Virus record (IMG/VR): IMGVR_UViG_3300027690_000096 | Source: a virus | Length of the DNA stretch: 64,000 nt | Direction: 5' to 3' (one strand) | In this document: piece after piece, positions 1-64,000 of the stretch | Layout of the letters: each line of letters opens with the position of its first letter | Position numbering within the stretch: the stretch's first letter is position 1 | Program-made: the position numbers and the translations under genes | Notes under the pieces: model-generated | Database searches by the model: none | The model's input: only the letters and a program-made list of their open reading frames with translations | Told to the model about the DNA's origin: nothing

Positions 1-17
1 GCTTAAATATTTCAAGA

Positions 18-371
18 TTGGATGATTATAATAAAAATTATGACATAGTAGAATTTTTAGAACATAATCGAAATGAATACTTCAGAAAGAAAAAAATATT
101 AGACGATCAATATAAACCAATCATACTAATCATATTAAAATCTTGCATTAAAGGAATATTCACAATGTTAATTATTTCAATATTTTTTGTTATATTAACC
201 ATATTATTTAAACTAAACAATTATGCCATTTTGCCTGATGGCTTTTGGCTTAAAAAGTGGTTTTTGATTCCTTTACTTACGGTAGCTCTAATACTTAACT
301 TCTTTTTTTATGAACTCGCGCTACATGAAATAAAACATGAACAATTAAAATCATATTATGGTATGAAATAA
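18..371 (+). CDS. Hypothetical membrane protein (2 TM)
   Basis: ORF track; two hydrophobic segments. Confidence 0.6.
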   Translation: MDDYNKNYDIVEFLEHNRNEYFRKKKILDDQYKPIILIILKSCIKGIFTMLIISIFFVILTILFKLNNYAILPDGFWLKKWFLIPLLTVALILNFFFYELALHEIKHEQLKSYYGMK

Positions 372-379
372 TAAATTAA

Positions 380-859
380 GTGAGATGTGAGGTGTTTATA
401 ATCGTAAAGAAAAAAACTATACAAATCAAAAAAATTGACCGAGAAAAGATGGCTCAAAATCTTGAATACATAGCTGATGATGTCAAGAATATTAAACTTA
501 TACCTAGGAAATATTTTGGATTAAAATCTCTCAGGATTAACCAAAATGAATACAACGCAATATTTACTTATTTTGGAAAGAAATATATTGGTTTGATATA
601 TATAATTGGTTTTATATATGAATTATTAACTACATCCTTTGGAATATGTCTATCTATAATATTATTAGTATGCCCATTAATAATTAATCAATTATTTATA
701 GTTAAATTTTCAATATTGATTTCAGGTGCTTTATTAATGTTCATTTCAATTAAATATTATTACTTAAGCTTTTTTGGGGAACAAAACTTTATTAGCTCAT
801 ATAAAGCAGTAAAAACTCTAAGACCAAAACTCAACAAATTAAGAGATGATAATCAATAA
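380..859 (+). CDS. Hypothetical membrane protein
   Basis: ORF track; hydrophobic central segments. Confidence 0.55.
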   Translation: MRCEVFIIVKKKTIQIKKIDREKMAQNLEYIADDVKNIKLIPRKYFGLKSLRINQNEYNAIFTYFGKKYIGLIYIIGFIYELLTTSFGICLSIILLVCPLIINQLFIVKFSILISGALLMFISIKYYYLSFFGEQNFISSYKAVKTLRPKLNKLRDDNQ

Positions 860-880
860 AAGATAAGTGAGATGTGAAAC

Positions 881-1297
881 ATGACAGACAATAAACAAAT
901 AGAAAAAAGCAAGGACAAAAAGAATAATACAATATTAGTAATCACAATATCAGCCGCTACGTTTTGTATATTAGTATTCTTTCTGATATTCGCATTAATT
1001 ACAACAAAAGTTGAAATTGAAACCGAAGGTTGGTGTAATTCAGGTTACATAGGACTTGACATAGAGGGCTACAACAATATCCAAAACAAGACTTGCACAA
1101 AACCTGTATGGGATAACGTAACGCAAAGCTATAAGGATTTACCTGACCCAGAAATGGAAAACATCACTTGCTTTATAGAGGATTATCAACTTAAACATGT
1201 AAAACTAAAAGACATAAACGGGCTTAACTGCGAAGGAAAAGCAAAGGTAAAAATGCCTTTCATATTAAGCATATTATGGGGTGGTATTTATGAATAA
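881..1297 (+). CDS. Single-pass membrane protein with Cys-containing ectodomain
   Basis: Basic N-terminus, one TM helix, four Cys in the extracellular part. Confidence 0.6.
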   Translation: MTDNKQIEKSKDKKNNTILVITISAATFCILVFFLIFALITTKVEIETEGWCNSGYIGLDIEGYNNIQNKTCTKPVWDNVTQSYKDLPDPEMENITCFIEDYQLKHVKLKDINGLNCEGKAKVKMPFILSILWGGIYE

Positions 1298-1826
1298 AAC
1301 AATAATAACAGCAATACTGATATCTGTCTTACTGATATCAGCAGCCTTTGCGCACAAGCCATACATCATCGGCAAGACAAAAAATGACATCCTTGTAAAA
1401 GAACCAGAGATATCCAAAGCATACTACGGAGAACTTAAAGGCGATGATATGTTTTATGTGATATCTTCAGACACGGATTTCGAGCTTTATGTCAACATAC
1501 TGGCTCCTGACCTATCGCCTGAAACACAACATAATAACAGCGATTTATCACTCTGGATAACAGACAATAATAACCTTGACATCCGACTTAAAGGCGAAGA
1601 CTGGAACTGGACAAAGTTCTATGAGGAATACGGAAGAGATAATTACCTTAAAGGCGCAGAATACAAAGCCAACGTATCATCTGGAATATATTACATCGTA
1701 GTCTACAGCAAAACAAACTCAGAGAAATATGCTCTCGTTATAGGCGAAAAGGAAGACTTTAATCTCTTCACATACATATCAGCATTCATAAAAGCAATAT
1801 ACCTCGACTGGTGGTTTTTCGAATGA
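1281..1826 (+). CDS. Secreted hypothetical protein
   Basis: Signal peptide (MNKTIITAILISVLLISAAFA), beta-rich body, aromatic C-terminal helix. Confidence 0.7.
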   Translation: MVFMNKTIITAILISVLLISAAFAHKPYIIGKTKNDILVKEPEISKAYYGELKGDDMFYVISSDTDFELYVNILAPDLSPETQHNNSDLSLWITDNNNLDIRLKGEDWNWTKFYEEYGRDNYLKGAEYKANVSSGIYYIVVYSKTNSEKYALVIGEKEDFNLFTYISAFIKAIYLDWWFFE

Positions 1827-2146
1827 TTGGCATACGATTGAGTTGGGAATGCGTAAATTGCGGGAACGTAATCAAGACAGTCTCTCCTTTTTGGGACGCT
1901 GAAGTCAGAAAGAAAATAGTTGAGCCCAAGAGATGCGGTTGCGGAAGAAAAGGCGAATTCAGACTTTTGAATTTCAGCAGATGCACATACCTTGTCCTTC
2001 CAGAAGGGACAAGGATTGTTGATAAGGATGGAAACACTGTATATGAGGAGAATAGCGAATCAACTGAAGCAGAAGAATCAGGGCTATCAGCAGAAAACAA
2101 TAACATAAGTTACAGCGATGATGACGATGAAACAATCAAAGACTAG
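1811..2146 (+). CDS. Small Zn-finger protein resembling the MCM zinc finger, with acidic tail
   Basis: ECVNCGNVIKT...EPKRCGCGRKGEFR aligns by eye with ECPSCGNIIPT...EPNHCGCGRRGKFR of the MCM at 56700-58781. Confidence 0.7.
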   Translation: MVFRMIGIRLSWECVNCGNVIKTVSPFWDAEVRKKIVEPKRCGCGRKGEFRLLNFSRCTYLVLPEGTRIVDKDGNTVYEENSESTEAEESGLSAENNNISYSDDDDETIKD

Positions 2147-2315
2147 AATCAACAAAAAGCATTTATGTTATTCCTGCAAATTGTATGACATTGATTGTGA
2201 CAAATGCGGTTTCAACGGAGAACCAGACATATTAAAATCAAAGGTTACCGAATGCGGAACATATGAGAAAATAGACGGGAGAAAGAGGAGAAAATATAAG
2301 AATTTGTATAATTAA
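2118..2315 (+). CDS. Small Cys-rich hypothetical protein
   Basis: Two CxxC motifs; in-operon position. Confidence 0.5.
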   Translation: MMTMKQSKTRINKKHLCYSCKLYDIDCDKCGFNGEPDILKSKVTECGTYEKIDGRKRRKYKNLYN

Positions 2316-2321
2316 TTTAAA

Positions 2322-3377
2322 ATGAACCTCTCAACTGAGTTATCATTGGCTGAATTGACCCCTGAAGTCATTGCGCAAATAGACTTGAGAGTTGCAGGAC
2401 AGATTGTCAGAGGCAGAGCAATACACCTGTCCCACAAGGTCAACGAAGAGCTAATGCAACCTATCAGTCATTGGCTTGACGACCCAGACTGGATGACTCG
2501 GTTTACTGTATATGATGGCGAATTGCCTAATTGGGCAGTTTATAAGCAAAAACAGCGAGAGTGGGATGAATACCAGAAACAAGAACAAGCTATTAAGATG
2601 CGGTTGTATTGGTCAGAGGTTACTAGACTAAGGAACATGAGATCAGAAGTTTCAAAGATGTTAGCTGAATCAAGACTATCTAATGACATTGACATACAAC
2701 CCACAGACACGCCATGCGCAGACAATCCTTGCAGTGAAGATTACATCTCGCCTTTGCTTGAATCATACAGCCCAATCGCTGAACACAAGCGAAACATAAG
2801 ACAGGAATTCATCCAATCCCTTAGCCAGTCGATATCAAACCTTTTGCCGTGGCGAACCATCCTATTGTCGGAGATAAGCGAAAGCCTAAACCGAAGCCAG
2901 TCTGATTCACTTTCACTCTCAAGCCTTCAGATATATTATGAAGAAGACAAAAAGAAAGACATCGCTTCTAAGCTGATGCATCTATTACAGCTTGACAAAG
3001 ACGGCGACATCACAATTTCACAATCTGAGCCTTTCGGGGAAATATCTGTATCAATACCTTCTTTAGCTGGTATCGACTCCATAAAAACAAACACCAACAT
3101 CAACACCTACATTGAAAACAAGAATCCCCCAGATTCTTATAGTAATACACACAATCCAGTTGAAGAATGCAGATACGCTTTCCAAACAAATCGATTCCTC
3201 TCTCTGGAAGGCTCAGAACTTTCAAACAAACATCTGATTGACTATCCGTCTGACATCAACATTCAGGACACAGACGGGAACACTTACCTATTCGACTGGA
3301 AACAGCTCAGCAATGCCCAGAGGAACAAGGTCATTGCCGATATAAAATCCAACAAAATACTATGCAAGGCGATATAG
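2322..3377 (+). CDS. Hypothetical protein containing a ScpA/kleisin-like C-terminal winged-helix motif
   Basis: Segment ASKLMHLLQLDKDGDITISQSEPFGEISV matches the remembered ScpA pattern LL.L...g.I.i.Q.e.FG.I. Confidence 0.55.
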   Translation: MNLSTELSLAELTPEVIAQIDLRVAGQIVRGRAIHLSHKVNEELMQPISHWLDDPDWMTRFTVYDGELPNWAVYKQKQREWDEYQKQEQAIKMRLYWSEVTRLRNMRSEVSKMLAESRLSNDIDIQPTDTPCADNPCSEDYISPLLESYSPIAEHKRNIRQEFIQSLSQSISNLLPWRTILLSEISESLNRSQSDSLSLSSLQIYYEEDKKKDIASKLMHLLQLDKDGDITISQSEPFGEISVSIPSLAGIDSIKTNTNINTYIENKNPPDSYSNTHNPVEECRYAFQTNRFLSLEGSELSNKHLIDYPSDINIQDTDGNTYLFDWKQLSNAQRNKVIADIKSNKILCKAI

Positions 3378-3723
3378 ACATCACATAACATTCACAGAGG
3401 GTCCCCTCAAGATTCTGTGATTAATGGCAGATGACAATGTTTTGGAAACACCTCTTTTTCGTTGCCAAATGAAGCCTACCCTACACAATCGCAGAACCTC
3501 ATCAAATCAAATCAAAAATCCACATATAAAATAAACTTAAAAAAAAATCAAACTAATAAAAATCAAAAGCAAAACCAAAACTCATCATACCATCGTCGGA
3601 ATGATGAGTTCTTGATACAGCTTTTATCAGTTAATAATATTCGCAATGCATAACGATACAGTAGGTTATGCGTATTAATACAGCGATAAATGGATATTAT
3701 ACGCAATTGAGAGGTCAGACAAA

Positions 3724-4116
3724 ATGCACAAAATAACCAAAGAAGAAGCAAAAGAATTTGTTTTAAAACAAAACTACGAGATTATACTTAGCACTAAATT
3801 AAGTAATTATACAATAGATGATAACTCTTATGATACTATTTACTTTCCAATATCCAAAGAAGAATTTATGAAAGAAATTCAAGAAGAAGAAGTTGTATGG
3901 ACATCAGAAGGAGAGATTTTAGGATATTGGGATGATTGGGAAGAATTGCTTGATAATTTAGTACAAAGTTCAGAAGAAACAGAAGAAGAGTTTTGTTTAT
4001 TTTGTGCAGAAAGAGATATTGATTGGAAAGATTATGTAGAAGAGTCTGACCTCTCAACTCAAGCAAAATCAAAGATTTTGGCGTATAATAAAGGTTATGA
4101 GGTAAATCAAAAATGA
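3724..4116 (+). CDS. Acidic phage-like hypothetical protein
   Basis: ORF track; GAGGT RBS upstream. Confidence 0.6.
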   Translation: MHKITKEEAKEFVLKQNYEIILSTKLSNYTIDDNSYDTIYFPISKEEFMKEIQEEEVVWTSEGEILGYWDDWEELLDNLVQSSEETEEEFCLFCAERDIDWKDYVEESDLSTQAKSKILAYNKGYEVNQK

Positions 4117-4194
4117 TTTACCCAAATTGGCTAAAGCCAACTTCTCATAACCTAAATATTATGTTCAATAAAAACCCATACGGAGAATGATAAG

Positions 4195-4557
4195 ATGAAA
4201 GAGATAATATTACCAGATGATTGTTACAAGCATCCAGATAGAGATTATACTTGGGAGATGGATTGGATGGAAATTGAAGATAAGATTAAAGAATTGAGAA
4301 AACAGATATATCATCTTCAAAATTGTAGAAAGAAACAACCACAAATAGCCGTATTCAGAAAAGAGAAATATGGAGATGGGGAGATGAGGGTTCATGTTTT
4401 CAGAGGTTTCAAAATCATGGATGAAAAAGAACGGCTATTTTGTGCTGATAATTGGCATCCAATCCAAGAGAATGAAGCTAAACAACTAAAAGAAAAGTAT
4501 AATCTCACAGAAGATGCTTTGAGGGTAATAGATGAAACACTTAAACAAAATAAATAG
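4195..4557 (+). CDS. Hypothetical protein
   Basis: ORF track; GGAGA RBS-like sequence upstream. Confidence 0.6.
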   Translation: MKEIILPDDCYKHPDRDYTWEMDWMEIEDKIKELRKQIYHLQNCRKKQPQIAVFRKEKYGDGEMRVHVFRGFKIMDEKERLFCADNWHPIQENEAKQLKEKYNLTEDALRVIDETLKQNK

Positions 4558-4989
4558 TCCGTCTGGGTTTTTACTTTGCCCTAACGGACAACTCTCTAAC
4601 GAGAGGAACATAATAGGAATTCCGATATTAAGTGAAATTTAAATCAGGTGCTAAAATGGAAGAAGAAATTAAATGCTGTGAAACTTGTAGGTTTCATTAT
4701 TTAAGTGGAACATATAATAGTCCAAAATGTTTCCCATTTAAAAATAACACTTGTGTTTATAAGACAAATTCAGAATTTAATAAATTTAGAGGTAACTGAA
4801 ATGTTTATAAGAATGAATGAAGGAGAAAGTATTGTTATACAAGCAAGAAATTCTGATAACCCGAAGAAATCTATATGTGTTATTTGTAGAGGAAATTGGG
4901 TTGGACTAAAAGAATTTGATAACGCACCTGATATTAAACGAAATTCCGAAAAAACCATTACGAGCTTAAAAACAAATTGAAAACAACAA

Positions 4990-5568
4990 ATGACTCCCAA
5001 AACAAAATCCAAGCAAAATAGGATATATAAGCAGAAACTTTTCTTAGTTTCGTTGCGAGATAAACTCATTGAGTTTGATGATCCAAATCCGTCAATCATC
5101 ACTCACGACAGCTATGAATACATTGTCAAGAACATCTCAGGCATTGGCAGGATTCCAGCTATCCGCTTTTTTCCATATGGTAGAACCGTCAAAATAAAGG
5201 CTGATATAATGCGTTCTGCTAATATACATGACCATAAGCTTGAGAAAGAGATAGATGAAATTCGGGCAAAATACACACCAAAAGTCGCAAAGGACAAGGA
5301 AAGCCGTATCCTTGCAAGAAGGTTTGAATCCTATTGGAACAGCTATTGGCGAGGCGTAAGAACCGCTATTAATCGTATCGAGCAAGCACAAAAGCTCTTT
5401 ATCACGAGCAAATCTGAAACCATCAGTAAGCCTATGCAAATCCTGATGGGAAACAAGCTGAATATGATTCATAAGAATAATCAAACTAATCAAGATAATC
5501 AAACTAATCAAAATAATCAAAATCAGAAAACTAAATCGTATGCAGACGAACTCATGGAGGTAGATTAA
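4990..5568 (+). CDS. Hypothetical basic protein with C-terminal NQT/NQD tandem repeat
   Basis: ORF track; repeat at about 5478-5525. Confidence 0.65.
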   Translation: MTPKTKSKQNRIYKQKLFLVSLRDKLIEFDDPNPSIITHDSYEYIVKNISGIGRIPAIRFFPYGRTVKIKADIMRSANIHDHKLEKEIDEIRAKYTPKVAKDKESRILARRFESYWNSYWRGVRTAINRIEQAQKLFITSKSETISKPMQILMGNKLNMIHKNNQTNQDNQTNQNNQNQKTKSYADELMEVD

Positions 5569-5578
5569 GATTGCAGTA

Positions 5579-5917
5579 ATGGAACATCAAAAAGGAAACT
5601 GCTTCTTCGGGAATGATAAGCCATGCGATGATTGTCCTGAAGCAAAACATTGCAGAAATTATACAAAATTAAATAAAATTAATTACGAAGATAAACCTGA
5701 AGAAGAAAGAATCAAAAAGGTGTTATTAAAAATATTACAAGAAAGGCAGGTAACCCACTTATCTGCTGGGACAATGATTTGTTTTTGTAATGTTTGTGGT
5801 AACAGGGCAGATATTCTTGTTGATGGGGTTTGTAATTGTTGTAAAAGAGGTCAACATAAATTATACACAACGAAAGAAGTAATAGAAGTCATAAGACGCC
5901 TGGTATCAAGGCAATAG
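5579..5917 (+). CDS. Cys-rich (Zn-binding) hypothetical protein
   Basis: Several CxxC motifs. Confidence 0.6.
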   Translation: MEHQKGNCFFGNDKPCDDCPEAKHCRNYTKLNKINYEDKPEEERIKKVLLKILQERQVTHLSAGTMICFCNVCGNRADILVDGVCNCCKRGQHKLYTTKEVIEVIRRLVSRQ

Positions 5918-5929
5918 ACATAAACAAGG

Positions 5930-6202
5930 GTGATTAAAACGAAAAGAGAAAAGAAATCAATATGGGTCAGTCTTTACAAACATCCGAAAAATAATGAAAT
6001 CTTAATCGAGCTTGGCAAAATAAACGCCTCAGAAATGATTTACAATTTTGATAAAAATAAAAAGGAATTTATTGAAATTGGCTATCCTCATCTATTCGAA
6101 TATGTCAGATTGCCAAGGCTGATGAACTATAACGAAATGACTGAATGGATAGGCACACAAGAAGAAATCAGACAGAAGATTGAAAGGTATAGTCAAAAAT
6201 GA
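5930..6202 (+). CDS. Hypothetical protein
   Basis: ORF track; stop overlaps next start. Confidence 0.5.
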   Translation: MIKTKREKKSIWVSLYKHPKNNEILIELGKINASEMIYNFDKNKKEFIEIGYPHLFEYVRLPRLMNYNEMTEWIGTQEEIRQKIERYSQK

Positions 6203-6564
6203 ACATCCTAGTAACAACCCCAAAATCTGAAATCGATACCTCCAGAAAAGAAGGACAAATGGTCGAACAGGAAGGAGGATATTGGTTCAGAACATTCAAG
6301 TTCAAGCCGAAGGTTGAGCCTGGCGACAAAATATTCTTCACAAACGGATTCATCAAAGGCTATGGGATAATCTTCGAAGTCTCACAAGCCGATGAAGAAG
6401 GAGAACAATGCGAACTCACAGGCAGAATATGGAGTGGGAATTGGATAGTCAAATACCACGACTGGCACTGGCTACATACTCATATTCCATTCAAAGGATT
6501 TCAAGGCATTCGATACATAGACAGAATGCCTGAGCTGAAAGATAAACTCATGGAGGTTGAATGA
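6199..6564 (+). CDS. ASCH/EVE (PUA-fold)-like protein
   Basis: PGDKIFF..GFIKGYGII and PFKGFQGIRY motifs resemble phage ASCH-like proteins. Confidence 0.5.
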   Translation: MNILVTTPKSEIDTSRKEGQMVEQEGGYWFRTFKFKPKVEPGDKIFFTNGFIKGYGIIFEVSQADEEGEQCELTGRIWSGNWIVKYHDWHWLHTHIPFKGFQGIRYIDRMPELKDKLMEVE

Positions 6565-6716
6565 TATGGCACTTGCTTATGTTGAGGCTCATAATAAAAT
6601 CGAACAGGCGATAAACCTTCTTGATGGCTATTCAGCATTCAAGGACATACAGGATGATTTGAAGATATTGAAAGAAAAAATGGCAGATTTAATTTGGTAA
6701 TCTTATTACAAAACAC

Positions 6717-6745
6717 TTGACAACTTCATAACAAGATTTTAACAT
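6717..6745 (+). promoter_or_regulatory. Bacterial sigma70-type promoter
   Basis: TTGACA (6717-6722), 17-nt spacer, TAACAT (6740-6745), upstream of the AbrB-like gene. Confidence 0.6.
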
Positions 6746-6784
6746 CCCACGTTAAATAATAACACCAAAACAAAGGAGAACGTT

Positions 6785-7288
6785 ATGCCTAGAAGAAAAG
6801 AAGTTGATAATAAAGCCCTGCTCAAAGATATCAAAGAAGGAATCTCTCAAGCAGATTTGTTAAAGAAATATGGCTTTAAAAGTGCAATTTCGTTAAAAAT
6901 GGCACAGCTCAAAGCTCTTGAAGAAGAACAAGGTATAATCCCAATCAAAGGAACAGGCAGATCAAGGAAATCTAAACCTATTGAATTAAATGTAAAAATC
7001 AATTCAAGAGGCTCTTTAATACTGCCAAAAGTCCTAATTGAAAGCATGGACTTCAAGCAAGGCGAAAGCTTTGAAGTAAAAAGAACTCCATCGGGTATCA
7101 TGCTGAAGTCTGTTGAAGAATCACGAACCGCTCAACAGCAGTCAGAACAAGAACCTTCAGATACTCAATCATCCGAACAAGCGTCTGAACAATCCCACCT
7201 GGGAGACCAGCCTGATAAGGCAGATAAGGCTGATAAGGTAGAAAAAGCTGAAAAGAAAGAAAGGAAAGCAAAAAAGACTGAAGATTAA
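6785..7288 (+). CDS. AbrB/MazE/SpoVT-family DNA-binding protein with N-terminal helical domain and low-complexity tail
   Basis: KINSRGSLILPKVLIESMDFKQGESFEV is a swapped-hairpin AbrB motif; AAGGAG RBS. Confidence 0.75.
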   Translation: MPRRKEVDNKALLKDIKEGISQADLLKKYGFKSAISLKMAQLKALEEEQGIIPIKGTGRSRKSKPIELNVKINSRGSLILPKVLIESMDFKQGESFEVKRTPSGIMLKSVEESRTAQQQSEQEPSDTQSSEQASEQSHLGDQPDKADKADKVEKAEKKERKAKKTED

Positions 7289-7697
7289 TCTAAGGTTAAT
7301 CGAAGGTTAACGGGCAACATTTTTACTAAAACCTCTATAACACCAAAATTTAAAGCCATCAGCCTTTAATTCGGCAAATAGCCCTTTGCTATAAAACTAC
7401 TTGTTTGCCATACCTTTTATATATACACTCGCCTCAATACCACCCCCCGACGACAAACCTAAAAATCTCACAATCCCCCAATAGTCAGAATCCAAGACCT
7501 CCCTAAAAATCCATCAAAAATTATCCAATTGCCCAGGAAATACCCCTTATGAAATAGGTTCCATCACAAAAATACACTTTTCGTAACCAAACGATTTTTC
7601 AAAAACAATGAAAATGCCTAAATCCTCACTTTTTGGAAATAGGTGGATTTTGGACATTTTGACAAATTGGACAACAGAATAAAACAGGTGATTTGAT

Positions 7698-8225
7698 ATG
7701 AAACAAGCGGACTATCATGCAAAACTCAAGATTGCTAAGTCAGATAAGATAGCTTTAGATAGATATAAGATATATAGAGTGACAGACCCTATCCAGTTTG
7801 CCTATTTATTCTTCCCTGCAAGAAACGCAACACATTCAAGAGCAGCATTCTTGGCTATATATTTTGAGATCAAGAATGCTGAAAAGCAAAGACTACCAAC
7901 TACTGAGCATATACCTGAAAAATATGACATCAATAGAGCAACGGTCATAAAAGCAAGGACAAAGATGGTAAGTCTCGGGCTTATATCAAAACAAAGATAT
8001 GGTTGGATATTTTGCAGTGTCTTTAAGAACACACTTGAAAAATTACTTGAGTTGATAGAAACCTATAAAAGTCCTATTGAAAGGATAAGCCAGCTTGAAG
8101 GCGAAAAAATGTATATAGAAATGGCTAAAGGAGAACTCAAAAAAGAAAATCAAGAAGATGGTGATGAATTCATCTTTGGCAAAACAAAAAAATGGATTAG
8201 AAGAATCCATATTGATGATGATTAA
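7698..8225 (+). CDS. Winged-helix-type DNA-binding hypothetical protein
   Basis: IPEKYDINRATVIKARTKMVSLGLI is HTH-like. Confidence 0.55.
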   Translation: MKQADYHAKLKIAKSDKIALDRYKIYRVTDPIQFAYLFFPARNATHSRAAFLAIYFEIKNAEKQRLPTTEHIPEKYDINRATVIKARTKMVSLGLISKQRYGWIFCSVFKNTLEKLLELIETYKSPIERISQLEGEKMYIEMAKGELKKENQEDGDEFIFGKTKKWIRRIHIDDD

Positions 8226-8226
8226 C

Positions 8227-8610
8227 TTATTTTCTACATATTTCTTCTCTTTGGATTAATGGTAATCTTATAATAAGTTCGGAAATAGAGTCATCTTCTT
8301 TAAGCCAATGTTTTAAATTCCCTAAAATAACTCCTGCGTATGGATTATTATTTCCATCATCAATAAAATAGTTCACCCAAAGACCATCTTTTGCAGAATA
8401 AACCAGTCCTGCCTTTTCTAATACCTTTAAGTGCCTAGAAACATTACATTGAGATATTCCTAACCCTTCTTGAAGTTCACATACACACATTGAGCGGTGC
8501 TGAAGCATCTTTACAATTTTAACCCTGTTTGTATCTGAAAGAGCTTTAGTTACCTTTATGAATTCTTTCATATAAGAACCTGAATGAGATTCATGTAATT
8601 TTGTTCTCAT
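8227..8610 (-). CDS. ArsR/SmtB family transcriptional repressor (likely start at 8571, MKEF)
   Basis: KALSDTNRVKIV..MCVCEL...GISQCNVSRHLKVLEKAGLV...DGLWVNY, with CVC metal site. Confidence 0.92.
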   Translation of the reverse strand: MRTKLHESHSGSYMKEFIKVTKALSDTNRVKIVKMLQHRSMCVCELQEGLGISQCNVSRHLKVLEKAGLVYSAKDGLWVNYFIDDGNNNPYAGVILGNLKHWLKEDDSISELIIRLPLIQREEICRK

Positions 8611-8785
8611 TGTAACATCCCTTGAAAATTAAGAGTATTTGAGTTTAAACTAAAGATAACCAATTGTTATCATTGATATTATGTATTGACATTTCTAATT
8701 AAATTGTATATTTTTTAGGTGAAAATTTGACTTTTTTTTTAATATGTCTCAGAAGTATTTTGCAACTATTTTTTTGGATGAATCG

Positions 8786-8814
8786 TTGACATACGAATAT
8801 ATTTCTATTATATT
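8786..8814 (+). promoter_or_regulatory. Bacterial sigma70-type promoter
   Basis: TTGACA (8786-8791), 17-nt spacer, TATATT (8809-8814), upstream of the methyltransferase. Confidence 0.65.
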
Positions 8815-8839
8815 TTAACTTTTAAAAAATAGAGGGGAT

Positions 8840-9769
8840 ATGCTTGATAATATTTTTTTAACTAAACATTTCGATTATTTAGAGAAAGAAGATAGAATGG
8901 CAGTCCGTTCAGACTGCTTAAAAGTTCTATCACAAATAAAAGATAATTCAATCAACCTTATCTTTGCAGACCCACCATATAACATAGGCAAGGATTTTGG
9001 TAACGTAAAGGATAAACTAGCTAAAGATGATTACCTCTCATGGTGTAAGCTATGGATAGATGAATGCTGGCGTATTTTGGCTCACGATGGAACATTCTAT
9101 TTTATGACTGCAACTCAGAATATGTCATATCTTGACGTATATGTTGATGAAAAATATAATGTTCTTTCAAGAATAGTATGGTTTTATGATAGTTCAGGTG
9201 TGCAGTCAAAGAACTATTATGGGTCATTATATGAGCCTATAATAATGCTTGTAAAAAATCCTAAAAAATACACATTCAATGCCTCTGATATTCTTATTGA
9301 GGCAAGAACTGGTGCTGTCCGAAAACTGATAGATTATAGAAAAGACCCACCTCAACCATATAATCATAAGAAAGTTCCAGGTAATGTATGGGAGTTCCCA
9401 CGTGTAAGGTATCGTATGAAAGAATATGAGAATCATCCCACACAAAAACCTTCAGCACTTCTTGAAAGGATTATACTTGCATCAAGCAATCCTTGTGATA
9501 TAGTCCTTGATCCTTTTGCTGGAACTTTCACAACAAATGAAGTTGCATATCAAAAAGGTAGAAAAACAATAGGTATAGAAATAAATGAGGATTTCTATAA
9601 GATTGGTCTACGTCGGCTTAAAATAATAAAGGAATATAATGGTGAACAGCTTGAGCGTGACCTAAGTAGGAAAACCAATAACTTATCAAAACATGTCAGA
9701 GATAACGAAGTTAACAAATGCACGGAATATAAACCACCTGTTCAAAACATACTTTTTAATCAGATATGA
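8840..9769 (+). CDS. yhdJ: Beta-class DNA adenine methyltransferase, YhdJ-like
   Basis: DPPY near N-terminus, HPTQKP, DPFAGT SAM motif at C-terminus; YEPI..VKNPKKYTFNA..I..EARTGA.RKLIDYRK resembles YhdJ. Confidence 0.88.
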   Translation: MLDNIFLTKHFDYLEKEDRMAVRSDCLKVLSQIKDNSINLIFADPPYNIGKDFGNVKDKLAKDDYLSWCKLWIDECWRILAHDGTFYFMTATQNMSYLDVYVDEKYNVLSRIVWFYDSSGVQSKNYYGSLYEPIIMLVKNPKKYTFNASDILIEARTGAVRKLIDYRKDPPQPYNHKKVPGNVWEFPRVRYRMKEYENHPTQKPSALLERIILASSNPCDIVLDPFAGTFTTNEVAYQKGRKTIGIEINEDFYKIGLRRLKIIKEYNGEQLERDLSRKTNNLSKHVRDNEVNKCTEYKPPVQNILFNQI

Positions 9770-10862
9770 AAAATTCGACTTTTGCCTGTATAATAAGTTC
9801 TTCAAGCATCACAGCAAGTTTATTCTTTCTTATGATTTCATCAAGATATTCAAACAAAGTCGGTAAGGTTATAATTTCTTCGAAACAATCGATATATTTT
9901 TTAACTATATCTTTATCTTTGTATTCATGGACAGCCTTCTCAAATATAATTTCCATAACTTCTTTAGGCTTATGATTTGTTTTTACAACAAAAGAAATAG
10001 GGAATTTATTAAGTTTGTCTATATCTAAAAAATATTTTTTAAAATCAATTACTTCTGTCACCTGAAAAAACCTTCCAAAAGGTTTCATGACAAAATCAAT
10101 ACCGCCATCATTAGCATTAGTTCTTCCAGTCTTAAAAAGCTTAATTGGAAACCTTTTCAATGAATTCTTATCTTCACCGAACAGAATAAATTTTCCCTCA
10201 TAGAAATACTTTACAATAACAAATGATACTATCTCAAATGTCCTTGCATCGGTTGAAGGATTAAGTTGGCTTTTCACAAATTTTATTACTGAATCTTTTC
10301 TCTTTTCAAAATTACTACGCAAATCAACACAGTCATCAATAAAGCTATTAAAACTTTCTTTTTTTAGATATATATACTTATCAATAATCTCGATTACGCT
10401 TTTAGCTAAATTTAGTTTATTTCCTTCATATTCAAAAAATAATAATTTTTCATTAATCCAATATTTCAACGTTCTAAGGTTTCTGATTATAGGTGTTTCG
10501 TCTGTTATTTGATTGAAAAATTTCCTAAACTCATCATTACATCTATTATTCAAAGCATGATTTTGGAGCTTTTCACCAAATGGAAGTTCTCTCTGTCTTT
10601 GAAACAAAGCCGAGAACATAGCCCCATCATAAGATGAGTAATCCATACTCTCATCGAGATACCCTTTGTTGATATAATCTTCAATAAGGACATATAGTGC
10701 ATAAAGGTTGGCAAAACTTGGTCTTGCTTTACTTGATTTACCAATAGATTTGGTTTTTTGATACAAATATCCAATAAGAGGGGAGTCATCAATAATCTGG
10801 ACTGCTTGTTTCTCCCCAAACTCCTTGACAAGAATATCATATATAAACTGTCTGCTTGGCAA
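9756..10862 (-). CDS. Putative type II restriction endonuclease convergent with the methylase
   Basis: Convergent overlap with the MTase; GRTNANDGGIDF...FFQVT resembles a PD-(D/E)xK-type centre. Confidence 0.6.
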   Translation of the reverse strand: MPSRQFIYDILVKEFGEKQAVQIIDDSPLIGYLYQKTKSIGKSSKARPSFANLYALYVLIEDYINKGYLDESMDYSSYDGAMFSALFQRQRELPFGEKLQNHALNNRCNDEFRKFFNQITDETPIIRNLRTLKYWINEKLLFFEYEGNKLNLAKSVIEIIDKYIYLKKESFNSFIDDCVDLRSNFEKRKDSVIKFVKSQLNPSTDARTFEIVSFVIVKYFYEGKFILFGEDKNSLKRFPIKLFKTGRTNANDGGIDFVMKPFGRFFQVTEVIDFKKYFLDIDKLNKFPISFVVKTNHKPKEVMEIIFEKAVHEYKDKDIVKKYIDCFEEIITLPTLFEYLDEIIRKNKLAVMLEELIIQAKVEFFISD

Positions 10863-11057
10863 AATATCCCCCTTATAGTTATCTCAGATTATAAAGGGGT
10901 AAACTTTAGTTTAAACTCAAAAAAATATCAAGGTATTTCTGATTGACACACCCTGATTCAATCTGCATAATGCTCTCGGGAGACGTTTTGACCAATTTGA
11001 AAATATTGTTATGTCTATCTAACTTACAGAAAAACCTAAAAAATCAGGAAGGCGAGA

Positions 11058-11615
11058 GTGATGGAAGATTCAATATTTGCGAATGACATTTGTGATGGTT
11101 GCAATAAACCAGTAATCATAGGAGAAGATTATCTCTATGATATTTCTATCTATAAGTATAAACTACTCTATGCAAACAACAGAAAAGAACTGGATGTCTT
11201 GAGCGCAACTATGTATCATCAGTTATGTAAATTTTGCGTATCGGAGCCTAGAGCTAAAACTCTTCTTTTCAGCAAAAATAAAAATATCAAAAGCAAAGAT
11301 GGAAGAAAGATTGCTATTCCAACATGCAACTCCTGCGGTAAATTAATGGATGATTCGGGCGATATTTTTTGGTCAATCTGCCTAACGAAATGCGACATCA
11401 AAAAAAGCGTTAATGCAGTTCATCCAGAAGATGCTTATGATATGATTCACTATTGTGAGGAGTGCGGAAATAATAGAGATTTATATCAAGACCTCTCTTT
11501 TTGTGAATCATATATCCTTACAAAAGAGGCTTTTAGCGAACTCAGCCCACCAAAAGGAACATTTATCCCTTCACAGATTGATTTTTGTAAAGTCTGCGGT
11601 TCTCCAGTTGAATAA
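11058..11615 (+). CDS. Multi-CxxC hypothetical protein
   Basis: Five CxxC motifs. Confidence 0.6.
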   Translation: MMEDSIFANDICDGCNKPVIIGEDYLYDISIYKYKLLYANNRKELDVLSATMYHQLCKFCVSEPRAKTLLFSKNKNIKSKDGRKIAIPTCNSCGKLMDDSGDIFWSICLTKCDIKKSVNAVHPEDAYDMIHYCEECGNNRDLYQDLSFCESYILTKEAFSELSPPKGTFIPSQIDFCKVCGSPVE

Positions 11616-11623
11616 GGATATCA

Positions 11624-12103
11624 ATGACAATGCTAAACAAAATCATCTCAGGCGGACAGACGGGAGCAGACCGAGCAGGGCTTGACATAGCCCTTGATAA
11701 AGGCATACTTCATGGTGGCTGGATTCCTAAAGGAAGAAAGACTGAAGACGGAACACTCCCAGAGCGATACCATCTGCAGGAAATGACTACAACGAGCTAT
11801 CCGAAGCGAACAGAAAAGAATATCCTTGATTCGGATGGAACCATAATCATATCGCATGGCAACCTCACAGGAGGCTCACTCCTTACTCTAAAGCTTGCAA
11901 GACAGCATAATAAACCATTCATTCACATCGACTTGACAGAAAACTCAATCACTAAATCAGCAGAACATCTCACCAGGTGGATCATAGCCAACGAAATCAA
12001 GACTCTCAACGTAGCTGGCTCAAGAGCAAGCAAAGACCATGAGATATACAACAAGACAAAAGAAGTCTTAAAGATAGCTATCGAAAGCCTCATCTATAAT
12101 TAA
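11624..12103 (+). CDS. SLOG-superfamily protein (putative molybdenum carrier/YpsA-like)
   Basis: ISGGQTGADRAGLD...GGWIPKGR.TEDG, RTEKNILDSDGT, LNVAGSR. Confidence 0.88.
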   Translation: MTMLNKIISGGQTGADRAGLDIALDKGILHGGWIPKGRKTEDGTLPERYHLQEMTTTSYPKRTEKNILDSDGTIIISHGNLTGGSLLTLKLARQHNKPFIHIDLTENSITKSAEHLTRWIIANEIKTLNVAGSRASKDHEIYNKTKEVLKIAIESLIYN

Positions 12104-12196
12104 CACCTTTCTATAATTCTAAATCGCTTACAACCTCACTCGAAGCTCATCCTATCGAATTATCCGCAACAATCCGCAACATAACCACTCCAAAAG

Positions 12197-12211
12197 CGAA
12201 AAGTATATAAA
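12197..12211 (+). promoter_or_regulatory. Archaeal BRE-TATA promoter
   Basis: CGAAAAG followed directly by TATATAAA, heading the 12.3-20 kb gene run. Confidence 0.65.
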
Positions 12212-12287
12212 TAACCTATACTATCCTATAGCATAGGGTAAGCAACTAAGTCGAGCTTACCCAAAAAAACAAATACGAGGTGTCGAA

Positions 12288-12470
12288 ATGAAACCGTCAA
12301 TCAAGGAAACAATATTTTGGAACACGCGAACCTATGGCTCCGCTATCCGCCTGCCTGCAAAGGCTATTATTTGCATCTTAGTATTCCTTTGCATCATAAC
12401 CCCCGCAACCAACTGGGCGATACCATTCTTTCCGAAGATTATCAGGAAAGATTTAGTCTGGAGGTATTGA
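12288..12470 (+). CDS. Small membrane protein
   Basis: GAGGTG RBS; one hydrophobic segment. Confidence 0.55.
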   Translation: MKPSIKETIFWNTRTYGSAIRLPAKAIICILVFLCIITPATNWAIPFFPKIIRKDLVWRY

Positions 12471-12473
12471 ACA

Positions 12474-12800
12474 ATGATAGATGAACTAGACTACACGCAA
12501 GAGGACGAGATAACTTGCCCTTATTGTGGAGATAAAAACACAGACAGCTGGGAAGTTGGCAGAAATATTAATGATGGAGATATAGGGGAACAAGAATGTG
12601 ATAGTTGTGGAAAGAAGTTCACAGCATCAAGGAATATGTCAATTACATATACTTCATATCCTGCCCCATGTCTTAATGGAGAATCAAAACATGACTGGAG
12701 ACCAATTATAGGTGCCCCAAAAGAATTTTTTGAGGGTAAGTTTAGATGCTATATATGTGGCAAAGAAGAACATAGAAATCACAATCGAGAGACCTCGTAG
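12474..12800 (+). CDS. Zn-ribbon phage-like protein
   Basis: CPYCG...CDSCGKKF and C-terminal CYIC. Confidence 0.7.
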   Translation: MIDELDYTQEDEITCPYCGDKNTDSWEVGRNINDGDIGEQECDSCGKKFTASRNMSITYTSYPAPCLNGESKHDWRPIIGAPKEFFEGKFRCYICGKEEHRNHNRETS

Positions 12801-12964
12801 TTTTCTTTCTAACGACTGAAAACTTTGGCATGGAAAGAGCTGCCTCTTGATGTGGAAGCTACCGTGCCAGAGGCTCGACAACAATCCTTTCGCCGATTTT
12901 GAGCGATGCTTGTTCGCTTCGCTCAAGCCCACAAAAAAATTAAAAAAGAATAAGACAAAACAAA

Positions 12965-13153
12965 ATGATAAATAAAATATTAACTGAACTCGATAATTTC
13001 ATCGAAAACATGAGAAACTTAGGAGTATCTGATAAGATGATTGCCCTAAACTTATGCGCAGCCGCAGGTTTATTAAAGCAGAAGAAATGGGATGATTTTT
13101 ATAGCAGTCTCCCTTCAATCAAAAGACAAAATCAAAAACATAAAAAACAATAG
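12965..13153 (+). CDS. Small hypothetical protein
   Basis: ORF track. Confidence 0.45.
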   Translation: MINKILTELDNFIENMRNLGVSDKMIALNLCAAAGLLKQKKWDDFYSSLPSIKRQNQKHKKQ

Positions 13154-13167
13154 AGGTAAACAAGAAA

Positions 13168-13365
13168 ATGAGATCCCCACACCCAACAGACAGAATTAGC
13201 AGGCGAAAGCCTGAGAGCAGAAGACGAATATGGCAAATGCCAGCGTTCAACCCGAGACCTACAAACTGCTTCAACATCAGCCAGGACGCAGTTGAACAAT
13301 TGTCATACAACTTAGCAGTTGCATACAGTCAAGTAGGACTGCCCTGCAAAAATGCCCAGATGTGA
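13168..13365 (+). CDS. Small hypothetical protein
   Basis: ORF track. Confidence 0.4.
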   Translation: MRSPHPTDRISRRKPESRRRIWQMPAFNPRPTNCFNISQDAVEQLSYNLAVAYSQVGLPCKNAQM

Positions 13366-13488
13366 CCATCGGGCATCTGATACCTGCGATGATATCATGC
13401 GAGAGCTTTCATCTATCTACCGCAGATATTGGGCAAGCAAGAGCAAGAAACAACACAAGGAAATAAAACATGAGGACTAAGATAGAAA

Positions 13489-13632
13489 ATGCCAAACATA
13501 CAATTCAATGCAAAGGATGACCTCTACTTCAAGCACAGACAGCTTGAAGCCGAGCAGAAGAAGAACGTCAACGACAAACTAAGAAAAACTCTTGAGAGAG
13601 AGCTAAAGAAACTGCAACAATCAGATAGTTGA
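13489..13632 (+). CDS. 47-aa ribbon-helix-helix-like protein (not in ORF track)
   Basis: Hand translation MPNIQFNAKDDLYFKHRQLEAEQKKNVNDKLRKTLERELKKLQQSDS: alternating N-terminal strand then two helices. Confidence 0.45.
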   Translation: MPNIQFNAKDDLYFKHRQLEAEQKKNVNDKLRKTLERELKKLQQSDS

Positions 13633-13973
13633 ATACATCAAATCAGCAAATGATGAAAAAGCGAAGGAAACATTCTTTGCAGGCTAACCACTGGCAGACC
13701 ATAGCCTTGATGACTCTCCTAACAGCCTCGCTGATACTGATTGGAATATCCATATATTATCTTCTGTTCGAGACAGAGATAATAATATATGGCGATAACA
13801 ATAAATCGTCAATGGATGACAAGGTCTGCATAACAATCGGCAGTGACCTAACCGACAACAAGGCGCACATCTGTTGCAATTCATACAGGACTCTTAAGAC
13901 AACAAATATTAACACAAACTTCAGTTATGACACAACCGAATGCCTGAAGATAGATAATATAAGATACGATTAA
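13629..13973 (+). CDS. Single-pass membrane protein with Cys-containing ectodomain
   Basis: Basic N-terminus, TM helix, four Cys. Confidence 0.55.
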   Translation: MNTSNQQMMKKRRKHSLQANHWQTIALMTLLTASLILIGISIYYLLFETEIIIYGDNNKSSMDDKVCITIGSDLTDNKAHICCNSYRTLKTTNINTNFSYDTTECLKIDNIRYD

Positions 13974-14104
13974 CAGATTACATACAAATCCAAAATCAAC
14001 TCAACATCAAAATAAATCCAAATCCCCTGCCTTACCGAATACAAATCAAATCAATATCACATTAACCAAAAGGCTTTGTTTTTGATGTAAATATAACTCC
14101 ATAA

Positions 14105-14134
14105 GCAATTCCCCTTAAGCCAGAGGGGAATTGC
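14105..14134. repeat. Perfect 11-bp inverted repeat just upstream of an RBS
   Basis: GCAATTCCCCT-N8-AGGGGAATTGC, then GGAGG and ATG at 14152. Confidence 0.8.
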
Positions 14135-14397
14135 CCTTGGAGGTTTACGTCATGAAACAGATAGAAAAAGAAGAAAGGCTTGACAGGTTCAATGCAGAGG
14201 CAATCAGCGATTTGATCAGAGAGTTTGACATCAACTCCCATTCCTGCGAACACACGCCAGACAAGATAATCCCAATACGAATCGAGAGCGACATGAACAA
14301 ATGCAAACAAATCCTGATTAGCAAATGTTCTTGTTGCAATGCAGAAATAATCGAGGAATACCCATTGCCTTACATGGACGAGTCAATGATGAACTGA
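14131..14397 (+). CDS. Small Cys/His hypothetical protein (likely start 14152)
   Basis: ORF track; GGAGG RBS before ATG 14152. Confidence 0.55.
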   Translation: MPLEVYVMKQIEKEERLDRFNAEAISDLIREFDINSHSCEHTPDKIIPIRIESDMNKCKQILISKCSCCNAEIIEEYPLPYMDESMMN

Positions 14398-14433
14398 TAT
14401 AAGAACAAAACAAAGCATTAGAGGTAAACTATA

Positions 14434-16044
14434 ATGAAAAAACAAATACTAAAATATCTAACAAAAGAAAACCAGTATTATCCGACTCCAAAAGAGCTTA
14501 TCAATGACATACTTGCTAAGGTTGATGAATCCAATCGATATGACTCAATGCCTGAAGAGATACATTTCCTTGAACCATGCGCAGGCGACGGAGAGATATG
14601 CAGAACAGTCAGGGATTATTTCAAAGAGGAGCATAAAAGAATTGAGATTAAAATAAAATGTATCGAAATTGAGCCAACGCTAAGAAACAGCCTTACAGGT
14701 CAGGGATTCAACGTAATCTCATCCGACTTTGAAAAGTTTGACGGTAAACCCTTCTATGACTTAATCATAATGAACCCGCCATTTTCTAAAGGAGCAAGGT
14801 TTCTTCTTAAGGCTTACAGCCTCTTAACATCAGGCGGAAGACTTGTCTGCATCCTCAACGCTGAAACAATAAAAAACAAATGCACAAAAGAAAGAGAACA
14901 GCTTTCGCACTTAATAGAAAGGACAGGCGAGGTTGAATTCATCGGAAACGCTTTCCAATCAGAAGATACAGAAAGAAACACCGATACAGAGATAGCGGTT
15001 GTTTACCTGCAAAAGCCAGCCTATGAAAACGAATTTGACCCTTTCGGTGGAATAAATGACAACGTATTGACCGAAGAAGAGAAAGCCATTGACGAGCTTA
15101 AACAAAGGCTATCCAGCGAAGGCACAGAAAACAGTCAGCTCATAACATTTGATAAGGTTGAGAATGCAATCAACCTATACAGGAACTGCACAAAACAGAT
15201 ATTTAGCGGAATTGATACAATCCAGCAAATCAAGACAGGATTATCATACCTCAACAAAGAAGCAAAGGAGTTTGACATCAACCTTGAACAGTTCTTTAAG
15301 ATAATCCTTGAAAACGAGCCAGAGAAAGCCAAAGAAGAATCAATCAAAGTCTTACGAAAGATGATATGGAGCTATGTAATCAAGTTCTGCAACATGGATC
15401 AGTATCTATTCCACAGGCAAAGGCAAGACTTCTATGACAAGCTTGACAAGGGAAGCGGAACACTGCCTTTCACAAAAGATAACATCAACCAATTCTTCAG
15501 TAATCTATTCCTGCAAAAGAACGAATATTTTAAGCAAGGAATTGAAGACCTATTCAATGAGATAACCAGCTATCACAATGGCAACACTAAACATAGTGAT
15601 GGGTGGAAGACAAACAAAAACTGGAAAATCAACAAAAAGATTATAGTAAAATGGGGGTTAGTTGATTACACTGATTATAGTAAATACAGTAGATATGATT
15701 CAAAAAATAAATATGGTAAATTTGATTGTAAAGGTAATTACGACAGCAATTGGGTAGATGACCTTGATAAGATTGTCAGAAAAATCCAGCCAATAGGTTC
15801 ATCAGGATTAACAATCAAAGATGCCTTAAACAATAGATTCAAGTCTCTAGGCACTGTCTATGTTGGAGAATCTTATGACAATACCGCAGAAACGCCATAC
15901 TTCAATTTAAAGTTTTGGAAAAAAGGCACACTGCATATAGTGTTCAAAGACAACAAAATCCTTGAAGAGTTAAATCTTATAGGAGCAAAGCTAAGAAGAG
16001 ACTTAGGCTATGATGACTATGGTAAAAAGCCAGTCAAAGAATAA
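14434..16044 (+). CDS. N6-adenine methyltransferase with DUF4942-type C-terminal domain
   Basis: YYPTP, LEPCAGDG, IMNPPF (gamma class); C-terminal KNWKINKKII...FWKKGTLHI. Confidence 0.85.
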   Translation: MKKQILKYLTKENQYYPTPKELINDILAKVDESNRYDSMPEEIHFLEPCAGDGEICRTVRDYFKEEHKRIEIKIKCIEIEPTLRNSLTGQGFNVISSDFEKFDGKPFYDLIIMNPPFSKGARFLLKAYSLLTSGGRLVCILNAETIKNKCTKEREQLSHLIERTGEVEFIGNAFQSEDTERNTDTEIAVVYLQKPAYENEFDPFGGINDNVLTEEEKAIDELKQRLSSEGTENSQLITFDKVENAINLYRNCTKQIFSGIDTIQQIKTGLSYLNKEAKEFDINLEQFFKIILENEPEKAKEESIKVLRKMIWSYVIKFCNMDQYLFHRQRQDFYDKLDKGSGTLPFTKDNINQFFSNLFLQKNEYFKQGIEDLFNEITSYHNGNTKHSDGWKTNKNWKINKKIIVKWGLVDYTDYSKYSRYDSKNKYGKFDCKGNYDSNWVDDLDKIVRKIQPIGSSGLTIKDALNNRFKSLGTVYVGESYDNTAETPYFNLKFWKKGTLHIVFKDNKILEELNLIGAKLRRDLGYDDYGKKPVKE

Positions 16045-16065
16045 AAAATATAGGTGGCATGAACA

Positions 16066-16476
16066 ATGGATTTAATCAAACATTTTGTTGACAATTTCAA
16101 CATCAATGATTTCGACATAGAAGCTGGTATATACTCCGAATCAACGAAGAACAACAATCTACTTTTCGTTCTTAGACCTTACGGATGGTATCTTGCGTTT
16201 AAGATATATAACAAATATGACCTAGCAGGTAAACTTATAAGCAGAAAAATAGCAATACAAAACTCTGATTTCTTAGGAAGTCATCAAAAAGAATTAGAAG
16301 ATAAGCTTACTAACTTGTTGAATACAACAGAATTTGTAAACCTATTAAACGAAGCGATTTGGAAAGAAAAAAGTAGGGTTCGCAATGTGTATGAACACAC
16401 AATTAAACAGAGAGCAATCGAGAAGCATAATAATAAAGAAGAGTATGAAGAACTAAATAAACCAAGAGGTGGTTAA
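16066..16476 (+). CDS. Hypothetical protein
   Basis: ORF track; GGTGG RBS. Confidence 0.6.
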   Translation: MDLIKHFVDNFNINDFDIEAGIYSESTKNNNLLFVLRPYGWYLAFKIYNKYDLAGKLISRKIAIQNSDFLGSHQKELEDKLTNLLNTTEFVNLLNEAIWKEKSRVRNVYEHTIKQRAIEKHNNKEEYEELNKPRGG

Positions 16477-17074
16477 AATCGGATGTGATATACATTTGTA
16501 TGCAGAAAAGAAAGTAAAAGGTAAATGGATTTGCATTAATCCACTTGTATGGGAAATATATTCAACTGAACCATATACAGAAAGAGTTTTAGAAGAAATT
16601 GATGTAGGCAGAGATTATGAATTGTTTGGCTTTTTAGCAGGAGTAAGAACTACTCAGAAAGTAAATATTGGTGACCCAAAAGGATTTCCAGAAGATGCTT
16701 CAGCAGAAGTAAAACAAATATATCTCGAATGGGGAGAAGATGCTCATTCAGGAACATATGCAACGCTAAGTGAACTAAAAGAAAAATTAAGTGGTTCAAT
16801 AACTGTAAAGGGTATGATGCCAAAAACACGACTCGAAAAGTTAACATACTCAATAAATAAAGGAAACCCAGATTGGGAATTATTATATCCTTATTTTGAG
16901 TGGGCATCATTAGAGAATTATGAATCATTCAAGTTTGAAGTGCCAATTGAATACCAGTTCAAAGGATTCATAACAAACGTTGTAAAAGATATTCTTCAAG
17001 AACATACTTGGAATAAAGATGAGCAAAAACATTCAGAGGATGAGGTAAGAATTGTATTTTGGTTTGATAATTAA
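16469..17074 (+). CDS. Conserved phage hypothetical protein (GCDIH family)
   Basis: GCDIHLYAE...RDYELFGFLAGVR...GFPEDAS...HSGTY...RIVFWFDN pattern familiar from phage proteins. Confidence 0.7.
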   Translation: MVKIGCDIHLYAEKKVKGKWICINPLVWEIYSTEPYTERVLEEIDVGRDYELFGFLAGVRTTQKVNIGDPKGFPEDASAEVKQIYLEWGEDAHSGTYATLSELKEKLSGSITVKGMMPKTRLEKLTYSINKGNPDWELLYPYFEWASLENYESFKFEVPIEYQFKGFITNVVKDILQEHTWNKDEQKHSEDEVRIVFWFDN

Positions 17075-17148
17075 TTTCCCTTTCATTCGATGGAAATCAA
17101 TCCATCAGTGATATAAAATAATCAGCCCATCGTGGCGGAGGATGTAAA

Positions 17149-17772
17149 ATGGAAGTGCGTAAAGTGAAAAACAAGGATGGAATAGTCCTTACAACAAGAG
17201 AAGGAATTGAACTTGAAGAGCTACGTTTTGAATCAGGCGATGAATTCATCCCTATATTCAACAAGGTTCTTGAGAAAACAAACGAAGGCGTAGAAGTAGT
17301 TAAGAATGGAAAGAAATCAAAACAGAACATAACAAACTACAGCATCAAGTGCAGAGCAAGAGACAGAAACAAACAGAAGGTCATCCATAAAGGAAACGAT
17401 GAAATCTTTGTAACCTTGACACCGACACAAGCTGAAAGCCTGAAAAAGAAATCTGAAGATGGCATTGAACTCAATCAGAATATATTTGTTGCATACAAAT
17501 ACAAGAGCAAGGATTACGGAGAACAGATAGGTCTCGGGCCGAAGAAAGCTAACAAGCCAGCTAAGACATTCGACGACTTTGACGAGACAGGCAAACCCAA
17601 GGATGAATCTGAAGCAGTAAACACCACCAATGCGGTTAAGACTAAAGATATAACCAACGGTAAAACTACCATAGAAACTACCAGAGAAACTAACAGAGAA
17701 ACTACCAGCAAAGACAAAAGCAAGAGCAACATCAAAGACGACGTTGGATTGATAGACATAGAAGACATATAA
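17149..17772 (+). CDS. Candidate ssDNA-binding/annealing protein
   Basis: Beta-rich N-terminal domain, disordered T/E/K-rich linker, acidic C-terminal tip (LIDIEDI), own terminator. Confidence 0.4.
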   Translation: MEVRKVKNKDGIVLTTREGIELEELRFESGDEFIPIFNKVLEKTNEGVEVVKNGKKSKQNITNYSIKCRARDRNKQKVIHKGNDEIFVTLTPTQAESLKKKSEDGIELNQNIFVAYKYKSKDYGEQIGLGPKKANKPAKTFDDFDETGKPKDESEAVNTTNAVKTKDITNGKTTIETTRETNRETTSKDKSKSNIKDDVGLIDIEDI

Positions 17773-17835
17773 GGTAAGCAGTAACAACAGCGAAGACACA
17801 ACAACATAAACAAAATAAACAAAATAAAATGCAAC

Positions 17836-17870
17836 AAAAAGAGAGGGGCTATATGCCTCTCTTTTTATTT
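17836..17870 (+). terminator. Intrinsic terminator-like hairpin
   Basis: AAAAAGAGAGG-N9-CCTCTCTTTTT followed by a T-rich tract. Confidence 0.75.
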
Positions 17871-17906
17871 TAAATTAAAATATATTAAATAATAAAGGTG
17901 TAAGCT

Positions 17907-18260
17907 ATGCAAATCCAAGTGATATACAACATTCCTGAAAACCTTCTCGCTGATTTCAAAGAGAACGTTCTTGACAGATATGCAGACTATTATAGGTTTG
18001 ATGACCAAGAATTAACTTCAATAAATCGAATAATAAATACTACTCTTGAAGACGGAATAATCAACATAATAAAAAGCAAAGAGCAAACGACAAGAGAGAT
18101 TTTTGATAAAATTAGAAAGGTAGAATTGTTTAAGGATATAAACTACAAACGAATTCAAAGAAGCCTTATTTCTCTCGTTTTGAAAAAGAAGTTATCTGTA
18201 AGAAAAACATTAGGTGGAGCCAAAGGAACATTCAATATATATTCGATTGATAAAAACTAA
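17907..18260 (+). CDS. Hypothetical protein with C-terminal winged-helix-like segment
   Basis: RIQRSLISLVLKKKLSVRK...NIYSI. Confidence 0.5.
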   Translation: MQIQVIYNIPENLLADFKENVLDRYADYYRFDDQELTSINRIINTTLEDGIINIIKSKEQTTREIFDKIRKVELFKDINYKRIQRSLISLVLKKKLSVRKTLGGAKGTFNIYSIDKN

Positions 18261-18405
18261 GAGGTTATTATGACAAAACCAAAAAAGAGGACAATGTGTG
18301 AGAGATGCTCATTCGTAGCTATTGACGATAGCTGTTTGTTTGAGATTTGCACTTTAGGAAGCAGATGCTATTACCAATCAATAAGTTCAGAAGAGGTATA
18401 TTAAT

Positions 18406-18594
18406 ATGAGCGAAATGACCGAACAAAAACATAGTGCATTTGTCACAATAGACGGAATCAATCGAGTAATGAGGATATACGAGCAAGTCATATGCGACTT
18501 CTCAGACTTGATGGACGGAACTTACCTATGTTTCCAATTTGACGGTAAACAAGGCATTGACACAATCGTATATTCAAAACAAACAGGTTACTGA
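18406..18594 (+). CDS. Small hypothetical protein
   Basis: ORF track; GAGGT RBS. Confidence 0.5.
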   Translation: MSEMTEQKHSAFVTIDGINRVMRIYEQVICDFSDLMDGTYLCFQFDGKQGIDTIVYSKQTGY

Positions 18595-18727
18595 CAATGA
18601 GCCAGATACCAGAACTTACGAGAAAAGAGCTGTATGATATGAATACAGCACAGCTAATAAAATTGCATGGAGATATCACATCTCTCCAAAACAAAATCAA
18701 AGCAGAGCTTATATGCAGGGGTGATTA

Positions 18728-18940
18728 TTGATGAAACTCAAAAACAACGAAGTCCAATGTGACATATGCCATAAGAAAATAAAAGAAGGAGAAATGTTCA
18801 GAAATATATTAGTGCATAAGGTAACATATAAAGATAAATATTTCCATGAAGCCATGTCAGACTGCGAGAAAGACTTAGATGTCTGCAATAATTGTATTTT
18901 GAACATGAACTTTGGAAATATAGTAAGATGGCAATACTAA
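18728..18940 (+). CDS. Small Zn-finger protein
   Basis: CDIC...CNNC. Confidence 0.6.
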   Translation: MMKLKNNEVQCDICHKKIKEGEMFRNILVHKVTYKDKYFHEAMSDCEKDLDVCNNCILNMNFGNIVRWQY

Positions 18941-19033
18941 ACACGTCAGGATGTGATAACCAGTGGTGTGAGACATGCCATGATAGAGAACGCTGCATAA
19001 GAGAGAATAAACTAAACAATAAACAAGTAGTAG

Positions 19034-19342
19034 GTGAACACAATGGAAACTGAAAGAATGATAGCGGTAGAGATTATGGACGTATTTGAAGAGTTCCTCA
19101 CAGAGAGAGGAGTTCAGATACCTTCAATCGACAGAGAAGGATTGTATGACGAGGCTTGCATATATGGATCAGAATATTACGGAATCGAGGACAGGATAAC
19201 AGATACTTTGAAATCGCATAAGACGACATTTACAGATGAAGCTGTAAAGGCTGTCAAACAAACGCTAAAGGAAAAGGTCATCAAAATCCTAAGAATAAGG
19301 AGAGCAAGTGACAAGATAATAAAGGATGTGCATGAGTTATGA
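19034..19342 (+). CDS. Hypothetical protein
   Basis: ORF track; IMDVFEEFL...IPS.DREG...IYGSEYY.IED looks like a conserved phage/MGE family. Confidence 0.6.
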   Translation: MNTMETERMIAVEIMDVFEEFLTERGVQIPSIDREGLYDEACIYGSEYYGIEDRITDTLKSHKTTFTDEAVKAVKQTLKEKVIKILRIRRASDKIIKDVHEL

Positions 19343-19747
19343 AACAGATATCTGGATATAAAAAGGTTGATAACAAATGGATATAAAAAAATGGATAAAG
19401 CGGAAATACCCAAAATACCACAAATTAATAACTATCATTTTTGACTATGATAAAATATCAGTTTATATCAAAAATAATAAATATCAATTTGCAGTTTTAA
19501 TTAAGGATATTGGTATATACAAGAAAGGCACTTTGTTTTTAGTTAAAAGGTCAGGACACTTTGAAGAAGAAAACGCATGGGATGGAACATATGACATTTA
19601 TGGATTATTTTATTGTGGACAAAAAGTGACTGCCTCTGGATATCATCACATTTCAATTTTTAGTGAAGATTATTACATGATTTTAGACGAATAACTATGC
19701 AGATAATAAAGGATGTGCATGAGCTATGAAACAGATATCCGAATATA
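19314..19747 (+). repeat. 47-bp direct repeat (19314-19360 and 19701-19747, 44/47 identical) flanking one gene
   Basis: AGATAATAAAGGATGTGCATGAG(T/C)TATGAAACAGATATC(T/C)G(G/A)ATATA read directly in both places. Confidence 0.92.
19377..19694 (+). CDS. AT-rich hypothetical protein inside the direct repeat
   Basis: ORF track. Confidence 0.6.
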   Translation: MDIKKWIKRKYPKYHKLITIIFDYDKISVYIKNNKYQFAVLIKDIGIYKKGTLFLVKRSGHFEEENAWDGTYDIYGLFYCGQKVTASGYHHISIFSEDYYMILDE

Positions 19748-19851
19748 GAGAGATTGAAATCTTCTGTCATGACTGCAAAGCCTTGTTATTCAAAGGAACA
19801 GAGCAAGAAGGCAGGAGACAGATTATCTATTGTGATGAATGCACCTCTTGA
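19726..19851 (+). CDS. 41-aa Zn-ribbon protein (not in ORF track)
   Basis: Hand translation MKQISEYREIEIFCHDCK...IIYCDECTS. Confidence 0.45.
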   Translation: MKQISEYREIEIFCHDCKALLFKGTEQEGRRQIIYCDECTS

Positions 19852-20267
19852 ATGTAACTCTTGAATGCACAGCAAATCATAGGCAGAGACACATCCTGCC
19901 TTATTTTCTCGATTATGTTGTAAGTTATTCTTCTCGAATCTGAAAATAAAATCTCAATAAGCATAATCTTATTATGTGTCTTATGTATCTCTTCCTGAAG
20001 ATTAATCGCTTTATGCCTTATTTCTTATATATGTTCTTGTTTTCAGTAGCCGATTGTTTCATATCATCTGTTTACAAGTTATCATCCTCATATTAATACC
20101 ATTTCTTACGCAACCATTCTTCTCATATATATCCCCATAATTTGTATCGTAGGCAGTCGGACAATACCTAAAGTTTTCCATTTGGCAAATGCCAGAGCAT
20201 AGCTCTTGAAAACTTTATGGATTGTCTCTCCTTCTAAGGCTCCTTAACAAATTTTGGAGGCGATATT

Positions 20268-20507
20268 ATGGAAAAATTGGAAAGCGTAAGAAAAGGTAAA
20301 ATCTGGATGAACATCTTTGAAACAGATGATAAGAAGTTAATCTTTAACTTCAACAAGACATATTATAAGAAAAGCGAATGGCATAAAGCAGAATTCTTCA
20401 CACAGGAAGAGACTGTTCACATAAGTATGCTCATTGAGATTTTCCACGAGTTCGAGAAGATCTACAACAACAATCAAGAAAGGCAGGACGGAGAACCTGC
20501 CTTTTGA
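20268..20507 (+). CDS. Small hypothetical protein, PC4/YdbC-like fold possible
   Basis: GGAGG RBS; KIWMNIFE...FNFNKTYYKKSEWHKAEFF. Confidence 0.55.
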   Translation: MEKLESVRKGKIWMNIFETDDKKLIFNFNKTYYKKSEWHKAEFFTQEETVHISMLIEIFHEFEKIYNNNQERQDGEPAF

Positions 20508-21187
20508 TTTTTTTTTCTATGCAAAAATCAAAATGCGAGGTGCAGGATATGGAAAGCGAGATGAAAGGAATCAAGACATACGGACAGATAGGAGAAGAAG
20601 TAGATAGCTGGATAGCTGAAGAAGAATTGCCAACAAGAGCAAGGCTCACGATTGAGAGAAGACAAAAACAAGAATATTTAGGAATATGGGACAACATAAA
20701 CAATGAATGGTTAGTTGAGCCGATGGATGAAGACGAGATTGAAGCATACAAGGAGTTCAGGAGATGGTTCGTCAACAAAGAGCTTGACCTGATAAAGATT
20801 ATACCAGTGAAAGACAATGATGAATTCTACATACCATTCGAGAACGATGATTCGATATCATTCGCATTCAGTTCAATGGATTTCAGGAGACTTGTTCCAG
20901 AGTTCAACAAGTATCAATACAAGCTCAGGAAGATATACGAGAGAGTCAAGGATTTGGCAGACACGCACTCAGCGATAAGCGACAGCGAAGGAAAAGAGAA
21001 TACAAGACAGAAATACATAGGATTGGTCGAGAGGGAGTTCAGAGACAATGCAAAAGAGCTTTTGGAGTCATACAAGAAATACCCACATCTTGTAAACAAA
21101 GAGAAGCTATTTCAGAGGATACAGGAGAACAACAACAGGATATTGAAATGCAAAGGTATCTGGGACAGATACGCATACCTCAAGTGA
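20504..21187 (+). CDS. Hypothetical protein
   Basis: ORF track. Confidence 0.65.
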   Translation: MIFFSMQKSKCEVQDMESEMKGIKTYGQIGEEVDSWIAEEELPTRARLTIERRQKQEYLGIWDNINNEWLVEPMDEDEIEAYKEFRRWFVNKELDLIKIIPVKDNDEFYIPFENDDSISFAFSSMDFRRLVPEFNKYQYKLRKIYERVKDLADTHSAISDSEGKENTRQKYIGLVEREFRDNAKELLESYKKYPHLVNKEKLFQRIQENNNRILKCKGIWDRYAYLK

Positions 21188-21715
21188 GGTATGAACGAAA
21201 GCAAAGATAAACAAAAGATTGAGAGAGGATGATAAATATTAAGAAATGATTGAGGTCATCTGGAAGATGTAAAGGTTGGACTTCCCATGTGACCTCATGA
21301 ATGGATTGAGTGATAAATAGGAGTATAAAAACATATATGTGATTGAGGCTATAATACGGAGATAAGCCAATCGTTACCCTTCGGGTAAGGGGTCTGTGAA
21401 AATCAGACACCAGAAAAAAAGATGACAAATTGAAAGAAATACAAAAAGAGTCAGGAATAAAATGGGAATAAAAATTGAAAAAAACAGGAAAAACTAAGAA
21501 AACGGAAAAAGTGAGGAAAAGTGAAGATATTGAAGGAAAACTAAAGGATTATTAAGAAGAGGATATAGTCGGCTAATGATAGCAGAACAGGGAATCAGAC
21601 TGGAGTAGGCTAATTAAGACTGAGGATAAAAGAGGGATAATAGGTGGGATAATATGATGCAAATATTCCAAAAACTTTAAAAATAAACCTTAATTACTAC
21701 TTGTTAGTGGTTTAA

Positions 21716-22399
21716 ATGGTTAAAGGGCATATATTTAAAAACGATTATGACTTTCCCAGATATAATTATAATAGCATTGAAGAAGAGTATCTTTATAATA
21801 GTTATAGAACAAGTTATTTCTCAGAATCAGATGGAGTAAAATTAAGAGTTCTACCAAGCGTTTTGAAATACGTCAGGCAATATGACCCTAAAAGGCATTC
21901 GCCATATACTATGTCACGAGAGGTTGTTGATGAGTTCATGAAACATTCAAAAGAAGAGGGAAAACAAGCGAATCTTGAGGATTTGTCGCAGATTGACATA
22001 GAACAGTCAGCAGATAAGATAAACCTTGTTTTAGGCGAAATAAAAGGCAGAAGCCATATCATGGAAAATAACTTATCATTGCTATATGAGGATTTGTTCA
22101 GAGTGTATAACTGGAGGCATTGCAGACCATATCCTTCTAACATTGTGGCTGATAAGACATGGCTTGAGCTTAACAAGATTGAGCTTGACATAAGAGATAA
22201 AATAAGAAGAGAGGTCAAGGATTCAGCAAGAGATTTATCATTCCAGCAAAAGGATATCAGGGAATCATTGCTTGAGCATAAGATGAGAACTAAGGAAAGC
22301 CAGGCTTTCGATTATGATTGTGAACAAGACGTTTCAGGAGGTCTTGAGGAAGAAGTGAACAAAGAAGAAAATAATAGGAATTATGAAAAACAGGAGTGA
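21716..22399 (+). CDS. Hypothetical coiled-coil protein upstream of the ATPase
   Basis: ORF track; operon-like with 22429. Confidence 0.7.
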   Translation: MVKGHIFKNDYDFPRYNYNSIEEEYLYNSYRTSYFSESDGVKLRVLPSVLKYVRQYDPKRHSPYTMSREVVDEFMKHSKEEGKQANLEDLSQIDIEQSADKINLVLGEIKGRSHIMENNLSLLYEDLFRVYNWRHCRPYPSNIVADKTWLELNKIELDIRDKIRREVKDSARDLSFQQKDIRESLLEHKMRTKESQAFDYDCEQDVSGGLEEEVNKEENNRNYEKQE

Positions 22400-22428
22400 A
22401 TCTTGAATAGATTAAACCAGAATATCAG

Positions 22429-24489
22429 ATGTTATCCATTGATGAAAAGCTTAGGATATTGCAACCCATACTCGGGACAGAGAAAGTCTTAGGGTTTCGT
22501 AGGTATTATTACATCAAGAATGATTTCAGGGACAAAAAGAGGATTGAGAATCATATTGACCTTCTGATTAGCAGGTATGCAAAGAAAGGCATTGAAGAAG
22601 AGATTATACTGCCACCGCCTGATCCAGAGAGATGCAAAGGCGATATTGCAATAGGTAGAGTCGAATACCTCGGAGTCAAGAAAAGTAATTTTGAGCTTAA
22701 ACTAAAAGACATAAACAGGCATGTAGGCATATTCGGTTCAACAGGCTCAGGTAAAACAACATTTGCGAGAAACGTAATCCGAAAGCTTCACAGAAGGAAA
22801 ATACCTTTCATAGTATTTGATTGGGAAAAATCATATCGAAGTCTTGTGAGAGACATGCCAGATGTCAGGGTGTTCACAGTCGGGACAGACATAAACCCTC
22901 TATTCATCAATTTCTTAACAGTCCCGCCCGGAATACAGTATGACGAATATATCAAGTCAGTCATAGCAGTCATATCAGAAGATTATATAGGCGGAATCGG
23001 AGCAGATACAATGCTTCTCACATACATGGAGAAAGCATACGATGAAACCAAAAATCCATTCTTTGCAGACTTAAAAGAGATAATAGTCAGAGAAATAACC
23101 AAAGACATGAAAGGCAAAGGCAGGCTTGCAGGCAGATCAGGGCTATGGAAAGAATCCGTATCAAGGCAAATCACGTTCATGTCGAAAGGTTCAGCAGGAA
23201 ACATAATCAACACAAGAAACCATTATCCGCTTGAAGAATTATTCCAAAGACCAGTAGTGCTTGAGTTCGGTGGAATCAAGAGTCCGCATGACAGGAAATT
23301 CTTCATCCACATAATCCTGAACTGGTTATCCATATACAACCAATACATGGGAATACAATCAGAGAATCTTAGGCAGGCTATCATATTTGAAGAGTTTCAT
23401 AACATCGCAATACAGAGCAAAGATGATAATATGGTATCAAACCTTTTCAGGGAAAGCCGAAAATACGGTATTGGGTTGTTTGCTCTTGACCAGACGCCTT
23501 CAGAGATTCCTAACTCAATCTTTGCCAACATGAACGTCAAGGTCAGCTTCTCGCTTAACACAAGCAGGGATATATCTGCAATGTCAAAAGCGATGAACCT
23601 TGACATGATGAAAGCCAGATATTTAGGTATGCTTGACACGGGGAAAGCAATCGTAAACATCAAACAGAGGTATAATGATTCGTTCCTTATACAAGCTGAA
23701 TATATCAAGATTGAGGAGAATATGGCAGATGAAGAGCTAAAAGAGTTCATGAAGCCATTCACAAACGAACACACGCAAAATAACACTCTGAATCCTAATC
23801 AGGGCAAATCAAGCAGTTCACAGATAACTGATACTATCACCCCAACTGAAAAACTCGTTATGTCAAATGTCATTGAGCATCCGCTGTTAGGCATTGATAA
23901 ACGAACAAAACTATTAGGTCTTCACTCGTCGGAAATGTCACAGATTCATAAAAGCATGGAAGAGAAAGGCATTATAAGGACTGCAACGATTGACAGAAAG
24001 AAATTGATTGAATTGACAGATAAAGGCAAGGAGATTGCCATAGATGAAGGATTTCAGATTGACCGAAGGAATAGCAGAGGAGGTATTGAACACTTTTACT
24101 GGACTGAACAAGTTTGCCAGTATCTCGGTAAACTTGAATTTCAGCCTGCTAAGGAAATGTTTAACATCGACATAACGGATGTAAGACAAGGATTGGCGAT
24201 TGAGATTGAGACAGGCAAAAGCGATATCAAGAAAAATGTTCTCAAGCTGATGTCTTCAAGGCTCACGAATTGTTATATGCTATCAACAACAAAAATATTT
24301 GAGGTTAAACTCAAAGATATTGTAGATGATACGCTAAGAGATATGCAAACAAAAAAGCCAGAAAAAGAAATAAAAGCCATGTTCATAGGAGATTTTTTGA
24401 AGCTTGCAAAAGACAAAATCATAAGCCAAAACAAACAAGACCTGCCTCAAATCCATACCATCGAAATCCCTCCAAATCAATCGCTTTAG
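22429..24489 (+). CDS. HerA/VirB4/TraG-like (DUF87) P-loop ATPase with C-terminal wHTH and possible nuclease-like domain
   Basis: Walker A GSTGSGKT, Walker B IIFEEFH, RESRKYGIG..ALDQTPS; C-terminal AIEIETGK. Confidence 0.88.
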   Translation: MLSIDEKLRILQPILGTEKVLGFRRYYYIKNDFRDKKRIENHIDLLISRYAKKGIEEEIILPPPDPERCKGDIAIGRVEYLGVKKSNFELKLKDINRHVGIFGSTGSGKTTFARNVIRKLHRRKIPFIVFDWEKSYRSLVRDMPDVRVFTVGTDINPLFINFLTVPPGIQYDEYIKSVIAVISEDYIGGIGADTMLLTYMEKAYDETKNPFFADLKEIIVREITKDMKGKGRLAGRSGLWKESVSRQITFMSKGSAGNIINTRNHYPLEELFQRPVVLEFGGIKSPHDRKFFIHIILNWLSIYNQYMGIQSENLRQAIIFEEFHNIAIQSKDDNMVSNLFRESRKYGIGLFALDQTPSEIPNSIFANMNVKVSFSLNTSRDISAMSKAMNLDMMKARYLGMLDTGKAIVNIKQRYNDSFLIQAEYIKIEENMADEELKEFMKPFTNEHTQNNTLNPNQGKSSSSQITDTITPTEKLVMSNVIEHPLLGIDKRTKLLGLHSSEMSQIHKSMEEKGIIRTATIDRKKLIELTDKGKEIAIDEGFQIDRRNSRGGIEHFYWTEQVCQYLGKLEFQPAKEMFNIDITDVRQGLAIEIETGKSDIKKNVLKLMSSRLTNCYMLSTTKIFEVKLKDIVDDTLRDMQTKKPEKEIKAMFIGDFLKLAKDKIISQNKQDLPQIHTIEIPPNQSL

Positions 24490-24693
24490 CAAAACTTAAA
24501 TATCCAAAAACACAAAATATTTATTTCAGAAAAAAAATCCATCCAAAATTACATCCAAAAAAATCACACTCACAAACCAAAATGTGAATCAGGATTGATG
24601 ATAACAACCGAAGCGTAAGTATCATCCTTTCACATAATATCATGCAAAGCAGACGACCTCAGCAGTGAAAGTTGCTTTGCTTGATTTCAGTAT

Positions 24694-24721
24694 AAGCCTT
24701 CTCGTCGGAGAGGGCTTTTTT
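24694..24721 (+). terminator. Hairpin plus T-tract preceding an AAGGAGG RBS
   Basis: AAGCCTTCTC-GTCG-GAGAGGGCTT then TTTT. Confidence 0.7.
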
Positions 24722-24766
24722 GTTAGCTTAAGCTGTCTAATTCTAAGAAAGGAGGTTTATAGGATT

Positions 24767-25141
24767 ATGGCGATTGATTTCTTTGATAATGAGGCAATTA
24801 AACTTCAAAACAGATTCAATGAAACATTTGGGGATTTGCAGGCTTTCAACATTTCAGCAAGGTTCAGTTTTATTTTAGCTATTGTTCATATTGGCATGTT
24901 GGCAAAGGAACTCAACCAGCAAAACAAGAAAAAAGACATATTGAAAATTAAAGAGTTCATGCGGATCAAGGAGATTCTAAACAAGGCATTTGACAATGCT
25001 TTTGACCAGGCTTGTGACAAGGCTGTTAAAGGTTCATCTGATAGTGCCCAAAAAGGAAAGGAGAATAAAAGTCATGGCAGATATCTCACAGACTCAAGAG
25101 ACTTCGAAGTGCGAAAACTGCGGAAATGTTTACAGGGTTGA
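24767..25141 (+). CDS. Hypothetical protein (start MAIDFF, chosen over the track start 24665)
   Basis: AAGGAGG RBS at about 24748-24755. Confidence 0.5.
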   Translation: MAIDFFDNEAIKLQNRFNETFGDLQAFNISARFSFILAIVHIGMLAKELNQQNKKKDILKIKEFMRIKEILNKAFDNAFDQACDKAVKGSSDSAQKGKENKSHGRYLTDSRDFEVRKLRKCLQG

Positions 25142-25289
25142 ACTTGTTGTTGAAAGCGAAGACTGGAACGATTTCGGTTTCAGTTATTGTCCATTCTGCG
25201 GTCATGAAACAGATGACATTGCAGAATATCATCAGAGGATTCAAAAGAGACAAAAAGAAAGGAGAGTATGCAATGCAGACAAGGATTGA
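24990..25289 (+). CDS. Zn-ribbon protein (likely start near 25071, MADISQ)
   Basis: CENCG...CPFCG. Confidence 0.6.
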   Translation: MTMLLTRLVTRLLKVHLIVPKKERRIKVMADISQTQETSKCENCGNVYRVELVVESEDWNDFGFSYCPFCGHETDDIAEYHQRIQKRQKERRVCNADKD

Positions 25290-25444
25290 GATTAAGGCGT
25301 GTCCCAGATGCAGGATGTCAGCGCATCTCATAGGAAGCAGGTATTATTGCCTTTGCGGATGGAGTGAGAAGAAAATATCTCTCAACTTCAGCATAACGAA
25401 ATCTGATGAGCCTTGCTTGGCAGAGGCTCATAGTTTAGGAGCTT

Positions 25445-25930
25445 TTGGAGGAAAAAAATATGTGGAATGAACCAAGCAAAGAAAGATTAGATAAAGTGCC
25501 AAAGCTGTATGCAACAGAAGGAATACCTGTCCAGGACAAAGAGATACACCTGCATTTTTTCATAGGCGGAACAGATTATTATATATCCGAGTTTGACGGA
25601 GAGGATATCATGTTTGGGTTTTGCATCCTAAACAATGATTTAGAGATGGCTGAATGGGGATATATATCCTTAGCAGAACTCAGAGAAATAAAGGTCAAAG
25701 GGTGGCTTGAGGTTGATTGCGAACTTGAAGAGTATTGGACAGTGAAGACAGCGAAAGAAGTAAAACAGATTGCTGATGCCTGCGGATGGGTTACTGAAAC
25801 CCAGAAAGGAGATGAAGATGATTATGCAGACCAATCTTTCAATAAACATTATGGATTTAGTGGAGAAGACATTTCGGGAAGGAATACTGGAAATGGACTG
25901 TCCTGTTTGCGGAGCAATCATCATAACTGA
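25445..25930 (+). CDS. DUF2958-family protein
   Basis: PKLYATE...IHLHFFIGGTDYYISEFD...FGF.......EWGYISLAEL. Confidence 0.82.
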   Translation: MEEKNMWNEPSKERLDKVPKLYATEGIPVQDKEIHLHFFIGGTDYYISEFDGEDIMFGFCILNNDLEMAEWGYISLAELREIKVKGWLEVDCELEEYWTVKTAKEVKQIADACGWVTETQKGDEDDYADQSFNKHYGFSGEDISGRNTGNGLSCLRSNHHN

Positions 25931-26012
25931 ACCCGATGCAGAAGAGCTGTATTGCGAGGAATGCGAAAAAGTGACAGGAAAAAACCCATTAACAGAGTTA
26001 GGCTGGATATAG
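25770..26012 (+). CDS. Small Zn-ribbon protein
   Basis: CPVCG...EPDA...YCEEC. Confidence 0.55.
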   Translation: MLMPADGLLKPRKEMKMIMQTNLSINIMDLVEKTFREGILEMDCPVCGAIIITEPDAEELYCEECEKVTGKNPLTELGWI

Positions 26013-26045
26013 GCTAAAACCACAGCAAAGACAGATTTTAATTCT

Positions 26046-26077
26046 AAAGCCCTCTTGAATTTCAGGAGGGCTTTTTT
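26046..26077 (+). terminator. Hairpin plus T-tract preceding an AAGGAGG RBS
   Basis: AAAGCCCTCTTGA-ATT-TCAGGAGGGCTTT then TTT. Confidence 0.75.
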
Positions 26078-26139
26078 GTTTTTAAACCAAATTTTTCAAA
26101 CTGAATCTTGCAAACTTAAGCTTTAAAAGGAGGAATATC

Positions 26140-26493
26140 ATGCGAAGAGTCAGCTACAAGCTAAAGAAGGAATCGTGGGATGACATGATTGAAGCAGGAA
26201 GACTTAATCCGTCGCTGGAGATAATCTTCAGGGACAAGAAAGGGTCTCATAAGCACAAGATAGGCTCGGGTTACAGTGATGATATTTACGCATACAGAGA
26301 AGCTGAAGAGACATTTATCTTATCGCTAAACGAGGGTTTGGGTTACATCAGCCTTGAATGTTTCAAAGGCGATGAACAGACAGGCGACATTTTCATAGAA
26401 AGTCATGAGGTTGAGAATGCAGTCGGTAAATGCGGGCTAGACCTGGCGCCGCACACAATAATCCGAAGACTCATGTTTGGTGTCGCTGTTTGA
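26140..26493 (+). CDS. Hypothetical protein
   Basis: AAAAGGAGG RBS; ORF track. Confidence 0.65.
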   Translation: MRRVSYKLKKESWDDMIEAGRLNPSLEIIFRDKKGSHKHKIGSGYSDDIYAYREAEETFILSLNEGLGYISLECFKGDEQTGDIFIESHEVENAVGKCGLDLAPHTIIRRLMFGVAV

Positions 26494-26515
26494 AGTGAAA
26501 CATACTTAAAAGGAG

Positions 26516-27055
26516 GTGGCAGTCATGCAAACAATGAAACAGATGTCTTTCATCGACAGTTATGAGAAACAGTTCTGGAAGGATTTGCGGTCTGGCAAAT
26601 TCGCAAAGATGGTCAGAGAAGAATCAAGAGGGCAATACCTAAGAAGTTCAACAGAAGCTTTCAATATCCTGAAACCGATTTATGCGGATGCCATCGACAT
26701 AGAGAGGATGTATTGCATATTCATGGACACAAAGAACAATATCATTTCGATTGACAAAGTATCTCAAGGCTCATTGACTTCATCAGCAGTATATCCAAGA
26801 GAACTTATCAAACTGGCTCTCAAATACATGGCTGGCTCGATTGTAATCAGCCATAACCATCCATCAGGAGATCCGCAACCTTCACAAGAAGATAAGGAAA
26901 TCACTCTCAGGCTGGCGTTTGCTTTCAAGTCAATAGATATCAATCTGTTAGACCACATCATTGTTGGCAATACATATTACAGCTTTGCCGATAACGGTAT
27001 CATGGAAACGATAAACAGCAAATTCAGGCAGGAAACAACATTCAAATCCATATAG
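26516..27055 (+). CDS. radC: RadC-like JAB/MPN-domain protein
   Basis: E.....MDTKN.II......GSL....VYPRE......HNHPSGDPQPSQED..IT......LLDHIIVG. Confidence 0.93.
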   Translation: MAVMQTMKQMSFIDSYEKQFWKDLRSGKFAKMVREESRGQYLRSSTEAFNILKPIYADAIDIERMYCIFMDTKNNIISIDKVSQGSLTSSAVYPRELIKLALKYMAGSIVISHNHPSGDPQPSQEDKEITLRLAFAFKSIDINLLDHIIVGNTYYSFADNGIMETINSKFRQETTFKSI

Positions 27056-27067
27056 GAGGATTATCGC

Positions 27068-27280
27068 ATGGCATACACACCCGAACTCAGTCAGGAGTAT
27101 AGCAGGGTTCTTCGAAGGATTGCATGGGCTTTAAGCCTTCCGATGACGACTGCATTAGAAGAGGTAATATTTCAGTATTCGAGGGACACTGAAAAAGAGT
27201 TGGTTTGCGATAAATGCAAAGACAAATCGTTCTGTCAATCTTGCGTATTCAGCAGGATAGAGAAAGGAGCAGTCCAATGA
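27068..27280 (+). CDS. Small hypothetical protein (RHH-like with Cys tail)
   Basis: GGAGG RBS; YTPELS......LRRIAWALSLPMT..LE; CDKC. Confidence 0.6.
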   Translation: MAYTPELSQEYSRVLRRIAWALSLPMTTALEEVIFQYSRDTEKELVCDKCKDKSFCQSCVFSRIEKGAVQ

Positions 27281-27660
27281 GTGAGAAACTTGCAGATAAC
27301 AGATACCTTGAGAAGAGATGTCAACAGCAGTTTATTGAGCTTAAACTAAAAAACCCTGAAAAGATGCAGGAATATATCAAGAGCTTGTTTGAAAAATACA
27401 ACACGCAAGGCGAGGTCTTGATTGACATCTATAAGATGGTCTTGCCTGACTGGGACATGATTGAGTCAATTTACGCTCATCCAACAATCGGCAAAAGGTT
27501 TTGGCGATGGATTTGCCAGTTATTCATCGAATTTGACAGAAAGCATCATCCAGAAATATTTGCAGGTGGGATTTGGTTCAACCAAGGATTCTCATCAGAC
27601 GGAAAGCTTTCAGACTGGGAGATAAGCTTTGAAAAATGCAGGATAACAATAGCTGAGTGA
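27214..27660 (+). CDS. Hypothetical protein (likely start near 27277, MSEKL)
   Basis: ORF track; AAGGAG RBS. Confidence 0.6.
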   Translation: MQRQIVLSILRIQQDRERSSPMSEKLADNRYLEKRCQQQFIELKLKNPEKMQEYIKSLFEKYNTQGEVLIDIYKMVLPDWDMIESIYAHPTIGKRFWRWICQLFIEFDRKHHPEIFAGGIWFNQGFSSDGKLSDWEISFEKCRITIAE

Positions 27661-27709
27661 CAATGGCTGAATAACATCTAACTAACACTCGACATCCGAA
27701 ACCGCAAAC

Positions 27710-27750
27710 AACCCTTCTGGAATCAATCTGAATCCAGAGGGGTTTTTTTA
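27710..27750 (+). terminator. Hairpin plus T-tract preceding an AAGGAGG RBS
   Basis: AACCCTTCTGGA-N11-TCCAGAGGGGTT then T-run. Confidence 0.7.
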
Positions 27751-27789
27751 TGCAAATTCTACAAGGTTTTAGCCTGAAAGGAGGCAGAT

Positions 27790-28257
27790 ATGACTTTTGT
27801 GGGTATTGTGGGAGCAAGGAAATATAAATGCAAAAATTCGGTTAAAAACCTCATTGTTTCGCTGCCAGAAGATTCAGTGATTGTAACAAGCAATTGCTCA
27901 GGGGTCTGCTCATGGTCACAAGGATTTGCCAGGGAAAGAGGTCTTGAGGTTCTTGTATATGCCCCAGACCTTGAAAACATCCGTTCAAAGTTCGATGTGG
28001 CTGATAGGTATTACATCAGAAACAAAGAGCTTGTTGAGAAGTGCGACCTGTTGCACGCATTCATCAGTAAAGCCGATGGTTACTCTGGGGGAACAAAGTT
28101 CGAAGTCGATTATGCAATCAAGATAGGTGTGCCAGTCAAGGCGCATCATGAAGAAGGCAAAAGCGAGATTTTCCAGCAGTTCAGGATTCCGTTCAAGAGC
28201 GAGGATAACCTTTTCTTCCAGAGATGGGAATCGTTCTTCACAGAAACATTTGCTTAG
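27790..28257 (+). CDS. SLOG-superfamily (DprA/SMF-like) protein
   Basis: VGIVGAR, IVTSNCSGVCSW, RNKELVEKCD.LHAF, GGT...VDYAIK.G.PV. Confidence 0.65.
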   Translation: MTFVGIVGARKYKCKNSVKNLIVSLPEDSVIVTSNCSGVCSWSQGFARERGLEVLVYAPDLENIRSKFDVADRYYIRNKELVEKCDLLHAFISKADGYSGGTKFEVDYAIKIGVPVKAHHEEGKSEIFQQFRIPFKSEDNLFFQRWESFFTETFA

Positions 28258-28940
28258 AACAGACAGCATATAACCTAAAGGAGGATGTCATGCAGACTAA
28301 ACATGTATTGAACGAGAGAGTCAATATAGAAGTCAAGGATAACGAGATTAATTCAGACTGGCATCTAAGCAGATTAGCCCATGAACTGTATTGGTGGTAT
28401 GATTTCATCAACATATTATTTTTCAAAGAAGAGCCTGTGCCTGTGCCAGTAATATCGTTTGAAAAGACCAGTGTAAAAACTCTAGGTCATTTTGTAATCG
28501 GAAAGAATGCGATAGGGCTATCAAATAACATCAACGTAAACAGGATATATCTTCACAGACCATTATGGGAAGTGATTGCTACTCTCACTCACGAGCTTTG
28601 CCATTCATGGCAACAAACATACGGAAAGCTTGAAAGCCGAAACTGGTATCATGGCAAAGAGTTCCAGCAGAAGATGCTTGAGATTGGCATTGTAACAAAC
28701 AACAAAGGACAGCACTTAGCAGTCTCGGACCCATTTGTTTACCTTCTTAGAAGGCACGGAGTCAATGTTTGCATTGAACCCAACATTGAAGGGATATTAG
28801 AGATTGACACAGAACCAAAGAAGAAAGGCAAATCCAAGCTTAAGAAATGGTCATGCGGCTGCACTAATATAAGGGTAGCAATTACCGATTTTAAAGCGAT
28901 ATGTTTGAAATGTGAGAACGAGTTCGAATTGGTCGAATGA
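28224..28940 (+). CDS. SprT-like zinc metalloprotease (likely start 28288, MQTKH)
   Basis: HELCH, HGKEF, C-terminal WSCGC.NIR...CLKC. Confidence 0.88.
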   Translation: MGIVLHRNICLEQTAYNLKEDVMQTKHVLNERVNIEVKDNEINSDWHLSRLAHELYWWYDFINILFFKEEPVPVPVISFEKTSVKTLGHFVIGKNAIGLSNNINVNRIYLHRPLWEVIATLTHELCHSWQQTYGKLESRNWYHGKEFQQKMLEIGIVTNNKGQHLAVSDPFVYLLRRHGVNVCIEPNIEGILEIDTEPKKKGKSKLKKWSCGCTNIRVAITDFKAICLKCENEFELVE

Positions 28941-28970
28941 AATTAAAACAAAAAATAAAATAAAAAACTG

Positions 28971-28995
28971 AGGAGGGGTTGATAAGACCCCTCCC
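28971..28995. terminator. Hairpin between convergent modules
   Basis: GGAGGGGT-N7-ACCCCTCC at the junction of the + ICE-like block and the - structural block. Confidence 0.6.
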
Positions 28996-29030
28996 AGAAA
29001 CCAAAGGATAGCCTTAAGCTATTAGCGTTA

Positions 29031-29777
29031 TCATTGCAATATGTTTGCAAGCATCAGCCTGGCTTTAAGCTTGAAAGGTATCTTAACATTCTGTTCAATC
29101 TCTTCAAACCCTATCTCTTCTCTATTCCTTGCTTTCTCTGTTGCATGATATAGATACCACTCTGTTGTTTTTATGGTGTAACATTTAGGGGGTTCACCAT
29201 TAAGCCAGCCTACTGTTCCGTCACTGTTGACTCTGAGATAAGCTATCCTCTGTTCAGTATGAACGCAAAAATCCTCTCCTGCAAATGATTTAAGCGAAGA
29301 AGTGAGATATTTGTCACTATTAGCCAAAATCAAAGCATCTTCGATATCAACAATATTATCTGAAGTCTCTGAATCATCTAAATCTCCTGAATCTCCTGAA
29401 TCTTCTGTTGAATATCCGTCATTTACCTCTTGACTATTTCTTTCCTGATTTCTCTCTTGGTTCCTCTCTTGATTCTGTGCCTGATTCTGCTCATTATTCT
29501 GCTCTTGATTTCCTTCTAAGCCTGATCCTGAATTTACTATATCTTGTTGTTCTTTCTCTATCCCTTTATCGCTTACATGAAAGCCGAACAACGAGAACCC
29601 GAATGCGTAAGCATCAGCAGAAGCTCCTGCGATAGTTACAGCTAACATCAGTATTACAGCAGATATTTTACCAAGCAGGAGAAACATCTTACCTAATCTT
29701 TTCAGATTATTGTAAACCATGTTTTCATTCGTTTTATGCCTTTTGTTCAGTTTAATGCTTTTTTTCAGTTCAATCAC
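29031..29777 (-). CDS. Secreted/membrane protein with QERN low-complexity linker
   Basis: Hydrophobic N-terminal segment; NQER repeats; globular C-terminal part. Confidence 0.7.
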   Translation of the reverse strand: MIELKKSIKLNKRHKTNENMVYNNLKRLGKMFLLLGKISAVILMLAVTIAGASADAYAFGFSLFGFHVSDKGIEKEQQDIVNSGSGLEGNQEQNNEQNQAQNQERNQERNQERNSQEVNDGYSTEDSGDSGDLDDSETSDNIVDIEDALILANSDKYLTSSLKSFAGEDFCVHTEQRIAYLRVNSDGTVGWLNGEPPKCYTIKTTEWYLYHATEKARNREEIGFEEIEQNVKIPFKLKARLMLANILQ

Positions 29778-29818
29778 CTCAAATTATTTTCACTTATTTT
29801 GATATTTATTTGTAATAT

Positions 29819-32800
29819 TCACACAATCCTGAATATGCTTAATATCCAGAATCCAGCCATGCCAAGACCTGTAATCAAAGAAAGGACAGTCAGGTAAAAA
29901 ATAGATTTCTGTGTAAAAGTATCGTTATCAATCCTATCAACAAGGTCAGACGTGAAATCAAACAATTTGGCTTTTCGGATTGTGATGTTATATGGCTGTG
30001 AAACCGCCACGTTGTTTGAATAAACCTGAACAAAGCCGTCAATTTTACCTGTGTCATAAAACTCGTTCAGAAAAATATCATCGCTTAAGTTACCCATTGC
30101 AAATATGTATTTTTCTTCGCCTTCTTTGAAGTCAATCTTAGTATGGCAGTCACCAGTCCTAAGCTCACAGATAGCCCCAGAGAAATAAGGCTTTAGATTG
30201 TCGCTGAAAAATAAAGTAGCCTCTTTGATATCCCCGCCAATCGCCTTGATAACGACCTCCTTATAGAAATCGTCTGTGGGGAGATATGAAATAAGTCTTT
30301 CATGCCCTGGATAATAGAACTGAATATAAACAGACATGCTGTTCTGCTGAGTTATTATTTTTGTGATTGTATCGTTAAGCTCTTCTTCATCGAGGTCATA
30401 ATCACCGCTTCCTCCTCCACCACCACCGCTTGAATCTGTAGGTGGAGCAGAGGATATGACTGTATAATCAAAGCTGTTTGAATATGCAGGATAACCGTCA
30501 TTTGTCCCGTTATCGCAAACAAGCCTTATACTTCCGTCATATAACCCTATCGCTGGATTCACAATACTAAGGGTTACATCTACAGATGTGCCTTCTTCGA
30601 TAGAGAACTCTGTATATGATAGATAGCTGTCAAGACCATCTGAAGCGACAAAATTACATTCAGAAGCGTTATAAACTGTGTTTGATATTGTAATAACCCT
30701 TGTATTTGTTTCGGAATTATAAGTGTTAAGAAGCCATATTGTAGTAGGGGATATCGTAAGGACTGCCGAACTTGAAGATACCCTTATTGTGACTGGAAGA
30801 TTGAATGTTTGCCCGTCTATAATCCTTGTGAGAGTTATATTGAAAGTCTGAGAACCTGCCACATTACTGCTATTTAAAGTTACAGTTATAGATGCTTCTG
30901 TTGTATTGATTAAGGATAATGTTGTATTACTGTATGAAACTGCGGATATGAACGAGGCGTTATGATTATCTGTTATGTTGTATTCAAGCGTAGTGTTCTG
31001 GTCTTGTTGAAGACTAAGAGTGAATGTTGTATAGTTTTCTAGCTGAAGAGTATAGTTAAAGTATGCAAGCGAATCGACCTCAGTTGTAACATTTACATCC
31101 TGCACAAGAAAAGATGAATTAACCCAAGCTGTTGAGTTAGCAGTCCCGTCATTCCCGAGGATTGAAAAGGTTATATTCTCTCCGTAATTGTCAAAGTTTG
31201 CGAATGTCAAAGAGGTTCCGTTATACTGCCCTGAGCTGTTTAACACACCATCAACATACCATCTGTAATATGAAGTGTCATTGTCACTATCTGAATCTGT
31301 GAAAGTCCATGAGGCTGATGCAGTCTGTCCTAAGTAAGTATTAGAGAATGTTATCACTGATATTGTAGGATTTGAGTTGGATATGGTAATTGCTGAAGTG
31401 TTAAGATATGAGGAATATGCTGTTCCGTCGCCACAATAGAGTTCAGCTTTCCAGGAATCTCCTTTTTTTGTTATCGAATCTGATACATTGCAAACATTAG
31501 TATTTGTTCCGTTTAAGATAGTCATGCTCTGGATTGAACCATAAGCTGTTGTAGAATTGTATATTTGGCAATAAGAGGTTATGGTGTTGCCTTCATCAAT
31601 ATCTGTGCAAGTTAAATTGAATTGCAAGACATCAGTTGTATAAGCTGTCGCTGGATATGTAGCGTTTGCTGTGATAGTCGGTGCAATGTTTAAAGACAAC
31701 AGAAGTGCATCAAGCGATAATTTACCCCATACTGAAGCTGATATATTCAGATAATTTATTACTCCTGCAGTGAGTGACGATGAGAAATCTGATGTGGTTT
31801 CTGTTGATAACATATCTGATGGGGCATATAAATCGTTGGTAATTGCAAAAGTTCCTTTGTTTAAATTACCACCATCTCGATAAGCTACAATCAATCTACC
31901 ATCTGATAATTCTGTCATTGAAATATAATAAGTTGTTGCTGCATTAAAGACAGTTTCAACACAATTACCGCCTGAACTATTGCATATCGCAAACTCCCCA
32001 TAAAAAGAATTTTCTTCATCTTGATAAGCTACAGCCAATCTACCATCAGATAGTTCTGTCATTGATATTTCGTTGGTCAATGCAGTATTAAACACGCTTT
32101 CAACACAACTACCCCCTGAACTATTACATATAGCTAAAGTCCCATAACTCGAATTTCCACCATCAGTATAAGCCACTGCCAATCTACCATCAGATAATTC
32201 TAAAATTGAATTAAAAGTAGTGGATGCTGAATTAAATACGCTTTCTACGCAACCCCCTCCTGTGCTGTTACATATAGCTAACATTCCATAATTTGAATTT
32301 CCACCATCTTGATAAGCAACAGCTAATCTACCATCTGATAATTCTAATATTGAATTAAAAGTAGTGGATGCTGAATTAAATACGCTTTCAACACAACTTT
32401 CTCCTGAACTATTACAAATGGCAAAAGTCCCATAATATTCATTACCATTATCGGAATACGCAACAGCCAATCTACCATCAGATAATTCTACAATTGAATT
32501 ATGAAAAGTTCCTGCTAAATTAAACACATTTTCAACACAACTACCCCCTGAACTATTACATATAGCTAAAGTCCCATAACTCGAATTTCCACCATCAGTA
32601 TAAGCCACTGCCAATCTACCATCAGATAATTCTAAAATTGAATTAAAAGTAGTGGATGCTGAATTAAATACGCTTTCTACGCAACCCCCTCCTGTGCTGT
32701 TACATATAGCTAACATTCCATAATTTGAATTTCCACCATCTTGATAAGCAACAGCTAATCTACCATCTGATAATTCAGTCATTGATATATAATTACTTGC

Positions 32801-33121
32801 TGCCAAATTAAATATGCTTTCAACACTACTCGTAATGTGTTTATAACTCCAAATATGATTCCCAGCTATAGAAATTATAACTGAAGAAGGATATCCACTA
32901 TCGTTTATACCAGTTACATCCATTGTGGCAGAAAGAATCGTTGCAGAAAGAACGCCTGTATAATCTGTGAGATTTATCGCACATGTTGTAGAATCGTTAG
33001 ATGTTACATTGCATGAAGTCAGTCCGTTTGAGAATGTATTCAAGGTAATTGCAGATATTGGATTGATGAAAGTCACTCCGATTATTGCAATAAATGTTAA
33101 GATTAGTATTTGTTTGTTCAT
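29819..33121 (-). CDS. Large spike/adhesin-like surface protein with seven 48-aa repeats (putative 7-bladed beta-propeller)
   Basis: Signal peptide, 7 ELSDGRLxVAY repeats, many N-x-S/T sequons, Gly linker, C-terminal TM. Confidence 0.85.
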   Translation of the reverse strand: MNKQILILTFIAIIGVTFINPISAITLNTFSNGLTSCNVTSNDSTTCAINLTDYTGVLSATILSATMDVTGINDSGYPSSVIISIAGNHIWSYKHITSSVESIFNLAASNYISMTELSDGRLAVAYQDGGNSNYGMLAICNSTGGGCVESVFNSASTTFNSILELSDGRLAVAYTDGGNSSYGTLAICNSSGGSCVENVFNLAGTFHNSIVELSDGRLAVAYSDNGNEYYGTFAICNSSGESCVESVFNSASTTFNSILELSDGRLAVAYQDGGNSNYGMLAICNSTGGGCVESVFNSASTTFNSILELSDGRLAVAYTDGGNSSYGTLAICNSSGGSCVESVFNTALTNEISMTELSDGRLAVAYQDEENSFYGEFAICNSSGGNCVETVFNAATTYYISMTELSDGRLIVAYRDGGNLNKGTFAITNDLYAPSDMLSTETTSDFSSSLTAGVINYLNISASVWGKLSLDALLLSLNIAPTITANATYPATAYTTDVLQFNLTCTDIDEGNTITSYCQIYNSTTAYGSIQSMTILNGTNTNVCNVSDSITKKGDSWKAELYCGDGTAYSSYLNTSAITISNSNPTISVITFSNTYLGQTASASWTFTDSDSDNDTSYYRWYVDGVLNSSGQYNGTSLTFANFDNYGENITFSILGNDGTANSTAWVNSSFLVQDVNVTTEVDSLAYFNYTLQLENYTTFTLSLQQDQNTTLEYNITDNHNASFISAVSYSNTTLSLINTTEASITVTLNSSNVAGSQTFNITLTRIIDGQTFNLPVTIRVSSSSAVLTISPTTIWLLNTYNSETNTRVITISNTVYNASECNFVASDGLDSYLSYTEFSIEEGTSVDVTLSIVNPAIGLYDGSIRLVCDNGTNDGYPAYSNSFDYTVISSAPPTDSSGGGGGGSGDYDLDEEELNDTITKIITQQNSMSVYIQFYYPGHERLISYLPTDDFYKEVVIKAIGGDIKEATLFFSDNLKPYFSGAICELRTGDCHTKIDFKEGEEKYIFAMGNLSDDIFLNEFYDTGKIDGFVQVYSNNVAVSQPYNITIRKAKLFDFTSDLVDRIDNDTFTQKSIFYLTVLSLITGLGMAGFWILSIFRIV
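31830..32825 (-). repeat. 144-bp intragenic tandem repeat x7, including an exact duplication of about 246 bp (32099-32344 = 32531-32776)
   Basis: Direct sequence comparison; offset 432 = 3 x 144. Confidence 0.92.
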
Positions 33122-33160
33122 TATATCCTCCTTTGGTCGCCTTTAATATCCTTTGGTATT

Positions 33161-33634
33161 CTATCCATATCTTGATTTTAATCTCAGCCAGAACCCAGCT
33201 ATGAACGCCACGCCAATAGTCATAAACGGATATAAAACCCCCCCAGCGATTTTCTCGGAGAGTTCACGCCAGGTATAAAACTCAGCGAGGTTTTCATATT
33301 TATCGAAATCAAAGACTGTATGGGCTGTCATATATCCTTTTTGGACGCTGTCATTAATCTTGAGATTAAAATCAAGGCAAACGCTTTTCGCTCCTTTTCC
33401 GTGCATCACATGAAAGGCTTCTTCGGTAATTGTTGCAAACTGGATGATTCCAAACAAAGAGAGTATTATAAGAAAAATAAACTTGCTTTTTTTCAATGAG
33501 ATTATATTTCTATCATTTGGCTTCTTAATTTTTATTGGTTTCACTTTCTTCACGCTCACAAAAAATATTTGATTATTATCCATACTATTGCCCCTGCCGA
33601 TATAACCAAACCTATTGGGTTGGTAAACAGCCAA
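33161..33634 (-). CDS. Membrane protein, possibly a degenerate M50-like peptidase
   Basis: TM, then EEAFHVMHG, then second TM. Confidence 0.45.
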   Translation of the reverse strand: MAVYQPNRFGYIGRGNSMDNNQIFFVSVKKVKPIKIKKPNDRNIISLKKSKFIFLIILSLFGIIQFATITEEAFHVMHGKGAKSVCLDFNLKINDSVQKGYMTAHTVFDFDKYENLAEFYTWRELSEKIAGGVLYPFMTIGVAFIAGFWLRLKSRYG

Positions 33635-35373
33635 ATTGAGGCTTGAATCAAAAAAGGCATTAGGAGATATAGCGTTAAAAGTGTTATGAATATTAAAAAG
33701 ATTATTATAGTCAACGCTACATATTTCATTATTCCATCGCTGTGAATCGAGACTGAAGAAGAAGACAGCAAAGGAAACTTATTGACTATGAGCGAAACTA
33801 AGGTAGGAATATTATTAACATTCTTATCCTTAGTAGATGTAAGGTCTATTGATTCTCGTTCAGTTATTGGTTCAAGGATTGGTTCAGCAGATTCTAAGAC
33901 GGGTTCAACAGCTACATAGACGCAACTAAAGTTTAGGCATTGCATACCATCACAGCAATCGACTGAAAACACGCAAGAATCGCCTTCTGATATACATGAA
34001 CTGCCACCGCCTCCACCTCCACCGCTGCTTTCGCCTGATGAGGTTATCGGGCTTAATGTGTAATAATATAGATTGTAATCATATCCTGTTGAATAATTAG
34101 TGCTAGGTATGCTCAATTCAGCGTATGTAACACCATCTGTTGTAGTATGCGAGACTAAAGAAGAGGTTGTATTATCTGTTGCAGAAGAACCCCAAGTGGC
34201 AGTCTTACTCTCCCATTCGGTTATCGAGGTAAGGTCTATATTTTCTGTTATTATCTTGTTTGACAGATTGAAGTTTAAGAAATATGTCCTGTCAAGAGAC
34301 CAAAGGCGATATTCGCCAGACAAAACATAATCAGATATTGATTCTCCGCTCCAGTTTGATATGACTGCATCATAACTAAACCTATATTCCTGCGAGCTTG
34401 AAGAGTTTAAGACAGACAGATTAAACAAGATATGGGTATTATTATATGAAGAGTTCAAGTCAGGCCATAAAAGCCCGTCTTGTTTTTCAGCGAGAGTAGA
34501 CGAATCATAATAATCAAGACTTATTGCAAGCATTATCTCAGGAAGGTCAACAGACAAAGTATTATTCAACGTAAAAGCCTTGTATATATTATAACCAGTT
34601 CGGACTATGAAGGTATCTCCTGCAATCGTATAACTCAAATCCTCCTCGATGAAATCTGCTGAATATGAACCATTATGTGACGTAGTCCCGTTTGTGACAT
34701 TAATTATCCTGTAAGAATTTCCAGCATTTGCTCCGAAGGAAATGTCTGTAAAATTTCGCAATAGATTATTTGTTATGTTGAATTCACGCAAGAAATGTTG
34801 TAATTCAAGACTACTATATGATAAATTGTCTTGATAATATTCAGAGCCAGGCAAAGAAACCTCCACGCCTTTTTGTTTTGTTGTATTGATTCGAAAATGC
34901 GAATCCAATGCAGTCGGATAAAAACTGTTCGAAGAGTTTTGAGGCAATGTGATTGAGCCAGAGCATGAATTAATGGTGCTGTTGTATGCCAGACTCTTAT
35001 TGCCTGATTGAGTGTTAATGTAACAAGAAGATATGCCAAACACACCAGAGGTCACATCATAACTCGCATTATATGACTGATTGCCAGACAATAGAGAGGT
35101 CAAGTTTATTTCAACATTCTGTATCAATGAGGCGATTGAACCATTGATATATAACCCAGTCGCAGTCACGTTAACGCTTGACGCATTGAAAGCTGTAACG
35201 ACTGTATAAGTATTATTACTGCTTGTCGGATTAAAGATGACTCCATCGCCTACTTCGACAGCGTAAGTTGAAGACATTAATATTAAACTAAAAAAAAATA
35301 AGAAGCTGAAACTTAATAGGCTGGAATATCTACTGGAATATTTGCTGGTTTTATCATCTGTCTTTGGTTTCAT
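33556..35373 (-). CDS. Surface glycoprotein with Gly linker, Cys-rich knot and C-terminal TM anchors
   Basis: Signal peptide, N/S/T-rich, SSGGGGGGG, CISEGDSC..CC..C, terminal hydrophobic helices. Confidence 0.8.
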   Translation of the reverse strand: MKPKTDDKTSKYSSRYSSLLSFSFLFFFSLILMSSTYAVEVGDGVIFNPTSSNNTYTVVTAFNASSVNVTATGLYINGSIASLIQNVEINLTSLLSGNQSYNASYDVTSGVFGISSCYINTQSGNKSLAYNSTINSCSGSITLPQNSSNSFYPTALDSHFRINTTKQKGVEVSLPGSEYYQDNLSYSSLELQHFLREFNITNNLLRNFTDISFGANAGNSYRIINVTNGTTSHNGSYSADFIEEDLSYTIAGDTFIVRTGYNIYKAFTLNNTLSVDLPEIMLAISLDYYDSSTLAEKQDGLLWPDLNSSYNNTHILFNLSVLNSSSSQEYRFSYDAVISNWSGESISDYVLSGEYRLWSLDRTYFLNFNLSNKIITENIDLTSITEWESKTATWGSSATDNTTSSLVSHTTTDGVTYAELSIPSTNYSTGYDYNLYYYTLSPITSSGESSGGGGGGGSSCISEGDSCVFSVDCCDGMQCLNFSCVYVAVEPVLESAEPILEPITERESIDLTSTKDKNVNNIPTLVSLIVNKFPLLSSSSVSIHSDGIMKYVALTIIIFLIFITLLTLYLLMPFLIQASIWLFTNPIGLVISAGAIVWIIIKYFL

Positions 35374-35410
35374 GTTTAGGTTGATGTTGATTTTTTTTAC
35401 TGATTTTTCG

Positions 35411-36634
35411 TTAAGATTTTACTGCTGCAAGGCTGGCTCCGCTCATTATCCTGATTATATATCCTCCGTCAAAATCGTCAGGGATTTTATGTATTTCTTT
35501 TGCAGATATTGAAGCATTTATTGTCAATATTCCATCATCTCCGAACACGCTGAATATGTTTGGATATATGTTTGTATCTGTGCTGAGTGTGCAATTGTCG
35601 GAGATATTTATAGCCCAATCGCCAGAGCCTGAGTATGTGCATGTGTCAGTTATTGTTGTAATATTAAGTGCATCAAGCGATAATTCTCCCCAGACTGAAG
35701 CAGATATATTCAGATAATTTACAACTCCTGCCGTGAGTGAAGATGAAAAGTCTGATGTGGTTTCTGTTGATGAAAAAATTCCTGATTGATTCCAGATAAC
35801 CGAATCAGAGATTGAAATTGATGGTGAAGATGGATAAGTTTCATCTTGATACAATTTAAAATCAGCAATTGCACCAGTGCTACTTAAACCACCCGACACT
35901 TTCCATCCAGTTGATGGATGATTATAACCCATTAAATATTTATCTGTAGATTTATTTATTAAAATAGTATATCTAGCAAAAGAAGTAGTAGCAGTTTGAT
36001 TTATAAAATCGAAAAAGATTATATATTTTTTATCATCTGATATATAATATGTTGAATCAAAAGTAATATTTCTATACTCACCAGAACTTACAGACCCCCA
36101 AGATGATAAATTATAATCATTTGCAACTATAGTATAATTGGAAGAACAATTATCTACAGGATTATATCCACTTGTCGATAAAAAATCAATAATATCAGTT
36201 TCACATATTTTAATATCAACTACAAAATTTTCATTTTCTGGTTCTCCTACATCTTCACCCATTAATAATCCAATTTTAAATATATTACCTGTTGATGAAT
36301 TTGTAATTAATAAATAACCATCATAACCTAATGATACAGTATTATATCCACCACAAAATATTACTGGTAAACTTGTCCCATCTGGTTTTTCTGAAATAAA
36401 TGAATTATAAACTTCTACTATTGATGTTGCAATCCCACTAATATTCATGGTAGCAGAACTAACGCCTGTATAATCTGTAAGATTTATCGCACATGTTGTA
36501 GAATCGTTAGATGTTACATTGCATGATGTCAGTCCGTTTGTGAATGTTGTTAATGTATCCGCAAATATCGCGATAGATAAAGCTAATAAGAGAATAAAAA
36601 ATACATAAACCTTAATAATATTTCTGCTTAACAT
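35411..36634 (-). CDS. Secreted spike-like protein sharing a scaffold with 29819-33121
   Basis: Shared NGLTSCNVTSNDSTTCAINLTDYTGV and STETTSDFSSSLTAGVxNYLNISASVWG segments. Confidence 0.8.
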   Translation of the reverse strand: MLSRNIIKVYVFFILLLALSIAIFADTLTTFTNGLTSCNVTSNDSTTCAINLTDYTGVSSATMNISGIATSIVEVYNSFISEKPDGTSLPVIFCGGYNTVSLGYDGYLLITNSSTGNIFKIGLLMGEDVGEPENENFVVDIKICETDIIDFLSTSGYNPVDNCSSNYTIVANDYNLSSWGSVSSGEYRNITFDSTYYISDDKKYIIFFDFINQTATTSFARYTILINKSTDKYLMGYNHPSTGWKVSGGLSSTGAIADFKLYQDETYPSSPSISISDSVIWNQSGIFSSTETTSDFSSSLTAGVVNYLNISASVWGELSLDALNITTITDTCTYSGSGDWAINISDNCTLSTDTNIYPNIFSVFGDDGILTINASISAKEIHKIPDDFDGGYIIRIMSGASLAAVKS

Positions 36635-37827
36635 ATTGTATAAACACCTGTGCTATTAACTTTCTCATAACATCCGTTTCCAAAATATCTGACGTTCCCA
36701 TTTGTTTCGGTCTGATTGATAAACCCTGATAATGTTAGGCTTGTTCCTGTCGCTACCCCGAGAATTGGAGTGACTAAAGTGGGGCTTGTTGCAAAGACCC
36801 AAGCTCCTGTGCCAGTCTGGTTGCTTACCTTTGCTAATAGTGTTGCATAAGTCCAGTCCCATAATGTGTGATTGGTATTAGACCAAAGATAAGCTAAGTC
36901 CCAGTTTGTGCTGTCCTGAACCTTGCTCTTAGAAAGCGTTCCGTCTGCGAGGTCTGCAAGGTCTGCATCATAAGCCTGAACAGAAGAGCCTATATCAGAA
37001 TCATCAACAACATTATTCCCATTCTGATTTATAGTTACTGCACTCAAGAGATTTATGTTGGTGGCATTACGATTATTAAAGTTTAAATTATTCACAGCGC
37101 CTGAATATGGAACAAAATTTTCAACACTTACTGCTCCTACTGGCATGACCAGCCTAGTCTTACTTGCGCCTTGTATATATGCGTCTATATCTGGGCTTAC
37201 ACCCGTTCCAGTTACATAAGCATACCCTTTAACACGAATTCTGTTGGTTGTATCAATCATTGTTTCATTCAATAATATCCAAATCGAATAATCAGTTCTT
37301 GTTGTTGTAAGACCTGATGTATATTCTGAAGTTGCAAGCAGAGTCTCATTGCCTCCTGTTGAATTTGTTTTATATACCTCATAATAAAACTGCACAATCT
37401 TGCTTGATGATGATTTCTTTCCAGCAACATGAACCCTCATGTTTCCCTCTATGAGATTTATATTTGGCACACCAACATCGGTTATCCATTCGCCTAATAA
37501 TGTTGAGCCATCAGCTAAAGAAGTGCCTGATAATGTGACCTCTGTTGCATTATAAATAGAAGTAAGCGTTTTATTTCCAGGACATGATGAACAAGAGCTT
37601 GATTTATCAGCAAAATATAATATCAGCTCCCCTTGTTCTAATCCTGTCAGCTTTGAACCATCTCCATTAATATAAGTCGCATTCAATGTATCAACTCTTA
37701 TGTATGTGTCCTGAATGTTCGTGGTCACTGCAAACGCTGAATATGAAAATAACATCAAGAAAGAAATCAATGTTAGAATCATGACTGGTCTTTTTAGAAA
37801 CTTAAACTTTGTATTTTTATTTGTCAC
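36628..37827 (-). CDS. Secreted fibre-like protein with phage tail-fibre-type motifs
   Basis: GDGSKLTGL, QAYDADLADLADG, GTGAWVFATSPTLVTPILG. Confidence 0.65.
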   Translation of the reverse strand: MTNKNTKFKFLKRPVMILTLISFLMLFSYSAFAVTTNIQDTYIRVDTLNATYINGDGSKLTGLEQGELILYFADKSSSCSSCPGNKTLTSIYNATEVTLSGTSLADGSTLLGEWITDVGVPNINLIEGNMRVHVAGKKSSSSKIVQFYYEVYKTNSTGGNETLLATSEYTSGLTTTRTDYSIWILLNETMIDTTNRIRVKGYAYVTGTGVSPDIDAYIQGASKTRLVMPVGAVSVENFVPYSGAVNNLNFNNRNATNINLLSAVTINQNGNNVVDDSDIGSSVQAYDADLADLADGTLSKSKVQDSTNWDLAYLWSNTNHTLWDWTYATLLAKVSNQTGTGAWVFATSPTLVTPILGVATGTSLTLSGFINQTETNGNVRYFGNGCYEKVNSTGVYTIC

Positions 37828-37861
37828 TTATATCAAACCTCCTTTGGTTGTTTTTTTAATA

Positions 37862-39067
37862 TTAAGCGAATATGTCAGCTATGAAAAACTTCATCTTCAG
37901 CCATAATGCATCCCACCAGCTAAGGCTTGCTGTTGGTTTCGAGATACATTTTCCAGTATATTCGCATGTGTTAGATGATGTGCATTGGACATCTACGCCC
38001 GTGCAAGGGGCTTTAGGGCAGTCGGAATCTATTGTGCATTGTATTTTTCGAGGGTTGCATTCCCCTATATAAAAGCATCTGTTACCGAGGTTGTCAGGGT
38101 TCTTGCAGATGCCAGTTACACCGTCACAAGGAGCAGTGCAGTCAGCGTTTGAAAAACAGAAATTTCCGTATACAGGCTCACAAGTGCCATTTAGATATGA
38201 TGTGTAGCCAGAAGCTTCGGCAAAGCATTTGTTAGGGAATGTCACGCAAGAACTACCATCGCCTGAATTGACAGGCTCAAAGATTGTCCTGCAGAACACT
38301 CCTTCAGATTCTACATCATCGCAAACAAAGTTTTGGTTAGAATCAACACATGAACTGCCTTGTATGGAAACATCATCTTCATCGCAAACACCGTTTGAAT
38401 TTGCATCAGAACAAAGGAAAGACGTTGTTTCGTCGCATACCAAGTCTTCATCACGGTCAGCGCAATAATGAGAAGGGTTATCAATCTCAAATCCAAGACC
38501 ATAATCCAAGACGAAAAGTGAGTAAGCATTATCACATAGATTTGTCGAAAAAGTGTCCAGGCATACTGGCTGTGCATTAAAACAAAGGTTATCCTTCAGC
38601 ATCATCCCATCAGCGCATAGGCTGATTGCTTCTTCTCCAGACCTATAATCAATAGGGACTTCAATCTGTTCAACCCATTTATAAGATGTAGTTTCATATA
38701 CCTGTCTAAGGTCAACAAGGAATGTTACAACTGCATACCTGCTTCCTCTCGGAGGTATGAAAGTGATTGTTATATCGCCTTGATTGACATCTGTTATATC
38801 TTTGCATTCCTTGACAACAGCATCAGCTAATGAGTTACTGCCCTTCGGAACGACTACACCGCATGCATAAAGATATGAACATGAGCCAGATTCCCAGTTT
38901 GAATCAGTATTACAGCTTTTGTATTGATAATTTGATGCGTCAATCCGATATGTTTTTTGGAATGTGTCTTTTACTATGGTTGCAGAGCTTACACTTACAG
39001 CAGATATGATGAAGACAGACATCATGAGTATTAAGCAGGATAATATTTTTTGGTTAATTCTAAACAC
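37862..39067 (-). CDS. Secreted Cys-rich protein with Ca-binding-like DxDxDxxCD repeats
   Basis: CADRDEDLVCD, CSDANSNGVCD, CVDSNQNFVCD; aromatic C-terminal helix. Confidence 0.75.
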   Translation of the reverse strand: MFRINQKILSCLILMMSVFIISAVSVSSATIVKDTFQKTYRIDASNYQYKSCNTDSNWESGSCSYLYACGVVVPKGSNSLADAVVKECKDITDVNQGDITITFIPPRGSRYAVVTFLVDLRQVYETTSYKWVEQIEVPIDYRSGEEAISLCADGMMLKDNLCFNAQPVCLDTFSTNLCDNAYSLFVLDYGLGFEIDNPSHYCADRDEDLVCDETTSFLCSDANSNGVCDEDDVSIQGSSCVDSNQNFVCDDVESEGVFCRTIFEPVNSGDGSSCVTFPNKCFAEASGYTSYLNGTCEPVYGNFCFSNADCTAPCDGVTGICKNPDNLGNRCFYIGECNPRKIQCTIDSDCPKAPCTGVDVQCTSSNTCEYTGKCISKPTASLSWWDALWLKMKFFIADIFA

Positions 39068-39602
39068 CCCCTGAGATTGTTTTAATTAAAAAGTATATGC
39101 CTAATATGACTAAGCCAAAAAAGATTGGATGGAACGTAAAACCCAAAACGAGACCTATTAAAATCAAAGCGATTGAGACAATTATAACTGCTTTGCTTTC
39201 TGTCCTTGAGCCTGCAAAGTCAACGCATCGGGCTTTTCCATCTGATTCAGTGCATCTGCCTTTGCCGAGATAATCTTCACAATTCTCGCTTCTTTGTTGC
39301 CATTCCATACCACTCATTGTCTGAAGGCATTGATAATATATCCTGATGTTTCCTGAACAATAATCGCCTGTCGAAGCGTATATATTAGAACATTCAGAGC
39401 CAGCGATTGACAGAGGCGAGGCAGATATATCAAGAGCAGGGAGTGATGATTTGCCATACACAGATAATAATACATTCGAGTCAAATGGATCAGACGGAGC
39501 TAATGGCTTATCAATCGCAAACACAAAAAAAGAAGCCAAAGCTAACAAGGTCATGAACAATATTGATTTTTTGAGTTTATTTTTAGATATTATTTTTATC
39601 AC
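39060..39602 (-). CDS. Cys-rich protein with signal peptide and C-terminal TM hairpin
   Basis: ORF track; hydropathy read by eye. Confidence 0.7.
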   Translation of the reverse strand: MIKIISKNKLKKSILFMTLLALASFFVFAIDKPLAPSDPFDSNVLLSVYGKSSLPALDISASPLSIAGSECSNIYASTGDYCSGNIRIYYQCLQTMSGMEWQQRSENCEDYLGKGRCTESDGKARCVDFAGSRTESKAVIIVSIALILIGLVLGFTFHPIFFGLVILGIYFLIKTISGGV

Positions 39603-39605
39603 CCT

Positions 39606-40886
39606 TTATTTGAACAATCCTGCTATCCATTGCATGAATCCGATTGACATAATCTTATCCCATAAGCTTGTTGATTCCTTCTGAGGCTTATAGATACAGC
39701 TACCTACATATTCGCATTTGTTATCTGCGCAACTGGAAGATACGCCTGTGCATCCAGGAGGGATGTAACAATCAGATGTTAATTTACATCCTACAATAGC
39801 CCTCTCAGAAGGATTCTCACAGATTCCAGTATTTGTATCATATGCTTCTCCGATATCGCATCTTAACTCAATATTTGGAGTATTTTTTGTTATATAGAAA
39901 ACCTTCCATTCTTCAGCAGGAGCAACAACCGCAGACTGACCTCTCACAATCTTCTGAAGGATTTCTCCCCTGATATCTGTCTTTATTCCATCAGCAGAAA
40001 AGCTTCTTGCTTTGATTGGATAATCAAGGCAAAACTTGACAGGCTCATAAGCAAGGCTTGATATGTTGACTATACTGTTCTCACTGAACGAATCAAACAC
40101 AAGGATTTCATCGTCTTCAATCTTGCAGTTATAAGGGATTTTGTATTTGACGTAATCAATATATGATTTTGCATTAGCTCCTATATCATAAGCATAACTT
40201 GCAGTTGGAGTTGGGATTCCACCGCTTAGAATGAATTTGATTCTACCATCTCCTTGAGCGTTTGATGTGTTTATAGTTTGATATTCTTCTCCATTTACCT
40301 TAATGAAATAAATCTCAGGATATTCAAAAGATGGTATTGCTTCAACTGAACATGTTCTTTTAGTGAAACCTACTCCGTCTGGATATCTGCAAGTATAAAC
40401 TACTAAATCATTGATAATAAGTGATGACGTAGAAGCAAAATAGGTGTCAGACCCACCAGTCCCCCAATAATTCTTTTCCGTCATTAACTGAGTTTTAATA
40501 GACATTCCTTGTGTTATATCAGAAGGTATTAAAACCAAATCTGATGATATATAATTAAAAGTTCCTACACCTGCATTTTTTCTCGTTACATATTTTGAAT
40601 AAGAAACCCATCCATCTGAAAAAGATATCCTATTAGGCTCATCAGCGACAGAATATCCGTTCCAATAACCTCCTGTGAAGTCAATGTCCCATATCTCATA
40701 GTCAAGATAACCTTTCTGGAAATCGTCGTATATGATATAATCGTCAGCTATGCCTATTGACAGCTTATCAGATATCTTTGAGCCGAAGATGAACAATAAA
40801 ATGATAGCTATAATTCCTAAAAGCATGACTGGGTTAAGAAAACCTTTTTTAAGTTTTGATTTTGTATTTATATTCAATATGTTCAC
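39606..40886 (-). CDS. Membrane-anchored structural protein with KKG prepilin-like N-terminus
   Basis: KLKKG/FLNPVMLLG; C-terminal Cys cluster. Confidence 0.7.
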   Translation of the reverse strand: MNILNINTKSKLKKGFLNPVMLLGIIAIILLFIFGSKISDKLSIGIADDYIIYDDFQKGYLDYEIWDIDFTGGYWNGYSVADEPNRISFSDGWVSYSKYVTRKNAGVGTFNYISSDLVLIPSDITQGMSIKTQLMTEKNYWGTGGSDTYFASTSSLIINDLVVYTCRYPDGVGFTKRTCSVEAIPSFEYPEIYFIKVNGEEYQTINTSNAQGDGRIKFILSGGIPTPTASYAYDIGANAKSYIDYVKYKIPYNCKIEDDEILVFDSFSENSIVNISSLAYEPVKFCLDYPIKARSFSADGIKTDIRGEILQKIVRGQSAVVAPAEEWKVFYITKNTPNIELRCDIGEAYDTNTGICENPSERAIVGCKLTSDCYIPPGCTGVSSSCADNKCEYVGSCIYKPQKESTSLWDKIMSIGFMQWIAGLFK

Positions 40887-41758
40887 TTAAACCACCCCAT
40901 GAAAAAGCTTTTTATGGATTCCAATAATCTAACAAGTCTGCCTTTGCCTTCATTGTTCACGTTGTCAGGTATGTCCATGACAACCTCGTATTTGGTTTTT
41001 ATCGGCGAATCCTGTCTGATTGTAATCTTTTGGTCTGCATCAATTATTATGTAAGGCTGAATCTCAAGATCAGCTTTGCCGAGTTCAGAGGAATCAGGAG
41101 ATATCAGATAATTATTTGAGCCTTTGTTAAGTTTCATCGGAACAGCTACCCAGCCCTCGCCTCTCTCAAGAAGGTAATGTTTCTGCCTTACCCAGAGTCC
41201 AGCATGTTCTGAGTCAAAGTTTGCTAGATTGTTGTTTATCGTAGCAAGGAAATCCTTATCGCTGTTCAACGCAACATAATAAGGAGCATCATCAAATTGT
41301 GAGCTTAGGATATAAGATGTCTTGACAATGAAGTTATATGTGACTTGCCAATCTTTGTCTAAATAACCTCCTGCGATTCCGCTATCGTTACCGAATATGA
41401 CCTTTCCTTTAGGATTCATCGTCACAGAAAGATAATCGTTTATCTTAGTGTTTTGTCCTGCAATGAGTGTATAAGACTTTCCGTCGAATTTGATTTCTGT
41501 CTTCCAGCAATCAGTCCCGGGTTCAGGGTATATAACTCTTTTCTCACCTATGTCACCGCAGGTGTATTTGAGAGATGAAGAAGTGAATGATTTATCGCCT
41601 ATCATCAAAGGAGAAGCTGAAGAATAATGAGTGAATGAGAATGATGTTTCGTCTGAGAAAACTGAAAGTTTGTTTGCGCCTGACCCAAGCATAAACAGAG
41701 CAAAAGCTATAACTAAAATAATAAAAAAATAATTTAAATATCCTTTTTTTGAGTTCAT
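40883..41758 (-). CDS. Membrane-anchored structural protein with KKG prepilin-like N-terminus
   Basis: MNSKKG/YLNYFFIIL. Confidence 0.7.
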   Translation of the reverse strand: MNSKKGYLNYFFIILVIAFALFMLGSGANKLSVFSDETSFSFTHYSSASPLMIGDKSFTSSSLKYTCGDIGEKRVIYPEPGTDCWKTEIKFDGKSYTLIAGQNTKINDYLSVTMNPKGKVIFGNDSGIAGGYLDKDWQVTYNFIVKTSYILSSQFDDAPYYVALNSDKDFLATINNNLANFDSEHAGLWVRQKHYLLERGEGWVAVPMKLNKGSNNYLISPDSSELGKADLEIQPYIIIDADQKITIRQDSPIKTKYEVVMDIPDNVNNEGKGRLVRLLESIKSFFMGWFK

Positions 41759-41774
41759 GGTTTTAGACTTTATC

Positions 41775-42068
41775 TTATCCTCTGATAAAGCTTAATGCCT
41801 GCCAGTCGAGTGGGTTCCACATTACAAGCAGTGCTATTGCGATAAGGAATATTGCCATCTTTGCATTGACCATCCCCCTCATCATTCCTACTACAGCCCC
41901 AATTATAAGGACTCCACCTAGTATTTTGCCGAGCATGAAAAGAGAAGTGAACCATAATCCTAGTATGAAAACACCAATAAGTGCCCATATCCATGGATTC
42001 ATAAGCAGTCCAATTAACTGGAAAGCTCCTCTTTTGCTGGCGAACATTTGCCTATTTATTTTATTCAT
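41775..42068 (-). CDS. Small multi-TM protein with KRG prepilin-like N-terminus
   Basis: ASKRG/AFQLIGLL; three hydrophobic segments. Confidence 0.7.
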   Translation of the reverse strand: MNKINRQMFASKRGAFQLIGLLMNPWIWALIGVFILGLWFTSLFMLGKILGGVLIIGAVVGMMRGMVNAKMAIFLIAIALLVMWNPLDWQALSFIRG

Positions 42069-42077
42069 TTTATTAAA

Positions 42078-42221
42078 TCACCTCGCTATATTTTCGATTT
42101 GTTTTTGATTGGATTTGCTAAGACTCAATTGAGTTTGTGGTGTGAGAGCTTTCCCACAATGCCAACAGAATAATAATGGCGCAGTATTCAATGTTCCGCA
42201 ATTGTTACAATACCTATTCAT
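42078..42221 (-). CDS. 47-aa zinc-ribbon protein (not in ORF track)
   Basis: Hand translation MNRYCNNCGTLNTAPLLFCWHCGKALT... Confidence 0.6.
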   Translation of the reverse strand: MNRYCNNCGTLNTAPLLFCWHCGKALTPQTQLSLSKSNQKQIENIAR

Positions 42222-42251
42222 GTTTATCTACCCATTTGGTTTTTGTTATAT

Positions 42252-42677
42252 TCAAAAGTTATGTTTTCTTAAGACATTCCACCACAACCACAGATAACCG
42301 ATTGCGAAAGCAAATACTAAAAAATATGCAATCGCAAGAGCCCATCCGAATGAAAGGCTCCATGAAGACTCAAGCAATCTCCCGAGAGGGAATGCAAACA
42401 ATGTCTCGATGTCAAATCCGTATGGGGGGGTCACGATATCAATTGATAGGATAAATAATATCCAACCAATGATCTTAACGATGAATCCTATGTTGAGGAT
42501 GTATGAAATGATGGTCAGCAAAGAAAGACCGACCAAAAAATGTGTTACAGCCTTGTATGCTCCTCTTATACTGCCCCAGATAACTGCTGGGACATTCATA
42601 AGATTAAATCCTGTTGTTGTAAATATATTGACTCCTGCATAAGCAAGAATCATCAGCAAGAGGATTGTGAAGAGCAT
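42252..42677 (-). CDS. Multi-pass membrane protein
   Basis: About four hydrophobic segments. Confidence 0.65.
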   Translation of the reverse strand: MLFTILLLMILAYAGVNIFTTTGFNLMNVPAVIWGSIRGAYKAVTHFLVGLSLLTIISYILNIGFIVKIIGWILFILSIDIVTPPYGFDIETLFAFPLGRLLESSWSLSFGWALAIAYFLVFAFAIGYLWLWWNVLRKHNF

Positions 42678-42713
42678 TTTATATCAAGTATATCTCGTAT
42701 ATCAGGCTCAGGC

Positions 42714-44114
42714 TCATATCAAATATTGCCATATCAAGAGCAGTATTCCGATTACGAAAGCTCCTATTCCTACAGGCAAGCCTCCTAATGCGACTAAGAC
42801 AATTCCTAATATGACTGCCATCCAGCCGAAGATTATCCATAACATACTGCTTCCAGAGGTTAGGACATTACCTACCCCTACTGTAGCAACTTTCTGATAA
42901 TCTGGTATCGGACCGACAAGCTGATATTCGTTATGGTTCTCAAGTTGTTCATTAGTAAGGTCTTTATAGCATTTGTGCCTTGTTAAAAAATATACGTCAA
43001 ACTGCCCGTCACCGAGTATTGATTTTGGGACTTGAAGCTGTATGACTGATGTCTCTCCTTTCTTAAGCATGAATTGTTTATGCACATTCTCAGGATGTGT
43101 CGGGTCGCATGTCATCTGGCTTGAGATAAATGCAAAGTGAGGTTTGCCTTTTGGAACGACCTGCATTTCAAGGATATAAGTATCAATCATGTCATCGCCA
43201 GTGTTAGTGAACTCTGCTCGACCTATTACCTGTTCGGATGTTGGATCATAGTAAGCAGTTGTAGCTTTTGAGATTATGTTAGCTGAAGCTGATGGATTGA
43301 CTGCTCCTCCTCCTGAACCACTGCCTGAACCACCAGAACTTGAACAAGCGCCTACATCGACCCATTTACCAGTCTTACCTTCACATTGATAATTCCTGTC
43401 ATTAATGCACTCTTTACTTCCTGCATCGCCTGTTGGATGAAAGCAGTTTAGTGTGCAATCCTGATAATCTTTGTATGTCTCGCATGATTCAGTTGTTATC
43501 GTTCGGCTCTGTTTACCATCTGTGCAAGTGCCCCAGTTGGTTGACTTATAATCGCATGTATCAACTCCTGTGCATGTTGTCCAAGGGATGCATCTCTCAG
43601 TCTCAATACTTGACGGAGCGTTCTGACATGTCCTTACCCTGAGCATTTCGTCATCATCGCAGACTGCATATTTGCCACTTTTACCACAGCCCTTGGATGC
43701 AAAGTCTGAACATGTGTATTGAACAGTATAACAATTATACCTTTGCCAGTATGCAGCATTAGACGGAGCAGCTTTTGTGTTCTCGCCAGGATTAAGTGTA
43801 TCTTCACGGATAACTCTCCAGCTTGAGTCAAAGAACAGAACAACACAACCAGTCATGTCATCTGTAACCCCTGTCGGACCCGTGCACCAAACCCTGTAAC
43901 CTAAGTCAATTGAGGGTGTGCCCTGGTCATCTGGCAAATCTTGGCAGAGTCCGCCTTGGAAAACCCTAAGCTCTTTTGCAAGGCTTACAAAATTGCTATA
44001 CCTATCATCAGATGTTATTGGCAGATTGCCCTGCTGTGTTGCGTATGCAATAGATGATATTATCATCAGCATAGCTATAGCAAATATCAGTTTGATTGAA
44101 TTTTTTGTTTTCAT
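42714..44114 (-). CDS. Secreted Cys-rich protein (TSP1-like repeats) with Gly/Ser linker and C-terminal TM hairpin
   Basis: WGTCTDGKQSRTIT, CDDDEMLRVRTC, SSSGGSGSGSGGG. Confidence 0.75.
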   Translation of the reverse strand: MKTKNSIKLIFAIAMLMIISSIAYATQQGNLPITSDDRYSNFVSLAKELRVFQGGLCQDLPDDQGTPSIDLGYRVWCTGPTGVTDDMTGCVVLFFDSSWRVIREDTLNPGENTKAAPSNAAYWQRYNCYTVQYTCSDFASKGCGKSGKYAVCDDDEMLRVRTCQNAPSSIETERCIPWTTCTGVDTCDYKSTNWGTCTDGKQSRTITTESCETYKDYQDCTLNCFHPTGDAGSKECINDRNYQCEGKTGKWVDVGACSSSGGSGSGSGGGAVNPSASANIISKATTAYYDPTSEQVIGRAEFTNTGDDMIDTYILEMQVVPKGKPHFAFISSQMTCDPTHPENVHKQFMLKKGETSVIQLQVPKSILGDGQFDVYFLTRHKCYKDLTNEQLENHNEYQLVGPIPDYQKVATVGVGNVLTSGSSMLWIIFGWMAVILGIVLVALGGLPVGIGAFVIGILLLIWQYLI

Positions 44115-44148
44115 GTTTAAATAAACCTCCTTAGCCTATCTTATTATT

Positions 44149-44715
44149 CTAACTGGCAGACCATTTGCCATCTCTGAACGATACATATTTGTTTATGACT
44201 TTTTCTTGGTCATCTTCATAAACATAAGCGACAAGCTGACCATCGAAATCGTCTATCATGTTATCGCAATTGTTATCTGGTAGCTTGAAATCAAGCACAT
44301 AATTCTTACGCTGAATTTCGTCACCGCCTGGATGATTATCTTTACCTGAATCGCAATCGACCTCGTTATTTGTTCGGGTATTAACAAGGCAGACTTTCCA
44401 TTCATAATCTTGATTGAATACTCCTAATAGTGAATATTCCCTTACTTCTGATACGGATATTTTTACTGGTTCAGGAGAAACACCCCAGAAAGCTGTATCA
44501 GAAACATCAAGAGTTCCAGCAATCCTCACGCCAATGTTCTTTGGCTTACATCCATTTTGAGATGGTGTTAAACTGTCTATAACAGAACCGCCTGATACAT
44601 TGTTTACAAGGATTACTGCTAATACTCCGAAGACTACAATGCCAGCCATGATTGCTGCAATGTGAATCATTCCTTTGTTTGTTTTTGTTAATTGATTAAG
44701 ATTATTTCTTGTCAT
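44149..44715 (-). CDS. Membrane-anchored protein with NKG prepilin-like N-terminus
   Basis: TNKG/MIHIAAIMAGIVV. Confidence 0.7.
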   Translation of the reverse strand: MTRNNLNQLTKTNKGMIHIAAIMAGIVVFGVLAVILVNNVSGGSVIDSLTPSQNGCKPKNIGVRIAGTLDVSDTAFWGVSPEPVKISVSEVREYSLLGVFNQDYEWKVCLVNTRTNNEVDCDSGKDNHPGGDEIQRKNYVLDFKLPDNNCDNMIDDFDGQLVAYVYEDDQEKVINKYVSFRDGKWSAS

Positions 44716-44759
44716 GTTACCACCTTGATTTAGTTTTTTTTGTGTGATTTATTTTATTT

Positions 44760-45539
44760 TTATATCGCTATCGAGAGGCTCTCTTGTGATGTAAGCCACC
44801 CATTCCATCCGCCGTGAGCTGTGTCCATTGCGGTTGTATCTTTGCCTGTCATGTAATACGATGATATCCAAAGAACCATTATCATAGAAGCCCACCATAT
44901 AAGTTTCCATACAACGCTATATGCGATGATATGAAAAAGACCAAATGTGATTGATGTGATTAAGATTGGAAGCATGAGTGAAAGAGGAGCTATCATGCCT
45001 AATATTGGGATAAGTGATAAGACAACCTGCAATGCGCCTTTGGATAATAATAATATACTAAGCCATGCAATGAACATCCTGTTTTCAATGAATCCGAGAG
45101 ATAATGATATCGCTGGAGCGAACTGAGCTGTGATCCATGCTGAAAAGCCTGCGCCTGTGACGGATAGAGGAGCAACTCCTAAGAATTGTCCTTTTGTTGA
45201 CGATATTATCGCCATTACAGATAAGATGATTAAACCTATTACTATGCTCAACAGATGATATCTTAATCCTTTTACAACACCTCCTGTCTTAAGACCGTTT
45301 GTGTCCATAGAGGTTGCGTTTGTCTGCAATTGATTTCCGAGATTGGCTCTTACCGCCATGAAGAAAACAATACCTAAAGGATAGAATATCTTCTGGATTG
45401 TTGTCATATCAAAAGCTATAAGCCCCCACATGTAAAACATGAAAAGAATACCCGAGCTTAGAAGTGGATGAATTGCATCAGCTACAAGCAGAAGAGCAAA
45501 AACTGATATTGCAATTATTAATGATAGTGTAAATGACAT
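44760..45539 (-). CDS. CPBP/Abi (Rce1-like) intramembrane protease-like protein
   Basis: Multi-TM; IENRMF (variant of EExxxR), FGLFH (FxxxH), HGGWN (HxxxN). Confidence 0.65.
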   Translation of the reverse strand: MSFTLSLIIAISVFALLLVADAIHPLLSSGILFMFYMWGLIAFDMTTIQKIFYPLGIVFFMAVRANLGNQLQTNATSMDTNGLKTGGVVKGLRYHLLSIVIGLIILSVMAIISSTKGQFLGVAPLSVTGAGFSAWITAQFAPAISLSLGFIENRMFIAWLSILLLSKGALQVVLSLIPILGMIAPLSLMLPILITSITFGLFHIIAYSVVWKLIWWASMIMVLWISSYYMTGKDTTAMDTAHGGWNGWLTSQESLSIAI

Positions 45540-45658
45540 TGACTTCCAGCCTCCATTGGTTTGTTTTTATAGATAGGATGTTTACGATTTAATGAATGAT
45601 TAGCAAACTATCTAATGATATTAATTTTAAAATAAAAAATAAAAAATGGCTGGTAGCC

Positions 45659-46726
45659 TTAAGCCTGGTAATAAATCGCTGTGGTGTTGCCCTGAGAGAT
45701 TACATTATTGTCTTCATCATATATTCCAGTTATGATTGTAAGCTCATCTGCATCAAGGTCTTTATTGATTGGATACCAATGGACTTTCACGTTACCTTGG
45801 TCTTCTTCAGAGGTTGCTGAAGTCATCTTCACATCAAAGCAGATTTCAACTTTTTTACCGTTGCATAGCTCACCGCTGTATTTCATCAGCTTATACTGAT
45901 CCATGTCAAGACCTGTTGCGCTGTGGTTTGTATCGTGCGCTGCAAAGAATGATGAGTCAGTGTTCACAAGGTCGCTTGAGCTAATCTGTGAAACATAGGT
46001 TGCATCATACTCGAAAGCTACAATCGCTCCATACCTTGAAGAACATGCTTCAGTTGGTGCTTTTACAGTTATGCAAGGTGTGTATGTTTCAGACCCGTCG
46101 GCAAGTTGGTGATTTGCGTCGCTGTTTGATGTTACGCCATTATCATTCACAATCGTTAATGTTGGCGCGCTTGCTGGCTTAAGCATTGGCTGGATGTCAA
46201 CATCTGAACATACGGTTGAGAACTCAATCTCTTCAGCGAAATAGCTGGATATTGGAGTTCCTAAGTTGTTTCCTGCTAGAGCTTTATATTTAGAAAGAAC
46301 ATCAGCTTTTGTTGTGGTTGCATCGTCTGCTACAGTCTTCAATACAAAATTGTCATCGCCAATCTTACTATAGATTGTGAGTGTATTGTTTGGGTCTGTG
46401 CCAGCCTTGTAAGCGTTTATGTCGTTGTATAGAGCATAGACTGAAGCAATTCCATCGCATGAAAGAGCATCCTTAACTGCTGGTGTTACAGAAGAATCTA
46501 TTAATTTTTCACCGCTAGGGGTTGTAACTTTTAGTTGAGGAGCAGGGGCTTCTTCGCCATCTGACTCGCCATCTGACATAAAATGTTGATAAGCTCCATA
46601 TCCAAGTATTCCTACACCTACTAATGCAAGAAGAGGAATTATTGCTGCTGCAATTCCTTTTTTCTGTTTTATCAAAGCGTTTGTTGGCACGACTTCGATT
46701 TTTTTTATATTATGCAAAGTTTTCAT
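45659..46726 (-). CDS. Candidate major structural protein with KKG prepilin-like N-terminus
   Basis: First gene after a promoter with a strong AGGAGGA RBS; QKKG/IAAAIIPLL; beta-rich body. Confidence 0.55.
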   Translation of the reverse strand: MKTLHNIKKIEVVPTNALIKQKKGIAAAIIPLLALVGVGILGYGAYQHFMSDGESDGEEAPAPQLKVTTPSGEKLIDSSVTPAVKDALSCDGIASVYALYNDINAYKAGTDPNNTLTIYSKIGDDNFVLKTVADDATTTKADVLSKYKALAGNNLGTPISSYFAEEIEFSTVCSDVDIQPMLKPASAPTLTIVNDNGVTSNSDANHQLADGSETYTPCITVKAPTEACSSRYGAIVAFEYDATYVSQISSSDLVNTDSSFFAAHDTNHSATGLDMDQYKLMKYSGELCNGKKVEICFDVKMTSATSEEDQGNVKVHWYPINKDLDADELTIITGIYDEDNNVISQGNTTAIYYQA

Positions 46727-46782
46727 TTCTAAATCCTCCTGCGGGTCAAAGCCGCAACATGGATTAATATGATATAAGCTTG

Positions 46783-46823
46783 TTTATATACTAGAGGCTC
46801 AAAAGGTCACTTTTTGAGCCTCT
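46783..46823 (-). promoter_or_regulatory. TATA box with an adjacent 12-bp perfect inverted repeat
   Basis: TATATAAA on the - strand (46783-46790); AGAGGCTCAAAA-N7-TTTTGAGCCTCT (46793-46823). Confidence 0.55.
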
Positions 46824-47098
46824 CATTTAAATAAGGTTCTACTATTGAGTAATGAACAGCGAGAGGATGAGCAGATCCAATAGGTAGATTTTTGGAAGTT
46901 TTTTTGGTTACTTTTGTGCTTTCTTTTGCTTACTTTAGAAATATAATGCGGTCTCTTTTTGCTACTTTTACATTCTCTTTTGCTTACTTTTAGATATTTC
47001 TCAGATTTACTCAGAGGCGGATTTTGAAAGGATATCATTAAAAATATGCAAATAATATTATATGTTAGGATATAAAATATTGGCTTCGCCAATATATT

Positions 47099-47608
47099 TT
47101 ATGTTCGCGCAAGGCTAAGATAGATTGGAGCCTTAAGATAAGGAGGGCATTTAGGTAGATTTCTTTTTTTATTATATAAGCCTTGATTAATATTTATAAC
47201 TGAATTTAATACTTTTCTGTAGCCTTGTTCATCACGAATATCTATACAGAGTAAACCACTTATTATATAGACAGTATTAAGCAGAGTTGACCTAGAGATT
47301 TTCATATGCTTACTAATTTCATTATACATCTTTTCTAAAGTTACTTTACAATCCTTGCTTGGAAGATTATGCAGATATTTAGCAATCAAGATAATCCTTA
47401 AAGCCATCCTTTTATTTATATGAATAAAACTTACTGGCTCTCCTGATGAATCATATCTATACACTAATCTGAATTTGTTATGGATTGGTATTCTTGATTT
47501 TTTTTTACAATTGTTAATTGGATTAGTTTGGTCTGGATTATCCTGAATAGAATTATAATTTTCTTTAGATGTATCATAATGAAAATTTGTTGAGTCTTCT
47601 GTCATCAT
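47099..47608 (-). CDS. Winged-helix-like DNA-binding hypothetical protein
   Basis: VTLEKMYNEISKHMKISRSTLLNTV. Confidence 0.5.
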   Translation of the reverse strand: MMTEDSTNFHYDTSKENYNSIQDNPDQTNPINNCKKKSRIPIHNKFRLVYRYDSSGEPVSFIHINKRMALRIILIAKYLHNLPSKDCKVTLEKMYNEISKHMKISRSTLLNTVYIISGLLCIDIRDEQGYRKVLNSVININQGLYNKKRNLPKCPPYLKAPIYLSLART

Positions 47609-49008
47609 ACTTTTCCTCCTAATTGTTCTAATGCTGTTTCCATATCAAGAACACCCCTAAAACTGTTCTCTGGAATGTCTTTTAGTTTTCTTGGTTTCTG
47701 TTGCTTAAGCCAGGATTTAACTCTCGATTCATATTCCCTAACTGGCATAGGGAAAAAACCTCCTATTGTTGAAAGGTCAATTATCTCAGTTAGAAAACAA
47801 TTCTGAGTTTCATATAAATATTCTGCTGGGGATTCCTTATAAGTCTTAAGCATTTGAATGAAGGGTTCATTAGCTCGGGCTTTGTGGCAATAAGGAACTA
47901 CTCCGAATCTGTATTTGTTTTCTATGTCAACGAAATCACCAACCTTAAGTTTTAATAATGTAGACCTGTCTTTCTTTTTAATTCCAAATATATTTAACAT
48001 GTTAAGGTCTTTTGGGTTTCTAGCTTTGCCTGCATAAATCCTTGTCTGAGAAAGCATGTCAGGAGGTAATGAGGATAAGTTTTGAAGATTCAACCTAAGC
48101 CTTACGCCAAAGCTTCTCATTAGCAGAAGACCTACAAGCATTGAATATTGGAGAGTATTGACTACGTTCTCTAATGCTCTCACTTTCTTCGGCATGATTA
48201 TCTGAATCTCTGGGATAAGGATTGAAAATACCTCATCACTCTTTCTATGACGATGAACACCTTTGCCGATTGTAAGAAGCTCGTTTAGTATTCCTATCAT
48301 AAAACTTGTTGCAGCAACGACATTCTGACCCATCATGAAAAATGTTGAGATTATATTGACTTCTTTATTGTTTGACATCTCATCAAAATTTATGTATTCC
48401 CATCCGCAGCCTTCTTCGCTGAAATCATCATCATCAAAAGCAAGTTTCATCTTGCCCATCTCTTCCTTGAACTCGTTTAAAATTCTGGTTTGACCCATCA
48501 ATTTGTCTCGGTTTGATTTAGAAGCGATTGATTGAAGATGAGACTTTGCAAGTGCCATGTTTGCTGTATCTTCAGAGATCAGCATTGATTGAAGTATTCT
48601 GAAGGGTCTTATCCGAAGGTTCGGATGATGCAGATTAAGAAGCTCTTTGAAGTGGAGATTGTGCTGCAATCCGTTGATGTAAGGAATCCAGAGATTGACT
48701 TTATAACCTCTACCGACAAGACGATTCTTCTCTAAGATATTTCTTAATATGACATCCTGCTGGCTGTAGATTGCGCACGGGTATTCCATCTTAACGTCAA
48801 GGATTATGACTGTCCTATTATGGGCTATGTCATTGTTGACTGCATAAGAACAGATTGTGTCTTTGCCTGAACCTGACTGACCGAATGCTATAAGACTGAA
48901 ATCCCCATCGCCAAAGATAGTGTTCCAGCTAGAAGGGACAGATATATTCTCCTGATACAAGTTAGCAGGATATACTAGTTTCTGACTATAATTTCGAAAA
49001 TTCCCCAT
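47605..49008 (-). CDS. FtsK/HerA-superfamily ATPase with variant Walker motifs (packaging/secretion candidate)
   Basis: GQSGSGKD (Walker A variant), ILIPEIQ (Walker B variant), RSFGVRLRLNLQ. Confidence 0.7.
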   Translation of the reverse strand: MGNFRNYSQKLVYPANLYQENISVPSSWNTIFGDGDFSLIAFGQSGSGKDTICSYAVNNDIAHNRTVIILDVKMEYPCAIYSQQDVILRNILEKNRLVGRGYKVNLWIPYINGLQHNLHFKELLNLHHPNLRIRPFRILQSMLISEDTANMALAKSHLQSIASKSNRDKLMGQTRILNEFKEEMGKMKLAFDDDDFSEEGCGWEYINFDEMSNNKEVNIISTFFMMGQNVVAATSFMIGILNELLTIGKGVHRHRKSDEVFSILIPEIQIIMPKKVRALENVVNTLQYSMLVGLLLMRSFGVRLRLNLQNLSSLPPDMLSQTRIYAGKARNPKDLNMLNIFGIKKKDRSTLLKLKVGDFVDIENKYRFGVVPYCHKARANEPFIQMLKTYKESPAEYLYETQNCFLTEIIDLSTIGGFFPMPVREYESRVKSWLKQQKPRKLKDIPENSFRGVLDMETALEQLGGKV

Positions 49009-49700
49009 AGTTTTTTGCGACGTTTAATTTTACCAGGTTGAATGTCTTCAAGAGGTTTTAGTCTCAGACCTTTCTCACAGATTGTTTTCATCTGGTTTGC
49101 TTTGCTTCTGTATAATTTGTATTCTTCAAGAAGTTTATTATGCTCTTCAGCAAGATGTTTGTAATGGACTTCTCCTCGGTCAATCTCTGTCTGAAGTTTG
49201 TCATATACCAATAACATTTTATCGTATTTGTCACGCAATGCGTTTAACAGCTTAACTTTCTCCTGAATCTTTGCATCAGCTTGAAAGTTTGTCATAATCC
49301 TGTTCTGGTCTTCTTTGTAATCCGAATATTCTTGGGTCACTCTTTGAAGTTTGCTCTCTAAATCATTTATCCTTTCCTTTAGTTCCATTGCAATCCTGTA
49401 TTGTATCTGGACTTCTTTAGCCTGGATAGCCTTCTCAAGAAGTTTTGATTTATTCTCTGGGTCAAGGTCGATGTCTTTCTCAAGCTTGTCATAGAAGAAC
49501 TCAAGCTCTCTTCGAAGTTTCAATACCTGATTATCTGCTTCCTTGACATTATCCTTGAGGAGCGAGTTCTCATCTTTGACCTTGCATCTGGTAACTACAC
49601 ATTCCGAGCCAGACAACATCCCTTTAGTCTTCAACTGACCTACAGCATGAGCTATATTGTCTCTCTTAATCACTTGTTGTATATCTTCATTCATATTCAT
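48975..49700 (-). CDS. Coiled-coil protein
   Basis: Heptad-rich, K/E/Q-rich sequence. Confidence 0.7.
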   Translation of the reverse strand: MNMNEDIQQVIKRDNIAHAVGQLKTKGMLSGSECVVTRCKVKDENSLLKDNVKEADNQVLKLRRELEFFYDKLEKDIDLDPENKSKLLEKAIQAKEVQIQYRIAMELKERINDLESKLQRVTQEYSDYKEDQNRIMTNFQADAKIQEKVKLLNALRDKYDKMLLVYDKLQTEIDRGEVHYKHLAEEHNKLLEEYKLYRSKANQMKTICEKGLRLKPLEDIQPGKIKRRKKLWGIFEIIVRN

Positions 49701-49802
49701 AACGATTCACCTATATATTCCTTTGGTTTAATTTATTTTTTTGGTTTTCTTTAGTTTTTCAATTGATTTATTTTTTTGTGTTTTATTTATTATTTCCAAA
49801 AC

Positions 49803-50516
49803 TCAGCCCATTGCAGCTCCTATCTCTGAAATCTCTGAGCCTGATGAACCTTGCTTGGTTATAATCTTAACATTCTTGACCTTATCTGATATGTATTGCA
49901 GATGTTGAGCCATCTGTTCAGAGTCAAGATTCTTGACGTTTGCAATATTGGCTACCTGTTCTTCAAGCTTTGCCATTGCCGTGAATACATAACTGATTAT
50001 TGCGGATTGTCTTTCTAGCTGTTTTACTGGAATGATTATGTCTGGGTTTTTGAGTTCTCCACCGTCAAGCCTGCCTAAGTATAATATGCATCCGTTAGGA
50101 TTTTCGTTGTCCTCCTGCGGAATCTCTACCCATTGCCAGCTTTTGCCTTGGATTTCAAGGGTTATGACACCTGAAACGAAATCCCAAAGCCAGACCATGC
50201 CTCTTTCTCTTTGTGACCTAATATCTGGATGAATCAAATCTCTTGGAAATGCTACTCTTCGAGTTTCAAATCCGCCATATTCAAGTATTGGCTGTCCTAT
50301 CTGTGTGCCTGATATACCCGAAAGAGTGTTGATCTGCGCTCCTCTTCTCATAGGGAACCAATCGCCCCACAAATGATTGACGTTCAGCGTAATCATCGCC
50401 AAAGGCAATAAGATTGCTATAATTCTTGCATAAGGGTTCCTGAATATATCAATCAAAATAAATCCTATTGCTATCATAAGACTGCAAAATGCTGCTATTC
50501 CTGTCAAATCTCTCAT
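49803..50516 (-). CDS. Membrane protein with C-terminal coiled coil
   Basis: Two N-terminal TM segments. Confidence 0.7.
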   Translation of the reverse strand: MRDLTGIAAFCSLMIAIGFILIDIFRNPYARIIAILLPLAMITLNVNHLWGDWFPMRRGAQINTLSGISGTQIGQPILEYGGFETRRVAFPRDLIHPDIRSQRERGMVWLWDFVSGVITLEIQGKSWQWVEIPQEDNENPNGCILYLGRLDGGELKNPDIIIPVKQLERQSAIISYVFTAMAKLEEQVANIANVKNLDSEQMAQHLQYISDKVKNVKIITKQGSSGSEISEIGAAMG

Positions 50517-50582
50517 AAATTACACTTCTCCTATCCTTTGGTTGGTTTCTTTTAGTTTTATGAATTTAAAGCGATTTTAGCC

Positions 50583-50972
50583 TTAAAATGCTCCGTTTCT
50601 CGGGATTGGCAGTCTTCTATACTTGACTACGCAACCCCATAAATATGCCAATAAAATAAGGCATGTCATGTTAATCAGATTGTTTTGTATCGCTATCGTT
50701 TCACTCGGTGGGATAATGTCTCTATATGAACTAATCCACCACAAGATGAACAATGTTATGAATATGACAAATGCTGTTATTGGTCCGAACATGACGATAA
50801 TATTCTTATATTCGACGGATTTCTTTCGGATTAAATATAAAAATGGGACTTTTGTCAGGAGGGACGAGCCTAATCTGAACTGTTTAGGTATTTTAATTGA
50901 GTCGCTCTTAATAGGCAGAGGCTTGAGCCTTATTTTGTTCATCGTAACTATTACTCTCCACTCTATATTCAT
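50583..50972 (-). CDS. Membrane protein (2 TM)
   Basis: ORF track. Confidence 0.55.
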   Translation of the reverse strand: MNIEWRVIVTMNKIRLKPLPIKSDSIKIPKQFRLGSSLLTKVPFLYLIRKKSVEYKNIIVMFGPITAFVIFITLFILWWISSYRDIIPPSETIAIQNNLINMTCLILLAYLWGCVVKYRRLPIPRNGAF

Positions 50973-51672
50973 CAGGTTCTATGGATTTTCTTAGCAAATC
51001 TCTTTCAATGTCATACTGTTGCGCTACTTCTTTGCCGAATCTAGACCTGACATATTCAGAATCAGGGTTCTCAATGTATGCAACCTCATAAGCATTGCCT
51101 ATGTCGAGTGTAACAAATATAAACATCCCACCAAAATGGTTTGTCCTTGCTAAGAAATTTACTACCTTATTATAAGGATTCTTATCTCCATCTTTATCCT
51201 TGTTTGATAATTTTATTACATTGTGATATGGCATTGGAGAGCCGAAACCAACTCCTCTATGAGGTCTTGCTTTTGCCCTGCGATAGATGAGTTCCCATGC
51301 CTTAAACTCAAGCTTCTCCATCTTCATAGGTCTTAGTTTTGCCATGTCTTTGTTGAAATAATACCACACACCCATCATGAATAAAGCAAAGACCCACCAA
51401 TGCTCTCTTACCCATCCTTCTTGGATTACATTAAATGCTTCAAGTATAAGCAGGATGACAGCAAGAATAAGGGTTATGATGATAGTCTTAAACAGAGGGT
51501 TCATAAACCTCTTATCTTCTTTTGAATCAATCTTACGACGGGATTCTATGTAAAACAACAGCGAGATAAAACCAATTACTGCAACTATTACAATCGTCAA
51601 CTGCCAGGTAAGATTAAAACCAGTATCAACTACTGGTTGAACTTGACCATAAACAACTGAATTATCTACCAT
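50908..51672 (-). CDS. Membrane protein (3 TM) with soluble C-terminal domain
   Basis: ORF track. Confidence 0.7.
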   Translation of the reverse strand: MVDNSVVYGQVQPVVDTGFNLTWQLTIVIVAVIGFISLLFYIESRRKIDSKEDKRFMNPLFKTIIITLILAVILLILEAFNVIQEGWVREHWWVFALFMMGVWYYFNKDMAKLRPMKMEKLEFKAWELIYRRAKARPHRGVGFGSPMPYHNVIKLSNKDKDGDKNPYNKVVNFLARTNHFGGMFIFVTLDIGNAYEVAYIENPDSEYVRSRFGKEVAQQYDIERDLLRKSIEPDEYRVESNSYDEQNKAQASAY

Positions 51673-51675
51673 ATT

Positions 51676-52032
51676 CTACTTATCTCCTCTAATAACCAAC
51701 AGCATGGAATCTGTTGATATCTCTTGGACATATACACTATCTCCTAAGCTGAATTTTCTGACTTCTTTCCCGTTATAAAGACCCAAGCATTCCTTGACAA
51801 ATTCAATTTCGCATCTAACAGGGTCTTCAAGATATTGCTTGATAGCAATCTTTAAATTCAAAATCTTTGACCTTGCTTGTTCAATGCCTTTTTCAGCTCT
51901 ACGCCTGCCAATCTTTCTTTTGAGTTCACAGAGAGGGACTGCTCCATTTTTTACCTGGTTAATCAGCGAGATTAGTTCAGGTTCTTGAATCAATATTGGA
52001 AAATCTCTCATAGTCATGACTATTTGTTTCAC
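51676..52032 (-). CDS. Hypothetical protein
   Basis: ORF track. Confidence 0.55.
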   Translation of the reverse strand: MKQIVMTMRDFPILIQEPELISLINQVKNGAVPLCELKRKIGRRRAEKGIEQARSKILNLKIAIKQYLEDPVRCEIEFVKECLGLYNGKEVRKFSLGDSVYVQEISTDSMLLVIRGDK

Positions 52033-52041
52033 TCTGTATTA

Positions 52042-52251
52042 TCACTCGTAAGCTTGACCTGATATGTTCTGAATCATTATTTCGGCTACACAAAACAGGA
52101 CAGCAAATATCAGCCAGTGCCACCATCTCGACGGGTCACTTATCCCACCTAGCTTATTTGCAGCCATTATCCCATTTGTTAAGACAAATGCACCTTTGTA
52201 TATTGCGAATGTTATTGGCACAGGCCATAATATTGATCCCACTGTTATCAC
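52042..52251 (-). CDS. Small membrane protein
   Basis: Two hydrophobic segments. Confidence 0.5.
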   Translation of the reverse strand: MITVGSILWPVPITFAIYKGAFVLTNGIMAANKLGGISDPSRWWHWLIFAVLFCVAEIMIQNISGQAYE

Positions 52252-52316
52252 CTATATTTCCTTTGGTTTACTCTGTTTATTTGGTTTATAAATAAAATAA
52301 ATAGTATTGTTTGCTA

Positions 52317-52892
52317 TTAAGTTATCACTGGTTCTTTGGTAGATGATTCTGCATCCTTTTCTTGCTGTTTTTTAAGTTTTCTTATATTAACAATGTCAGA
52401 ATGCCTAAGCTCGCATGTTGACCTGAATTCGTCATAAAAAGGGTCATCAGGAGATAAGACATAAGACTGGTAAGCTTTTGCTAGAATTGAGTTAATATTA
52501 ATCTGAGATATCATGGCAGTTAGATATTTCGGATTGTTCAATACCAGGTTGATGAAGAATTTAGGCGTAAATCCCTGCTCGCCATTCTTTTCAGTATCAC
52601 TTAATTTGTCGAAGTCAATCTCTTCGCCATCCTTGAGTATTTTGATTCTATCGCCCAATGCTTCCTTTAGCCTGGCAAAAGACATAGGGATAACGGGAGA
52701 TTCAAGAACAGAGTTTATTACCTTAATCTGGACTTTCTCAGGAAGGTCTTCGATGGATTCGATGTTTTCAATGCGGTATTTTTGGATTTTGTCAATCAGT
52801 GGTAGTTTCTTTGGTTTATCTGCTTTCTTTGTTTTGTCTTTAGTTTCTGTCATTTGTGTCATCTGCTTATTCTGTTTTACTGTATAATTCAC
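52317..52892 (-). CDS. Hypothetical protein
   Basis: ORF track. Confidence 0.65.
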   Translation of the reverse strand: MNYTVKQNKQMTQMTETKDKTKKADKPKKLPLIDKIQKYRIENIESIEDLPEKVQIKVINSVLESPVIPMSFARLKEALGDRIKILKDGEEIDFDKLSDTEKNGEQGFTPKFFINLVLNNPKYLTAMISQININSILAKAYQSYVLSPDDPFYDEFRSTCELRHSDIVNIRKLKKQQEKDAESSTKEPVIT

Positions 52893-52940
52893 TGAAATTT
52901 TATATGTTAATATTTAAAAAATTAATCAAAAAAAATGTTG

Positions 52941-53162
52941 CTATGAAGCAACCATAAGTTTTTCGTATACAGTTCTTACTCTCGACCTTATAGTTTCTAC
53001 TTGATTTTCAAGAGTGGTATATCTCGGGTTATCTAGCAGTTTACCTCTCTGGAATCTGGGGGTTTTCATCAACTGTATTTCTTTTCTGGCAAGAAATCTC
53101 GCCATAGCGCGTAATCTCTCACGTTTATGAAGCTCTTCCTGGGGTCTGGATTCGGTTTTCAT
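52941..53162 (-). CDS. Small basic hypothetical protein
   Basis: ORF track. Confidence 0.5.
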   Translation of the reverse strand: MKTESRPQEELHKRERLRAMARFLARKEIQLMKTPRFQRGKLLDNPRYTTLENQVETIRSRVRTVYEKLMVAS

Positions 53163-53198
53163 TGAAAATGATATTATTGAAAATTATATAAGCTGATT

Positions 53199-53384
53199 TT
53201 AGCATCTAAAAGGTCTTCTTCGGAATACTAGATTTATTTTCATCTTATTTGCAAGAGCAAGGTCTGGATGAGTTTCTTCAAGAGATTTTAGAAATTCACG
53301 TTTAGAATTTTTCTTGAAAATTTCATTCTTTTGTTTTTGAATAAATCTCATTTGTATTTTCTGTTGATCTTTTGACATTACCAT
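53199..53384 (-). CDS. Small basic hypothetical protein
   Basis: ORF track. Confidence 0.45.
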   Translation of the reverse strand: MVMSKDQQKIQMRFIQKQKNEIFKKNSKREFLKSLEETHPDLALANKMKINLVFRRRPFRC

Positions 53385-53521
53385 TTTTGCTGTTTTTTCT
53401 TCTAAACCTCTTATTCTAAAGTGCCGACCAGCATATCAGCTGAAATGCTGTTTGGCTGTTTCCATGCTTACATTTTATATAAAATATATATATAAAGATT
53501 ACTATACTTGAGTATATAAAT

Positions 53522-53536
53522 CGAAAAGTTTATATA
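53522..53536 (+). promoter_or_regulatory. Archaeal BRE-TATA promoter within a divergent promoter region
   Basis: CGAAAAG + TTTATATA about 27 nt before ATG 53563 (leaderless geometry); further TATA-like tracts at 53474-53520. Confidence 0.7.
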
Positions 53537-53562
53537 TTTGTTATTCCAGAATAGAAAAAGAG

Positions 53563-53781
53563 ATGGTTCAGGTAGATATATCCAACAATCTGATGAAAGA
53601 GGTAATAAGGACTGCTGATAATGACCCAATCTATCGCTCACTAGACCTTGACAGCAAGAAATCATATGTCAAAGAAATTCTAAAGGATTATGTCAAGCTG
53701 AAAGGTGATTTTATGAGGCAGGCTTTCAGGGAAGAGGTTGAGAAGATATTGATACAGCATCAAGTTACAGGTAACAAGTAA
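53563..53781 (+). CDS. Small RHH/CopG-like DNA-binding protein
   Basis: MVQVDISNNLMKEV: strand-helix start; divergent regulator position. Confidence 0.55.
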   Translation: MVQVDISNNLMKEVIRTADNDPIYRSLDLDSKKSYVKEILKDYVKLKGDFMRQAFREEVEKILIQHQVTGNK

Positions 53782-53900
53782 AAAGATGGACATGAATTTT
53801 CTAATCAAGAAAAATATCTGTATGACTGATATTTGGAGGAGCAAAGAAGAAGGAAAGAATCTATTATGCGATTTTGATTTTATGAAGCCAAAAAAGAAGG

Positions 53901-55106
53901 TTATTTTGGATTTTTCTCTCTCTTAAGGTCTTTTATGGTTTTCTTGTTGAGCTTAATGACATATTCCTCAAGCTCTTTTTGTTTCTTAAATATATGTTTC
54001 ATCTCAGATAATCCTTTTTTTGAGTATTCCAGGTATTCAAGGCAGTCATGAGGATAGAGGCTTTTTAGTCTCTGCATGGCTTTTGCGATTGTCTGGTTGA
54101 ATGTTTGCGTGAATGAAACAATCTTTGATTCATATGATTCTATGAAATTCAATAATTCTATCATCTGCTTTTGATATTTCAGTTCTTCCTCGATGGCTTT
54201 CTGCTGCTTAGGATTATCTTTTGATTCGCTATGCCTCTTCTCAAGCTCGCTTATATCCTTTCTATGCTTTGATTTGAATATTTCAGCGTGATGTTTAAGT
54301 GTAGGCATAGCTCTCAGTAGGACGTTTTCATTCTCGTTTATCTTCTGTAAAAGCTTTGAGATTTCCAGCCCCTCTTCTTGAGTCACGCCTGAGCCTTTGC
54401 TTTTTATCAAGCTTATCAGATGTTCAAGGATATTTTCCATGTCATCAATTGTATGAATCTCAAACTTTGTCAATTTGAGGGTTTTGCCTTTCAATAATTT
54501 ATCTTCTTTTTTATCCTCATGTATTTCATGCTCAATCTCTGGCTCATCCTTGACAGGACTTTTAATATCTTTTATTTCTTTGGCAGTTTCTTTCAGATCA
54601 GGCTTAAGATGGGATATGAATGCCTTGATGAGATAATACAGCGAGATAAAAAACAGGACAGCCATTGTTAACTTTGCCAATGGAAAAACGCTTTGGAAAT
54701 CAGTCATGATATTAGGAGTCAATCGAACAAGAGAGATGTAAAACAAAACAAAACCCAGAGGTAAGGCTAACCTGGTTCTCATTCCAAAGCTTTTGTTCAA
54801 GCTAAACAAGACAAAGAAGATGATTATCAGGATAAGGACTCCACCGAACATTCCTAATCCTTCAAGCGATAGATTCAATTTTCTTATATGTATAAGATAA
54901 TAAGTGCCAATCGATAACATCAATGCAGTAGATGTTGCAAGAACTCTGAAAGCTTTCGAATCTCCAAACCTTTTCTTAAGCGCAATCGTAACAACTGCCC
55001 AAAAGAAGAAAGTCAAAAGAAAAAATAATATCCAATCCTGAAACTGATTAATCAACCTATCAGGTTTAATTTTTCGAAAAACTGATAGGATATCAAGGTC
55101 TGTCAT
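53901..55106 (-). CDS. Multi-TM protein with long coiled-coil C-terminus
   Basis: About five N-terminal TM segments; K/E-rich helical tail. Confidence 0.75.
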   Translation of the reverse strand: MTDLDILSVFRKIKPDRLINQFQDWILFFLLTFFFWAVVTIALKKRFGDSKAFRVLATSTALMLSIGTYYLIHIRKLNLSLEGLGMFGGVLILIIIFFVLFSLNKSFGMRTRLALPLGFVLFYISLVRLTPNIMTDFQSVFPLAKLTMAVLFFISLYYLIKAFISHLKPDLKETAKEIKDIKSPVKDEPEIEHEIHEDKKEDKLLKGKTLKLTKFEIHTIDDMENILEHLISLIKSKGSGVTQEEGLEISKLLQKINENENVLLRAMPTLKHHAEIFKSKHRKDISELEKRHSESKDNPKQQKAIEEELKYQKQMIELLNFIESYESKIVSFTQTFNQTIAKAMQRLKSLYPHDCLEYLEYSKKGLSEMKHIFKKQKELEEYVIKLNKKTIKDLKREKNPK

Positions 55107-55180
55107 TCAGTTACTTATTTGTATACAGATATATATATTTTATGGTTTGAAATATTTTTTTATCATAAAATTATATTTGA

Positions 55181-55471
55181 ACTCTCCGCTATAATTCCGG
55201 AGAGTAAATTATATAATAATAAATCTATTTAACGTAAGTGAACTACTACTGTCAGAATCCGGAGAGTAGTAGTTAGTTTTGTATCGACAAAACCTTTAAA
55301 CTTACTCTCCGTATTTTGACCGGAGAGTTAATTTTTAAGAGGCTAAAACTAAGAAAATACTGAACTCTCCGCTATAATTCCGGAGAGTCCAATTTCAGCT
55401 AAAAAACATACTTTTTGTATCTTTTTTACAACATATTGCAAAATAACTCTCCGTAAATATACGGAGAGTTA
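55181..55471. repeat. Array of five palindromes ACTCTCCG-N-CGGAGAGT (candidate replication origin)
   Basis: Right arms at 55198, 55260, 55321, 55381, 55462; units 1 and 4 identical; unit 2 has a degenerate left arm; AT-rich spacers. Confidence 0.9.
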
Positions 55472-55493
55472 AATAACCACTAAAAAGAGGTTA

Positions 55494-55507
55494 GAAAGAT
55501 TTATATA
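55494..55507 (+). promoter_or_regulatory. Archaeal BRE-TATA-like promoter upstream of the replication operon
   Basis: GAAAGA + TTTATATA directly after the palindrome array. Confidence 0.5.
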
Positions 55508-55790
55508 TAAGTTATGTTCAACAGATAAATAATGGTTTATACAACAATACAGATTGGAAAGAGAACGAGAGAGTTAATTAAAGAATTAAGAATAACCAAA
55601 CTTGAAACCTATGATGAGATACTACTTAGGTTGATAAAAAATTATAAAGAAAAAAAGACCGAGGTTATTAACCTCGATCCAGATCCCCTTGCCATGTCAG
55701 AACATAGCTAAGCAATTTTATCCTGCTTAGATTAGTTCTATATGCTAGGAGTATATATATTTTTTGGTTTGACGGTATGGAATTAATAAA

Positions 55791-56030
55791 ATGGAACGGA
55801 AAAACAGCGGAATATCATTTTTTTTAAATAAGAGTGTAAGGCTTATTGTTGAAGACAGCGGTAAAGTCTTTCCAAGAGATGGAATTCTTAAAGATTTTGA
55901 TGAATTAAATTATTATATCGAAATGCTACAAGGACCTAAAAAATGTATGATAATAGGATTCTTGAAAACTACTGTTAGAAGAATTGAGCCTTTGAATTAT
56001 AGTAGAGGTGATTCAAATAACCAATATTGA
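55791..56030 (+). CDS. Small Sm/LSm-like fold protein
   Basis: FLNKSVRLIV...RDGILKDFDE..YYI resembles the Sm1 motif. Confidence 0.45.
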   Translation: MERKNSGISFFLNKSVRLIVEDSGKVFPRDGILKDFDELNYYIEMLQGPKKCMIIGFLKTTVRRIEPLNYSRGDSNNQY

Positions 56031-56721
56031 AACAACTTCACAAAAGAGGATATCTTCTATATATGATTTTGTAGCAAAACTTGATGTGACAAATACTCAA
56101 AATATTAGTCTTCACTTTGAGAGAACTTTTAATGATATACTATCAATATTTTTTGATAAGTGGAAATGTAAATTAATTTATGTCTTATATAATGTTGAAA
56201 TTTCAAGTATATGGGAATTATCTAATCATTTCAACCTTTGTTATAATTATAGAAAAGATATGAATACTATATTAATGGATCTTGAAACAAAGAACATCGT
56301 TGAAGAAATTTATAGCGATACTGTTGAGTGTAAAACACTTCGTAAAGTATGGGAAATACTTCATCCTAATGGGAAGAGGACATATAGAAAAACAAAACTT
56401 TTCAAGTTATCTGATGATTTTAAATCAGTATTTGAATTATTCTTAGACGAGGTTTATTCAAAATATATTTACAGAAGTGAATATCTAAATATTGAAATAA
56501 GAAAAATATCTTTTCATAAAATCTATAATGAAATAATAGGAAAAGAGAAACAATCTTTAGTTCTTGATGAAAATTGCATAGGAAGATGCTTTAAATGTAA
56601 TCAACCTATCAGTAAAGACTCAACTGAATACATGAATATCTATGAAGGTGTAGTTCATAAGACATGCTTTAAGAACACTCCGCAAAAAGAAGCAATAACA
56701 TGGAAACAGAAACACAAATAA
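56008..56721 (+). CDS. Winged-helix plus Zn-finger protein (candidate initiator or MCM loader)
   Basis: ILMDLETKNIVEE...LFKL wHTH-like; CFKC...HKTC; overlaps the mcm start. Confidence 0.5.
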   Translation: MIQITNIETTSQKRISSIYDFVAKLDVTNTQNISLHFERTFNDILSIFFDKWKCKLIYVLYNVEISSIWELSNHFNLCYNYRKDMNTILMDLETKNIVEEIYSDTVECKTLRKVWEILHPNGKRTYRKTKLFKLSDDFKSVFELFLDEVYSKYIYRSEYLNIEIRKISFHKIYNEIIGKEKQSLVLDENCIGRCFKCNQPISKDSTEYMNIYEGVVHKTCFKNTPQKEAITWKQKHK

Positions 56722-58781
56722 CCACCTTCAGAAATATAATAGACTCATATTACTATGAATCTCTTATTGAATCTGTTAGGAATGGGAATAAATTCTTTGT
56801 GATAGATTTCCAAGATATTTCTAAGAGCAATATTGAACTTGCAGATGATTTGCTTGAAAACCCTGAAGAATGCCTTAAATCTGCAGGTATAGCAATATCT
56901 CAGTTTGACCTTCCTGTTTCACATACACCAGACATAATAATAAGAATCAAGAATCTTCCAAAAATACAAATAAAAAGAATAAGAGACCTCAGAAGCAAAC
57001 ATATTGGAAAATTTATCTGTTTAGAAGGAACTATAAGACAAAAGAGCGAGATAAGACCTCAGATAATCGCGGCAAAATTTGAATGTCCATCTTGTGGTAA
57101 CATCATACCAACTCTTCAGATTGACAGTAAATTTAAAGAACCAAATCACTGTGGTTGCGGAAGAAGAGGAAAATTTAGGATGATATCAAAAGACCTGATT
57201 GACGCTCAAAACGTAAAGCTTGAAGAAGACATTGACGCTCTTGACGGAGGAGAGCAACCAAAAAGACTTAACATATTCATGCAAGATGATTTAATCACTC
57301 CTCTGCTTGAGAAAAGAGCTTACCCAGGCTCAAAAATAAAGGTTAACGGGTATCTAAAAGAAACTCCAGTAATCCTAAAAAACGGTGGAAAAAGCACAAG
57401 ATTAGAATGGATATTTGAAGCCAATTATTTTGAATCAATTAATGAGGATTTTGGTGAAGTCAAGATAAGCGATAATGAAAAGATGGAAATCGAAATTATG
57501 TCTCAGGAAGATGATATAATCCATCGCTTAGTAAAATCAATCGCTCCTTCAATATATGGGCATGAAAGAATCAAAGAAGCCCTTCTTATTCAGCTTGTCG
57601 GAGGAGTTAAGAAATACCAGCAAGACGGAATGAAGATTAGAGGGGATATGCATGTCCTTCTTATAGGCGACCCAGGTTCTGGAAAATCTCAATTATTAAA
57701 GAGAATAAACAAAATCGCCCCAAAATCAAGATTTATAAGCGGTAAAGGTGCATCAGCCGCAGGACTAACGGCATCCGTAGTAAGAGATGATTTTATGGGT
57801 GGCTGGGCGCTTGAAGCTGGGGCATTAGTTCTAGCAAACAAAGGACTAATCTGTATTGACGAGCTTGACAAGATGTCAAAAGATGACACAAGCGCAATGC
57901 ACGAGGCCCTTGAAGGACAGCTTGTCACAATCTCAAAAGCTAATATTCAAGCAACTTTGAAATGCGAAACAACAGTCCTTGCAGCAGCCAACCCTAAGTT
58001 TGGTAAATTTGACCTTCACGCAAAAACAATAGCAGACCAGTTTGAACTGCCTTCGACATTGATAAATAGGTTTGACTTGATATTTCCTATAAAGGATATA
58101 CCAGACAACAAAAAAGATGAGAAATTAGCTAAATTCCTGATTAATGTCCACATAAAATCTAATAATCATAAAACTAATAATCAAAATACAGAGACCTCAA
58201 ATAATGTAAATAAGCAAATCATAGATAATAATAATATAATTGACACTGATATGCTTCGCAAATATATTGCCTATGTAAGAACATTAACACCTATAATAAC
58301 TGAAGAAGCAAGTAAGCAATTCGTTCAATATTATCTCAAGATGAGACAAAGCGGTTTAAAGGAAGGTTCAGTTAAATCTATACCTATATCAGCAAGACAG
58401 CTCGAAGGGCTTATAAGAATGTCAGAAGCATTTGCAAAACTAAGAATGCGAGATAAGGTAACAATTGAAGATGCGAATCAGGCAATAAACCTTCTTGATT
58501 TTTGTTTAAATCAAATAGCTTTTGATGATCAGACTGGAACGATTGACATAGACAGGATAACAACAGGCATAACAGCAAGCTCAAGAAACAATATTTCTAT
58601 CTTGAAAGATATAATTAATACGCTTGAAGATAAGTTTGGGAAATGTATTCCTATAAGCGAGATATCACTTGTTGCATCAGATAGAGGAATATCAGAAGAT
58701 AATCTTGAACCTACTCTTGATAAACTAAAAAAGGCAGGTGATGTATTCGAACCGAGAAGAGGATTTATTTCAAAATTTTGA
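56700..58781 (+). CDS. mcm: Archaeal MCM replicative helicase
   Basis: GDPGSGKS Walker A, IDELDKM Walker B, AAANPK.G.F, LINRFD and ISARQLE arginine motifs, Zn finger, C-terminal wHTH. Confidence 0.98.
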   Translation: METETQITTFRNIIDSYYYESLIESVRNGNKFFVIDFQDISKSNIELADDLLENPEECLKSAGIAISQFDLPVSHTPDIIIRIKNLPKIQIKRIRDLRSKHIGKFICLEGTIRQKSEIRPQIIAAKFECPSCGNIIPTLQIDSKFKEPNHCGCGRRGKFRMISKDLIDAQNVKLEEDIDALDGGEQPKRLNIFMQDDLITPLLEKRAYPGSKIKVNGYLKETPVILKNGGKSTRLEWIFEANYFESINEDFGEVKISDNEKMEIEIMSQEDDIIHRLVKSIAPSIYGHERIKEALLIQLVGGVKKYQQDGMKIRGDMHVLLIGDPGSGKSQLLKRINKIAPKSRFISGKGASAAGLTASVVRDDFMGGWALEAGALVLANKGLICIDELDKMSKDDTSAMHEALEGQLVTISKANIQATLKCETTVLAAANPKFGKFDLHAKTIADQFELPSTLINRFDLIFPIKDIPDNKKDEKLAKFLINVHIKSNNHKTNNQNTETSNNVNKQIIDNNNIIDTDMLRKYIAYVRTLTPIITEEASKQFVQYYLKMRQSGLKEGSVKSIPISARQLEGLIRMSEAFAKLRMRDKVTIEDANQAINLLDFCLNQIAFDDQTGTIDIDRITTGITASSRNNISILKDIINTLEDKFGKCIPISEISLVASDRGISEDNLEPTLDKLKKAGDVFEPRRGFISKF

Positions 58782-58880
58782 CCTTTAATAGTATATACTA
58801 AACCTTACTAACCCTTGCTAGTAAAATAAAATAACTAATAATAGTAGTTTTTAAAACAAAACAAACAGATAGGTGAAACT

Positions 58881-59111
58881 ATGCCACATGAAGAACAAAG
58901 AACAAAGAAAGAATGTCCTCTTCTTAACGGAAGTATGACTGGTCGCCTAATGAGTGATTACATGAGAGGGGATAAAGGAATTGATGTAAACAAAACCAGA
59001 AGAATGACAGAATTAGAAAAGGCATTTGTTAAACAAATAAAAAAAAAGCTTGCTCTCAAGAATCAGAGAGCAAGCATTACAAAAACTGAATCTTCAGAAA
59101 TTGAGGTCTAA
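58881..59111 (+). CDS. Small hypothetical protein
   Basis: AGGTGA RBS; ORF track. Confidence 0.5.
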   Translation: MPHEEQRTKKECPLLNGSMTGRLMSDYMRGDKGIDVNKTRRMTELEKAFVKQIKKKLALKNQRASITKTESSEIEV

Positions 59112-59958
59112 AATTCCATCTTCAAAACACCATCTTTTCACTCCTTACACTCCAGAAGGAAAACAATTCATTGAGATGTATAATTCTGCAGATAAAGTTG
59201 GAATCCAAAAAAGGCTTTCGCAACATTTTAGCATCAGCATCCCTACAGTCTACAGGATAAGGAAAAACCTGAAACTGCCAGACTTTCATGACAAAAAGAA
59301 TCATCCTGGTAAAATTAATCTTATGAAACGAATAAGAAAGCTTTATATTAATAAAGAGAGAAGCACTATCCAGATAGGTCAAATATTAAGAATCTCGTCT
59401 GAAAAAGTAAGATACATGCTGTTAAAGATGAGAGTCACATTACGACCTTCTCATGTCACAAATCCATCCTACTATAAAACTAGGCAGACCAAATTCACTC
59501 CTTATCAGCTCTTGCAACAAATACGGAACTTGTATCTCTATGAACATCTTCCAATACTGCATATCTCAAATAGATTAGGGATAAGTGAGGAATCAGTCCG
59601 AACCAAACTTAAAGCTATGAAAATCCATAAACCAAGAAAATTAGATTATTCGACATTAACAAAGGCTAACTGTCAATGGTGCAACACATTATTTCCGCAA
59701 TACATCAGTAAAGGCCCCAAAACTCAGAGATACTGCTCTCCAAGATGTTCTAACAAGGCAAAAGATTATCGTAGGATTATTAAGGACAGAATCTCGCATG
59801 AAAAAAGGATTAAATCTATGGAAGATTCTCTAAAGAACACTTGGAAGGACAAATTTGAAGAAATAAAGGATAAAATCCTCTCAGTCAAACCCGCTCGAAC
59901 TCAAAAGATTCAGCTCAATAATTCTCTACATTGCAAACAAACATATCAAGAAGCTTGA
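59050..59958 (+). CDS. Protein with three HTH repeats and a C4 Zn finger
   Basis: SISIPTVYRIR, RISSEKVRYML, GISEESVRTKL; CQWC...YCSPRC. Confidence 0.65.
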   Translation: MLSRIREQALQKLNLQKLRSKIPSSKHHLFTPYTPEGKQFIEMYNSADKVGIQKRLSQHFSISIPTVYRIRKNLKLPDFHDKKNHPGKINLMKRIRKLYINKERSTIQIGQILRISSEKVRYMLLKMRVTLRPSHVTNPSYYKTRQTKFTPYQLLQQIRNLYLYEHLPILHISNRLGISEESVRTKLKAMKIHKPRKLDYSTLTKANCQWCNTLFPQYISKGPKTQRYCSPRCSNKAKDYRRIIKDRISHEKRIKSMEDSLKNTWKDKFEEIKDKILSVKPARTQKIQLNNSLHCKQTYQEA

Positions 59959-60262
59959 TTCCCAAGTTATTGAGAGCTTTCAAAACAATCGACATTTTCT
60001 CAGGCTCGTATTTCTTCAGCATCACTTCCTGTTGAACAATCCTGTCAGATATAAGCCTTCCATTCTTAACAACCGTTTCAGACACAATATAACTATCGCC
60101 TGGTCTAAGCGGACTAAGGATAACATTATCGCCTATTTCCTTAAGCCTTATATCTGCAAAAATCACATCCGATGAAAAAAGGCAAAATAACAATGAGAAA
60201 ATCATCAAGCCAACAACTATAGCAATCCAACTCATTTTTCTTCTTTTGAGTATTTTCTGCAT
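59915..60262 (-). CDS. Small membrane-anchored/secreted protein (start MQKIL, chosen over the track start 60397)
   Basis: AAGGAGGA RBS at 60270-60277; N-terminal TM. Confidence 0.55.
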   Translation of the reverse strand: MQKILKRRKMSWIAIVVGLMIFSLLFCLFSSDVIFADIRLKEIGDNVILSPLRPGDSYIVSETVVKNGRLISDRIVQQEVMLKKYEPEKMSIVLKALNNLGIKLLDMFVCNVENY

Positions 60263-60433
60263 GACAATATCCTCCTTAGTGACAGGATTATAACATGTTT
60301 CATAACAGGATTCATAACATGAACTCCATACAATTAAGTTATGTAAGAAAAAAGAATATGTCAAGCAAAAAACATAACAACTATCCAATAATTTCAAACA
60401 TTTATATTGAGTTTAAACTAAAAAATGTTAAAG

Positions 60434-61726
60434 TCAATGCACTGATAGGACTATCTGCCCGTGACCAAAAAGAAAACATTCGCCTTGCATAAACCCAAAT
60501 ATTATATCTTTATTCATGAAAATCATCTCATTGCTTGGCTCGATCCGATATGCCACCTCTATATAATGCTTCGCGTTATAAGAATCGCCTGAACTAAAAA
60601 AGCAGACAGCAATATTATTATTCAATGATGCATCTTCGGGATATGTTTCCAACAATATTCTATAAATCTCCAAAGACTTTTGTGTATGACCTGTATGACT
60701 ATAAACTAATGCTAAATGACTTATCGTATAAAAGTTTCCTTCACTTATGGCATTCGCTCTCTCTAAAGTCTTGACAGCTTTCATATAATCCTTATCTGCA
60801 ATATATGATATACCTAAATTAGTCAAAATATTACTATCTTTTGGTAGAATAGCCTCAGCAGTTTCAAGCAACCCTACTGATTCCTTTATTTTATCGAGAT
60901 TGAAATAAGCCAAAGCTAAATTATTGATTATATTTGCATCTTTTGGATTGATCTGGTCAGCTTTCTCTAATACAAACATCGCTTTATAGAACTGCTTAGT
61001 CCTCAGATACGATTCTCCGAGATTGCAAAGGATAGAAATATTTCTATTATCATTGTCATCCTCATTGTCATTAACATTAGCATTAGCATTAGCCTTATCA
61101 TTAATTAAATCGTTAGCCTTCTCAAGATAATTTATTGCTTCATTGAACAAACCTCTCTTCATGTAAACAACACCTAATAGATTCATCACTTCAGTATTGT
61201 CTGGGTCAATCTGTAAAACCATTTGCGAATATTCAATTGACTTATGATATTCTTTCATAAGGAAATAAATGTAAGCCAGCCTTGATATGAAATCCTTATT
61301 ATCTGGATAATATTTGTTCAGTAAATTAAAAGCTTTTAACGAGTTATCAAGCAATCCCTTCGCTAGACATCTATCTCCTATATCAATAATCAGTTGAATC
61401 GCTTCAATCTCTGGTCTGCTTTGATTGACAATCAGTATATCCTGTAAGCATCCGAGAGCCTCATCAAACTTTTTGTATTTCTTGAAATCATTGGCTTCTA
61501 TTAATTTGCTTTCGATAAAATCTTTTTGCAAATCATTGAAAGCATTTGATTTATAGAGTCTCTGGAAAAATTCAAAGTTATTCCTGCACTCCTCACACTC
61601 GAAAGAATGTTCTTCCATCTCATATTTAATCTTCCAGTCAAGCTCATGGTTGACAAAATACTCGAATAAATACTGATTGAATTTAGAGCAGTCCATAACT
61701 TCTCTCAGTGAAGATATCATAACCAT
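60434..61726 (-). CDS. zf-HC2 anti-sigma domain fused to TPR repeats
   Basis: MDC......Y....L.......EEHSFECEECR (HxxxCxxC) followed by many TPRs. Confidence 0.85.
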   Translation of the reverse strand: MVMISSLREVMDCSKFNQYLFEYFVNHELDWKIKYEMEEHSFECEECRNNFEFFQRLYKSNAFNDLQKDFIESKLIEANDFKKYKKFDEALGCLQDILIVNQSRPEIEAIQLIIDIGDRCLAKGLLDNSLKAFNLLNKYYPDNKDFISRLAYIYFLMKEYHKSIEYSQMVLQIDPDNTEVMNLLGVVYMKRGLFNEAINYLEKANDLINDKANANANVNDNEDDNDNRNISILCNLGESYLRTKQFYKAMFVLEKADQINPKDANIINNLALAYFNLDKIKESVGLLETAEAILPKDSNILTNLGISYIADKDYMKAVKTLERANAISEGNFYTISHLALVYSHTGHTQKSLEIYRILLETYPEDASLNNNIAVCFFSSGDSYNAKHYIEVAYRIEPSNEMIFMNKDIIFGFMQGECFLFGHGQIVLSVH

Positions 61727-62498
61727 ATTTTTCTTTTGCGCGATTCCTCACACATTTTGCCATATATGAATTTGCTTGAGATATTATCCGATTAATCCAA
61801 TTAGGAGATTTCTTTATTTCCCTGCTTATCATACCTCCTGACATATTCTTGAAATAATGGCACACCATTATATAATAGTCTTGTTCAATATTCTTTTCAG
61901 GTCTGCTTGACTTCCATCTATCAAGGCAATTAAAAAACATCTTAATATTTTTCTTATACTCTTTTTTTATGTTCAGCGATTCAGGATTATCTTCAACAGG
62001 CTTATAATGGCTTAACAAAACATCATCATCAATATCAGATTCATCATCAGAAGCCTCATTTCTCAAGCTTGACACATTGACTTCTTTATACATCCTGCCT
62101 CTTTGGATTGTCTCATTCACTCGCACAACATATTTAGCTTCTTTGACACTTATATTTTCTTTATCAGCCATATAATCAACTTTCTGCTGAAAATCTTTTA
62201 TCTCCCTCGCTTTAATCATATTAAGCCCTACTTGATTCTTCAGACATGTTTTTATTGCTTTCATGCAATAAAATGCATAATAAGACTTGTTCTCTATTTT
62301 TCTGGATTTGTCTTTCAGAATCTCGACATATGTATCATTTACAACATCCTCAATCAATTCATTGCCTAATATATCAGCCCCAGCCAAACGGACAACAATA
62401 GCTTTAATATATCTGTAATCCTCGACAGAATTTATATCAAAATATTTTTTACTGCCTGTAATCTGTTTTTTGTCTGCTTCTGGCAATTCTCTCTCCAA
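61683..62498 (-). CDS. ECF-type sigma factor-like protein
   Basis: Region 2-like IEDVVNDTYVEIL; region 4-like HYFKNMSGGMISREIKKSPNWINRIISQA; directly upstream of the zf-HC2 gene. Confidence 0.65.
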   Translation of the reverse strand: MERELPEADKKQITGSKKYFDINSVEDYRYIKAIVVRLAGADILGNELIEDVVNDTYVEILKDKSRKIENKSYYAFYCMKAIKTCLKNQVGLNMIKAREIKDFQQKVDYMADKENISVKEAKYVVRVNETIQRGRMYKEVNVSSLRNEASDDESDIDDDVLLSHYKPVEDNPESLNIKKEYKKNIKMFFNCLDRWKSSRPEKNIEQDYYIMVCHYFKNMSGGMISREIKKSPNWINRIISQANSYMAKCVRNRAKEKYGYDIFTERSYGLL

Positions 62499-62611
62499 AA
62501 TAATCTTTTCAAAAAAAAATTTTAAAAATTAAAAAAAATGTTCCTGTTTTGGATTTTGCGCAACCTTAGTAAGCAAGAAAGAATTAATACAAACTAAATC
62601 GAGGTTTTGTC

Positions 62612-63133
62612 ATGATAGATTATGAGAACTATCCAGATTCAAGCCAGGATGTCAAGCAAAATCCTGATATCAGGCAAACCGAGCCTGGCATAACCCTCAA
62701 CACCCAAAAAATCAAAGTCCTTCTAACAACTGAAGAGGTATTGAGGATAAACAGCGAATCAGGTTTTCCTTCAATAAGAGAATCTGTCAGAGAGATAAAT
62801 GGACAACCAGTTGAAGTCATTGAAGAACTGTATCGCATTGACCCTATCGGAAGAGTCATACGCAATGATGACTTTGCAGGCATAAGTTGGCTGATGAAGA
62901 AAATAATCCCTTCAGACCTTATCGCAATCTGTCCAGGTTATTTCGGGGTTCATCAAGACCCAAGGCAACTATGCTTGTTTGTTGACGGTTTTCCAATAAC
63001 CTTTGAACCTGATTTTGAAGACAGTGAGCTTGCAGGGAAAACCCTATCATTCTGTTCTACATGCCATAAAATCTTTAGCGAGCATGTCAAATGGTATAAA
63101 CGAAGCAGTTGGCTTTTCCCACTGCACATCTGA
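62612..63133 (+). CDS. Hypothetical protein
   Basis: GAGGT RBS; ORF track. Confidence 0.55.
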   Translation: MIDYENYPDSSQDVKQNPDIRQTEPGITLNTQKIKVLLTTEEVLRINSESGFPSIRESVREINGQPVEVIEELYRIDPIGRVIRNDDFAGISWLMKKIIPSDLIAICPGYFGVHQDPRQLCLFVDGFPITFEPDFEDSELAGKTLSFCSTCHKIFSEHVKWYKRSSWLFPLHI

Positions 63134-63182
63134 TTGATGTAACTTTGTAAAGCAAGGAAAATTTCAAAACAGGATAAATGCG

Positions 63183-64000
63183 ATGCTTAAGCCAGCCAGA
63201 AAATCAGGTTTAGAATCTTTTGAATATTGGAACGACATCATTGAAACTCTTGACATGGGCGGTATGACTAGAGACCCATTAATACTCAAGGCTTGTAAGC
63301 TTTGCAACGAAACAGGGTATTATAAGCTACTTCGAGATATTCTAACAAGAAAACCTCAAATCCTTATGGCTGCAAAGCGAAACATATCTGAACAGAAAAA
63401 GTTTCCTTTCATGCCTTATCCTTGGAAACGTAAAGATTTAGCAAAGCTTTCAGGCAAATATGACATCGGCATAATAAACAACAATGGCGACCGAGCAGGA
63501 TTAGACCCTATTGATTTCACAAGAGGTTTATTCATCTGCGGTGAGACAGGCTCAGGAAAATCCTATCCGTCTTTAAGGCTGATGAAACAGATATTCTCTG
63601 AACCGATCGATAAGAGAGGCTTTAATGTAATCGTTGTTCAGTCTGTCAAGCGAGATGCAGATTTTTTGCTAAATACAAACAAAGATATAGTCATCCTTGA
63701 TTGGCAGGACATTCGAAGGTCTCCTTTATTTGTTGAACCTTGGGACAAACAAGCCTCAAAAATCAGTTCTTTTTGTGATGTTTACTCATCTGTCAATTGG
63801 TTAATGATGCACGGTCAACCTCTTCTAAGCAACACATTGAAAATATGCCTTAACAAATTCGGCAACGACACAAACTTTGAACATCTGTTTGACCATGTTG
63901 ACCTTTCAGCAAAATACATCGGTCTTCTTGGACCAGAACACCGCAACTCCAGAGACCATTTGAAGTTCTCTTTATTCTCTTTCAAAGAGACGGGCAGTAT
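63183..64000 (+). CDS. HerA/DUF87-like P-loop ATPase, 3'-truncated by the window (not in ORF track)
   Basis: Hand translation is open from ATG 63183 to the window end; GLFICGETGSGKS Walker A at about 63540-63563. Confidence 0.8.
   Translation, partial: MLKPARKSGLESFEYWNDIIETLDMGGMTRDPLILKACKLCNETGYYKLLRDILTRKPQILMAAKRNISEQKKFPFMPYPWKRKDLAKLSGKYDIGIINNNGDRAGLDPIDFTRGLFICGETGSGKSYPSLRLMKQIFSEPIDKRGFNVIVVQSVKRDADFLLNTNKDIVILDWQDIRRSPLFVEPWDKQASKISSFCDVYSSVNWLMMHGQPLLSNTLKICLNKFGNDTNFEHLFDHVDLSAKYIGLLGPEHRNSRDHLKFSLFSFKETGS

Follow-up and report, generated by a model that had tools for sequence, protein, structure and literature searches.

A complete archaeal-type MCM cassette within a probable bacterial integrative element

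Gene content and integration end

The 64-kb window, by which we mean the whole stretch of DNA analysed here, appears to be part of a 73.8-kb (~74-kb) integrative element whose host we infer to be a bacterium of anoxic sediment. Its genes are almost all of bacterial mobile-element type, and one complete archaeal-type MCM cassette is the exception. The left part encodes, on the plus strand, an AbrB/MazE (SpoVT-AbrB)-like DNA-binding protein (6785..7288; weak match to PF04014, E 1.5e-4) with a 58% identical homologue in a related 74.7-kb ENA contig, an N6/N4 DNA methyltransferase (8840..9769; PF01555, E 1e-56), a cpYpsA (SLOG) protein (11624..12103; PF12694, E 4e-58) and a DUF4942-type methyltransferase (14434..16044; PF13708, E 1e-28). 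An ArsR-family HTH regulator (8227..8610; PF01022, E 2e-17) lies among them on the minus strand. The cpYpsA protein is 75% identical to that of the relative L009, and its named matches are from Syntrophales (66%) and Desulfurivibrio (64%). The DUF4942-type methyltransferase is 60% identical to the copy in L013, a 4.45-Mb contig. The core operon (21716..24489, plus strand) comprises a conserved 227-aa protein and the 686-aa HerA/DUF87/TraG-like ATPase 1 (PF01935, PF10412, PF19044). It is 71%, 68%, 58% and 50% identical to its counterparts in L014, L015, L013 and L016, respectively, and its named matches are in Deltaproteobacteria (60%) and Thermodesulfobacteriota (61%).

The next block on the same strand (24665..28940) contains DUF2958 (PF11171), RadC (PF04002, E 4e-40), an SprT/ArdC-like metalloprotease (PF10263) and conserved small ORFs. 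L014 and L015 have it with unchanged gene order (44-78% identity), and L013, L016, L035 and L037 have parts of it; blocks of this kind are known from the leading regions of conjugative elements. The minus strand from 29031 to 53384 is taken up by a 24-kb module of secreted and membrane proteins, 20 of its 25 products having a signal peptide or TM helices. A third HerA/DUF87-like ATPase at 47605-49008 within it was recognised by Atlas (0.97; TM 0.58). Homologues of the module (47-88%) come after SprT in L015 with their order kept, and we regard it as a candidate transfer or envelope apparatus. No recognisable type IV secretion components were found in the element. Further right lie a conserved 401-aa membrane protein (53901..55106, minus strand; 38-55% identical at 15 metagenome loci), which forms the left edge of a variable replication slot, and a conserved 173-aa ORF with the start of the 734-aa HerA-like ATPase 2 (62612..63998, plus strand). 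Beyond the window, ATPase 2 is followed by small ORFs, an HTH_17 excisionase (Xis), a tyrosine integrase (Int) and the 3' end of a tRNA-Pro.

These genes define a family of elements. Its backbone consists of Int and Xis at one end next to a tRNA-Pro gene, two large HerA/TraG-like ATPases, DUF2958, RadC, an SprT/ArdC-like protease, DUF4942 and N6/N4 methylases, cpYpsA and the 401-aa membrane protein; in relatives a PDDEXK-type nuclease belongs to it as well. The backbone gene order is common to the window and to elements in bacterial DNA. One member resides in a bacterial chromosome, at a tRNA-Pro(GGG) on a 576-kb contig of a Desulfovermiculus MAG (G305:C4). It has homologues of Int (52% identity), Xis (73%), ATPase 2 (32-36%), ATPase 1 (50%) and the 401-aa protein (44%), besides RadC, SprT and other backbone homologues, and the same contig encodes DnaE, AsmA and GAPDH at a GC of 0.56 versus 0.45-0.5 for its element. 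The other relatives are L009/L015, L014, L013, L035, L037 and L046. A sequence-only reading of this DNA had described bacterial blocks alternating with archaeal or phage-type ones. Instead, every block but ~55.1-59.9 kb has homologues in elements of this one family, with gene order kept where several share a locus, and codon usage is uniform between blocks (RSCU r 0.77-0.95).

The contig containing the window stops 136 nt beyond the integrase stop codon, in a tRNA 3' end, ...TTCAAATCCCCGCGTCCCGACCA, with G72, A73 and an encoded CCA. This end aligns with the complete tRNA-Pro(GGG) genes adjoining homologous integrases in G305 and L035, where the order ATPase 2, small ORF, Xis (73-78%), Int (52-54%) and tRNA-Pro(GGG) is identical. 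Since all bacterial tRNA-Pro share G72/A73 and those of archaea show C72/A73 instead (PMC11229370), it carries a bacterial host signature. With up to 2 mismatches allowed, the 25-mer of the tRNA end occurred in 79 of 301 Desulfobacterota genomes (exactly in 2) and in 1 of 301 DPANN genomes, and that single case has C72. On this sequence evidence, the element family integrates at bacterial tRNA-Pro (G72/A73). Nothing of the host DNA of the present element was recovered past 29 nt of tRNA; as these nucleotides might belong to the attP of a free circular form, the host is deduced rather than seen.

Promoter-like motifs

The TTGACA-N17 motifs that had been described before the AbrB-like gene and the methylase are indeed present, as TTGACA-N17-TAACAT at 6717..6745 (plus strand, 10/12) upstream of the gene at 6785 and as TTGACA-N17-TATATT at 8786..8814 (plus strand, 11/12) upstream of that at 8840. 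However, as native bacterial promoters such sites are indistinguishable from chance. Between 1 and 20 kb we observed 92 sigma70-like sites versus 77 ± 8.5 in shuffled sequence. The whole window holds 48 sites scoring at least 10/12, of which 5 are intergenic and correctly oriented; one with 11/12 falls within the MCM coding sequence, at 58240. Non-coding DNA, with a share of 16%, has 12 of the 86 exact TTGACA copies and shows no excess of them. In L009, the homologous gene is preceded by the same 12-nt core ACACTTGACAAC as in the 6717 site, so the latter may be a real -35 box or operator.

The CGAAAAG-TATA motifs, noted earlier at 12197 and 53522 and in a looser form at 55493, do exceed chance, with two sites at 0-1 mismatch. 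A position-weight matrix gave four sites of this family motif in the window, all intergenic and on the plus strand. The first, GCGAAAAG+TATATAAATA followed by a conserved palindrome (12196..12237), is a candidate promoter and operator whose TATA part and palindrome are conserved at the equivalent position in L009. A degenerate copy (21668..21685; 18.5 bits) precedes the ATPase operon at 21716 and has equivalents in L013, L014 and L015; the block it stands in (20.2-28.9 kb) had been assigned to the bacterial type. The best window copy, TCGAAAAG+TTTATATATT (53521..53538), lies 35 nt before a 72-aa ORF, and a looser one, TAGAAAGA+TTTATATATA (55492..55509), lies 33 nt before the small ORF heading the MCM operon. 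The motif fits the textbook euryarchaeal BRE-TATA consensus, and its distance to the start codon (33-42 nt) would also suit leaderless archaeal transcripts; both points count against the bacterial-host reading. The best-matching copy of all is found before the core operon of the Desulfovermiculus element (L016, 8635) and is the sole such site in that 4.4-Mb genome, which has four sigma70-family genes. Since the motif precedes core backbone genes, also in this chromosomal copy, it does not mark the domain of origin as had been proposed.

The MCM cassette and the replication slot

The replication slot, flanked by the 401-aa membrane protein and ATPase 2, varies among family members, and here it contains five palindromic repeats, small ORFs, a 237-aa ORF and a full-length MCM. 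The archaeal type of this MCM (56700..58781, plus strand), already recognised in the sequence-only reading, was confirmed by a full archaeal domain set: MCM_N, MCM_OB, MCM (E 1e-89), MCM_lid and the archaeal MCM winged helix. Its identity to the sole complete MCM genes in Woesearchaeota MAGs is 50-56%; these are chromosomal, and one of them adjoins Orc1/Cdc6 and the PolD small subunit. The MCMs known from viruses and plasmids of archaea reach at most 36%. A search of 401 Desulfobacterota genomes gave no true MCM, nor was one found in the replication slot of L035, L037, L046 and G305, and no window protein other than the MCM matched Woesearchaeota loci. Judged by these comparisons, the MCM cassette alone looks archaeal within the element. 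A small ORF far to the left (1811..2146, plus strand) encodes the zinc-finger motif of the MCM N-terminal region on its own; a 47-aa alignment with residues 123-163 of the MCM in this window shows 40% identity, and tblastn also matched the ORF to the same part of Woesearchaeota MCM genes.

Five ACTCTCCG-N(4-9)-CGGAGAGT palindromes (55181..55471; spacing 62, 61, 60 and 81 bp) are candidate origin iterons of the cassette. The 237-aa ORF (56008..56721, plus strand), which overlaps the MCM start, is a candidate initiator; it had no Pfam match, and its single-sequence structure model was unusable (pLDDT 32). At the right end of the cassette, a 302-aa protein (59050..59958, plus strand) contains repeated HTH-like segments and, at its C terminus, a zinc ribbon; it gave only a weak Sigma70_r4 match (E 0.009) and has a homologue in none of the relatives. 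The minus-strand block at 59915..62498 encodes a small membrane ORF, a protein of TPR families whose N terminus bears a Cys/His motif, and a divergent sigma-like protein. The last had no Pfam sigma domain and no homologue among 5.8 billion proteins, and its Atlas features scored 0.96 to sigma70-family clusters; in relatives, this position holds a Sigma70_r4 protein and TPR-CHAT proteins.

MCM-like helicases of bacterial mobile elements include Bacillus cereus prophage BcMCM, SCCmec Cch and the primase-MCM fusions of integrative plasmids (Kazlauskas et al. 2018, PMC5862659). As in these, an MCM-family motor would act here as the replication helicase of an integrative element or prophage, beside a presumed origin. 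The known examples are highly divergent, and recent archaeal transfer was therefore judged unlikely (PMC5862659); the matches in Bacillus phages covered the AAA+ core only (24% of the query). In contrast, the window MCM is full-length, from the N-terminal domain and zinc finger/OB through AAA+ and lid to the archaeal winged helix, and shows the high identity to archaeal chromosomal MCMs given above. Capture of a full-length cellular-type MCM as replicative helicase is a feature shared with Halorubrum virus BJ1, Methanocaldococcus fervens tailed virus 1 and haloarchaeal and Thermococcus plasmids, which reside in archaea and have MCMs resembling those of their own hosts (Krupovic et al. 2010, as cited in PMC5862659). 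Here, unlike in those cases, the att site, the relatives and the rest of the element are bacterial, and the MCMs of the listed archaeal elements are 27-36% identical to that of the window.

Nature of the element and alternative explanations

We consider it probable that this is a bacterial integrative element in which an archaeal-type MCM cassette occupies the variable replication slot of a bacterial-family backbone. Like tRNA-integrating bacterial ICEs and IMEs, it has Int and Xis at the end adjoining a tRNA gene, ArdC/SprT-like, RadC, DUF4942 and N6/N4 methylase genes, HerA/TraG/VirB4-like ATPases and a relative inserted in a bacterial chromosome. Unlike them, it has no identified relaxase or type IV components, its putative transfer module consists of ORFans, and archaeal-type replication genes are present (MCM here; Orc1/Cdc6-like and AEP primase in relatives). 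The element is probably conjugative or self-transmissible by other means; that no relaxase was identified counts against the former. The earlier proposal of two sources holds for a DPANN-like MCM and several deltaproteobacterial-like genes, but backbone and cargo had been swapped. The named best matches of the element proteins are bacterial, and the MCM is closest to chromosomal MCMs of Woesearchaeota.

We propose that Int and Xis excise the element and that the palindrome array would be the origin from which the circular form replicates. There, an initiator encoded by the element would recognise the repeats and load MCM as a hexamer, which would serve as the replicative 3'-5' helicase and replace the DnaB-type helicase of the host. 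Transfer may occur via the 24-kb module with its HerA/VirB4-like ATPase, and the methylases, RadC and SprT/ArdC-like products may shield incoming DNA. Transcription would be carried out by bacterial RNA polymerase; the conserved GAAAAG+TATA box before four plus-strand operons would in that case act as a promoter or regulatory site peculiar to the family rather than as a TBP/TFB promoter, and a sigma-like factor of -10-only type or encoded by the element might read it.

Contigs with close ATPase homologues measure 72.9-77 kb, and this similarity in size suggests complete genomes, as might be the case for a bacterial virus or phage-plasmid of unrecognised type with the 24-kb module as its virion or envelope. 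The large ORFan module and the lack of a relaxase would suit such an entity, and HerA/FtsK-type ATPases also package DNA in membrane-containing viruses. However, Pfam and PHROGs gave no capsid, portal, terminase or tail match, the element was not found in an IMG/VR search, and smaller relatives keep the backbone without the module. We regard a viral nature as unlikely.

One option of the sequence-only reading was a DPANN-like archaeal element, here taken as a virus or plasmid, which would have acquired bacterial DNA repeatedly together with its intact promoters. The element's GC of ~36%, which is near that of Woesearchaeota MAG contigs (29-35%) and well under that of the Desulfovermiculus host (56%), and the presence of ATPase 1-like HerA proteins (~30% identity) in 24 of 301 DPANN genomes count against a bacterial host and, with the MCM identity and the BRE-TATA-like motifs, favor this possibility. 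It is nevertheless improbable given the bacterial G72/A73 at the att-linked tRNA-Pro end, the occurrence of Int, Xis, both ATPases and core genes in the same order within an element of a bacterial chromosome, the presence of cpYpsA in 0 of 301 DPANN genomes, the MCM as sole link to Woesearchaeota loci, and the co-inheritance of 'bacterial' and 'non-bacterial' blocks in relatives with uniform codon usage. The proposed polarity is thus reversed: nothing points to bacterial DNA having been captured repeatedly, and the archaeal part is one ~4.8-kb cassette, not the framework of the element.

A cross-domain element, the other option of that reading, would be maintained in bacteria via Int and tRNA-Pro and could also enter archaea and replicate there via the MCM replicon and TATA-type promoters. 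It could account for an archaeal replicon cassette and an archaeal-consensus motif beside a bacterial integration module, for the Orc1/Cdc6-like and AEP primase genes of family members and for a large surface/secretion module that could mediate cell contact. It is improbable, since no member of the family was seen in archaeal genomes, AEP primases are common and MCM-like helicases are reported on bacterial mobile elements (PMC5862659), and the motif is present in the copy residing in a bacterium.

An assembly chimera of archaeal and bacterial DNA, conceivable for a short-read metagenome with a JGI assembly break inside an 1100-aa repeat gene, is excluded and the contig is real, as that break falls within one intact ORF, two assemblers (JGI and Logan) concur, and all proposed junctions are spanned at even depth. 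Single Logan contigs with a depth of 25.2-26.3x cross 12.15, 20.2 and 29.0 kb, further ones cross 6.7 and 59.9 kb, and another covers 36.5-62.6 kb with the entire MCM cassette. Relatives from other samples keep the gene order, and one of them, a 74.7-kb contig of another sample (L015), has the 29-kb junction as well.

The tRNA-Pro end and the host of the element

The window is most likely part of a bacterial element that integrates at tRNA-Pro and carries a captured archaeal MCM replicon; the 29-nt tRNA end of this element and its relatives together point to a bacterial host. Past the window end lie the remainder of ATPase 2 (734 aa, HerA-like), small ORFs, an HTH_17 excisionase and a tyrosine integrase. 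The integrase (PF00589) and the excisionase (PF12728) are 52–54% and 73–78% identical to the genes of two relatives, one in a Desulfovermiculus MAG (G305) and the other at a metagenome locus (L035). The last 29 nt of the Logan tail contig, which stops 136 nt beyond the integrase gene, encode on the opposite strand a tRNA T-arm and 3′ acceptor strand (ending CGTCCCG-A-CCA); between this tRNA end and the integrase gene is a terminator hairpin with homology to the one in L035. In acceptor strand, discriminator and CCA the fragment is identical to the tRNA-Pro(GGG) genes that are complete in G305 and L035. In tRNA-Pro, G72/A73 is conserved in all bacteria and archaea have C72/A73 (PMC11229370). 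The tRNA end is observed at the integrase end, the one end of the element that the available DNA reaches, and the host DNA seen for this element goes no further than those 29 nt of tRNA.

A related element is resident in a bacterial chromosome, on a 576-kb contig of the Desulfovermiculus MAG (G305:C4). It shares with the window ATPase 1 (50% identity), a 401-aa membrane protein (44%), RadC, SprT and others. Adjoining these are ATPase 2 (32–36%), a small ORF (47%), the excisionase (73%) and the integrase (52%), and then tRNA-Pro(GGG), with C1:G72, as the end. Beyond the element the GC content is 0.56 and the genes include DnaE (Pol III alpha), AsmA, GAPDH and a response regulator. The Desulfovermiculus host is a diderm bacterium whose genome contains four genes of the sigma70 family. 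At the start of L035 is a whole tRNA-Pro(GGG) gene, equipped with a TTGACA-N17-GATAAT promoter of its own and a hairpin terminator, and after it come Int (54%), Xis (78%), ATPase 2, a homologue of the 173-aa ORF, the variable replication slot, the 401-aa protein, SprT, RadC and others. A second metagenome scan, with an alignment of the 401-aa protein, yielded 15 further loci.

Gene order is also shared with contig_36, a 74.7-kb ENA contig from another sample. It carries, in the same order as the window, the AbrB-like gene (58%), cpYpsA (75%), several small ORFs (47–80%), the ATPase operon (68%), DUF2958, RadC and SprT, and, after a strand switch equivalent to that at 29.0 kb, the first genes of the 24-kb module (47–88%). 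FLOH01000773.1 has the 20–29 kb block in common with the window (47–78%), and a 4.45-Mb ENA contig has the DUF4942 methylase (60%), the ATPase (58%) and others. Two relatives also lie with or carry defence genes. In contig_36 (L009 3200-4865), the defence and anti-defence cargo consists of a Thoeris-type ThsB TIR gene together with 8xMP and DUF6338 genes, and of an N6/N4 methylase that is fused to, or lies beside, a ResIII helicase. On the 4.45-Mb contig (L013 1-4738), the element copy is flanked by a defence cluster of the Qat type, made up of KAP NTPase, QatB, a 451-aa protein and TatD.

A family that shuttles between domains, with tRNA-Pro integration in sediment bacteria and with the MCM replicon and BRE-TATA boxes of this member serving its replication and transcription in DPANN or other archaea beside or attached to them, would be a natural vehicle of transfer between bacteria and archaea if true; we regard this as very improbable. 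Among the window proteins, only the MCM matches Woesearchaeota loci. For the earlier proposal of an archaeal, DPANN-like element, sharing of the backbone or of the att site with DPANN genomes was not borne out. cpYpsA was found in 0 of 301 DPANN genomes and has named matches in Syntrophales and Desulfurivibrio. With up to two mismatches, the 25-mer of the tRNA end occurs in 79 of 301 Desulfobacterota genomes (exactly in two) and in 1 of 301 DPANN-phylum genomes, the one having C72; a reversed control pattern gave no matches. The named matches of ATPase 1, at 60–61% identity, are Deltaproteobacteria and Thermodesulfobacteriota MAGs. Since ATPase 1-like proteins at ~30% identity occur in both phyla (10/301 Desulfobacterota and 24/301 DPANN genomes, the latter with a maximum of 36%), only close relatives are informative. 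The integrase was not found in five Desulfobacterota genomes that have the tRNA-Pro end at 0 or 1 mismatch.

Promoter-like motifs in the window

The sequence-only reading had placed sigma70 promoters and archaeal BRE-TATA promoters side by side and suggested either an archaeal element that had repeatedly captured bacterial DNA or expression in both domains. All five of its motifs are present. The sigma70-like sites at 6717 (10/12) and 8786 (11/12) consist of TTGACA/TATAAT-like hexamers, spaced by 16–18 bp, upstream of genes. As a signal, such sites do not rise above chance, with 92 in 1–20 kb versus 77 ± 8.5 in shuffles. The whole window has 48 sites of at least 10/12, only 5 of them intergenic and correctly oriented, all within 6.7–11 kb. 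Intragenic sites match in quality, including an 11/12 site within the MCM gene at 58240, and exact TTGACA is not enriched in the non-coding DNA of the window. A 12-nt sequence at 6713-6724, ACACTTGACAAC, is kept upstream of the AbrB-like gene in contig_36 (upstream of L009 position 1457), where the flanks have diverged, and is a possible −35 box or binding site.

The CGAAAAG-TATA motif does exceed chance, at both 0 and 1 mismatch. What did not stand is its use as a mark of archaeal transcription, since it is present in bacterial residents. A position-weight matrix found four sites only in the window (12196, 21668, 53521 and 55492), all on the + strand, intergenic and before operons. All four fit the BRE-TATA form, with a purine-rich BRE directly upstream of a TTTAWATA box, and the one at 21668 heads the ATPase operon that had been classed as bacterial-type. 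All relatives carry, ahead of their homologue of gene 21716, an A-rich stretch followed by a TATA-like box, 7–9 nt and ATTAC, at a distance of 39–42 nt from the start codon. Of the copies, the one in the Desulfovermiculus element, CGAAAAGTTTATAAAA, matches best; it precedes the core operon in a context of 51% GC and is the sole site with ≤1 mismatch in the 4.4-Mb genome. On these grounds the GAAAAG/TATA motif is best described as a conserved signal of the element family, present in bacterial residents, and thus gives no evidence of archaeal transcription. Possible readers of the motif would be a −10-only promoter, an element-encoded sigma-like factor (the ORF at 61683-62498) or a regulator. 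In AT-rich mobile DNA, TTGACA-N17-TATAAT and BRE-TATA look-alikes both fail to identify the host domain, which the 29-nt tRNA end did.

The sigma-like ORF resembles sigma70-family clusters in its Atlas features (0.96). It has no Pfam sigma domain, a search of 5.8 billion proteins gave no homologue of it, and BLASTP showed no similarity between it and the Sigma70_r4 protein encoded at L037, a metagenome locus. Single-sequence AlphaFold models were unusable for this ORF (pLDDT 40) and for the 237-aa ORF of the MCM cassette (pLDDT 32). Strong Shine-Dalgarno sequences and hairpin-plus-T-run terminators, the latter conserved among relatives, are compatible with bacterial expression, a fit that is not decisive.

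Other conserved non-coding features were observed. At the 12196 motif, the TATA part and the palindrome downstream of it are kept in contig_36. This palindrome, CCTATA...TATAGG, lies directly after the TATA-like box (window 12214-12237; L009 ~11464-11490) and is likely an operator. Upstream of gene 17149 (window ~17040-17148), a hairpin, a TATAAA box and an invariant 5′ leader, GCCCATCGTGGCGGAGGA, are kept in the window, contig_36 and FLOH01000773.1, and this region may be a regulated leader. An exact 15-mer, CAAAAATTTTATAAA, occurs ~20 times on 14 contigs of the Desulfovermiculus MAG; it probably belongs to a dispersed repeat or to a promoter-like element that is common there.

The archaeal-type MCM cassette

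The MCM cassette occupies ~55.1–59.96 kb and comprises five palindromes at 60–81 bp spacing, small ORFs, a 237-aa ORF, the MCM gene and a 302-aa HTH/zinc-ribbon ORF. The MCM has PF14551, PF17207, PF00493 (E 1e-89), PF17855 and PF21120, that is, an N-terminal part with zinc finger/OB, AAA+ core, lid and winged helix. Several Woesearchaeota MAGs and one Methanosarcinales-labelled MAG each have a single full-length MCM, to which it is 50–56% identical. In the latter the MCM gene lies near Orc1/Cdc6 and the PolD small subunit and is therefore chromosomal. In phage and plasmid collections, full-length matches all came from archaeal viruses or plasmids, at ≤36% identity, and Bacillus phage matches covered the AAA+ core alone. 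By sequence identity, the closest relatives of the window MCM are cellular archaeal MCMs. A search of 401 Desulfobacterota genomes gave no true MCM, and a first JGI metagenome scan with the MCM returned nothing.

The slot that the cassette occupies is bounded by the genes of the 401-aa membrane protein and ATPase 2. At L035, L037 and a third metagenome locus, L046, the slot contains a Sigma70_r4 protein, DUF4384, and TPR or TPR-CHAT proteins. In G305 an AEP-TOTE primase adjoins ATPase 2 and an Orc1/Cdc6-like gene lies elsewhere on the element, and L013 has an Orc1/Cdc6-like gene as well; archaeal-type replication proteins recur across the element family. FLOH01000773.1 has, at another position downstream of the SprT-like gene, a Toprim-rve protein and a DnaA/IstB-like ATPase. 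Since the slot of the relatives contains other genes, the MCM cassette is a lineage-specific acquisition. Its codon usage is like that of the rest of the element (RSCU r 0.79–0.94), which argues that the capture was not very recent.

MCM genes on bacterial mobile elements have been described as highly divergent, and recent transfer from archaea was for this reason judged unlikely (Kazlauskas et al. 2018, PMC5862659). In contrast to those MCM-like helicases, the window MCM is full-length and close to archaeal chromosomal MCMs. The element, with a complete cellular-type archaeal MCM and its own repeat array, looks like a counter-example to that view. If confirmed, it would be a specific example of a component of the archaeal replisome that functions, or is on trial, in a bacterium, and ~55.1–59.9 kb would be a compact replicon that is directly testable.

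Several side observations concern replication genes and the slot. In one Woesearchaeota MAG (L006 7643-12652, G004:C54) the MCM lies in a 1669-aa open frame with its halves ~3 kb apart and looks like an intein-containing MCM. Orc1/Cdc6-like genes with Cdc6_lid and WHD_Cdc6 occur at L013 6007-6732, L016 1965-3188 and L023 14708-15802; L016 and L023 are in the bacterial chromosome of G305, and L013 is on the 4.45-Mb contig. At L037 4563-9695 and L046 5571-9572 the slot encodes giant TPR-CHAT proteins, which are caspase-like and 1710 and 1333 aa long, next to the genes of the Sigma70_r4 and DUF4384 proteins. A second, small archaeal trace lies in the window 55 kb from mcm: a small ORF at 1811-2146 contains a stand-alone MCM zinc-finger segment, 40% identical over 47 aa to MCM residues 123–163, and it also matches the same part of Woesearchaeota MCM genes.

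Contiguity and gene content

The window has ~75 genes and a GC content of 28–41%. In addition to the MCM with its full archaeal domain series, Pfam identified an AbrB/MazE-like protein (by a weak match), an ArsR regulator, an N6/N4 methylase, a DUF4942 methylase, cpYpsA, the 686-aa DUF87/TraG-like ATPase 1 (in the core operon from 21716), DUF2958, RadC, a SprT-like protease and a TPR protein. No tRNA genes or Rfam families were found in the window. Twenty of the 25 proteins of the 29–53 kb module have a signal peptide or TM helices. A 467-aa protein of this module (47605-49008) is a HerA/DUF87-type ATPase by language-model and structural similarity, the third HerA/DUF87/TraG-like ATPase of the element. 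The element is probably self-transmissible. Pfam searches of the window proteins found no relaxase or named type IV secretion family. IMG/VR scans with the MCM and with the 467-aa ATPase returned nothing, and matches of ATPase 1 to PLSDB plasmids and INPHARED phages were all at ≤27% identity.

The alternation of bacterial-type with archaeal or phage-type blocks raised the question of the assembly, and a chimera is excluded for practical purposes by depth, spanning contigs and the gene order kept in relatives. The junctions proposed at 12.15, 20.2 and 29.0 kb are each crossed by a single Logan contig of SRR5506739, at depths of 25.2, 25.2 and 26.3, respectively. The 6.7-kb junction is also spanned, and 36.5–62.6 kb, including the MCM cassette, is one contig. 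In window coordinates these contigs cover −733 to 11842, 11813 to 24715, 24686 to beyond 30000 and 36497 to 62567, plus the tail. A tailed-phage reading is ruled out because hallmark genes are absent: Pfam and PHROG searches found no capsid, portal, terminase or other virion hallmark in 29–53 kb, and 20 module proteins had no usable match in PHROGs.

Exact-protein look-ups traced the window to a sediment metagenome, and a 73,802-bp contig is recorded as carrying its cpYpsA and ATPase proteins. The JGI assembly of sample 3300005254 has the same DNA as two contigs (window −4681 to 32218 and 32657 to 69107). The break between them, at ~32218-32657, falls within the gene for a repeat-rich secreted 1100-aa protein (29819-33121), which is one open frame in the window assembly.

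What the first reader, a model, noticed from the sequence alone, without database searches (positions are those of the whole stretch)
2951..3050. Kleisin (ScpA)-like C-terminal motif with no SMC in the window
Seen: ASKLMHLLQLDKDGDITISQSEPFGEISV lies inside the otherwise unrecognised ORF 2322-3377. Known: the ScpA/kleisin C-terminal winged helix has this pattern and binds the SMC head. No smc or scpB gene is visible here. Inference: it could be a kleisin decoy that hijacks host condensin or neutralises SMC-based defence such as Wadjet. It sits next to the MCM-finger mimic, which suggests a small host-takeover cluster.
Basis: partly seen in the sequence, partly recalled or inferred. Interest (0 to 1): 0.6.

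Follow-up and report, generated by a model that had tools for sequence, protein, structure and literature searches.

The report
Orphan kleisin on a mobile element
A mobile genetic element carries its own divergent copy of the kleisin subunit that normally closes the chromosome-folding SMC ring. It carries no SMC gene, so the protein may borrow or block the host cell's SMC machine, which has not been described for a plasmid-like element.

Summary
The motif is in frame at 2964-3050, inside ORF 2322-3377 (351 aa, here called K).

**Kleisin homology.** K belongs to a conserved, unstudied family of about 109 clusters at 50% identity.
- The family profile matches only kleisin C-terminal winged helices in the PDB (best E 1.6e-5).
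- It aligns to archaeal ScpA with hhalign P 1.3e-9.
- The AlphaFold model's best structural matches are ScpA-C and Scc1-C bound to SMC heads (Z 10.6).
- An N-terminal helix aligns only weakly to the SMC-neck helix of ScpA (P 5e-4).

**Context.**
- No SMC or ScpB gene is in the window or in 52 related loci.
- Genomes that carry K also have their own Smc, and three of five their own ScpA.
- K is a core gene of integrative plasmid-like elements with Replic_Relax, ParA, integrase, and MCM or Orc1/Cdc6.
- It is paired with a 190-aa partner of unknown fold in 31 of 34 loci.

**Reading.** Most likely K is a surrogate kleisin that docks on host Smc for element maintenance. A decoy role and an exapted, SMC-independent role remain open, because no binding was tested. 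The proposed "takeover cluster" with the MCM-finger gene is not conserved. The host domain is unresolved: Desulfobacterota or DPANN archaea.

The scan had already noted orphan ScpA-like kleisins on plasmids of two other genomes. Those are different families.

The parts
2322..3377 (+). K: 351-aa orphan kleisin-like protein (P0001)
   Evidence: Open ORF. The family has 33 close hits and 109 representative clusters. The AF2 model has mean pLDDT 79.6.
2355..2486 (+). N-terminal long helix (residues 12-55), a candidate counterpart of the SMC-neck-binding helix of ScpA
   Evidence: Helix 22-52 in the model. hhalign places residues 15-42 on the alpha-3 region of archaeal ScpA at P 5e-4, against 0.028 for a reversed control. 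Both K subgroups hit the same place. HMMER against the PDB finds no kleisin N-domain, so support is weak.
2487..2681 (+). Conserved middle region (residues 56-120) with invariant W71, Y74, K75, R79, Y96 and W97; basic in most members
   Evidence: Alignments A1 and A2. Mean net charge across the family is +8.9; P0001 itself is +2.
2838..3065 (+). Kleisin C-terminal winged-helix domain (residues 173-248)
   Evidence: PDB profile hits are all kleisin C-terminal winged helices. hhalign gives P 1.3e-9 to DPANN ScpA. Foldseek's top hits are 1w1w_E, 6qpq, 5h66_C, 4i99 and 5xg3. VIA gives Z 10.6, rmsd 2.2, 70 of 70 residues to 4i99_C.
2964..3050 (+).
   Evidence: Invariant D213, K217, H220, L221, L222 and Q234. 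L218 and L222 align with Scc1 F528 and L532.
3069..3236 (+). Disordered Asn/Thr/Ser-rich linker (residues 250-305), long only in the window's subgroup
   Evidence: pLDDT below 50. This stretch is gapped in short family members.
3237..3377 (+). Extra C-terminal beta-beta-alpha-beta mini-domain (residues 306-351) that canonical kleisins lack
   Evidence: pLDDT about 96. Conserved G319, W326, L329, Q333, R334, K336 and D340. It also occurs as stand-alone 65-90-aa proteins.
4990..5568 (+). c1: conserved 192-aa partner gene of K, fold unknown, with an acidic C-terminal tail
   Evidence: It follows K in 31 of 34 loci that have downstream sequence, and stop and start overlap in 11. The AF2 model has pLDDT 82.1. 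There is no PDB match: Foldseek E at least 0.14 and best VIA Z 5.8.
6785..7288 (+). c5: AbrB/MazE-type DNA-binding protein, a recurrent member of the module
   Evidence: Pfam MazE_antitoxin E 1.5e-4. Present in 10 loci.
7698..8225 (+). c2: conserved 175-aa protein of the module, function unknown
   Evidence: Present in 20 loci. Only a weak GntR-type helix-turn-helix hint, E 0.014.

Best explanation
ORF 2322-3377 encodes a divergent but genuine member of the kleisin superfamily. It is carried as a core gene by a family of integrative, plasmid-like mobile elements that encode no SMC protein. It keeps the C-terminal winged helix that in ScpA, Rad21 and Scc1 clamps onto the cap of an SMC ATPase head. 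It probably also keeps a remnant of the N-terminal helix that binds the SMC neck. It has a basic, conserved middle region, an added C-terminal mini-domain, and a dedicated 190-aa partner (c1, window 4990-5568). The most likely mechanism is that K, with c1, docks on the host cell's own Smc heads in place of or beside ScpA. This would create an element-specific Smc complex that helps fold, resolve or segregate the element's DNA, which is a maintenance function. What is shown: the homology, the fold, the conservation of interface-type residues, the synteny, and the absence of an element-borne SMC. What is inferred: binding to host Smc, and the purpose of that binding.
For: - **Sequence homology.** Profile A2 against the PDB gives 12 top hits, all kleisin C-terminal winged helices (Scc1, RAD21, B. 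subtilis and Pyrococcus ScpA), with E 1.6e-5 to 3e-3. hhalign to DPANN ScpA gives P 1.3e-9, probability 96%. The K profile finds the canonical ScpA C-terminus in 345 of 400 other DPANN-phylum genomes at E <= 1e-5.
- **Fold.** The structure search puts ScpA-C and Scc1-C in SMC-head complexes on top.
[quoted passage not shown] They align with L218 (L or F in the family) and invariant L222. Q544, F548 and G549 align with Q234, F238 and G239.
- **Charge.** The winged helix is acidic (mean net charge -2.2; -5 here), unlike DNA-reading winged helices.
- **N-terminal helix.** It aligns colinearly to ScpA alpha-3 at P 5e-4, and both subgroups reproduce this.
- **Host machinery.** All five K-carrying genomes searched have a full-length Smc elsewhere, and three of the five have a canonical ScpA.
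- **Position in the element.** K lies directly after ParA plus a small gene, or after a Replic_Relax gene, and before c1, in elements with integrase, Orc1/Cdc6 or MCM.
Against: - No binding was tested or modelled; no multimer prediction was available.
- The N-terminal homology is weak and HMMER does not see it.
- c1 is not a ScpB or kite-type protein.
- Most genome-assigned copies lie in Desulfobacterota, yet K's winged helix resembles archaeal ScpA far more than Desulfobacterota ScpA (P 1e-9 against 7e-6; 345 of 400 against 5 of 400 genomes). That is not what a mimic of the host's own kleisin would be expected to look like if the host is bacterial.
- A position in the maintenance module is suggestive only.
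Confidence: 0.45

Rival explanations
1. Decoy or inhibitor. K titrates SMC heads. The target would be either the host condensin or an SMC-type anti-plasmid defence such as Wadjet (JetABCD). Blocking it would protect the element.
For: K is an orphan kleisin with a conserved head-binding motif and no SMC on the element. The element carries many anti-restriction-type genes: methylases, RadC, SprT-like and DUF2958. JetA appears among the structural matches at Z 8.0.
Against: The winged helix is closest to ScpA and Scc1, not to JetA or MukF (Z 10.6 against 8.0; no JetA or MukF hit in the profile searches). A decoy needs only one interface, yet K keeps a long conserved scaffold, a probable N-terminal helix and a coupled partner. 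K lies beside the replication and partition genes rather than inside the anti-restriction block.
Confidence: 0.2
2. Exapted kleisin-derived scaffold. K descends from a kleisin but no longer binds any SMC. It acts in the element's partition or replication complex with c1, ParA plus the small upstream protein, or Replic_Relax.
For: The order ParA, small gene, K, c1 recurs in 9 loci. There is no SMC in any of 53 neighbourhoods. K has a basic middle region and an extra C-terminal domain that kleisins lack. The N-terminal kleisin domain is reduced.
Against: The most strongly conserved residues of the whole protein are exactly the kleisin signature of the recognition helix and wing. Many loci have K and c1 without ParA.
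Confidence: 0.2
3. K is the kleisin of an unrecognised SMC-like ATPase of the element. That ATPase would be encoded in the unseen 10 kb of the contig or elsewhere on the element.
For: Kleisins normally work with a cognate SMC. About 10 kb of the contig is outside the window. A P-loop gene runs off the window end at 63183-63998.
Against: That gene has nSTAND/HerA-type hits, and its Walker A lies at residue 134, not at the N-terminus as in SMC. No SMC_N hit lies on the K-bearing contigs of five genomes. No long coiled-coil ATPase recurs in 52 related loci.
Confidence: 0.08
4. Chance resemblance: a generic winged helix that is not related to kleisins.
For: The single-sequence Pfam hit is below the gathering score. 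Many MarR-type winged helices also align at Z 7-9.
Against: All top profile hits are kleisins. hhalign gives P 1.3e-9. There are reciprocal hits to ScpA in 345 of 400 genomes. Kleisin complexes rank first in two structure searches.
Confidence: 0.03

Closest known systems
ScpA, the kleisin of prokaryotic Smc-ScpAB (Pfam SMC_ScpA PF02616; structures 4I99, 5XG3, 5H66)
   Same: The C-terminal winged helix has the same signature: a hydrophobic recognition helix, then a wing with Q, F-G and I. VIA gives Z 10.6, rmsd 2.2, 70 of 70 residues to Pyrococcus ScpA-C. hhalign gives P 1.3e-9 to DPANN ScpA. There is a colinear weak match of an N-terminal helix. Overall length is similar, about 270-350 aa.
   Different: K is not in an smc or scpB operon and no ScpB-type partner is present. 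The first 60 or so residues of the ScpA N-domain are missing. K has a conserved W/Y/K/R-rich middle region, basic in most members, and an added C-terminal mini-domain. It is carried by a mobile element in addition to the host's own ScpA. The SMC_ScpA model does not detect it in genome searches.
Eukaryotic alpha-kleisins Rad21, Scc1 and Rec8 (Pfam Rad21_Rec8 PF04824; structures 1W1W, 6QPW, 8P0A)
   Same: These give the best Pfam and PDB sequence hits (23 of 26 members; E 1.6e-5). The Smc1-binding hot-spot positions F528 and L532 are matched by conserved hydrophobic residues.
   Different: K is prokaryotic, much shorter, has no Rad21_Rec8_N match, and has no separase or HAWK-binding regions.
JetA (Wadjet) and MukF kleisins of MksBEF/MukBEF-type systems
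   Same: These kleisins are linked to plasmid biology, and a C-terminal winged helix is present (JetA Z 8.0).
   Different: They are encoded next to their own SMC (JetC, MukB) and kite (JetB, MukE) genes. They show no sequence-profile similarity to K. K has neither partner nearby.
Orphan ScpA-like genes on plasmids noted earlier in this scan (e1-4130687, e1-2900865)
   Same: The theme is the same: a kleisin-like gene without an SMC gene on a plasmid, next to recombinase or maintenance genes.
   Different: They are different protein families in different hosts, with no shared sequence words. They are AI notes that were not checked here.

Membership tests
Kleisin superfamily | C-terminal winged-helix domain of the kleisin type (homology and fold) | tested here: met
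   Only kleisins appear among the profile hits. P is 1.3e-9 to ScpA. Z is 10.6 to 4i99_C and 6qpq_D.
Kleisin superfamily | The C-terminal domain binds the cap of an SMC ATPase head | not testable with these tools
   No multimer prediction or experiment was available. The only indirect support is that the Scc1 F528 and L532 equivalents (L218, L222) are conserved and the domain surface is acidic.
Kleisin superfamily | N-terminal helical domain that binds the SMC neck coiled coil | tested here: inconclusive
   hhalign gives P 5e-4 over 28 columns to ScpA alpha-3, against 0.028 for a reversed control, and both subgroups reproduce this. There is no hit by HMMER against the PDB and no hit to Pfam Rad21_Rec8_N. 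The first two helices of the ScpA N-domain are absent.
Kleisin superfamily | Central region bound by kite (ScpB, MukE, JetB) or hawk subunits | tested here: inconclusive
   No ScpB was found in the window or related loci. The conserved partner c1 gave no kite or ScpB match by sequence or fold, but a weak or missing fold match does not exclude one.
Kleisin superfamily | Encoded with, or acting with, a cognate SMC protein | tested here: not met
   No SMC gene is in the 64-kb window, on the K contigs of five genomes, or in 52 related neighbourhoods. Host Smc genes exist elsewhere in those genomes.
Pfam SMC_ScpA (PF02616) / canonical ScpA | Score over the family's curated cut-off | tested here: not met
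   P0001 has no hit. Eight of 26 members hit at E <= 1, best 5e-4. A genome search with PF02616 finds the hosts' ScpA but not K.
Pfam Rad21_Rec8 (PF04824) | Score over the gathering cut-off (22.7 bits) | tested here: not met
   P0001 scores 18.2 bits, E 0.0015. 23 of 26 relatives match at E <= 1, best 1.9e-5. One relative (P0003) carries a precomputed PF04824 hit.
Wadjet JetA / MukF kleisins | Sequence or operon relationship to jetABCD or mukFEB | tested here: not met
   There are no JetA or MukF profile hits and only a generic fold match at Z 8.0. No jetB, jetC or jetD-like neighbours were found.

The most novel reading that the evidence does not exclude
A mobile element reprograms the host's SMC ring with its own surrogate kleisin of archaeal type plus a new partner protein. 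This would be the first case of a plasmid-like element using a private kleisin either to load host Smc onto itself or to disable it. The family appears in elements that carry archaeal-style replication genes (MCM, Orc1/Cdc6) yet sit in bacterial (Desulfobacterota) chromosomes.
Probability: 0.35. Interest if true: 0.8.

Novelty: new variant of a known kind. Interest (0 to 1): 0.6.

Why it matters
SMC-kleisin rings fold and segregate chromosomes in all domains of life. SMC-type systems such as Wadjet also police plasmids. No mobile element is known to encode a stand-alone kleisin. If K engages host Smc, there are two possibilities. It may be a new plasmid-maintenance strategy, in which the element recruits a loop extruder through a private kleisin instead of through ParB. 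Or it may be a new counter-defence strategy. Either way it would also be a natural tool for probing how kleisin identity directs an SMC ring. The family is small, conserved and easy to test: two proteins and one host Smc head.

Tried and rejected
- PHROGs gave no hit for K.
- IMG/VR viral contigs, PLSDB plasmids and INPHARED phages hold no relative.
- No whole genome is held for the window.
- c1 as a ScpB or kite protein is not supported: no match in PDB profile, Foldseek or VIA searches, best Z 5.8. The ESM Atlas gave no usable lead.
- HMMER search of the N-terminal profile against the PDB found no kleisin.
- The conserved upstream small genes (c7, c8, c4, c18) and c2 have no significant Pfam match, even at E 1.
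- tRNA search for integration sites in nine loci and the window found none.
- The idea that K is simply the host's own ScpA is rejected. K-carrying genomes also hold a canonical ScpA. K occurs in 0 of 400 other genomes of each phylum sampled, while ScpA is near universal.
- The idea of a conserved K plus MCM-finger cluster is rejected.
- Literature searches for mobile-element, viral or orphan kleisins found nothing relevant. The fusexin-element paper does not mention kleisin, ScpA or SMC.
- GC content of the loci does not separate hosts.

Full report
**Observation.** ORF 2322-3377 on the + strand encodes a 351-aa protein (P0001, here K). The quoted peptide is residues 215-243, nt 2964-3050. 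On its own, K gives one Pfam hit: Rad21_Rec8 (PF04824), residues 200-244, E 0.0015, 18.2 bits, below the 22.7-bit cut-off. It gives nothing in PHROGs.

**The family.** K is not an orphan sequence. A word-indexed search found 33 relatives at 31-49% identity over nearly the full length. A few are labelled by IMG as "Rec8/ScpA/Scc1 (kleisin family)", and one comes from a Woesearchaeota MAG. An exhaustive phmmer search found 109 representative clusters. Alignments A1 (26 sequences) and A2 (66 sequences) show five conserved blocks:
- an N-terminal helix;
- a W/Y/K/R-rich middle region;
- an S-N-L-L-P-W motif;
- the winged-helix block, with D213, K217, H220, L221, L222 and Q234 invariant in A1;
- a C-terminal 45-residue block.

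**Is it a kleisin?** Several independent tests agree for the C-terminal winged helix.
- 23 of 26 members hit Rad21_Rec8 and 8 hit SMC_ScpA.
- The A2 profile against all PDB sequences returns 12 top hits that are all kleisin C-terminal domains: yeast Scc1, human RAD21, B. subtilis ScpA and Pyrococcus ScpA, with E 1.6e-5 to 3e-3. The next hit is at E 0.47 (the A1 version is).
- Profile-profile alignment to canonical ScpA sets that I extracted from genomes gives P 1.3e-9 (probability 96%) for DPANN archaeal ScpA and 6.7e-6 for Desulfobacterota ScpA.
- In the reverse direction, the K profile detects the C-terminus of the resident ScpA in 345 of 400 other genomes of the DPANN phylum at E <= 1e-5, but in only 5 of 400 Desulfobacterota. 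Six of the archaeal genomes in that tally are flagged unpublished (G765, G727, G648, G738, G801, G649).
- An AlphaFold2 model built on A2 has mean pLDDT 79.6, with structured parts above 90. Its best Foldseek matches are Scc1-C/Smc1 head, ScpA-C/Smc head and RAD21-C/SMC1A complexes.
- A Foldseek-independent search puts 4i99_C (ScpA C-terminal winged helix; Z 10.6, rmsd 2.2, 70 of 70 residues), 6qpq_D (Z 10.6) and 1w1w_E (Z 9.8) on top, above generic MarR-type winged helices at Z 7-9.

The HMMER alignment to Scc1 places Scc1 F528 and L532 on K L218 (L or F across the family) and the invariant L222. Scc1 Q544, F548 and G549 fall on Q234, F238 and G239. The alleles mcd1-F528R and mcd1-L532R are described as unable to interact with cohesin (PMC9426526). 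The domain is net acidic (mean -2.2; -5 in K), which is unlike DNA-reading winged helices.

**The N-terminus is weaker.** After the winged helix is masked, the second-best hhalign alignment places K residues 15-42 on the alpha-3 region of archaeal ScpA, the helix that contacts the Smc neck. With only the N-terminal halves, P is 5e-4, against 0.028 for a reversed control. Both K subgroups independently hit the same place, at P 0.0017 and 0.025. However, HMMER of an N-terminal profile (A4) against the PDB finds no kleisin. Rad21_Rec8_N never hits. The first two helices of the ScpA N-domain are missing. I treat this feature as inconclusive.

**No SMC and no ScpB.**
- Pfam scans of about 60 window ORFs found neither.
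- tblastn with Smc, RecN and SbcC-type heads from related genomes found nothing below E 0.3.
- The ORFs of at least 120 codons with a Walker A match are a HerA/TraG-like ATPase (22429-24489), MCM (56700-58781), an nSTAND/HerA-like gene cut by the window end, and two without any ATPase family hit (27778-28254 and 42717-44135). None has the motif near the N-terminus as SMC proteins do.
- The genomes that carry K have a normal Smc of about 1170 aa elsewhere (five of five), and three of five have a canonical ScpA. K is therefore an extra kleisin-like gene.

**Context.** I gathered 52 related loci: 7 from species-representative genomes and 45 from metagenomes. I then clustered their ORFs.
- K is followed by a protein of about 190 aa (c1; window 4990-5568) in 31 of 34 loci with enough downstream sequence. 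Stop and start overlap in 11 of them.
- Recurrent further members are c2 (window 7698-8225) and an AbrB/MazE-type protein (window 6785-7288).
- Upstream there is either a Replic_Relax (PF13814) gene, or ParA plus a small gene, and further out a tyrosine integrase with an excisionase-like HTH protein.
- Some relatives carry Orc1/Cdc6 where the window has MCM. One relative (L024) shares the window's HerA-like ATPase and two other genes.
- The window also holds methylases, cpYpsA, RadC, DUF2958 and SprT-like genes, which are typical of transfer-element leading regions.
- K is thus a core gene of an integrative, plasmid-like element family. It is absent from IMG/VR, PLSDB and INPHARED.
- The MCM zinc-finger ORF next to K resembles the window's own MCM but lies beside K in no other locus.

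**Partner c1.** It models well (pLDDT 82.1) but matches nothing in the PDB by profile, Foldseek or VIA, with best Z 5.8. It is not a tandem winged-helix kite. It ends in a conserved acidic tail.

**Host.** Six of the seven species genomes with K are Desulfobacterota. These include a single-cell genome and a locus inside a 576-kb Desulfovermiculus contig flanked by ordinary bacterial genes. The seventh is a 2.4-kb contig binned to Woesearchaeota, which falls in the window's subgroup. Full-length K was found in none of 400 other genomes of either phylum. Earlier notes of this scan disagree on the host. I leave it open. Both K subgroups look more like archaeal than Desulfobacterota ScpA. That fits an archaeal origin of the gene, and it sits awkwardly with a simple "mimic of the bacterial host's ScpA".

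**Mechanism.**
- *Best reading (0.45).* K is a surrogate kleisin that, with c1, docks on host Smc heads and serves element maintenance. The homology, the fold, the conserved interface-type residues, the synteny with replication and partition genes, and the absence of an own SMC are shown. The binding and its purpose are inferred.
- *Rivals.* A decoy against condensin or an SMC-type defence (0.2). An exapted scaffold that no longer touches SMC (0.2). The kleisin of an unseen element SMC (0.08). Chance resemblance (0.03).

**Novelty.** Searches of the held literature found no description of a kleisin encoded by a plasmid, virus or integrative element without its SMC. This scan had noted orphan ScpA-like genes on plasmids of two other genomes. 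Those are unrelated families by sequence, which suggests a wider and unexplored theme.

Noticed in passing
window 4990-5568 (and 33 related loci): The partner protein c1 ends in a conserved acidic tail (K-S-Y-x-x-E-L-M-E-V-D/E) after a disordered spacer, which looks like a docking peptide. The fold has no PDB match.
   Followed up: partly
window 3237-3377: K's C-terminal beta-beta-alpha-beta mini-domain also exists as stand-alone 65-90-aa proteins (P0125, P0127, P0135, P0137, P0141). Its function is unknown.
   Followed up: no
window 1811-2146 and 56700-58781: The small zinc-finger ORF beside K clusters by BLASTP with the window's own MCM, but it is not next to K in any of 52 related loci.
   Followed up: partly
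window 8840-28940: A block of genes typical of transfer-element leading regions: N6_N4 methylase (8840-9769), cpYpsA SLOG (11624-12103), DUF4942 methylase (14434-16044), HerA/TraG-like ATPase (22429-24489), DUF2958 (25445-25930), RadC (26516-27055) and SprT-like (28224-28940).
   Followed up: no
L003:3894-7276: In the Olavius symbiont genome, a metallo-beta-lactamase-fold gene and a fused Prok-E2/ThiF/JAB protein (a ubiquitin-like conjugation system) sit just upstream of the ParA, small gene, K and c1 cassette.
   Followed up: no
L013, L015, L020, L024: Sister elements carry an Orc1/Cdc6 initiator where the window carries MCM. These are archaeal-style replication genes on elements whose genome-assigned copies lie mostly in Desulfobacterota.
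   Followed up: partly
L004, L039, L040, L042, L047: A 3'-5' exonuclease gene (RNase_H_2 / PolB-exo type) is inserted between K and c1 in five loci.
   Followed up: no

Follow-up and report, generated by a model that had tools for sequence, protein, structure and literature searches.

A run of 28 consecutive minus-strand ORFs (g01 to g28) at positions 29031-53384 of the 64,000-nucleotide stretch analysed here (IMG/VR record IMGVR_UViG_3300027690_000096; hereafter the window) is most likely the transmission apparatus of an integrative mobile element. The reading tentatively preferred makes the block a late operon for morphogenesis and egress, belonging to a temperate virus-like element of sulfate-reducing Desulfobacterota that has no tail and bears a membrane. 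If the apparatus stayed on the donor cell rather than pinching off, the same parts would serve as a mating bridge.

The 28 ORFs were tightly packed, with intergenic gaps of -79 to +183 nt (ORF listing and independent translation). A Kyte-Doolittle scan showed 21 of them to have one or more TM or signal-like segments, a single weak internal segment of the g10 ATPase being excluded from the count. Strong SD motifs lie upstream of g13 (AGGAGG), g14, g16, g18 and g27, and an intrinsic-terminator-like hairpin (28971-28995, minus strand; 9-bp stem with 6 GC pairs, and a T-run) closes the run 36 nt past the last stop codon. Proteins g01-g22 are 53-87% identical to those of the 74.7-kb relative L024 (g11, 41%), and mismatches fell far more often at codon position 3 than at position 1, and least often at position 2. 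Because of this pattern the block genes were taken as real, and by the same measure the core genes g01-g22, the doubtful g12 apart, are under purifying selection; the core is kept across relatives spanning 30-44% GC. A 25-kb run of about 28 genes for membrane or secreted proteins with almost no known relatives is thus confirmed. An earlier note on this DNA had described a 24-kb envelope module of about 27 minus-strand genes, and its gene order was right in outline: small basic, coiled-coil and membrane proteins (g01-g09), the g10 ATPase, g13, the g14 CPBP protease, then N-anchored, Cys-rich and large sequon-rich proteins. The module probably has a 29th gene at 53901-55106 (minus strand), encoding a 401-aa membrane protein whose N-terminal part has four TM segments (TM scan) and whose C-terminal part is helical. 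This is the first gene on the minus strand, adjoining the intergenic region that precedes the wHTH-MCM pair, and the same position is kept in L001, L006 and L024. Its product is 43% identical to the counterpart on Olavius contig C970, belongs to no Pfam family and matched only unnamed clusters in the Atlas.

The carrier is, by its gene content and that of its relatives, an integrative bacterial element of about 70-75 kb predicted to integrate at tRNA or tmRNA genes. Three independently assembled relatives measure 73.8, 74.7 and 75.8 kb, a similarity that may come from mere relatedness, and Contig_36 ends about where the integrase lies. Contig L020 (6.4 kb) begins at window position 62542 and extends 5.0 kb past the window; beyond a 734-aa ATPase come four small genes and then the genes for an HTH_17 (Xis-like) protein and a tyrosine integrase of 376 aa, and the contig stops within a tRNA-like 3' end. 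The 0.7 kb past the left end of the window hold small ORFs. Two opposed blocks make up the genome, dozens of small ORFan "early" genes (with orphan methylases, RadC and SprT among them) and the single 25-kb late operon, and there is almost no metabolic cargo. Divergent from the module, a 237-aa putative wHTH protein without a Pfam match and a full-length archaeal-type MCM helicase (Pfam MCM 1.3e-89, plus N, OB, lid and WH domains) are encoded at 56008-58781 (plus strand), a pairing kept in every relative examined; the element thus has an MCM-based replication module of its own. A sigma-70 r4-like protein (59050-59958, plus strand) and a small ORF follow, then a 430-aa TPR protein (60434-61726, minus strand) and an ECF-sigma-like protein (61683-62498, minus strand; TIGR02937 E 6e-5, below the curated cutoff). 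Sigma70_r4 and TPR genes were also found in L002-L004 and L021. The Xis and integrase genes with a tRNA/tmRNA end, the virus-like two-block plan and the similar sizes of relatives count for a particle.

No block protein gave a significant capsid, portal, terminase, T4SS or T4P match in Pfam, PHROGs or NCBIfam, and the 30 flanking ORFs scanned likewise lacked these families, in agreement with the earlier note, which had recognised no HK97 or DJR capsid, portal or terminase motifs. The result bears on an ordinary tailed prophage, in which the genes for head and tail would lie in the roughly 10 kb of contig outside the window or be too divergent to recognise. Integration at tRNA/tmRNA genes with Xis and integrase is classic for prophages, and structural proteins of phages often carry Ig-like domains. 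This explanation is nevertheless hardly credible: no terminase, portal, HK97 or tail family was detected in the 58 scanned ORFs, and Pfam scans of every window ORF of at least 400 aa returned a methylase (536 aa), a HerA-like protein (686 aa), MCM (693 aa), TPR (430 aa) and no family for the others. The 5.0 kb on the right are filled by ATPase, small genes, Xis and integrase, the 0.7 kb on the left by small ORFs, and at most about 4 kb of contig is left beyond the sequence viewed.

The host is predicted to be a sulfate-reducing member of the Desulfobacterota, as shown for relatives, of which there are at least 47. In L022 (ATPase 50% identical, same synteny) a Xis-like gene and a tyrosine integrase abut a tmRNA 3' end, downstream of which smpB, ptsI, HPr and asmA follow on a 1.06-Mb contig; the PtsI encoded there is 63-64% identical to its counterparts in the Olavius Delta 1 symbiont, a member of the Desulfobacterota, and in another genome of the phylum. 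All MAG bins holding the element are bacterial (Thermodesulfobacteriota, Olavius Delta 1, Cloacimonetes). The earlier note had proposed a DPANN-like archaeon as host, and as function either an enveloped or vesicle-type particle, with pleolipoviruses and pR1SE as models, or a contact-dependent transfer apparatus. Both functions were retained here, and the archaeal host was rejected because relatives sit at a bacterial tmRNA gene beside smpB, ptsI and asmA. Low GC (36%), the MCM (some 30% identity with the MCMs of archaeal viruses), a eukaryote/archaeon-style NxS/T sequon excess and a K[KR]G motif with hydrophobic N-terminus in five block proteins would fit a pleolipovirus- or pR1SE-like particle of such an archaeon. 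That origin is scarcely to be entertained against the tmRNA site, the PtsI affinity, the uniformly bacterial bins, the ECF-sigma-like (sub-cutoff) and TPR genes, the intrinsic terminator and the lack of K[KR]G conservation. PHROGs showed no likeness to pleolipovirus families and, with no homology found, the analogy with pleolipoviruses and pR1SE is functional only.

The block's g10 (47605-49008) encodes a 467-aa soluble P-loop ATPase, by its motifs and remote relatives a divergent member of the FtsK/HerA/T4CP superfamily, in line with the ATPase noted before. Its deviant motifs (GxxGSGKD, hhhhD-K-EY, hhhPE and R-SFG...QN) are family-invariant, with invariant columns over 33 homologues at K49, D50, D71, K73, E75, Y76, P266, E267, R298, Q309 and N310, and only 34 representatives matched among 1.84 billion proteins. 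Solved HerA gave a weak two-segment match. Remote relatives carried DUF87 (10 of 18), TrwB_AAD_bind (6), FtsK_SpoIIIE (4), TraG-D_C (3) and T4SS-DNA_transf (3), leaning to T4SS coupling proteins and less to Pox_A32-type packaging ATPases. In the distant relative L025, too, a similar ATPase (about 470 aa) is encoded upstream of a g13-like gene. Elsewhere on the element, a soluble 686-aa HerA-clade ATPase without TM segment (22429-24489, plus strand; Pfam DUF87 1.8e-12; PDB HerA matches) was closest to the NCBIfam model CedD (E 1.8e-32, residues 70-409; the match falls far short of the equivalog cutoff), and the 5' part of the 734-aa P-loop ATPase lies at 63183-64000 (plus strand), the rest being beyond the window.

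These three ATPases count towards a rival account, rather unlikely in our judgement, in which the block would serve an integrative conjugative element as a novel, non-canonical apparatus for mating that passes DNA directly into a contacted recipient. The membrane proteins would form an envelope-spanning channel and g13 and the variable giants would be mating adhesins, with g10 acting like a coupling protein and the 686-aa and 734-aa ATPases like VirB4. Viruses usually have one FtsK/HerA-type ATPase, and SprT/ArdC-like, RadC and orphan methylase genes, all present here, are a typical feature of conjugative leading regions; both points count against a particle and for mating, as do the coupling-protein lean of g10 and the failure to find a capsid. 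The likeness of g13 to Gram-positive pilins and PrgB Ig domains would also fit. The closeness of the 686-aa ATPase to CedD likewise speaks for mating and against a particle, CedD belonging to the T4SS-like Ced system, which imports DNA (PMC11868833). The archaeal pT26-2 family offers a precedent, being integrative and having a Pfam-dark membrane-protein module with a HerA/VirB4-like ATPase, a proposed DNA/protein transfer machine (PMC6972569). Against mating, a true VirB4 is absent (TIGR00929 21 bits against a cutoff of 643, Walker A only), and in the block and flanks relaxase, VirB6, VirB8, VirB9, VirB10 and lytic transglycosylase families were not detected; that no VirB4 or relaxase family exceeded threshold there in Pfam or NCBIfam in turn favours a particle. 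An outer-membrane component was not evident, yet the host is diderm (AsmA). All three ATPases lack TM segments, the two large ones lie 25 kb and 15 kb away from the block, and T4SS do not typically include Cys-rich type I membrane proteins. The element also has almost no cargo genes, and its relatives are alike in size.

The gene g13 (45659-46726) encodes a 355-aa protein with an N-terminal membrane anchor (TM helix 26-50) and an acidic linker. In its AF2 model (pLDDT 80; above 90 over most of residues 90-355) the ectodomain forms two beta-sandwich domains, one CnaB/transthyretin-like and one cohesin/MG-like. PDB matches were the Gram-positive pilins SpaA, SpaD, RrgB and BcpA (E 6e-7); the best VIA-wide structural match was the CppA pilin (Z 10.3), that search returning no jelly roll, and the best BFVD match was the unnamed A0A5Q2WAX2 (E 7e-16). 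The modelled protein, for which 35 homologues were found, is thus N-anchored, has a tandem Ig fold and is similar to a pilin or an adhesin. A DJR or HK97 capsid identity for this protein, the "candidate major protein" of the earlier note, was rejected on the tandem Ig fold and the missing jelly-roll match. The AlphaFold/Foldseek check, run on two of the 28 block proteins (g13 and g16), gave no viral capsid fold. Nor did the label "prepilin-like" hold, K[KR]G being lost in more distant g13-family members. The following gene, g14 (44760-45539), is a CPBP (Rce1-like) glutamic intramembrane protease, as previously called: PF02517 was present in 98 of 100 Atlas matches (features score 0.93), the structure gave TM 0.50-0.55 to the CPBP cluster, and FxxxH and HxxxN motifs are present. 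Pfam also finds PF02517 in the gene that comes next after the L025 homologue of g13.

Downstream, g15 (44149-44715) encodes a 188-aa N-anchored protein with a Cys-containing ectodomain, kept in L001, L002 and L024. The 466-aa product of g16 (42714-44114) combines a signal peptide, a 20-Cys ectodomain, an Ig/FnIII-like sandwich and, at the C-terminus, a membrane hairpin of two helices; 17 Cys are invariant over 12 homologues. Its AF2 model was poor (pLDDT 62), and the Foldseek search of it matched generic beta-sandwich domains only, with no fusogen. The very hydrophobic g17 (141 aa) and g18 (97 aa; together 41775-42677) have three TM-like helices each and are 77-80% identical to L024 and 33-39% to L001 and L002; equivalent two-TM genes of 61-76 aa come after CPBP in L025. 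Genes g19-g22 (37862-41758) encode N-anchored or secreted proteins, of which g19, g20 and g22 have a W/F-rich amphipathic C-terminal tail. A Cys-rich C-terminal domain is common to g20 (12 Cys) and g22 (31 Cys), paralogous at 37.5% over 96 aa; g19 and g20 are kept in L001, and Atlas leads for g20 were weak and lectin-like (at most 0.84). The variable distal genes g23-g28 (29031-37827) include secreted or anchored proteins of 399, 407, 605 and 1100 aa. Shuffled segments are common to g24 and g27, and NxS/T sequons are in excess in g24, g25 and g27 (z 4.4-5.5). No homologues of g24-g28 were found in L024, despite a core 76-87% identical, while g27 and g28 have partial homologues on Olavius contig C1532. 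By these comparisons hypervariability and sequon enrichment mark the distal "spike" genes.

Surface proteins of these kinds (Ig-fold, lectin-like, giant and variable) would also suit a cargo island for surface display, adhesion or protein secretion that alters the host envelope (e.g. aggregation, symbiotic or syntrophic contacts), its ATPase driving protein export. In the C970 backbone SprT is directly followed by the 401-aa gene with no block between, and relatives persist across many samples in a vertically inherited worm symbiont, where they are transcribed. The core modules of pT26-2 are likewise kept even in decayed integrated copies, for which its authors considered a host benefit possible (PMC6972569). 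Cargo is an improbable explanation all the same. The 26.7-kb contig C970 is not complete, and all relatives with enough sequence to judge show the block in synteny with the MCM/origin region. The block also makes up one third of the element and contains a DNA-pump-type ATPase, and no other candidate transmission module was seen in the window or L020. A dedicated envelope or membrane module of a mobile element, as first described, is supported by these results, and the block is no cellular S-layer locus.

For the preferred late morphogenesis and egress operon, induction would lead the element's sigma factor to turn the operon on, and bitopic and polytopic proteins (g04-g08, g13-g22) would enter the cytoplasmic membrane as a virus-specified patch. 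CPBP g14 would trim at least one patch protein. Soluble g10 would dock on the patch through adaptors g09 and g11 and pump replicated dsDNA into the nascent membrane-bounded particle, and g23-g28 would be receptor-binding spikes setting host range. A pump-type ATPase heading structural genes, membrane proteins of types I and II that have numerous conserved cysteines, and distal genes that are hypervariable and domain-shuffled, as with receptor-binding proteins, are consistent with a particle, as are the strong SD motifs and the occurrence, in four metatranscriptomes, of contigs derived from a relative's transcripts. Several points weigh against it. No capsid protein of known fold was seen, two of 28 block proteins having been folded and g13 being Ig; no lysis gene or peptidoglycan hydrolase was detected; and no relatives occurred in IMG/VR, among GenBank phages, or in phage or plasmid collections. 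Moreover, no enveloped dsDNA virus is known to leave a diderm bacterium.

At the promoter-proximal end, g01-g05 (51676-53384; 61, 73, 191, 69 and 118 aa) encode mostly basic or lysine-rich, soluble proteins, with one TM segment in g04. They are 53-72% identical to L024 with a purifying-selection pattern and had no family matches in Pfam or PHROGs. The small integral membrane proteins g06-g08 (49803-51672; TM scan) had none in Pfam, PHROGs or NCBIfam; g08 (49803-50516) is the module's most conserved protein (L024 87%, L001/L002 31-32%). The 241-aa coiled-coil protein g09 (48975-49700) has no TM segment and gave weak, coiled-coil-type matches only (ATG17_like, Pfam E 6e-4; phrog_756, E 1e-3); its gene overlaps g10 by 34 nt at the 3' end. 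The very basic 89-aa ORF g12 (46823-47092) is doubtful as a gene, its mismatches against L024 (0.40/0.37/0.49 by codon position) giving no clear purifying selection and its counterpart not being called in L006 or L007. The 169-aa soluble protein g11 (47099-47608), a putative wHTH protein according to the earlier note, had no Pfam or PHROG match and is kept downstream of the ATPase in L001, L002 and L024. Just after g02, positions 52937-52952 form a small hairpin.

The window carries two opposed gene blocks, one on the plus strand (1-28940) and one on the minus strand (29031-53384). ORF listing gave 28 ORFs in the minus-strand block, numbered here from the promoter end as g01 (53199-53384) to g28 (29031-29777). 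Intergenic gaps range from -79 to +183 nt, and AGGAGG-like sites lie upstream of g06, g08, g11, g13, g14, g16, g18, g23 and g27. The last stop codon is followed on its 3' side by a GC-rich hairpin with a T-run (28995-28971, minus strand). A 401-aa protein with four TM segments, encoded just upstream on the same strand (53901-55106), is probably part of the block. TM or signal-like segments were found by hydropathy scan in 21 of the 28 ORFs, and a significant family match for none of the 28 in Pfam, PHROGs or NCBIfam. The products of g01-g22 were 53-87% identical (g11, 41%) to those of L024, a 74.7-kb relative, with mismatches concentrated at codon position 3 in every gene except g12. The ORFs are judged by this conservation to be real genes, and the block of dark membrane-protein genes reported in the earlier note was confirmed. 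A further small hairpin, perfectly palindromic and with T-runs on either strand, lies directly after g02 (52937-52952); it may act as an attenuator set between the two leading small genes and the remaining operon.

The module ATPase, g10 (467 aa), contains in order GQSGSGKD, VIILDVKMEY, ILIPE and RSFGV...QNLS, the motif residues being invariant in 33 homologues. Walker A, Walker B with the catalytic Glu, the Arg finger and a conserved Gln after the finger are all present, with GKD in place of GK[ST] and PE in place of DE. TM segments, including an N-terminal one, were absent by hydropathy scan. The family profile aligned with solved HerA weakly, but at both motif regions, and matched only 34 proteins among 1.84 billion representatives. 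Eighteen remote relatives gave matches to DUF87 (10), TrwB_AAD_bind (6), FtsK_SpoIIIE (4), TraG-D_C (3), T4SS-DNA_transf (3) and Pox_A32 (1). From the motifs, the HerA alignment and these families, g10 was assigned to an isolated branch of FtsK/HerA pumps, with HerA and T4SS coupling proteins nearest. Several homologues (P0009, P0014, P0021, P0022, P0024 and P0028) are about 600-640 aa long and carry intein or Hint domains (PF14890, PF07591), so inteins have invaded the module ATPase in some relatives.

An AF2 model of g13 (pLDDT 80 overall, >90 over most of residues 90-355) has a single N-terminal TM helix, a linker and two beta-sandwich domains. The best Foldseek matches in the PDB were Gram-positive pilins (E 6e-7). 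An exhaustive VIA search ranked the CppA pilin first (Z 10.3), with CnaB, transthyretin, cohesin and MG-type domains behind it and without any jelly roll; the best viral match was one unnamed 309-aa protein (E 7e-16), and a cellular AFDB cluster of 310 aa resembles g13. With these scores, the sandwich pair superposes on the CnaB/Ig-like domains of the SpaA, RrgB, BcpA, CppA and PrgB group. In contrast to these sortase pilins, g13 has an N-terminal TM anchor, no LPXTG and no sortase, and identity is 8-12%; the fold is all that they have in common. With tandem Ig-like sandwiches, pilin matches and no jelly roll, the hint that g13 might be a major capsid protein was not borne out. The reading of block N-termini as prepilin-like likewise failed: of the 33 members of the g13 family, only the nearer ones retain K[KR]G, the distant ones having a plain basic N-terminus and a TM helix. 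These N-termini are taken instead to be signal anchors.

The neighbouring g14 is a CPBP/Rce1-like intramembrane protease. Its Atlas feature score was 0.93, 98 of 100 neighbours carry PF02517, and structural TM values were 0.50-0.55. FGLFH (FxxxH) and HGGWN (HxxxN) are present and the first motif (E-N-R) is degenerate; g14 itself falls below the Pfam threshold, and the syntenic gene of the distant relative L025 is Pfam-positive. A myxosortase-like C-terminal sorting signal was considered for g14 and rejected, no motif being common to the C-termini of g16, g21, g25 and g27.

In g16, 17 of the 20 Cys residues are invariant among homologues. Its AF2 model was poor (pLDDT 62) and comprises a Cys-rich part, an Ig/FnIII-like sandwich and a C-terminal helical hairpin; with this model only generic beta-sandwich matches were obtained, and none to a fusexin or class II fusogen. 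Both g17 and g18 are small and very hydrophobic, with three TM-like helices apiece. A Cys-rich C-terminal domain is common to g20 and g22 (37.5% over 96 aa), and a short W/F-rich amphipathic tail ends g19, g20 and g22 (37862-41758); tail and domain may represent a common element for docking or for association with the membrane. Atlas searches with g20 and the 401-aa protein gave unnamed or weak leads only.

The distal genes are the variable part. Counterparts of g24-g28 were absent from L024 despite a core identity of 76-87%, and g24 and g27 have shuffled segments in common. Compared with shuffled composition, g24, g25 and g27 (29819-36634) contain 2 to 2.4 times as many NxS/T sequons (z 4.4-5.5), and only about 10% of these sites have D/E at -2. 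No enrichment was found in the core proteins tested, and g16 has no sequon at all. Some Desulfovibrio PglB enzymes accept sequons that lack the acidic residue. The gene logic of the module is kept in L025 (30% GC), which encodes a P-loop ATPase of about 470 aa, small membrane proteins, a g13 homologue, the CPBP protein, two-TM mini-proteins, Cys-rich bitopic proteins and a 2268-aa giant.

Outside the block, a full-length archaeal-type MCM (N, OB, AAA, lid and winged-helix parts; 56700-58781; E 1.3e-89) follows the gene for a 237-aa protein, and this pair is divergent from the block. The nearest matches of the MCM in the phage collection were archaeal virus MCMs, at only about 30% identity. The window further encodes two DNA methylases, RadC, a SprT-like protease and a TPR protein flanked by Sigma70_r4-like and ECF-sigma-like genes. 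At 21716-24489 lie a 227-aa protein and a 686-aa soluble HerA-clade ATPase, which matched the NCBIfam CedD model at E 1.8e-32 (113 bits against an equivalog cutoff of 600). The 227-aa protein always precedes the ATPase, also on the Olavius contigs C970 and C1532, and the two may form a two-gene unit. On C970 (L017/L018, 14129-16566) a SprT-like gene stands directly before a homologue of the 401-aa protein, without the 24-kb block between them.

A third P-loop ATPase begins at the right edge of the window and is complete (734 aa) on L020, a Logan contig that starts at 62542 and extends the window rightward. There it is followed by four small genes, an HTH_17 excisionase-like gene and a 376-aa Phage_integrase, directly after which the contig stops 29 nt into a tRNA-like 3' end (L020 6417-6445). 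The fragment has C1:G72 and A73, which we take to be bacterial tRNA-Pro identity elements. No exact match of the 40-nt integrase/tRNA junction was found in JGI metagenome contigs, and no att repeat in the window or in L023. The attachment site differs within the family, being a tRNA-like 3' end in L020 and a tmRNA in the relative L022. Contigs of 73.8, 74.7 and 75.8 kb were recovered from independent assemblies, the 74.7-kb one ending approximately at the expected integrase position; on that basis they are probably whole elements. The element is classed as an integrative mobile element of bacteria, a prophage or ICE in the wide sense, by the excisionase-like gene, the integrase (L020) or a gene in its position (L022) and the adjoining tRNA-like or tmRNA 3' end, the latter in a bacterial chromosome.

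A 1.06-Mb ENA contig, the gene order of which was traced by exact-protein look-ups, keeps the synteny (sigma/TPR, MCM, then the module), with an ATPase 50% identical to g10. The element there (the relative L022) closes with an HTH_17 gene and, where the integrase is expected, a gene for 391 aa; a tmRNA (Rfam 202 bits, tag ADDYNYAVAA) has its 3' end 68 nt away. On the far side of the tmRNA follow smpB, ptsI, HPr, a LOG-family gene and genes for an AsmA/DUF748 protein and a LysR regulator. A bacterial host is indicated by tmRNA and SmpB, and a diderm envelope by AsmA. The PtsI of this host is 63% identical to that of Olavius Delta 1 and 64% to that of one other genome of the phylum, against 44-50% for most of 200 sampled genomes of that phylum. 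From the flank and the PtsI identity, the host of the family is assigned to the Desulfobacterota. This refutes the DPANN-like archaeal host that had been proposed, and an archaeal reading of the block is now considered scarcely credible. GC content is 36.8% in the element against 42.6% in the flank where host flank is visible, and among relatives runs from 30% (L025) through 35-36% (L001 and the window) to 44% (Olavius).

Homologues numbered 47 for g10 and 35 for g13. The bins named were 'Thermodesulfobacteriota bacterium', 'Olavius sp. associated proteobacterium Delta 1' and 'Candidatus Cloacimonetes bacterium', all bacterial. A GTDB genome scan with g10 returned a single locus, in the Olavius Delta 1 MAG. 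No relatives were found in IMG/VR with the g10 alignment or among GenBank phages by whole-block megablast; tblastn was equally negative for g10 (plasmids and phages) and for g13 (phages). No published description of this element family was found in the literature. In the Olavius Delta 1 MAG, which is 9.9 Mb in size, at least three contigs belong to elements of this kind, C970 representing a second related backbone. No host genes were found on C1532 or C970, and integration there is unproven.

Known particle and transfer systems were then compared with the module. No terminase, portal or HK97 family was found by Pfam or PHROG in the 28 block and 30 flank ORFs, every window ORF of at least 400 aa being scanned by Pfam, and no Caudoviricetes structural family beyond the window in L020; a tailed phage is accordingly rated a very remote prospect. 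Two proteins were folded (g13 and g16), and no DJR protein was among the top Foldseek and VIA-wide matches of g13, the best candidate. The A32/P9-like ATPase of DJR viruses was matched by one of the 18 remote g10 relatives (Pox_A32), against 10 for DUF87 and 6 for TrwB_AAD_bind. The VirB4 scores in NCBIfam were 21 bits for the 686-aa ATPase (TIGR00929 VirB4_CagE, cutoff 643) and 22 bits for g10 (VirB4_plasma, cutoff 590, Walker A region only). No relaxase or VirB family was found by Pfam and NCBIfam, in scans covering part of the small plus-strand ORFs, and g10 lacks the N-terminal TM anchor of a T4CP. T2SSE, T2SSF and peptidase_A24 of the type IV pilus machinery were not found by Pfam in the scanned ORFs. 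No homologue of the pleolipovirus and pR1SE spike (VP4-like) or membrane (VP3-like) proteins was found by PHROG or Pfam, and the host is bacterial. Membership of the canonical T4SS, T4P, HK97 and pleolipovirus groups fails at the defining features tested. What stands of the earlier interpretation is a dark transmission-type module in which no capsid or T4SS of known type was found in Pfam, PHROG or NCBIfam; its archaeal host and its 'prepilin' and 'major capsid' hints do not.

Judged by published description, on which the comparison was made (PMC6972569), the closest functional parallel is the pT26-2 family of plasmids and integrated elements of Thermococcales and Methanococcales. These are likewise integrative or episomal, with a tyrosine integrase, exchangeable replication modules and a syntenic conserved block of at least a dozen mostly TM proteins free of database homologues plus a HerA/VirB4-like ATPase. 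Their core module spans t26-4p to t26-15p, with seven core proteins (t26-5p, 6p, 7p, 11p, 13p, 14p and 15p), and virus, secretion and conjugation have all been proposed as the mode of transfer (PMC6972569). They are archaeal, of 17-38 kb and with a 12-gene module, whereas the present element is of Desulfobacterota, about 74 kb long and with 28-29 genes; the CPBP protease, Ig-fold proteins and giant variable proteins are peculiar to it.

Pleolipoviridae and pR1SE resemble the element in a membrane-protein-rich structural module, an NTPase, a variable spike, the lack of icosahedral capsid genes and, in some members, integration. They are haloarchaeal, of 7-17 kb (pR1SE about 50 kb) and with few structural genes, whereas here the host is bacterial and the module far larger, and no sequence or fold similarity was found with PHROGs, Pfam or Foldseek. 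Like Tectiviridae, Corticoviridae and Autolykiviridae, the element has bacterial hosts, places an FtsK/HerA-superfamily ATPase ahead of the structural genes and encodes variable spikes and many small membrane proteins, which in those phages belong to the virion. It differs from these internal-membrane phages in that no DJR capsid was found and g13 is Ig-fold, in its 467-aa T4CP/HerA-like g10 as opposed to an A32-like ATPase of about 220 aa, in a genome 5-7 times larger and in many large, Cys-rich, bitopic proteins.

The block makes up a third of the element, which has its own replication, regulation and integration genes and hardly any recognisable cargo. Neither the 64-kb window nor the 5.0 kb added by L020 showed a second candidate transmission module. 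For these reasons the block is read as the element's transmission apparatus; that it is itself a cargo surface island is thought improbable. We tentatively favour, at somewhat less than even confidence, a block that builds a non-tailed, membrane-bearing particle. A phage-like two-block plan, many ORFan early genes and a near-constant element size speak for this, as do a putative DNA-pump ATPase heading the structural genes, disulfide-rich type I/II membrane proteins, hypervariable distal 'spikes' and the absence of VirB4 and relaxase. As read from the genes, the steps would lead from a membrane patch to the pumping of DNA into a particle or a recipient.

A recipient would be the target if the block were a contact-dependent mating machine, which is possible though rather doubtful. 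Three FtsK/HerA ATPases, one of them nearest CedD, the lean of g10 relatives towards T4CP, a pilin- or adhesin-like g13, a set of ArdC-like, RadC and methylase genes and the lack of both capsid and lysis genes argue for it. CedD acts in the T4SS-like Ced system (PMC11868833). In the Ced and Ted systems and in archaeal conjugative plasmids (CedA/A1/A2/B/D), as in the present element, HerA-clade ATPases replace canonical VirB4, and small hydrophobic proteins are combined with polytopic membrane proteins. In contrast to those systems, the element has its CedD-like gene away from the block and a diderm bacterium as host, and homology to CedA/VirB6 or CedA1/VirB2 was not found.

The particle reading, carried further, would make the family a lineage not seen before, of temperate non-tailed dsDNA viruses of diderm bacteria with a lipid-bounded virion, a T4CP/HerA-like pump, MCM replication and no DJR, SJR or HK97 capsid, a proposal that we put forward as speculative and rather unlikely as a whole. 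Such a virion would consist of Cys-rich bitopic, tiny hydrophobic and Ig-fold anchor proteins. If real, the lineage would be the bacterial counterpart of capsid-less archaeal viruses and possibly bridge conjugation machines and virions. To our knowledge, bacterial dsDNA viruses are nearly all tailed or jelly-roll and all conjugative systems carry VirB4; the conserved, selected operon, carried by a family of 47 or more related elements in sulfate reducers of sediments and a worm symbiosis, fits neither scheme. Particle or mating bridge, it would be either a new bacterial virion architecture or a new class of DNA-transfer machine, and knowing which it is would also show how a replicon with an archaeal-type MCM spreads among bacteria that live in close association with archaea. 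For proteomics and EM, the family has defined targets in g13, g16, g17, g18 and the g10 ATPase.

Contigs identical to the Olavius-associated relative L005 were found by Logan in four annelid metatranscriptome runs of one study. They map to the MCM gene and to the 3' half of the ATPase gene plus the gene after it, with none over 5.6-9.1 kb. This uneven cover suggests RNA over DNA carry-over, although contigs are no proof: the RNA evidence consists of Logan contigs only, with DNA carry-over possible and a ranking of expression beyond reach. In the last 100 nt of L005 (11840-11936) metatranscriptome depth jumps to 16-46 and several contigs diverge with loose ends, so that this stretch looks like a repeat or junction common to other loci.
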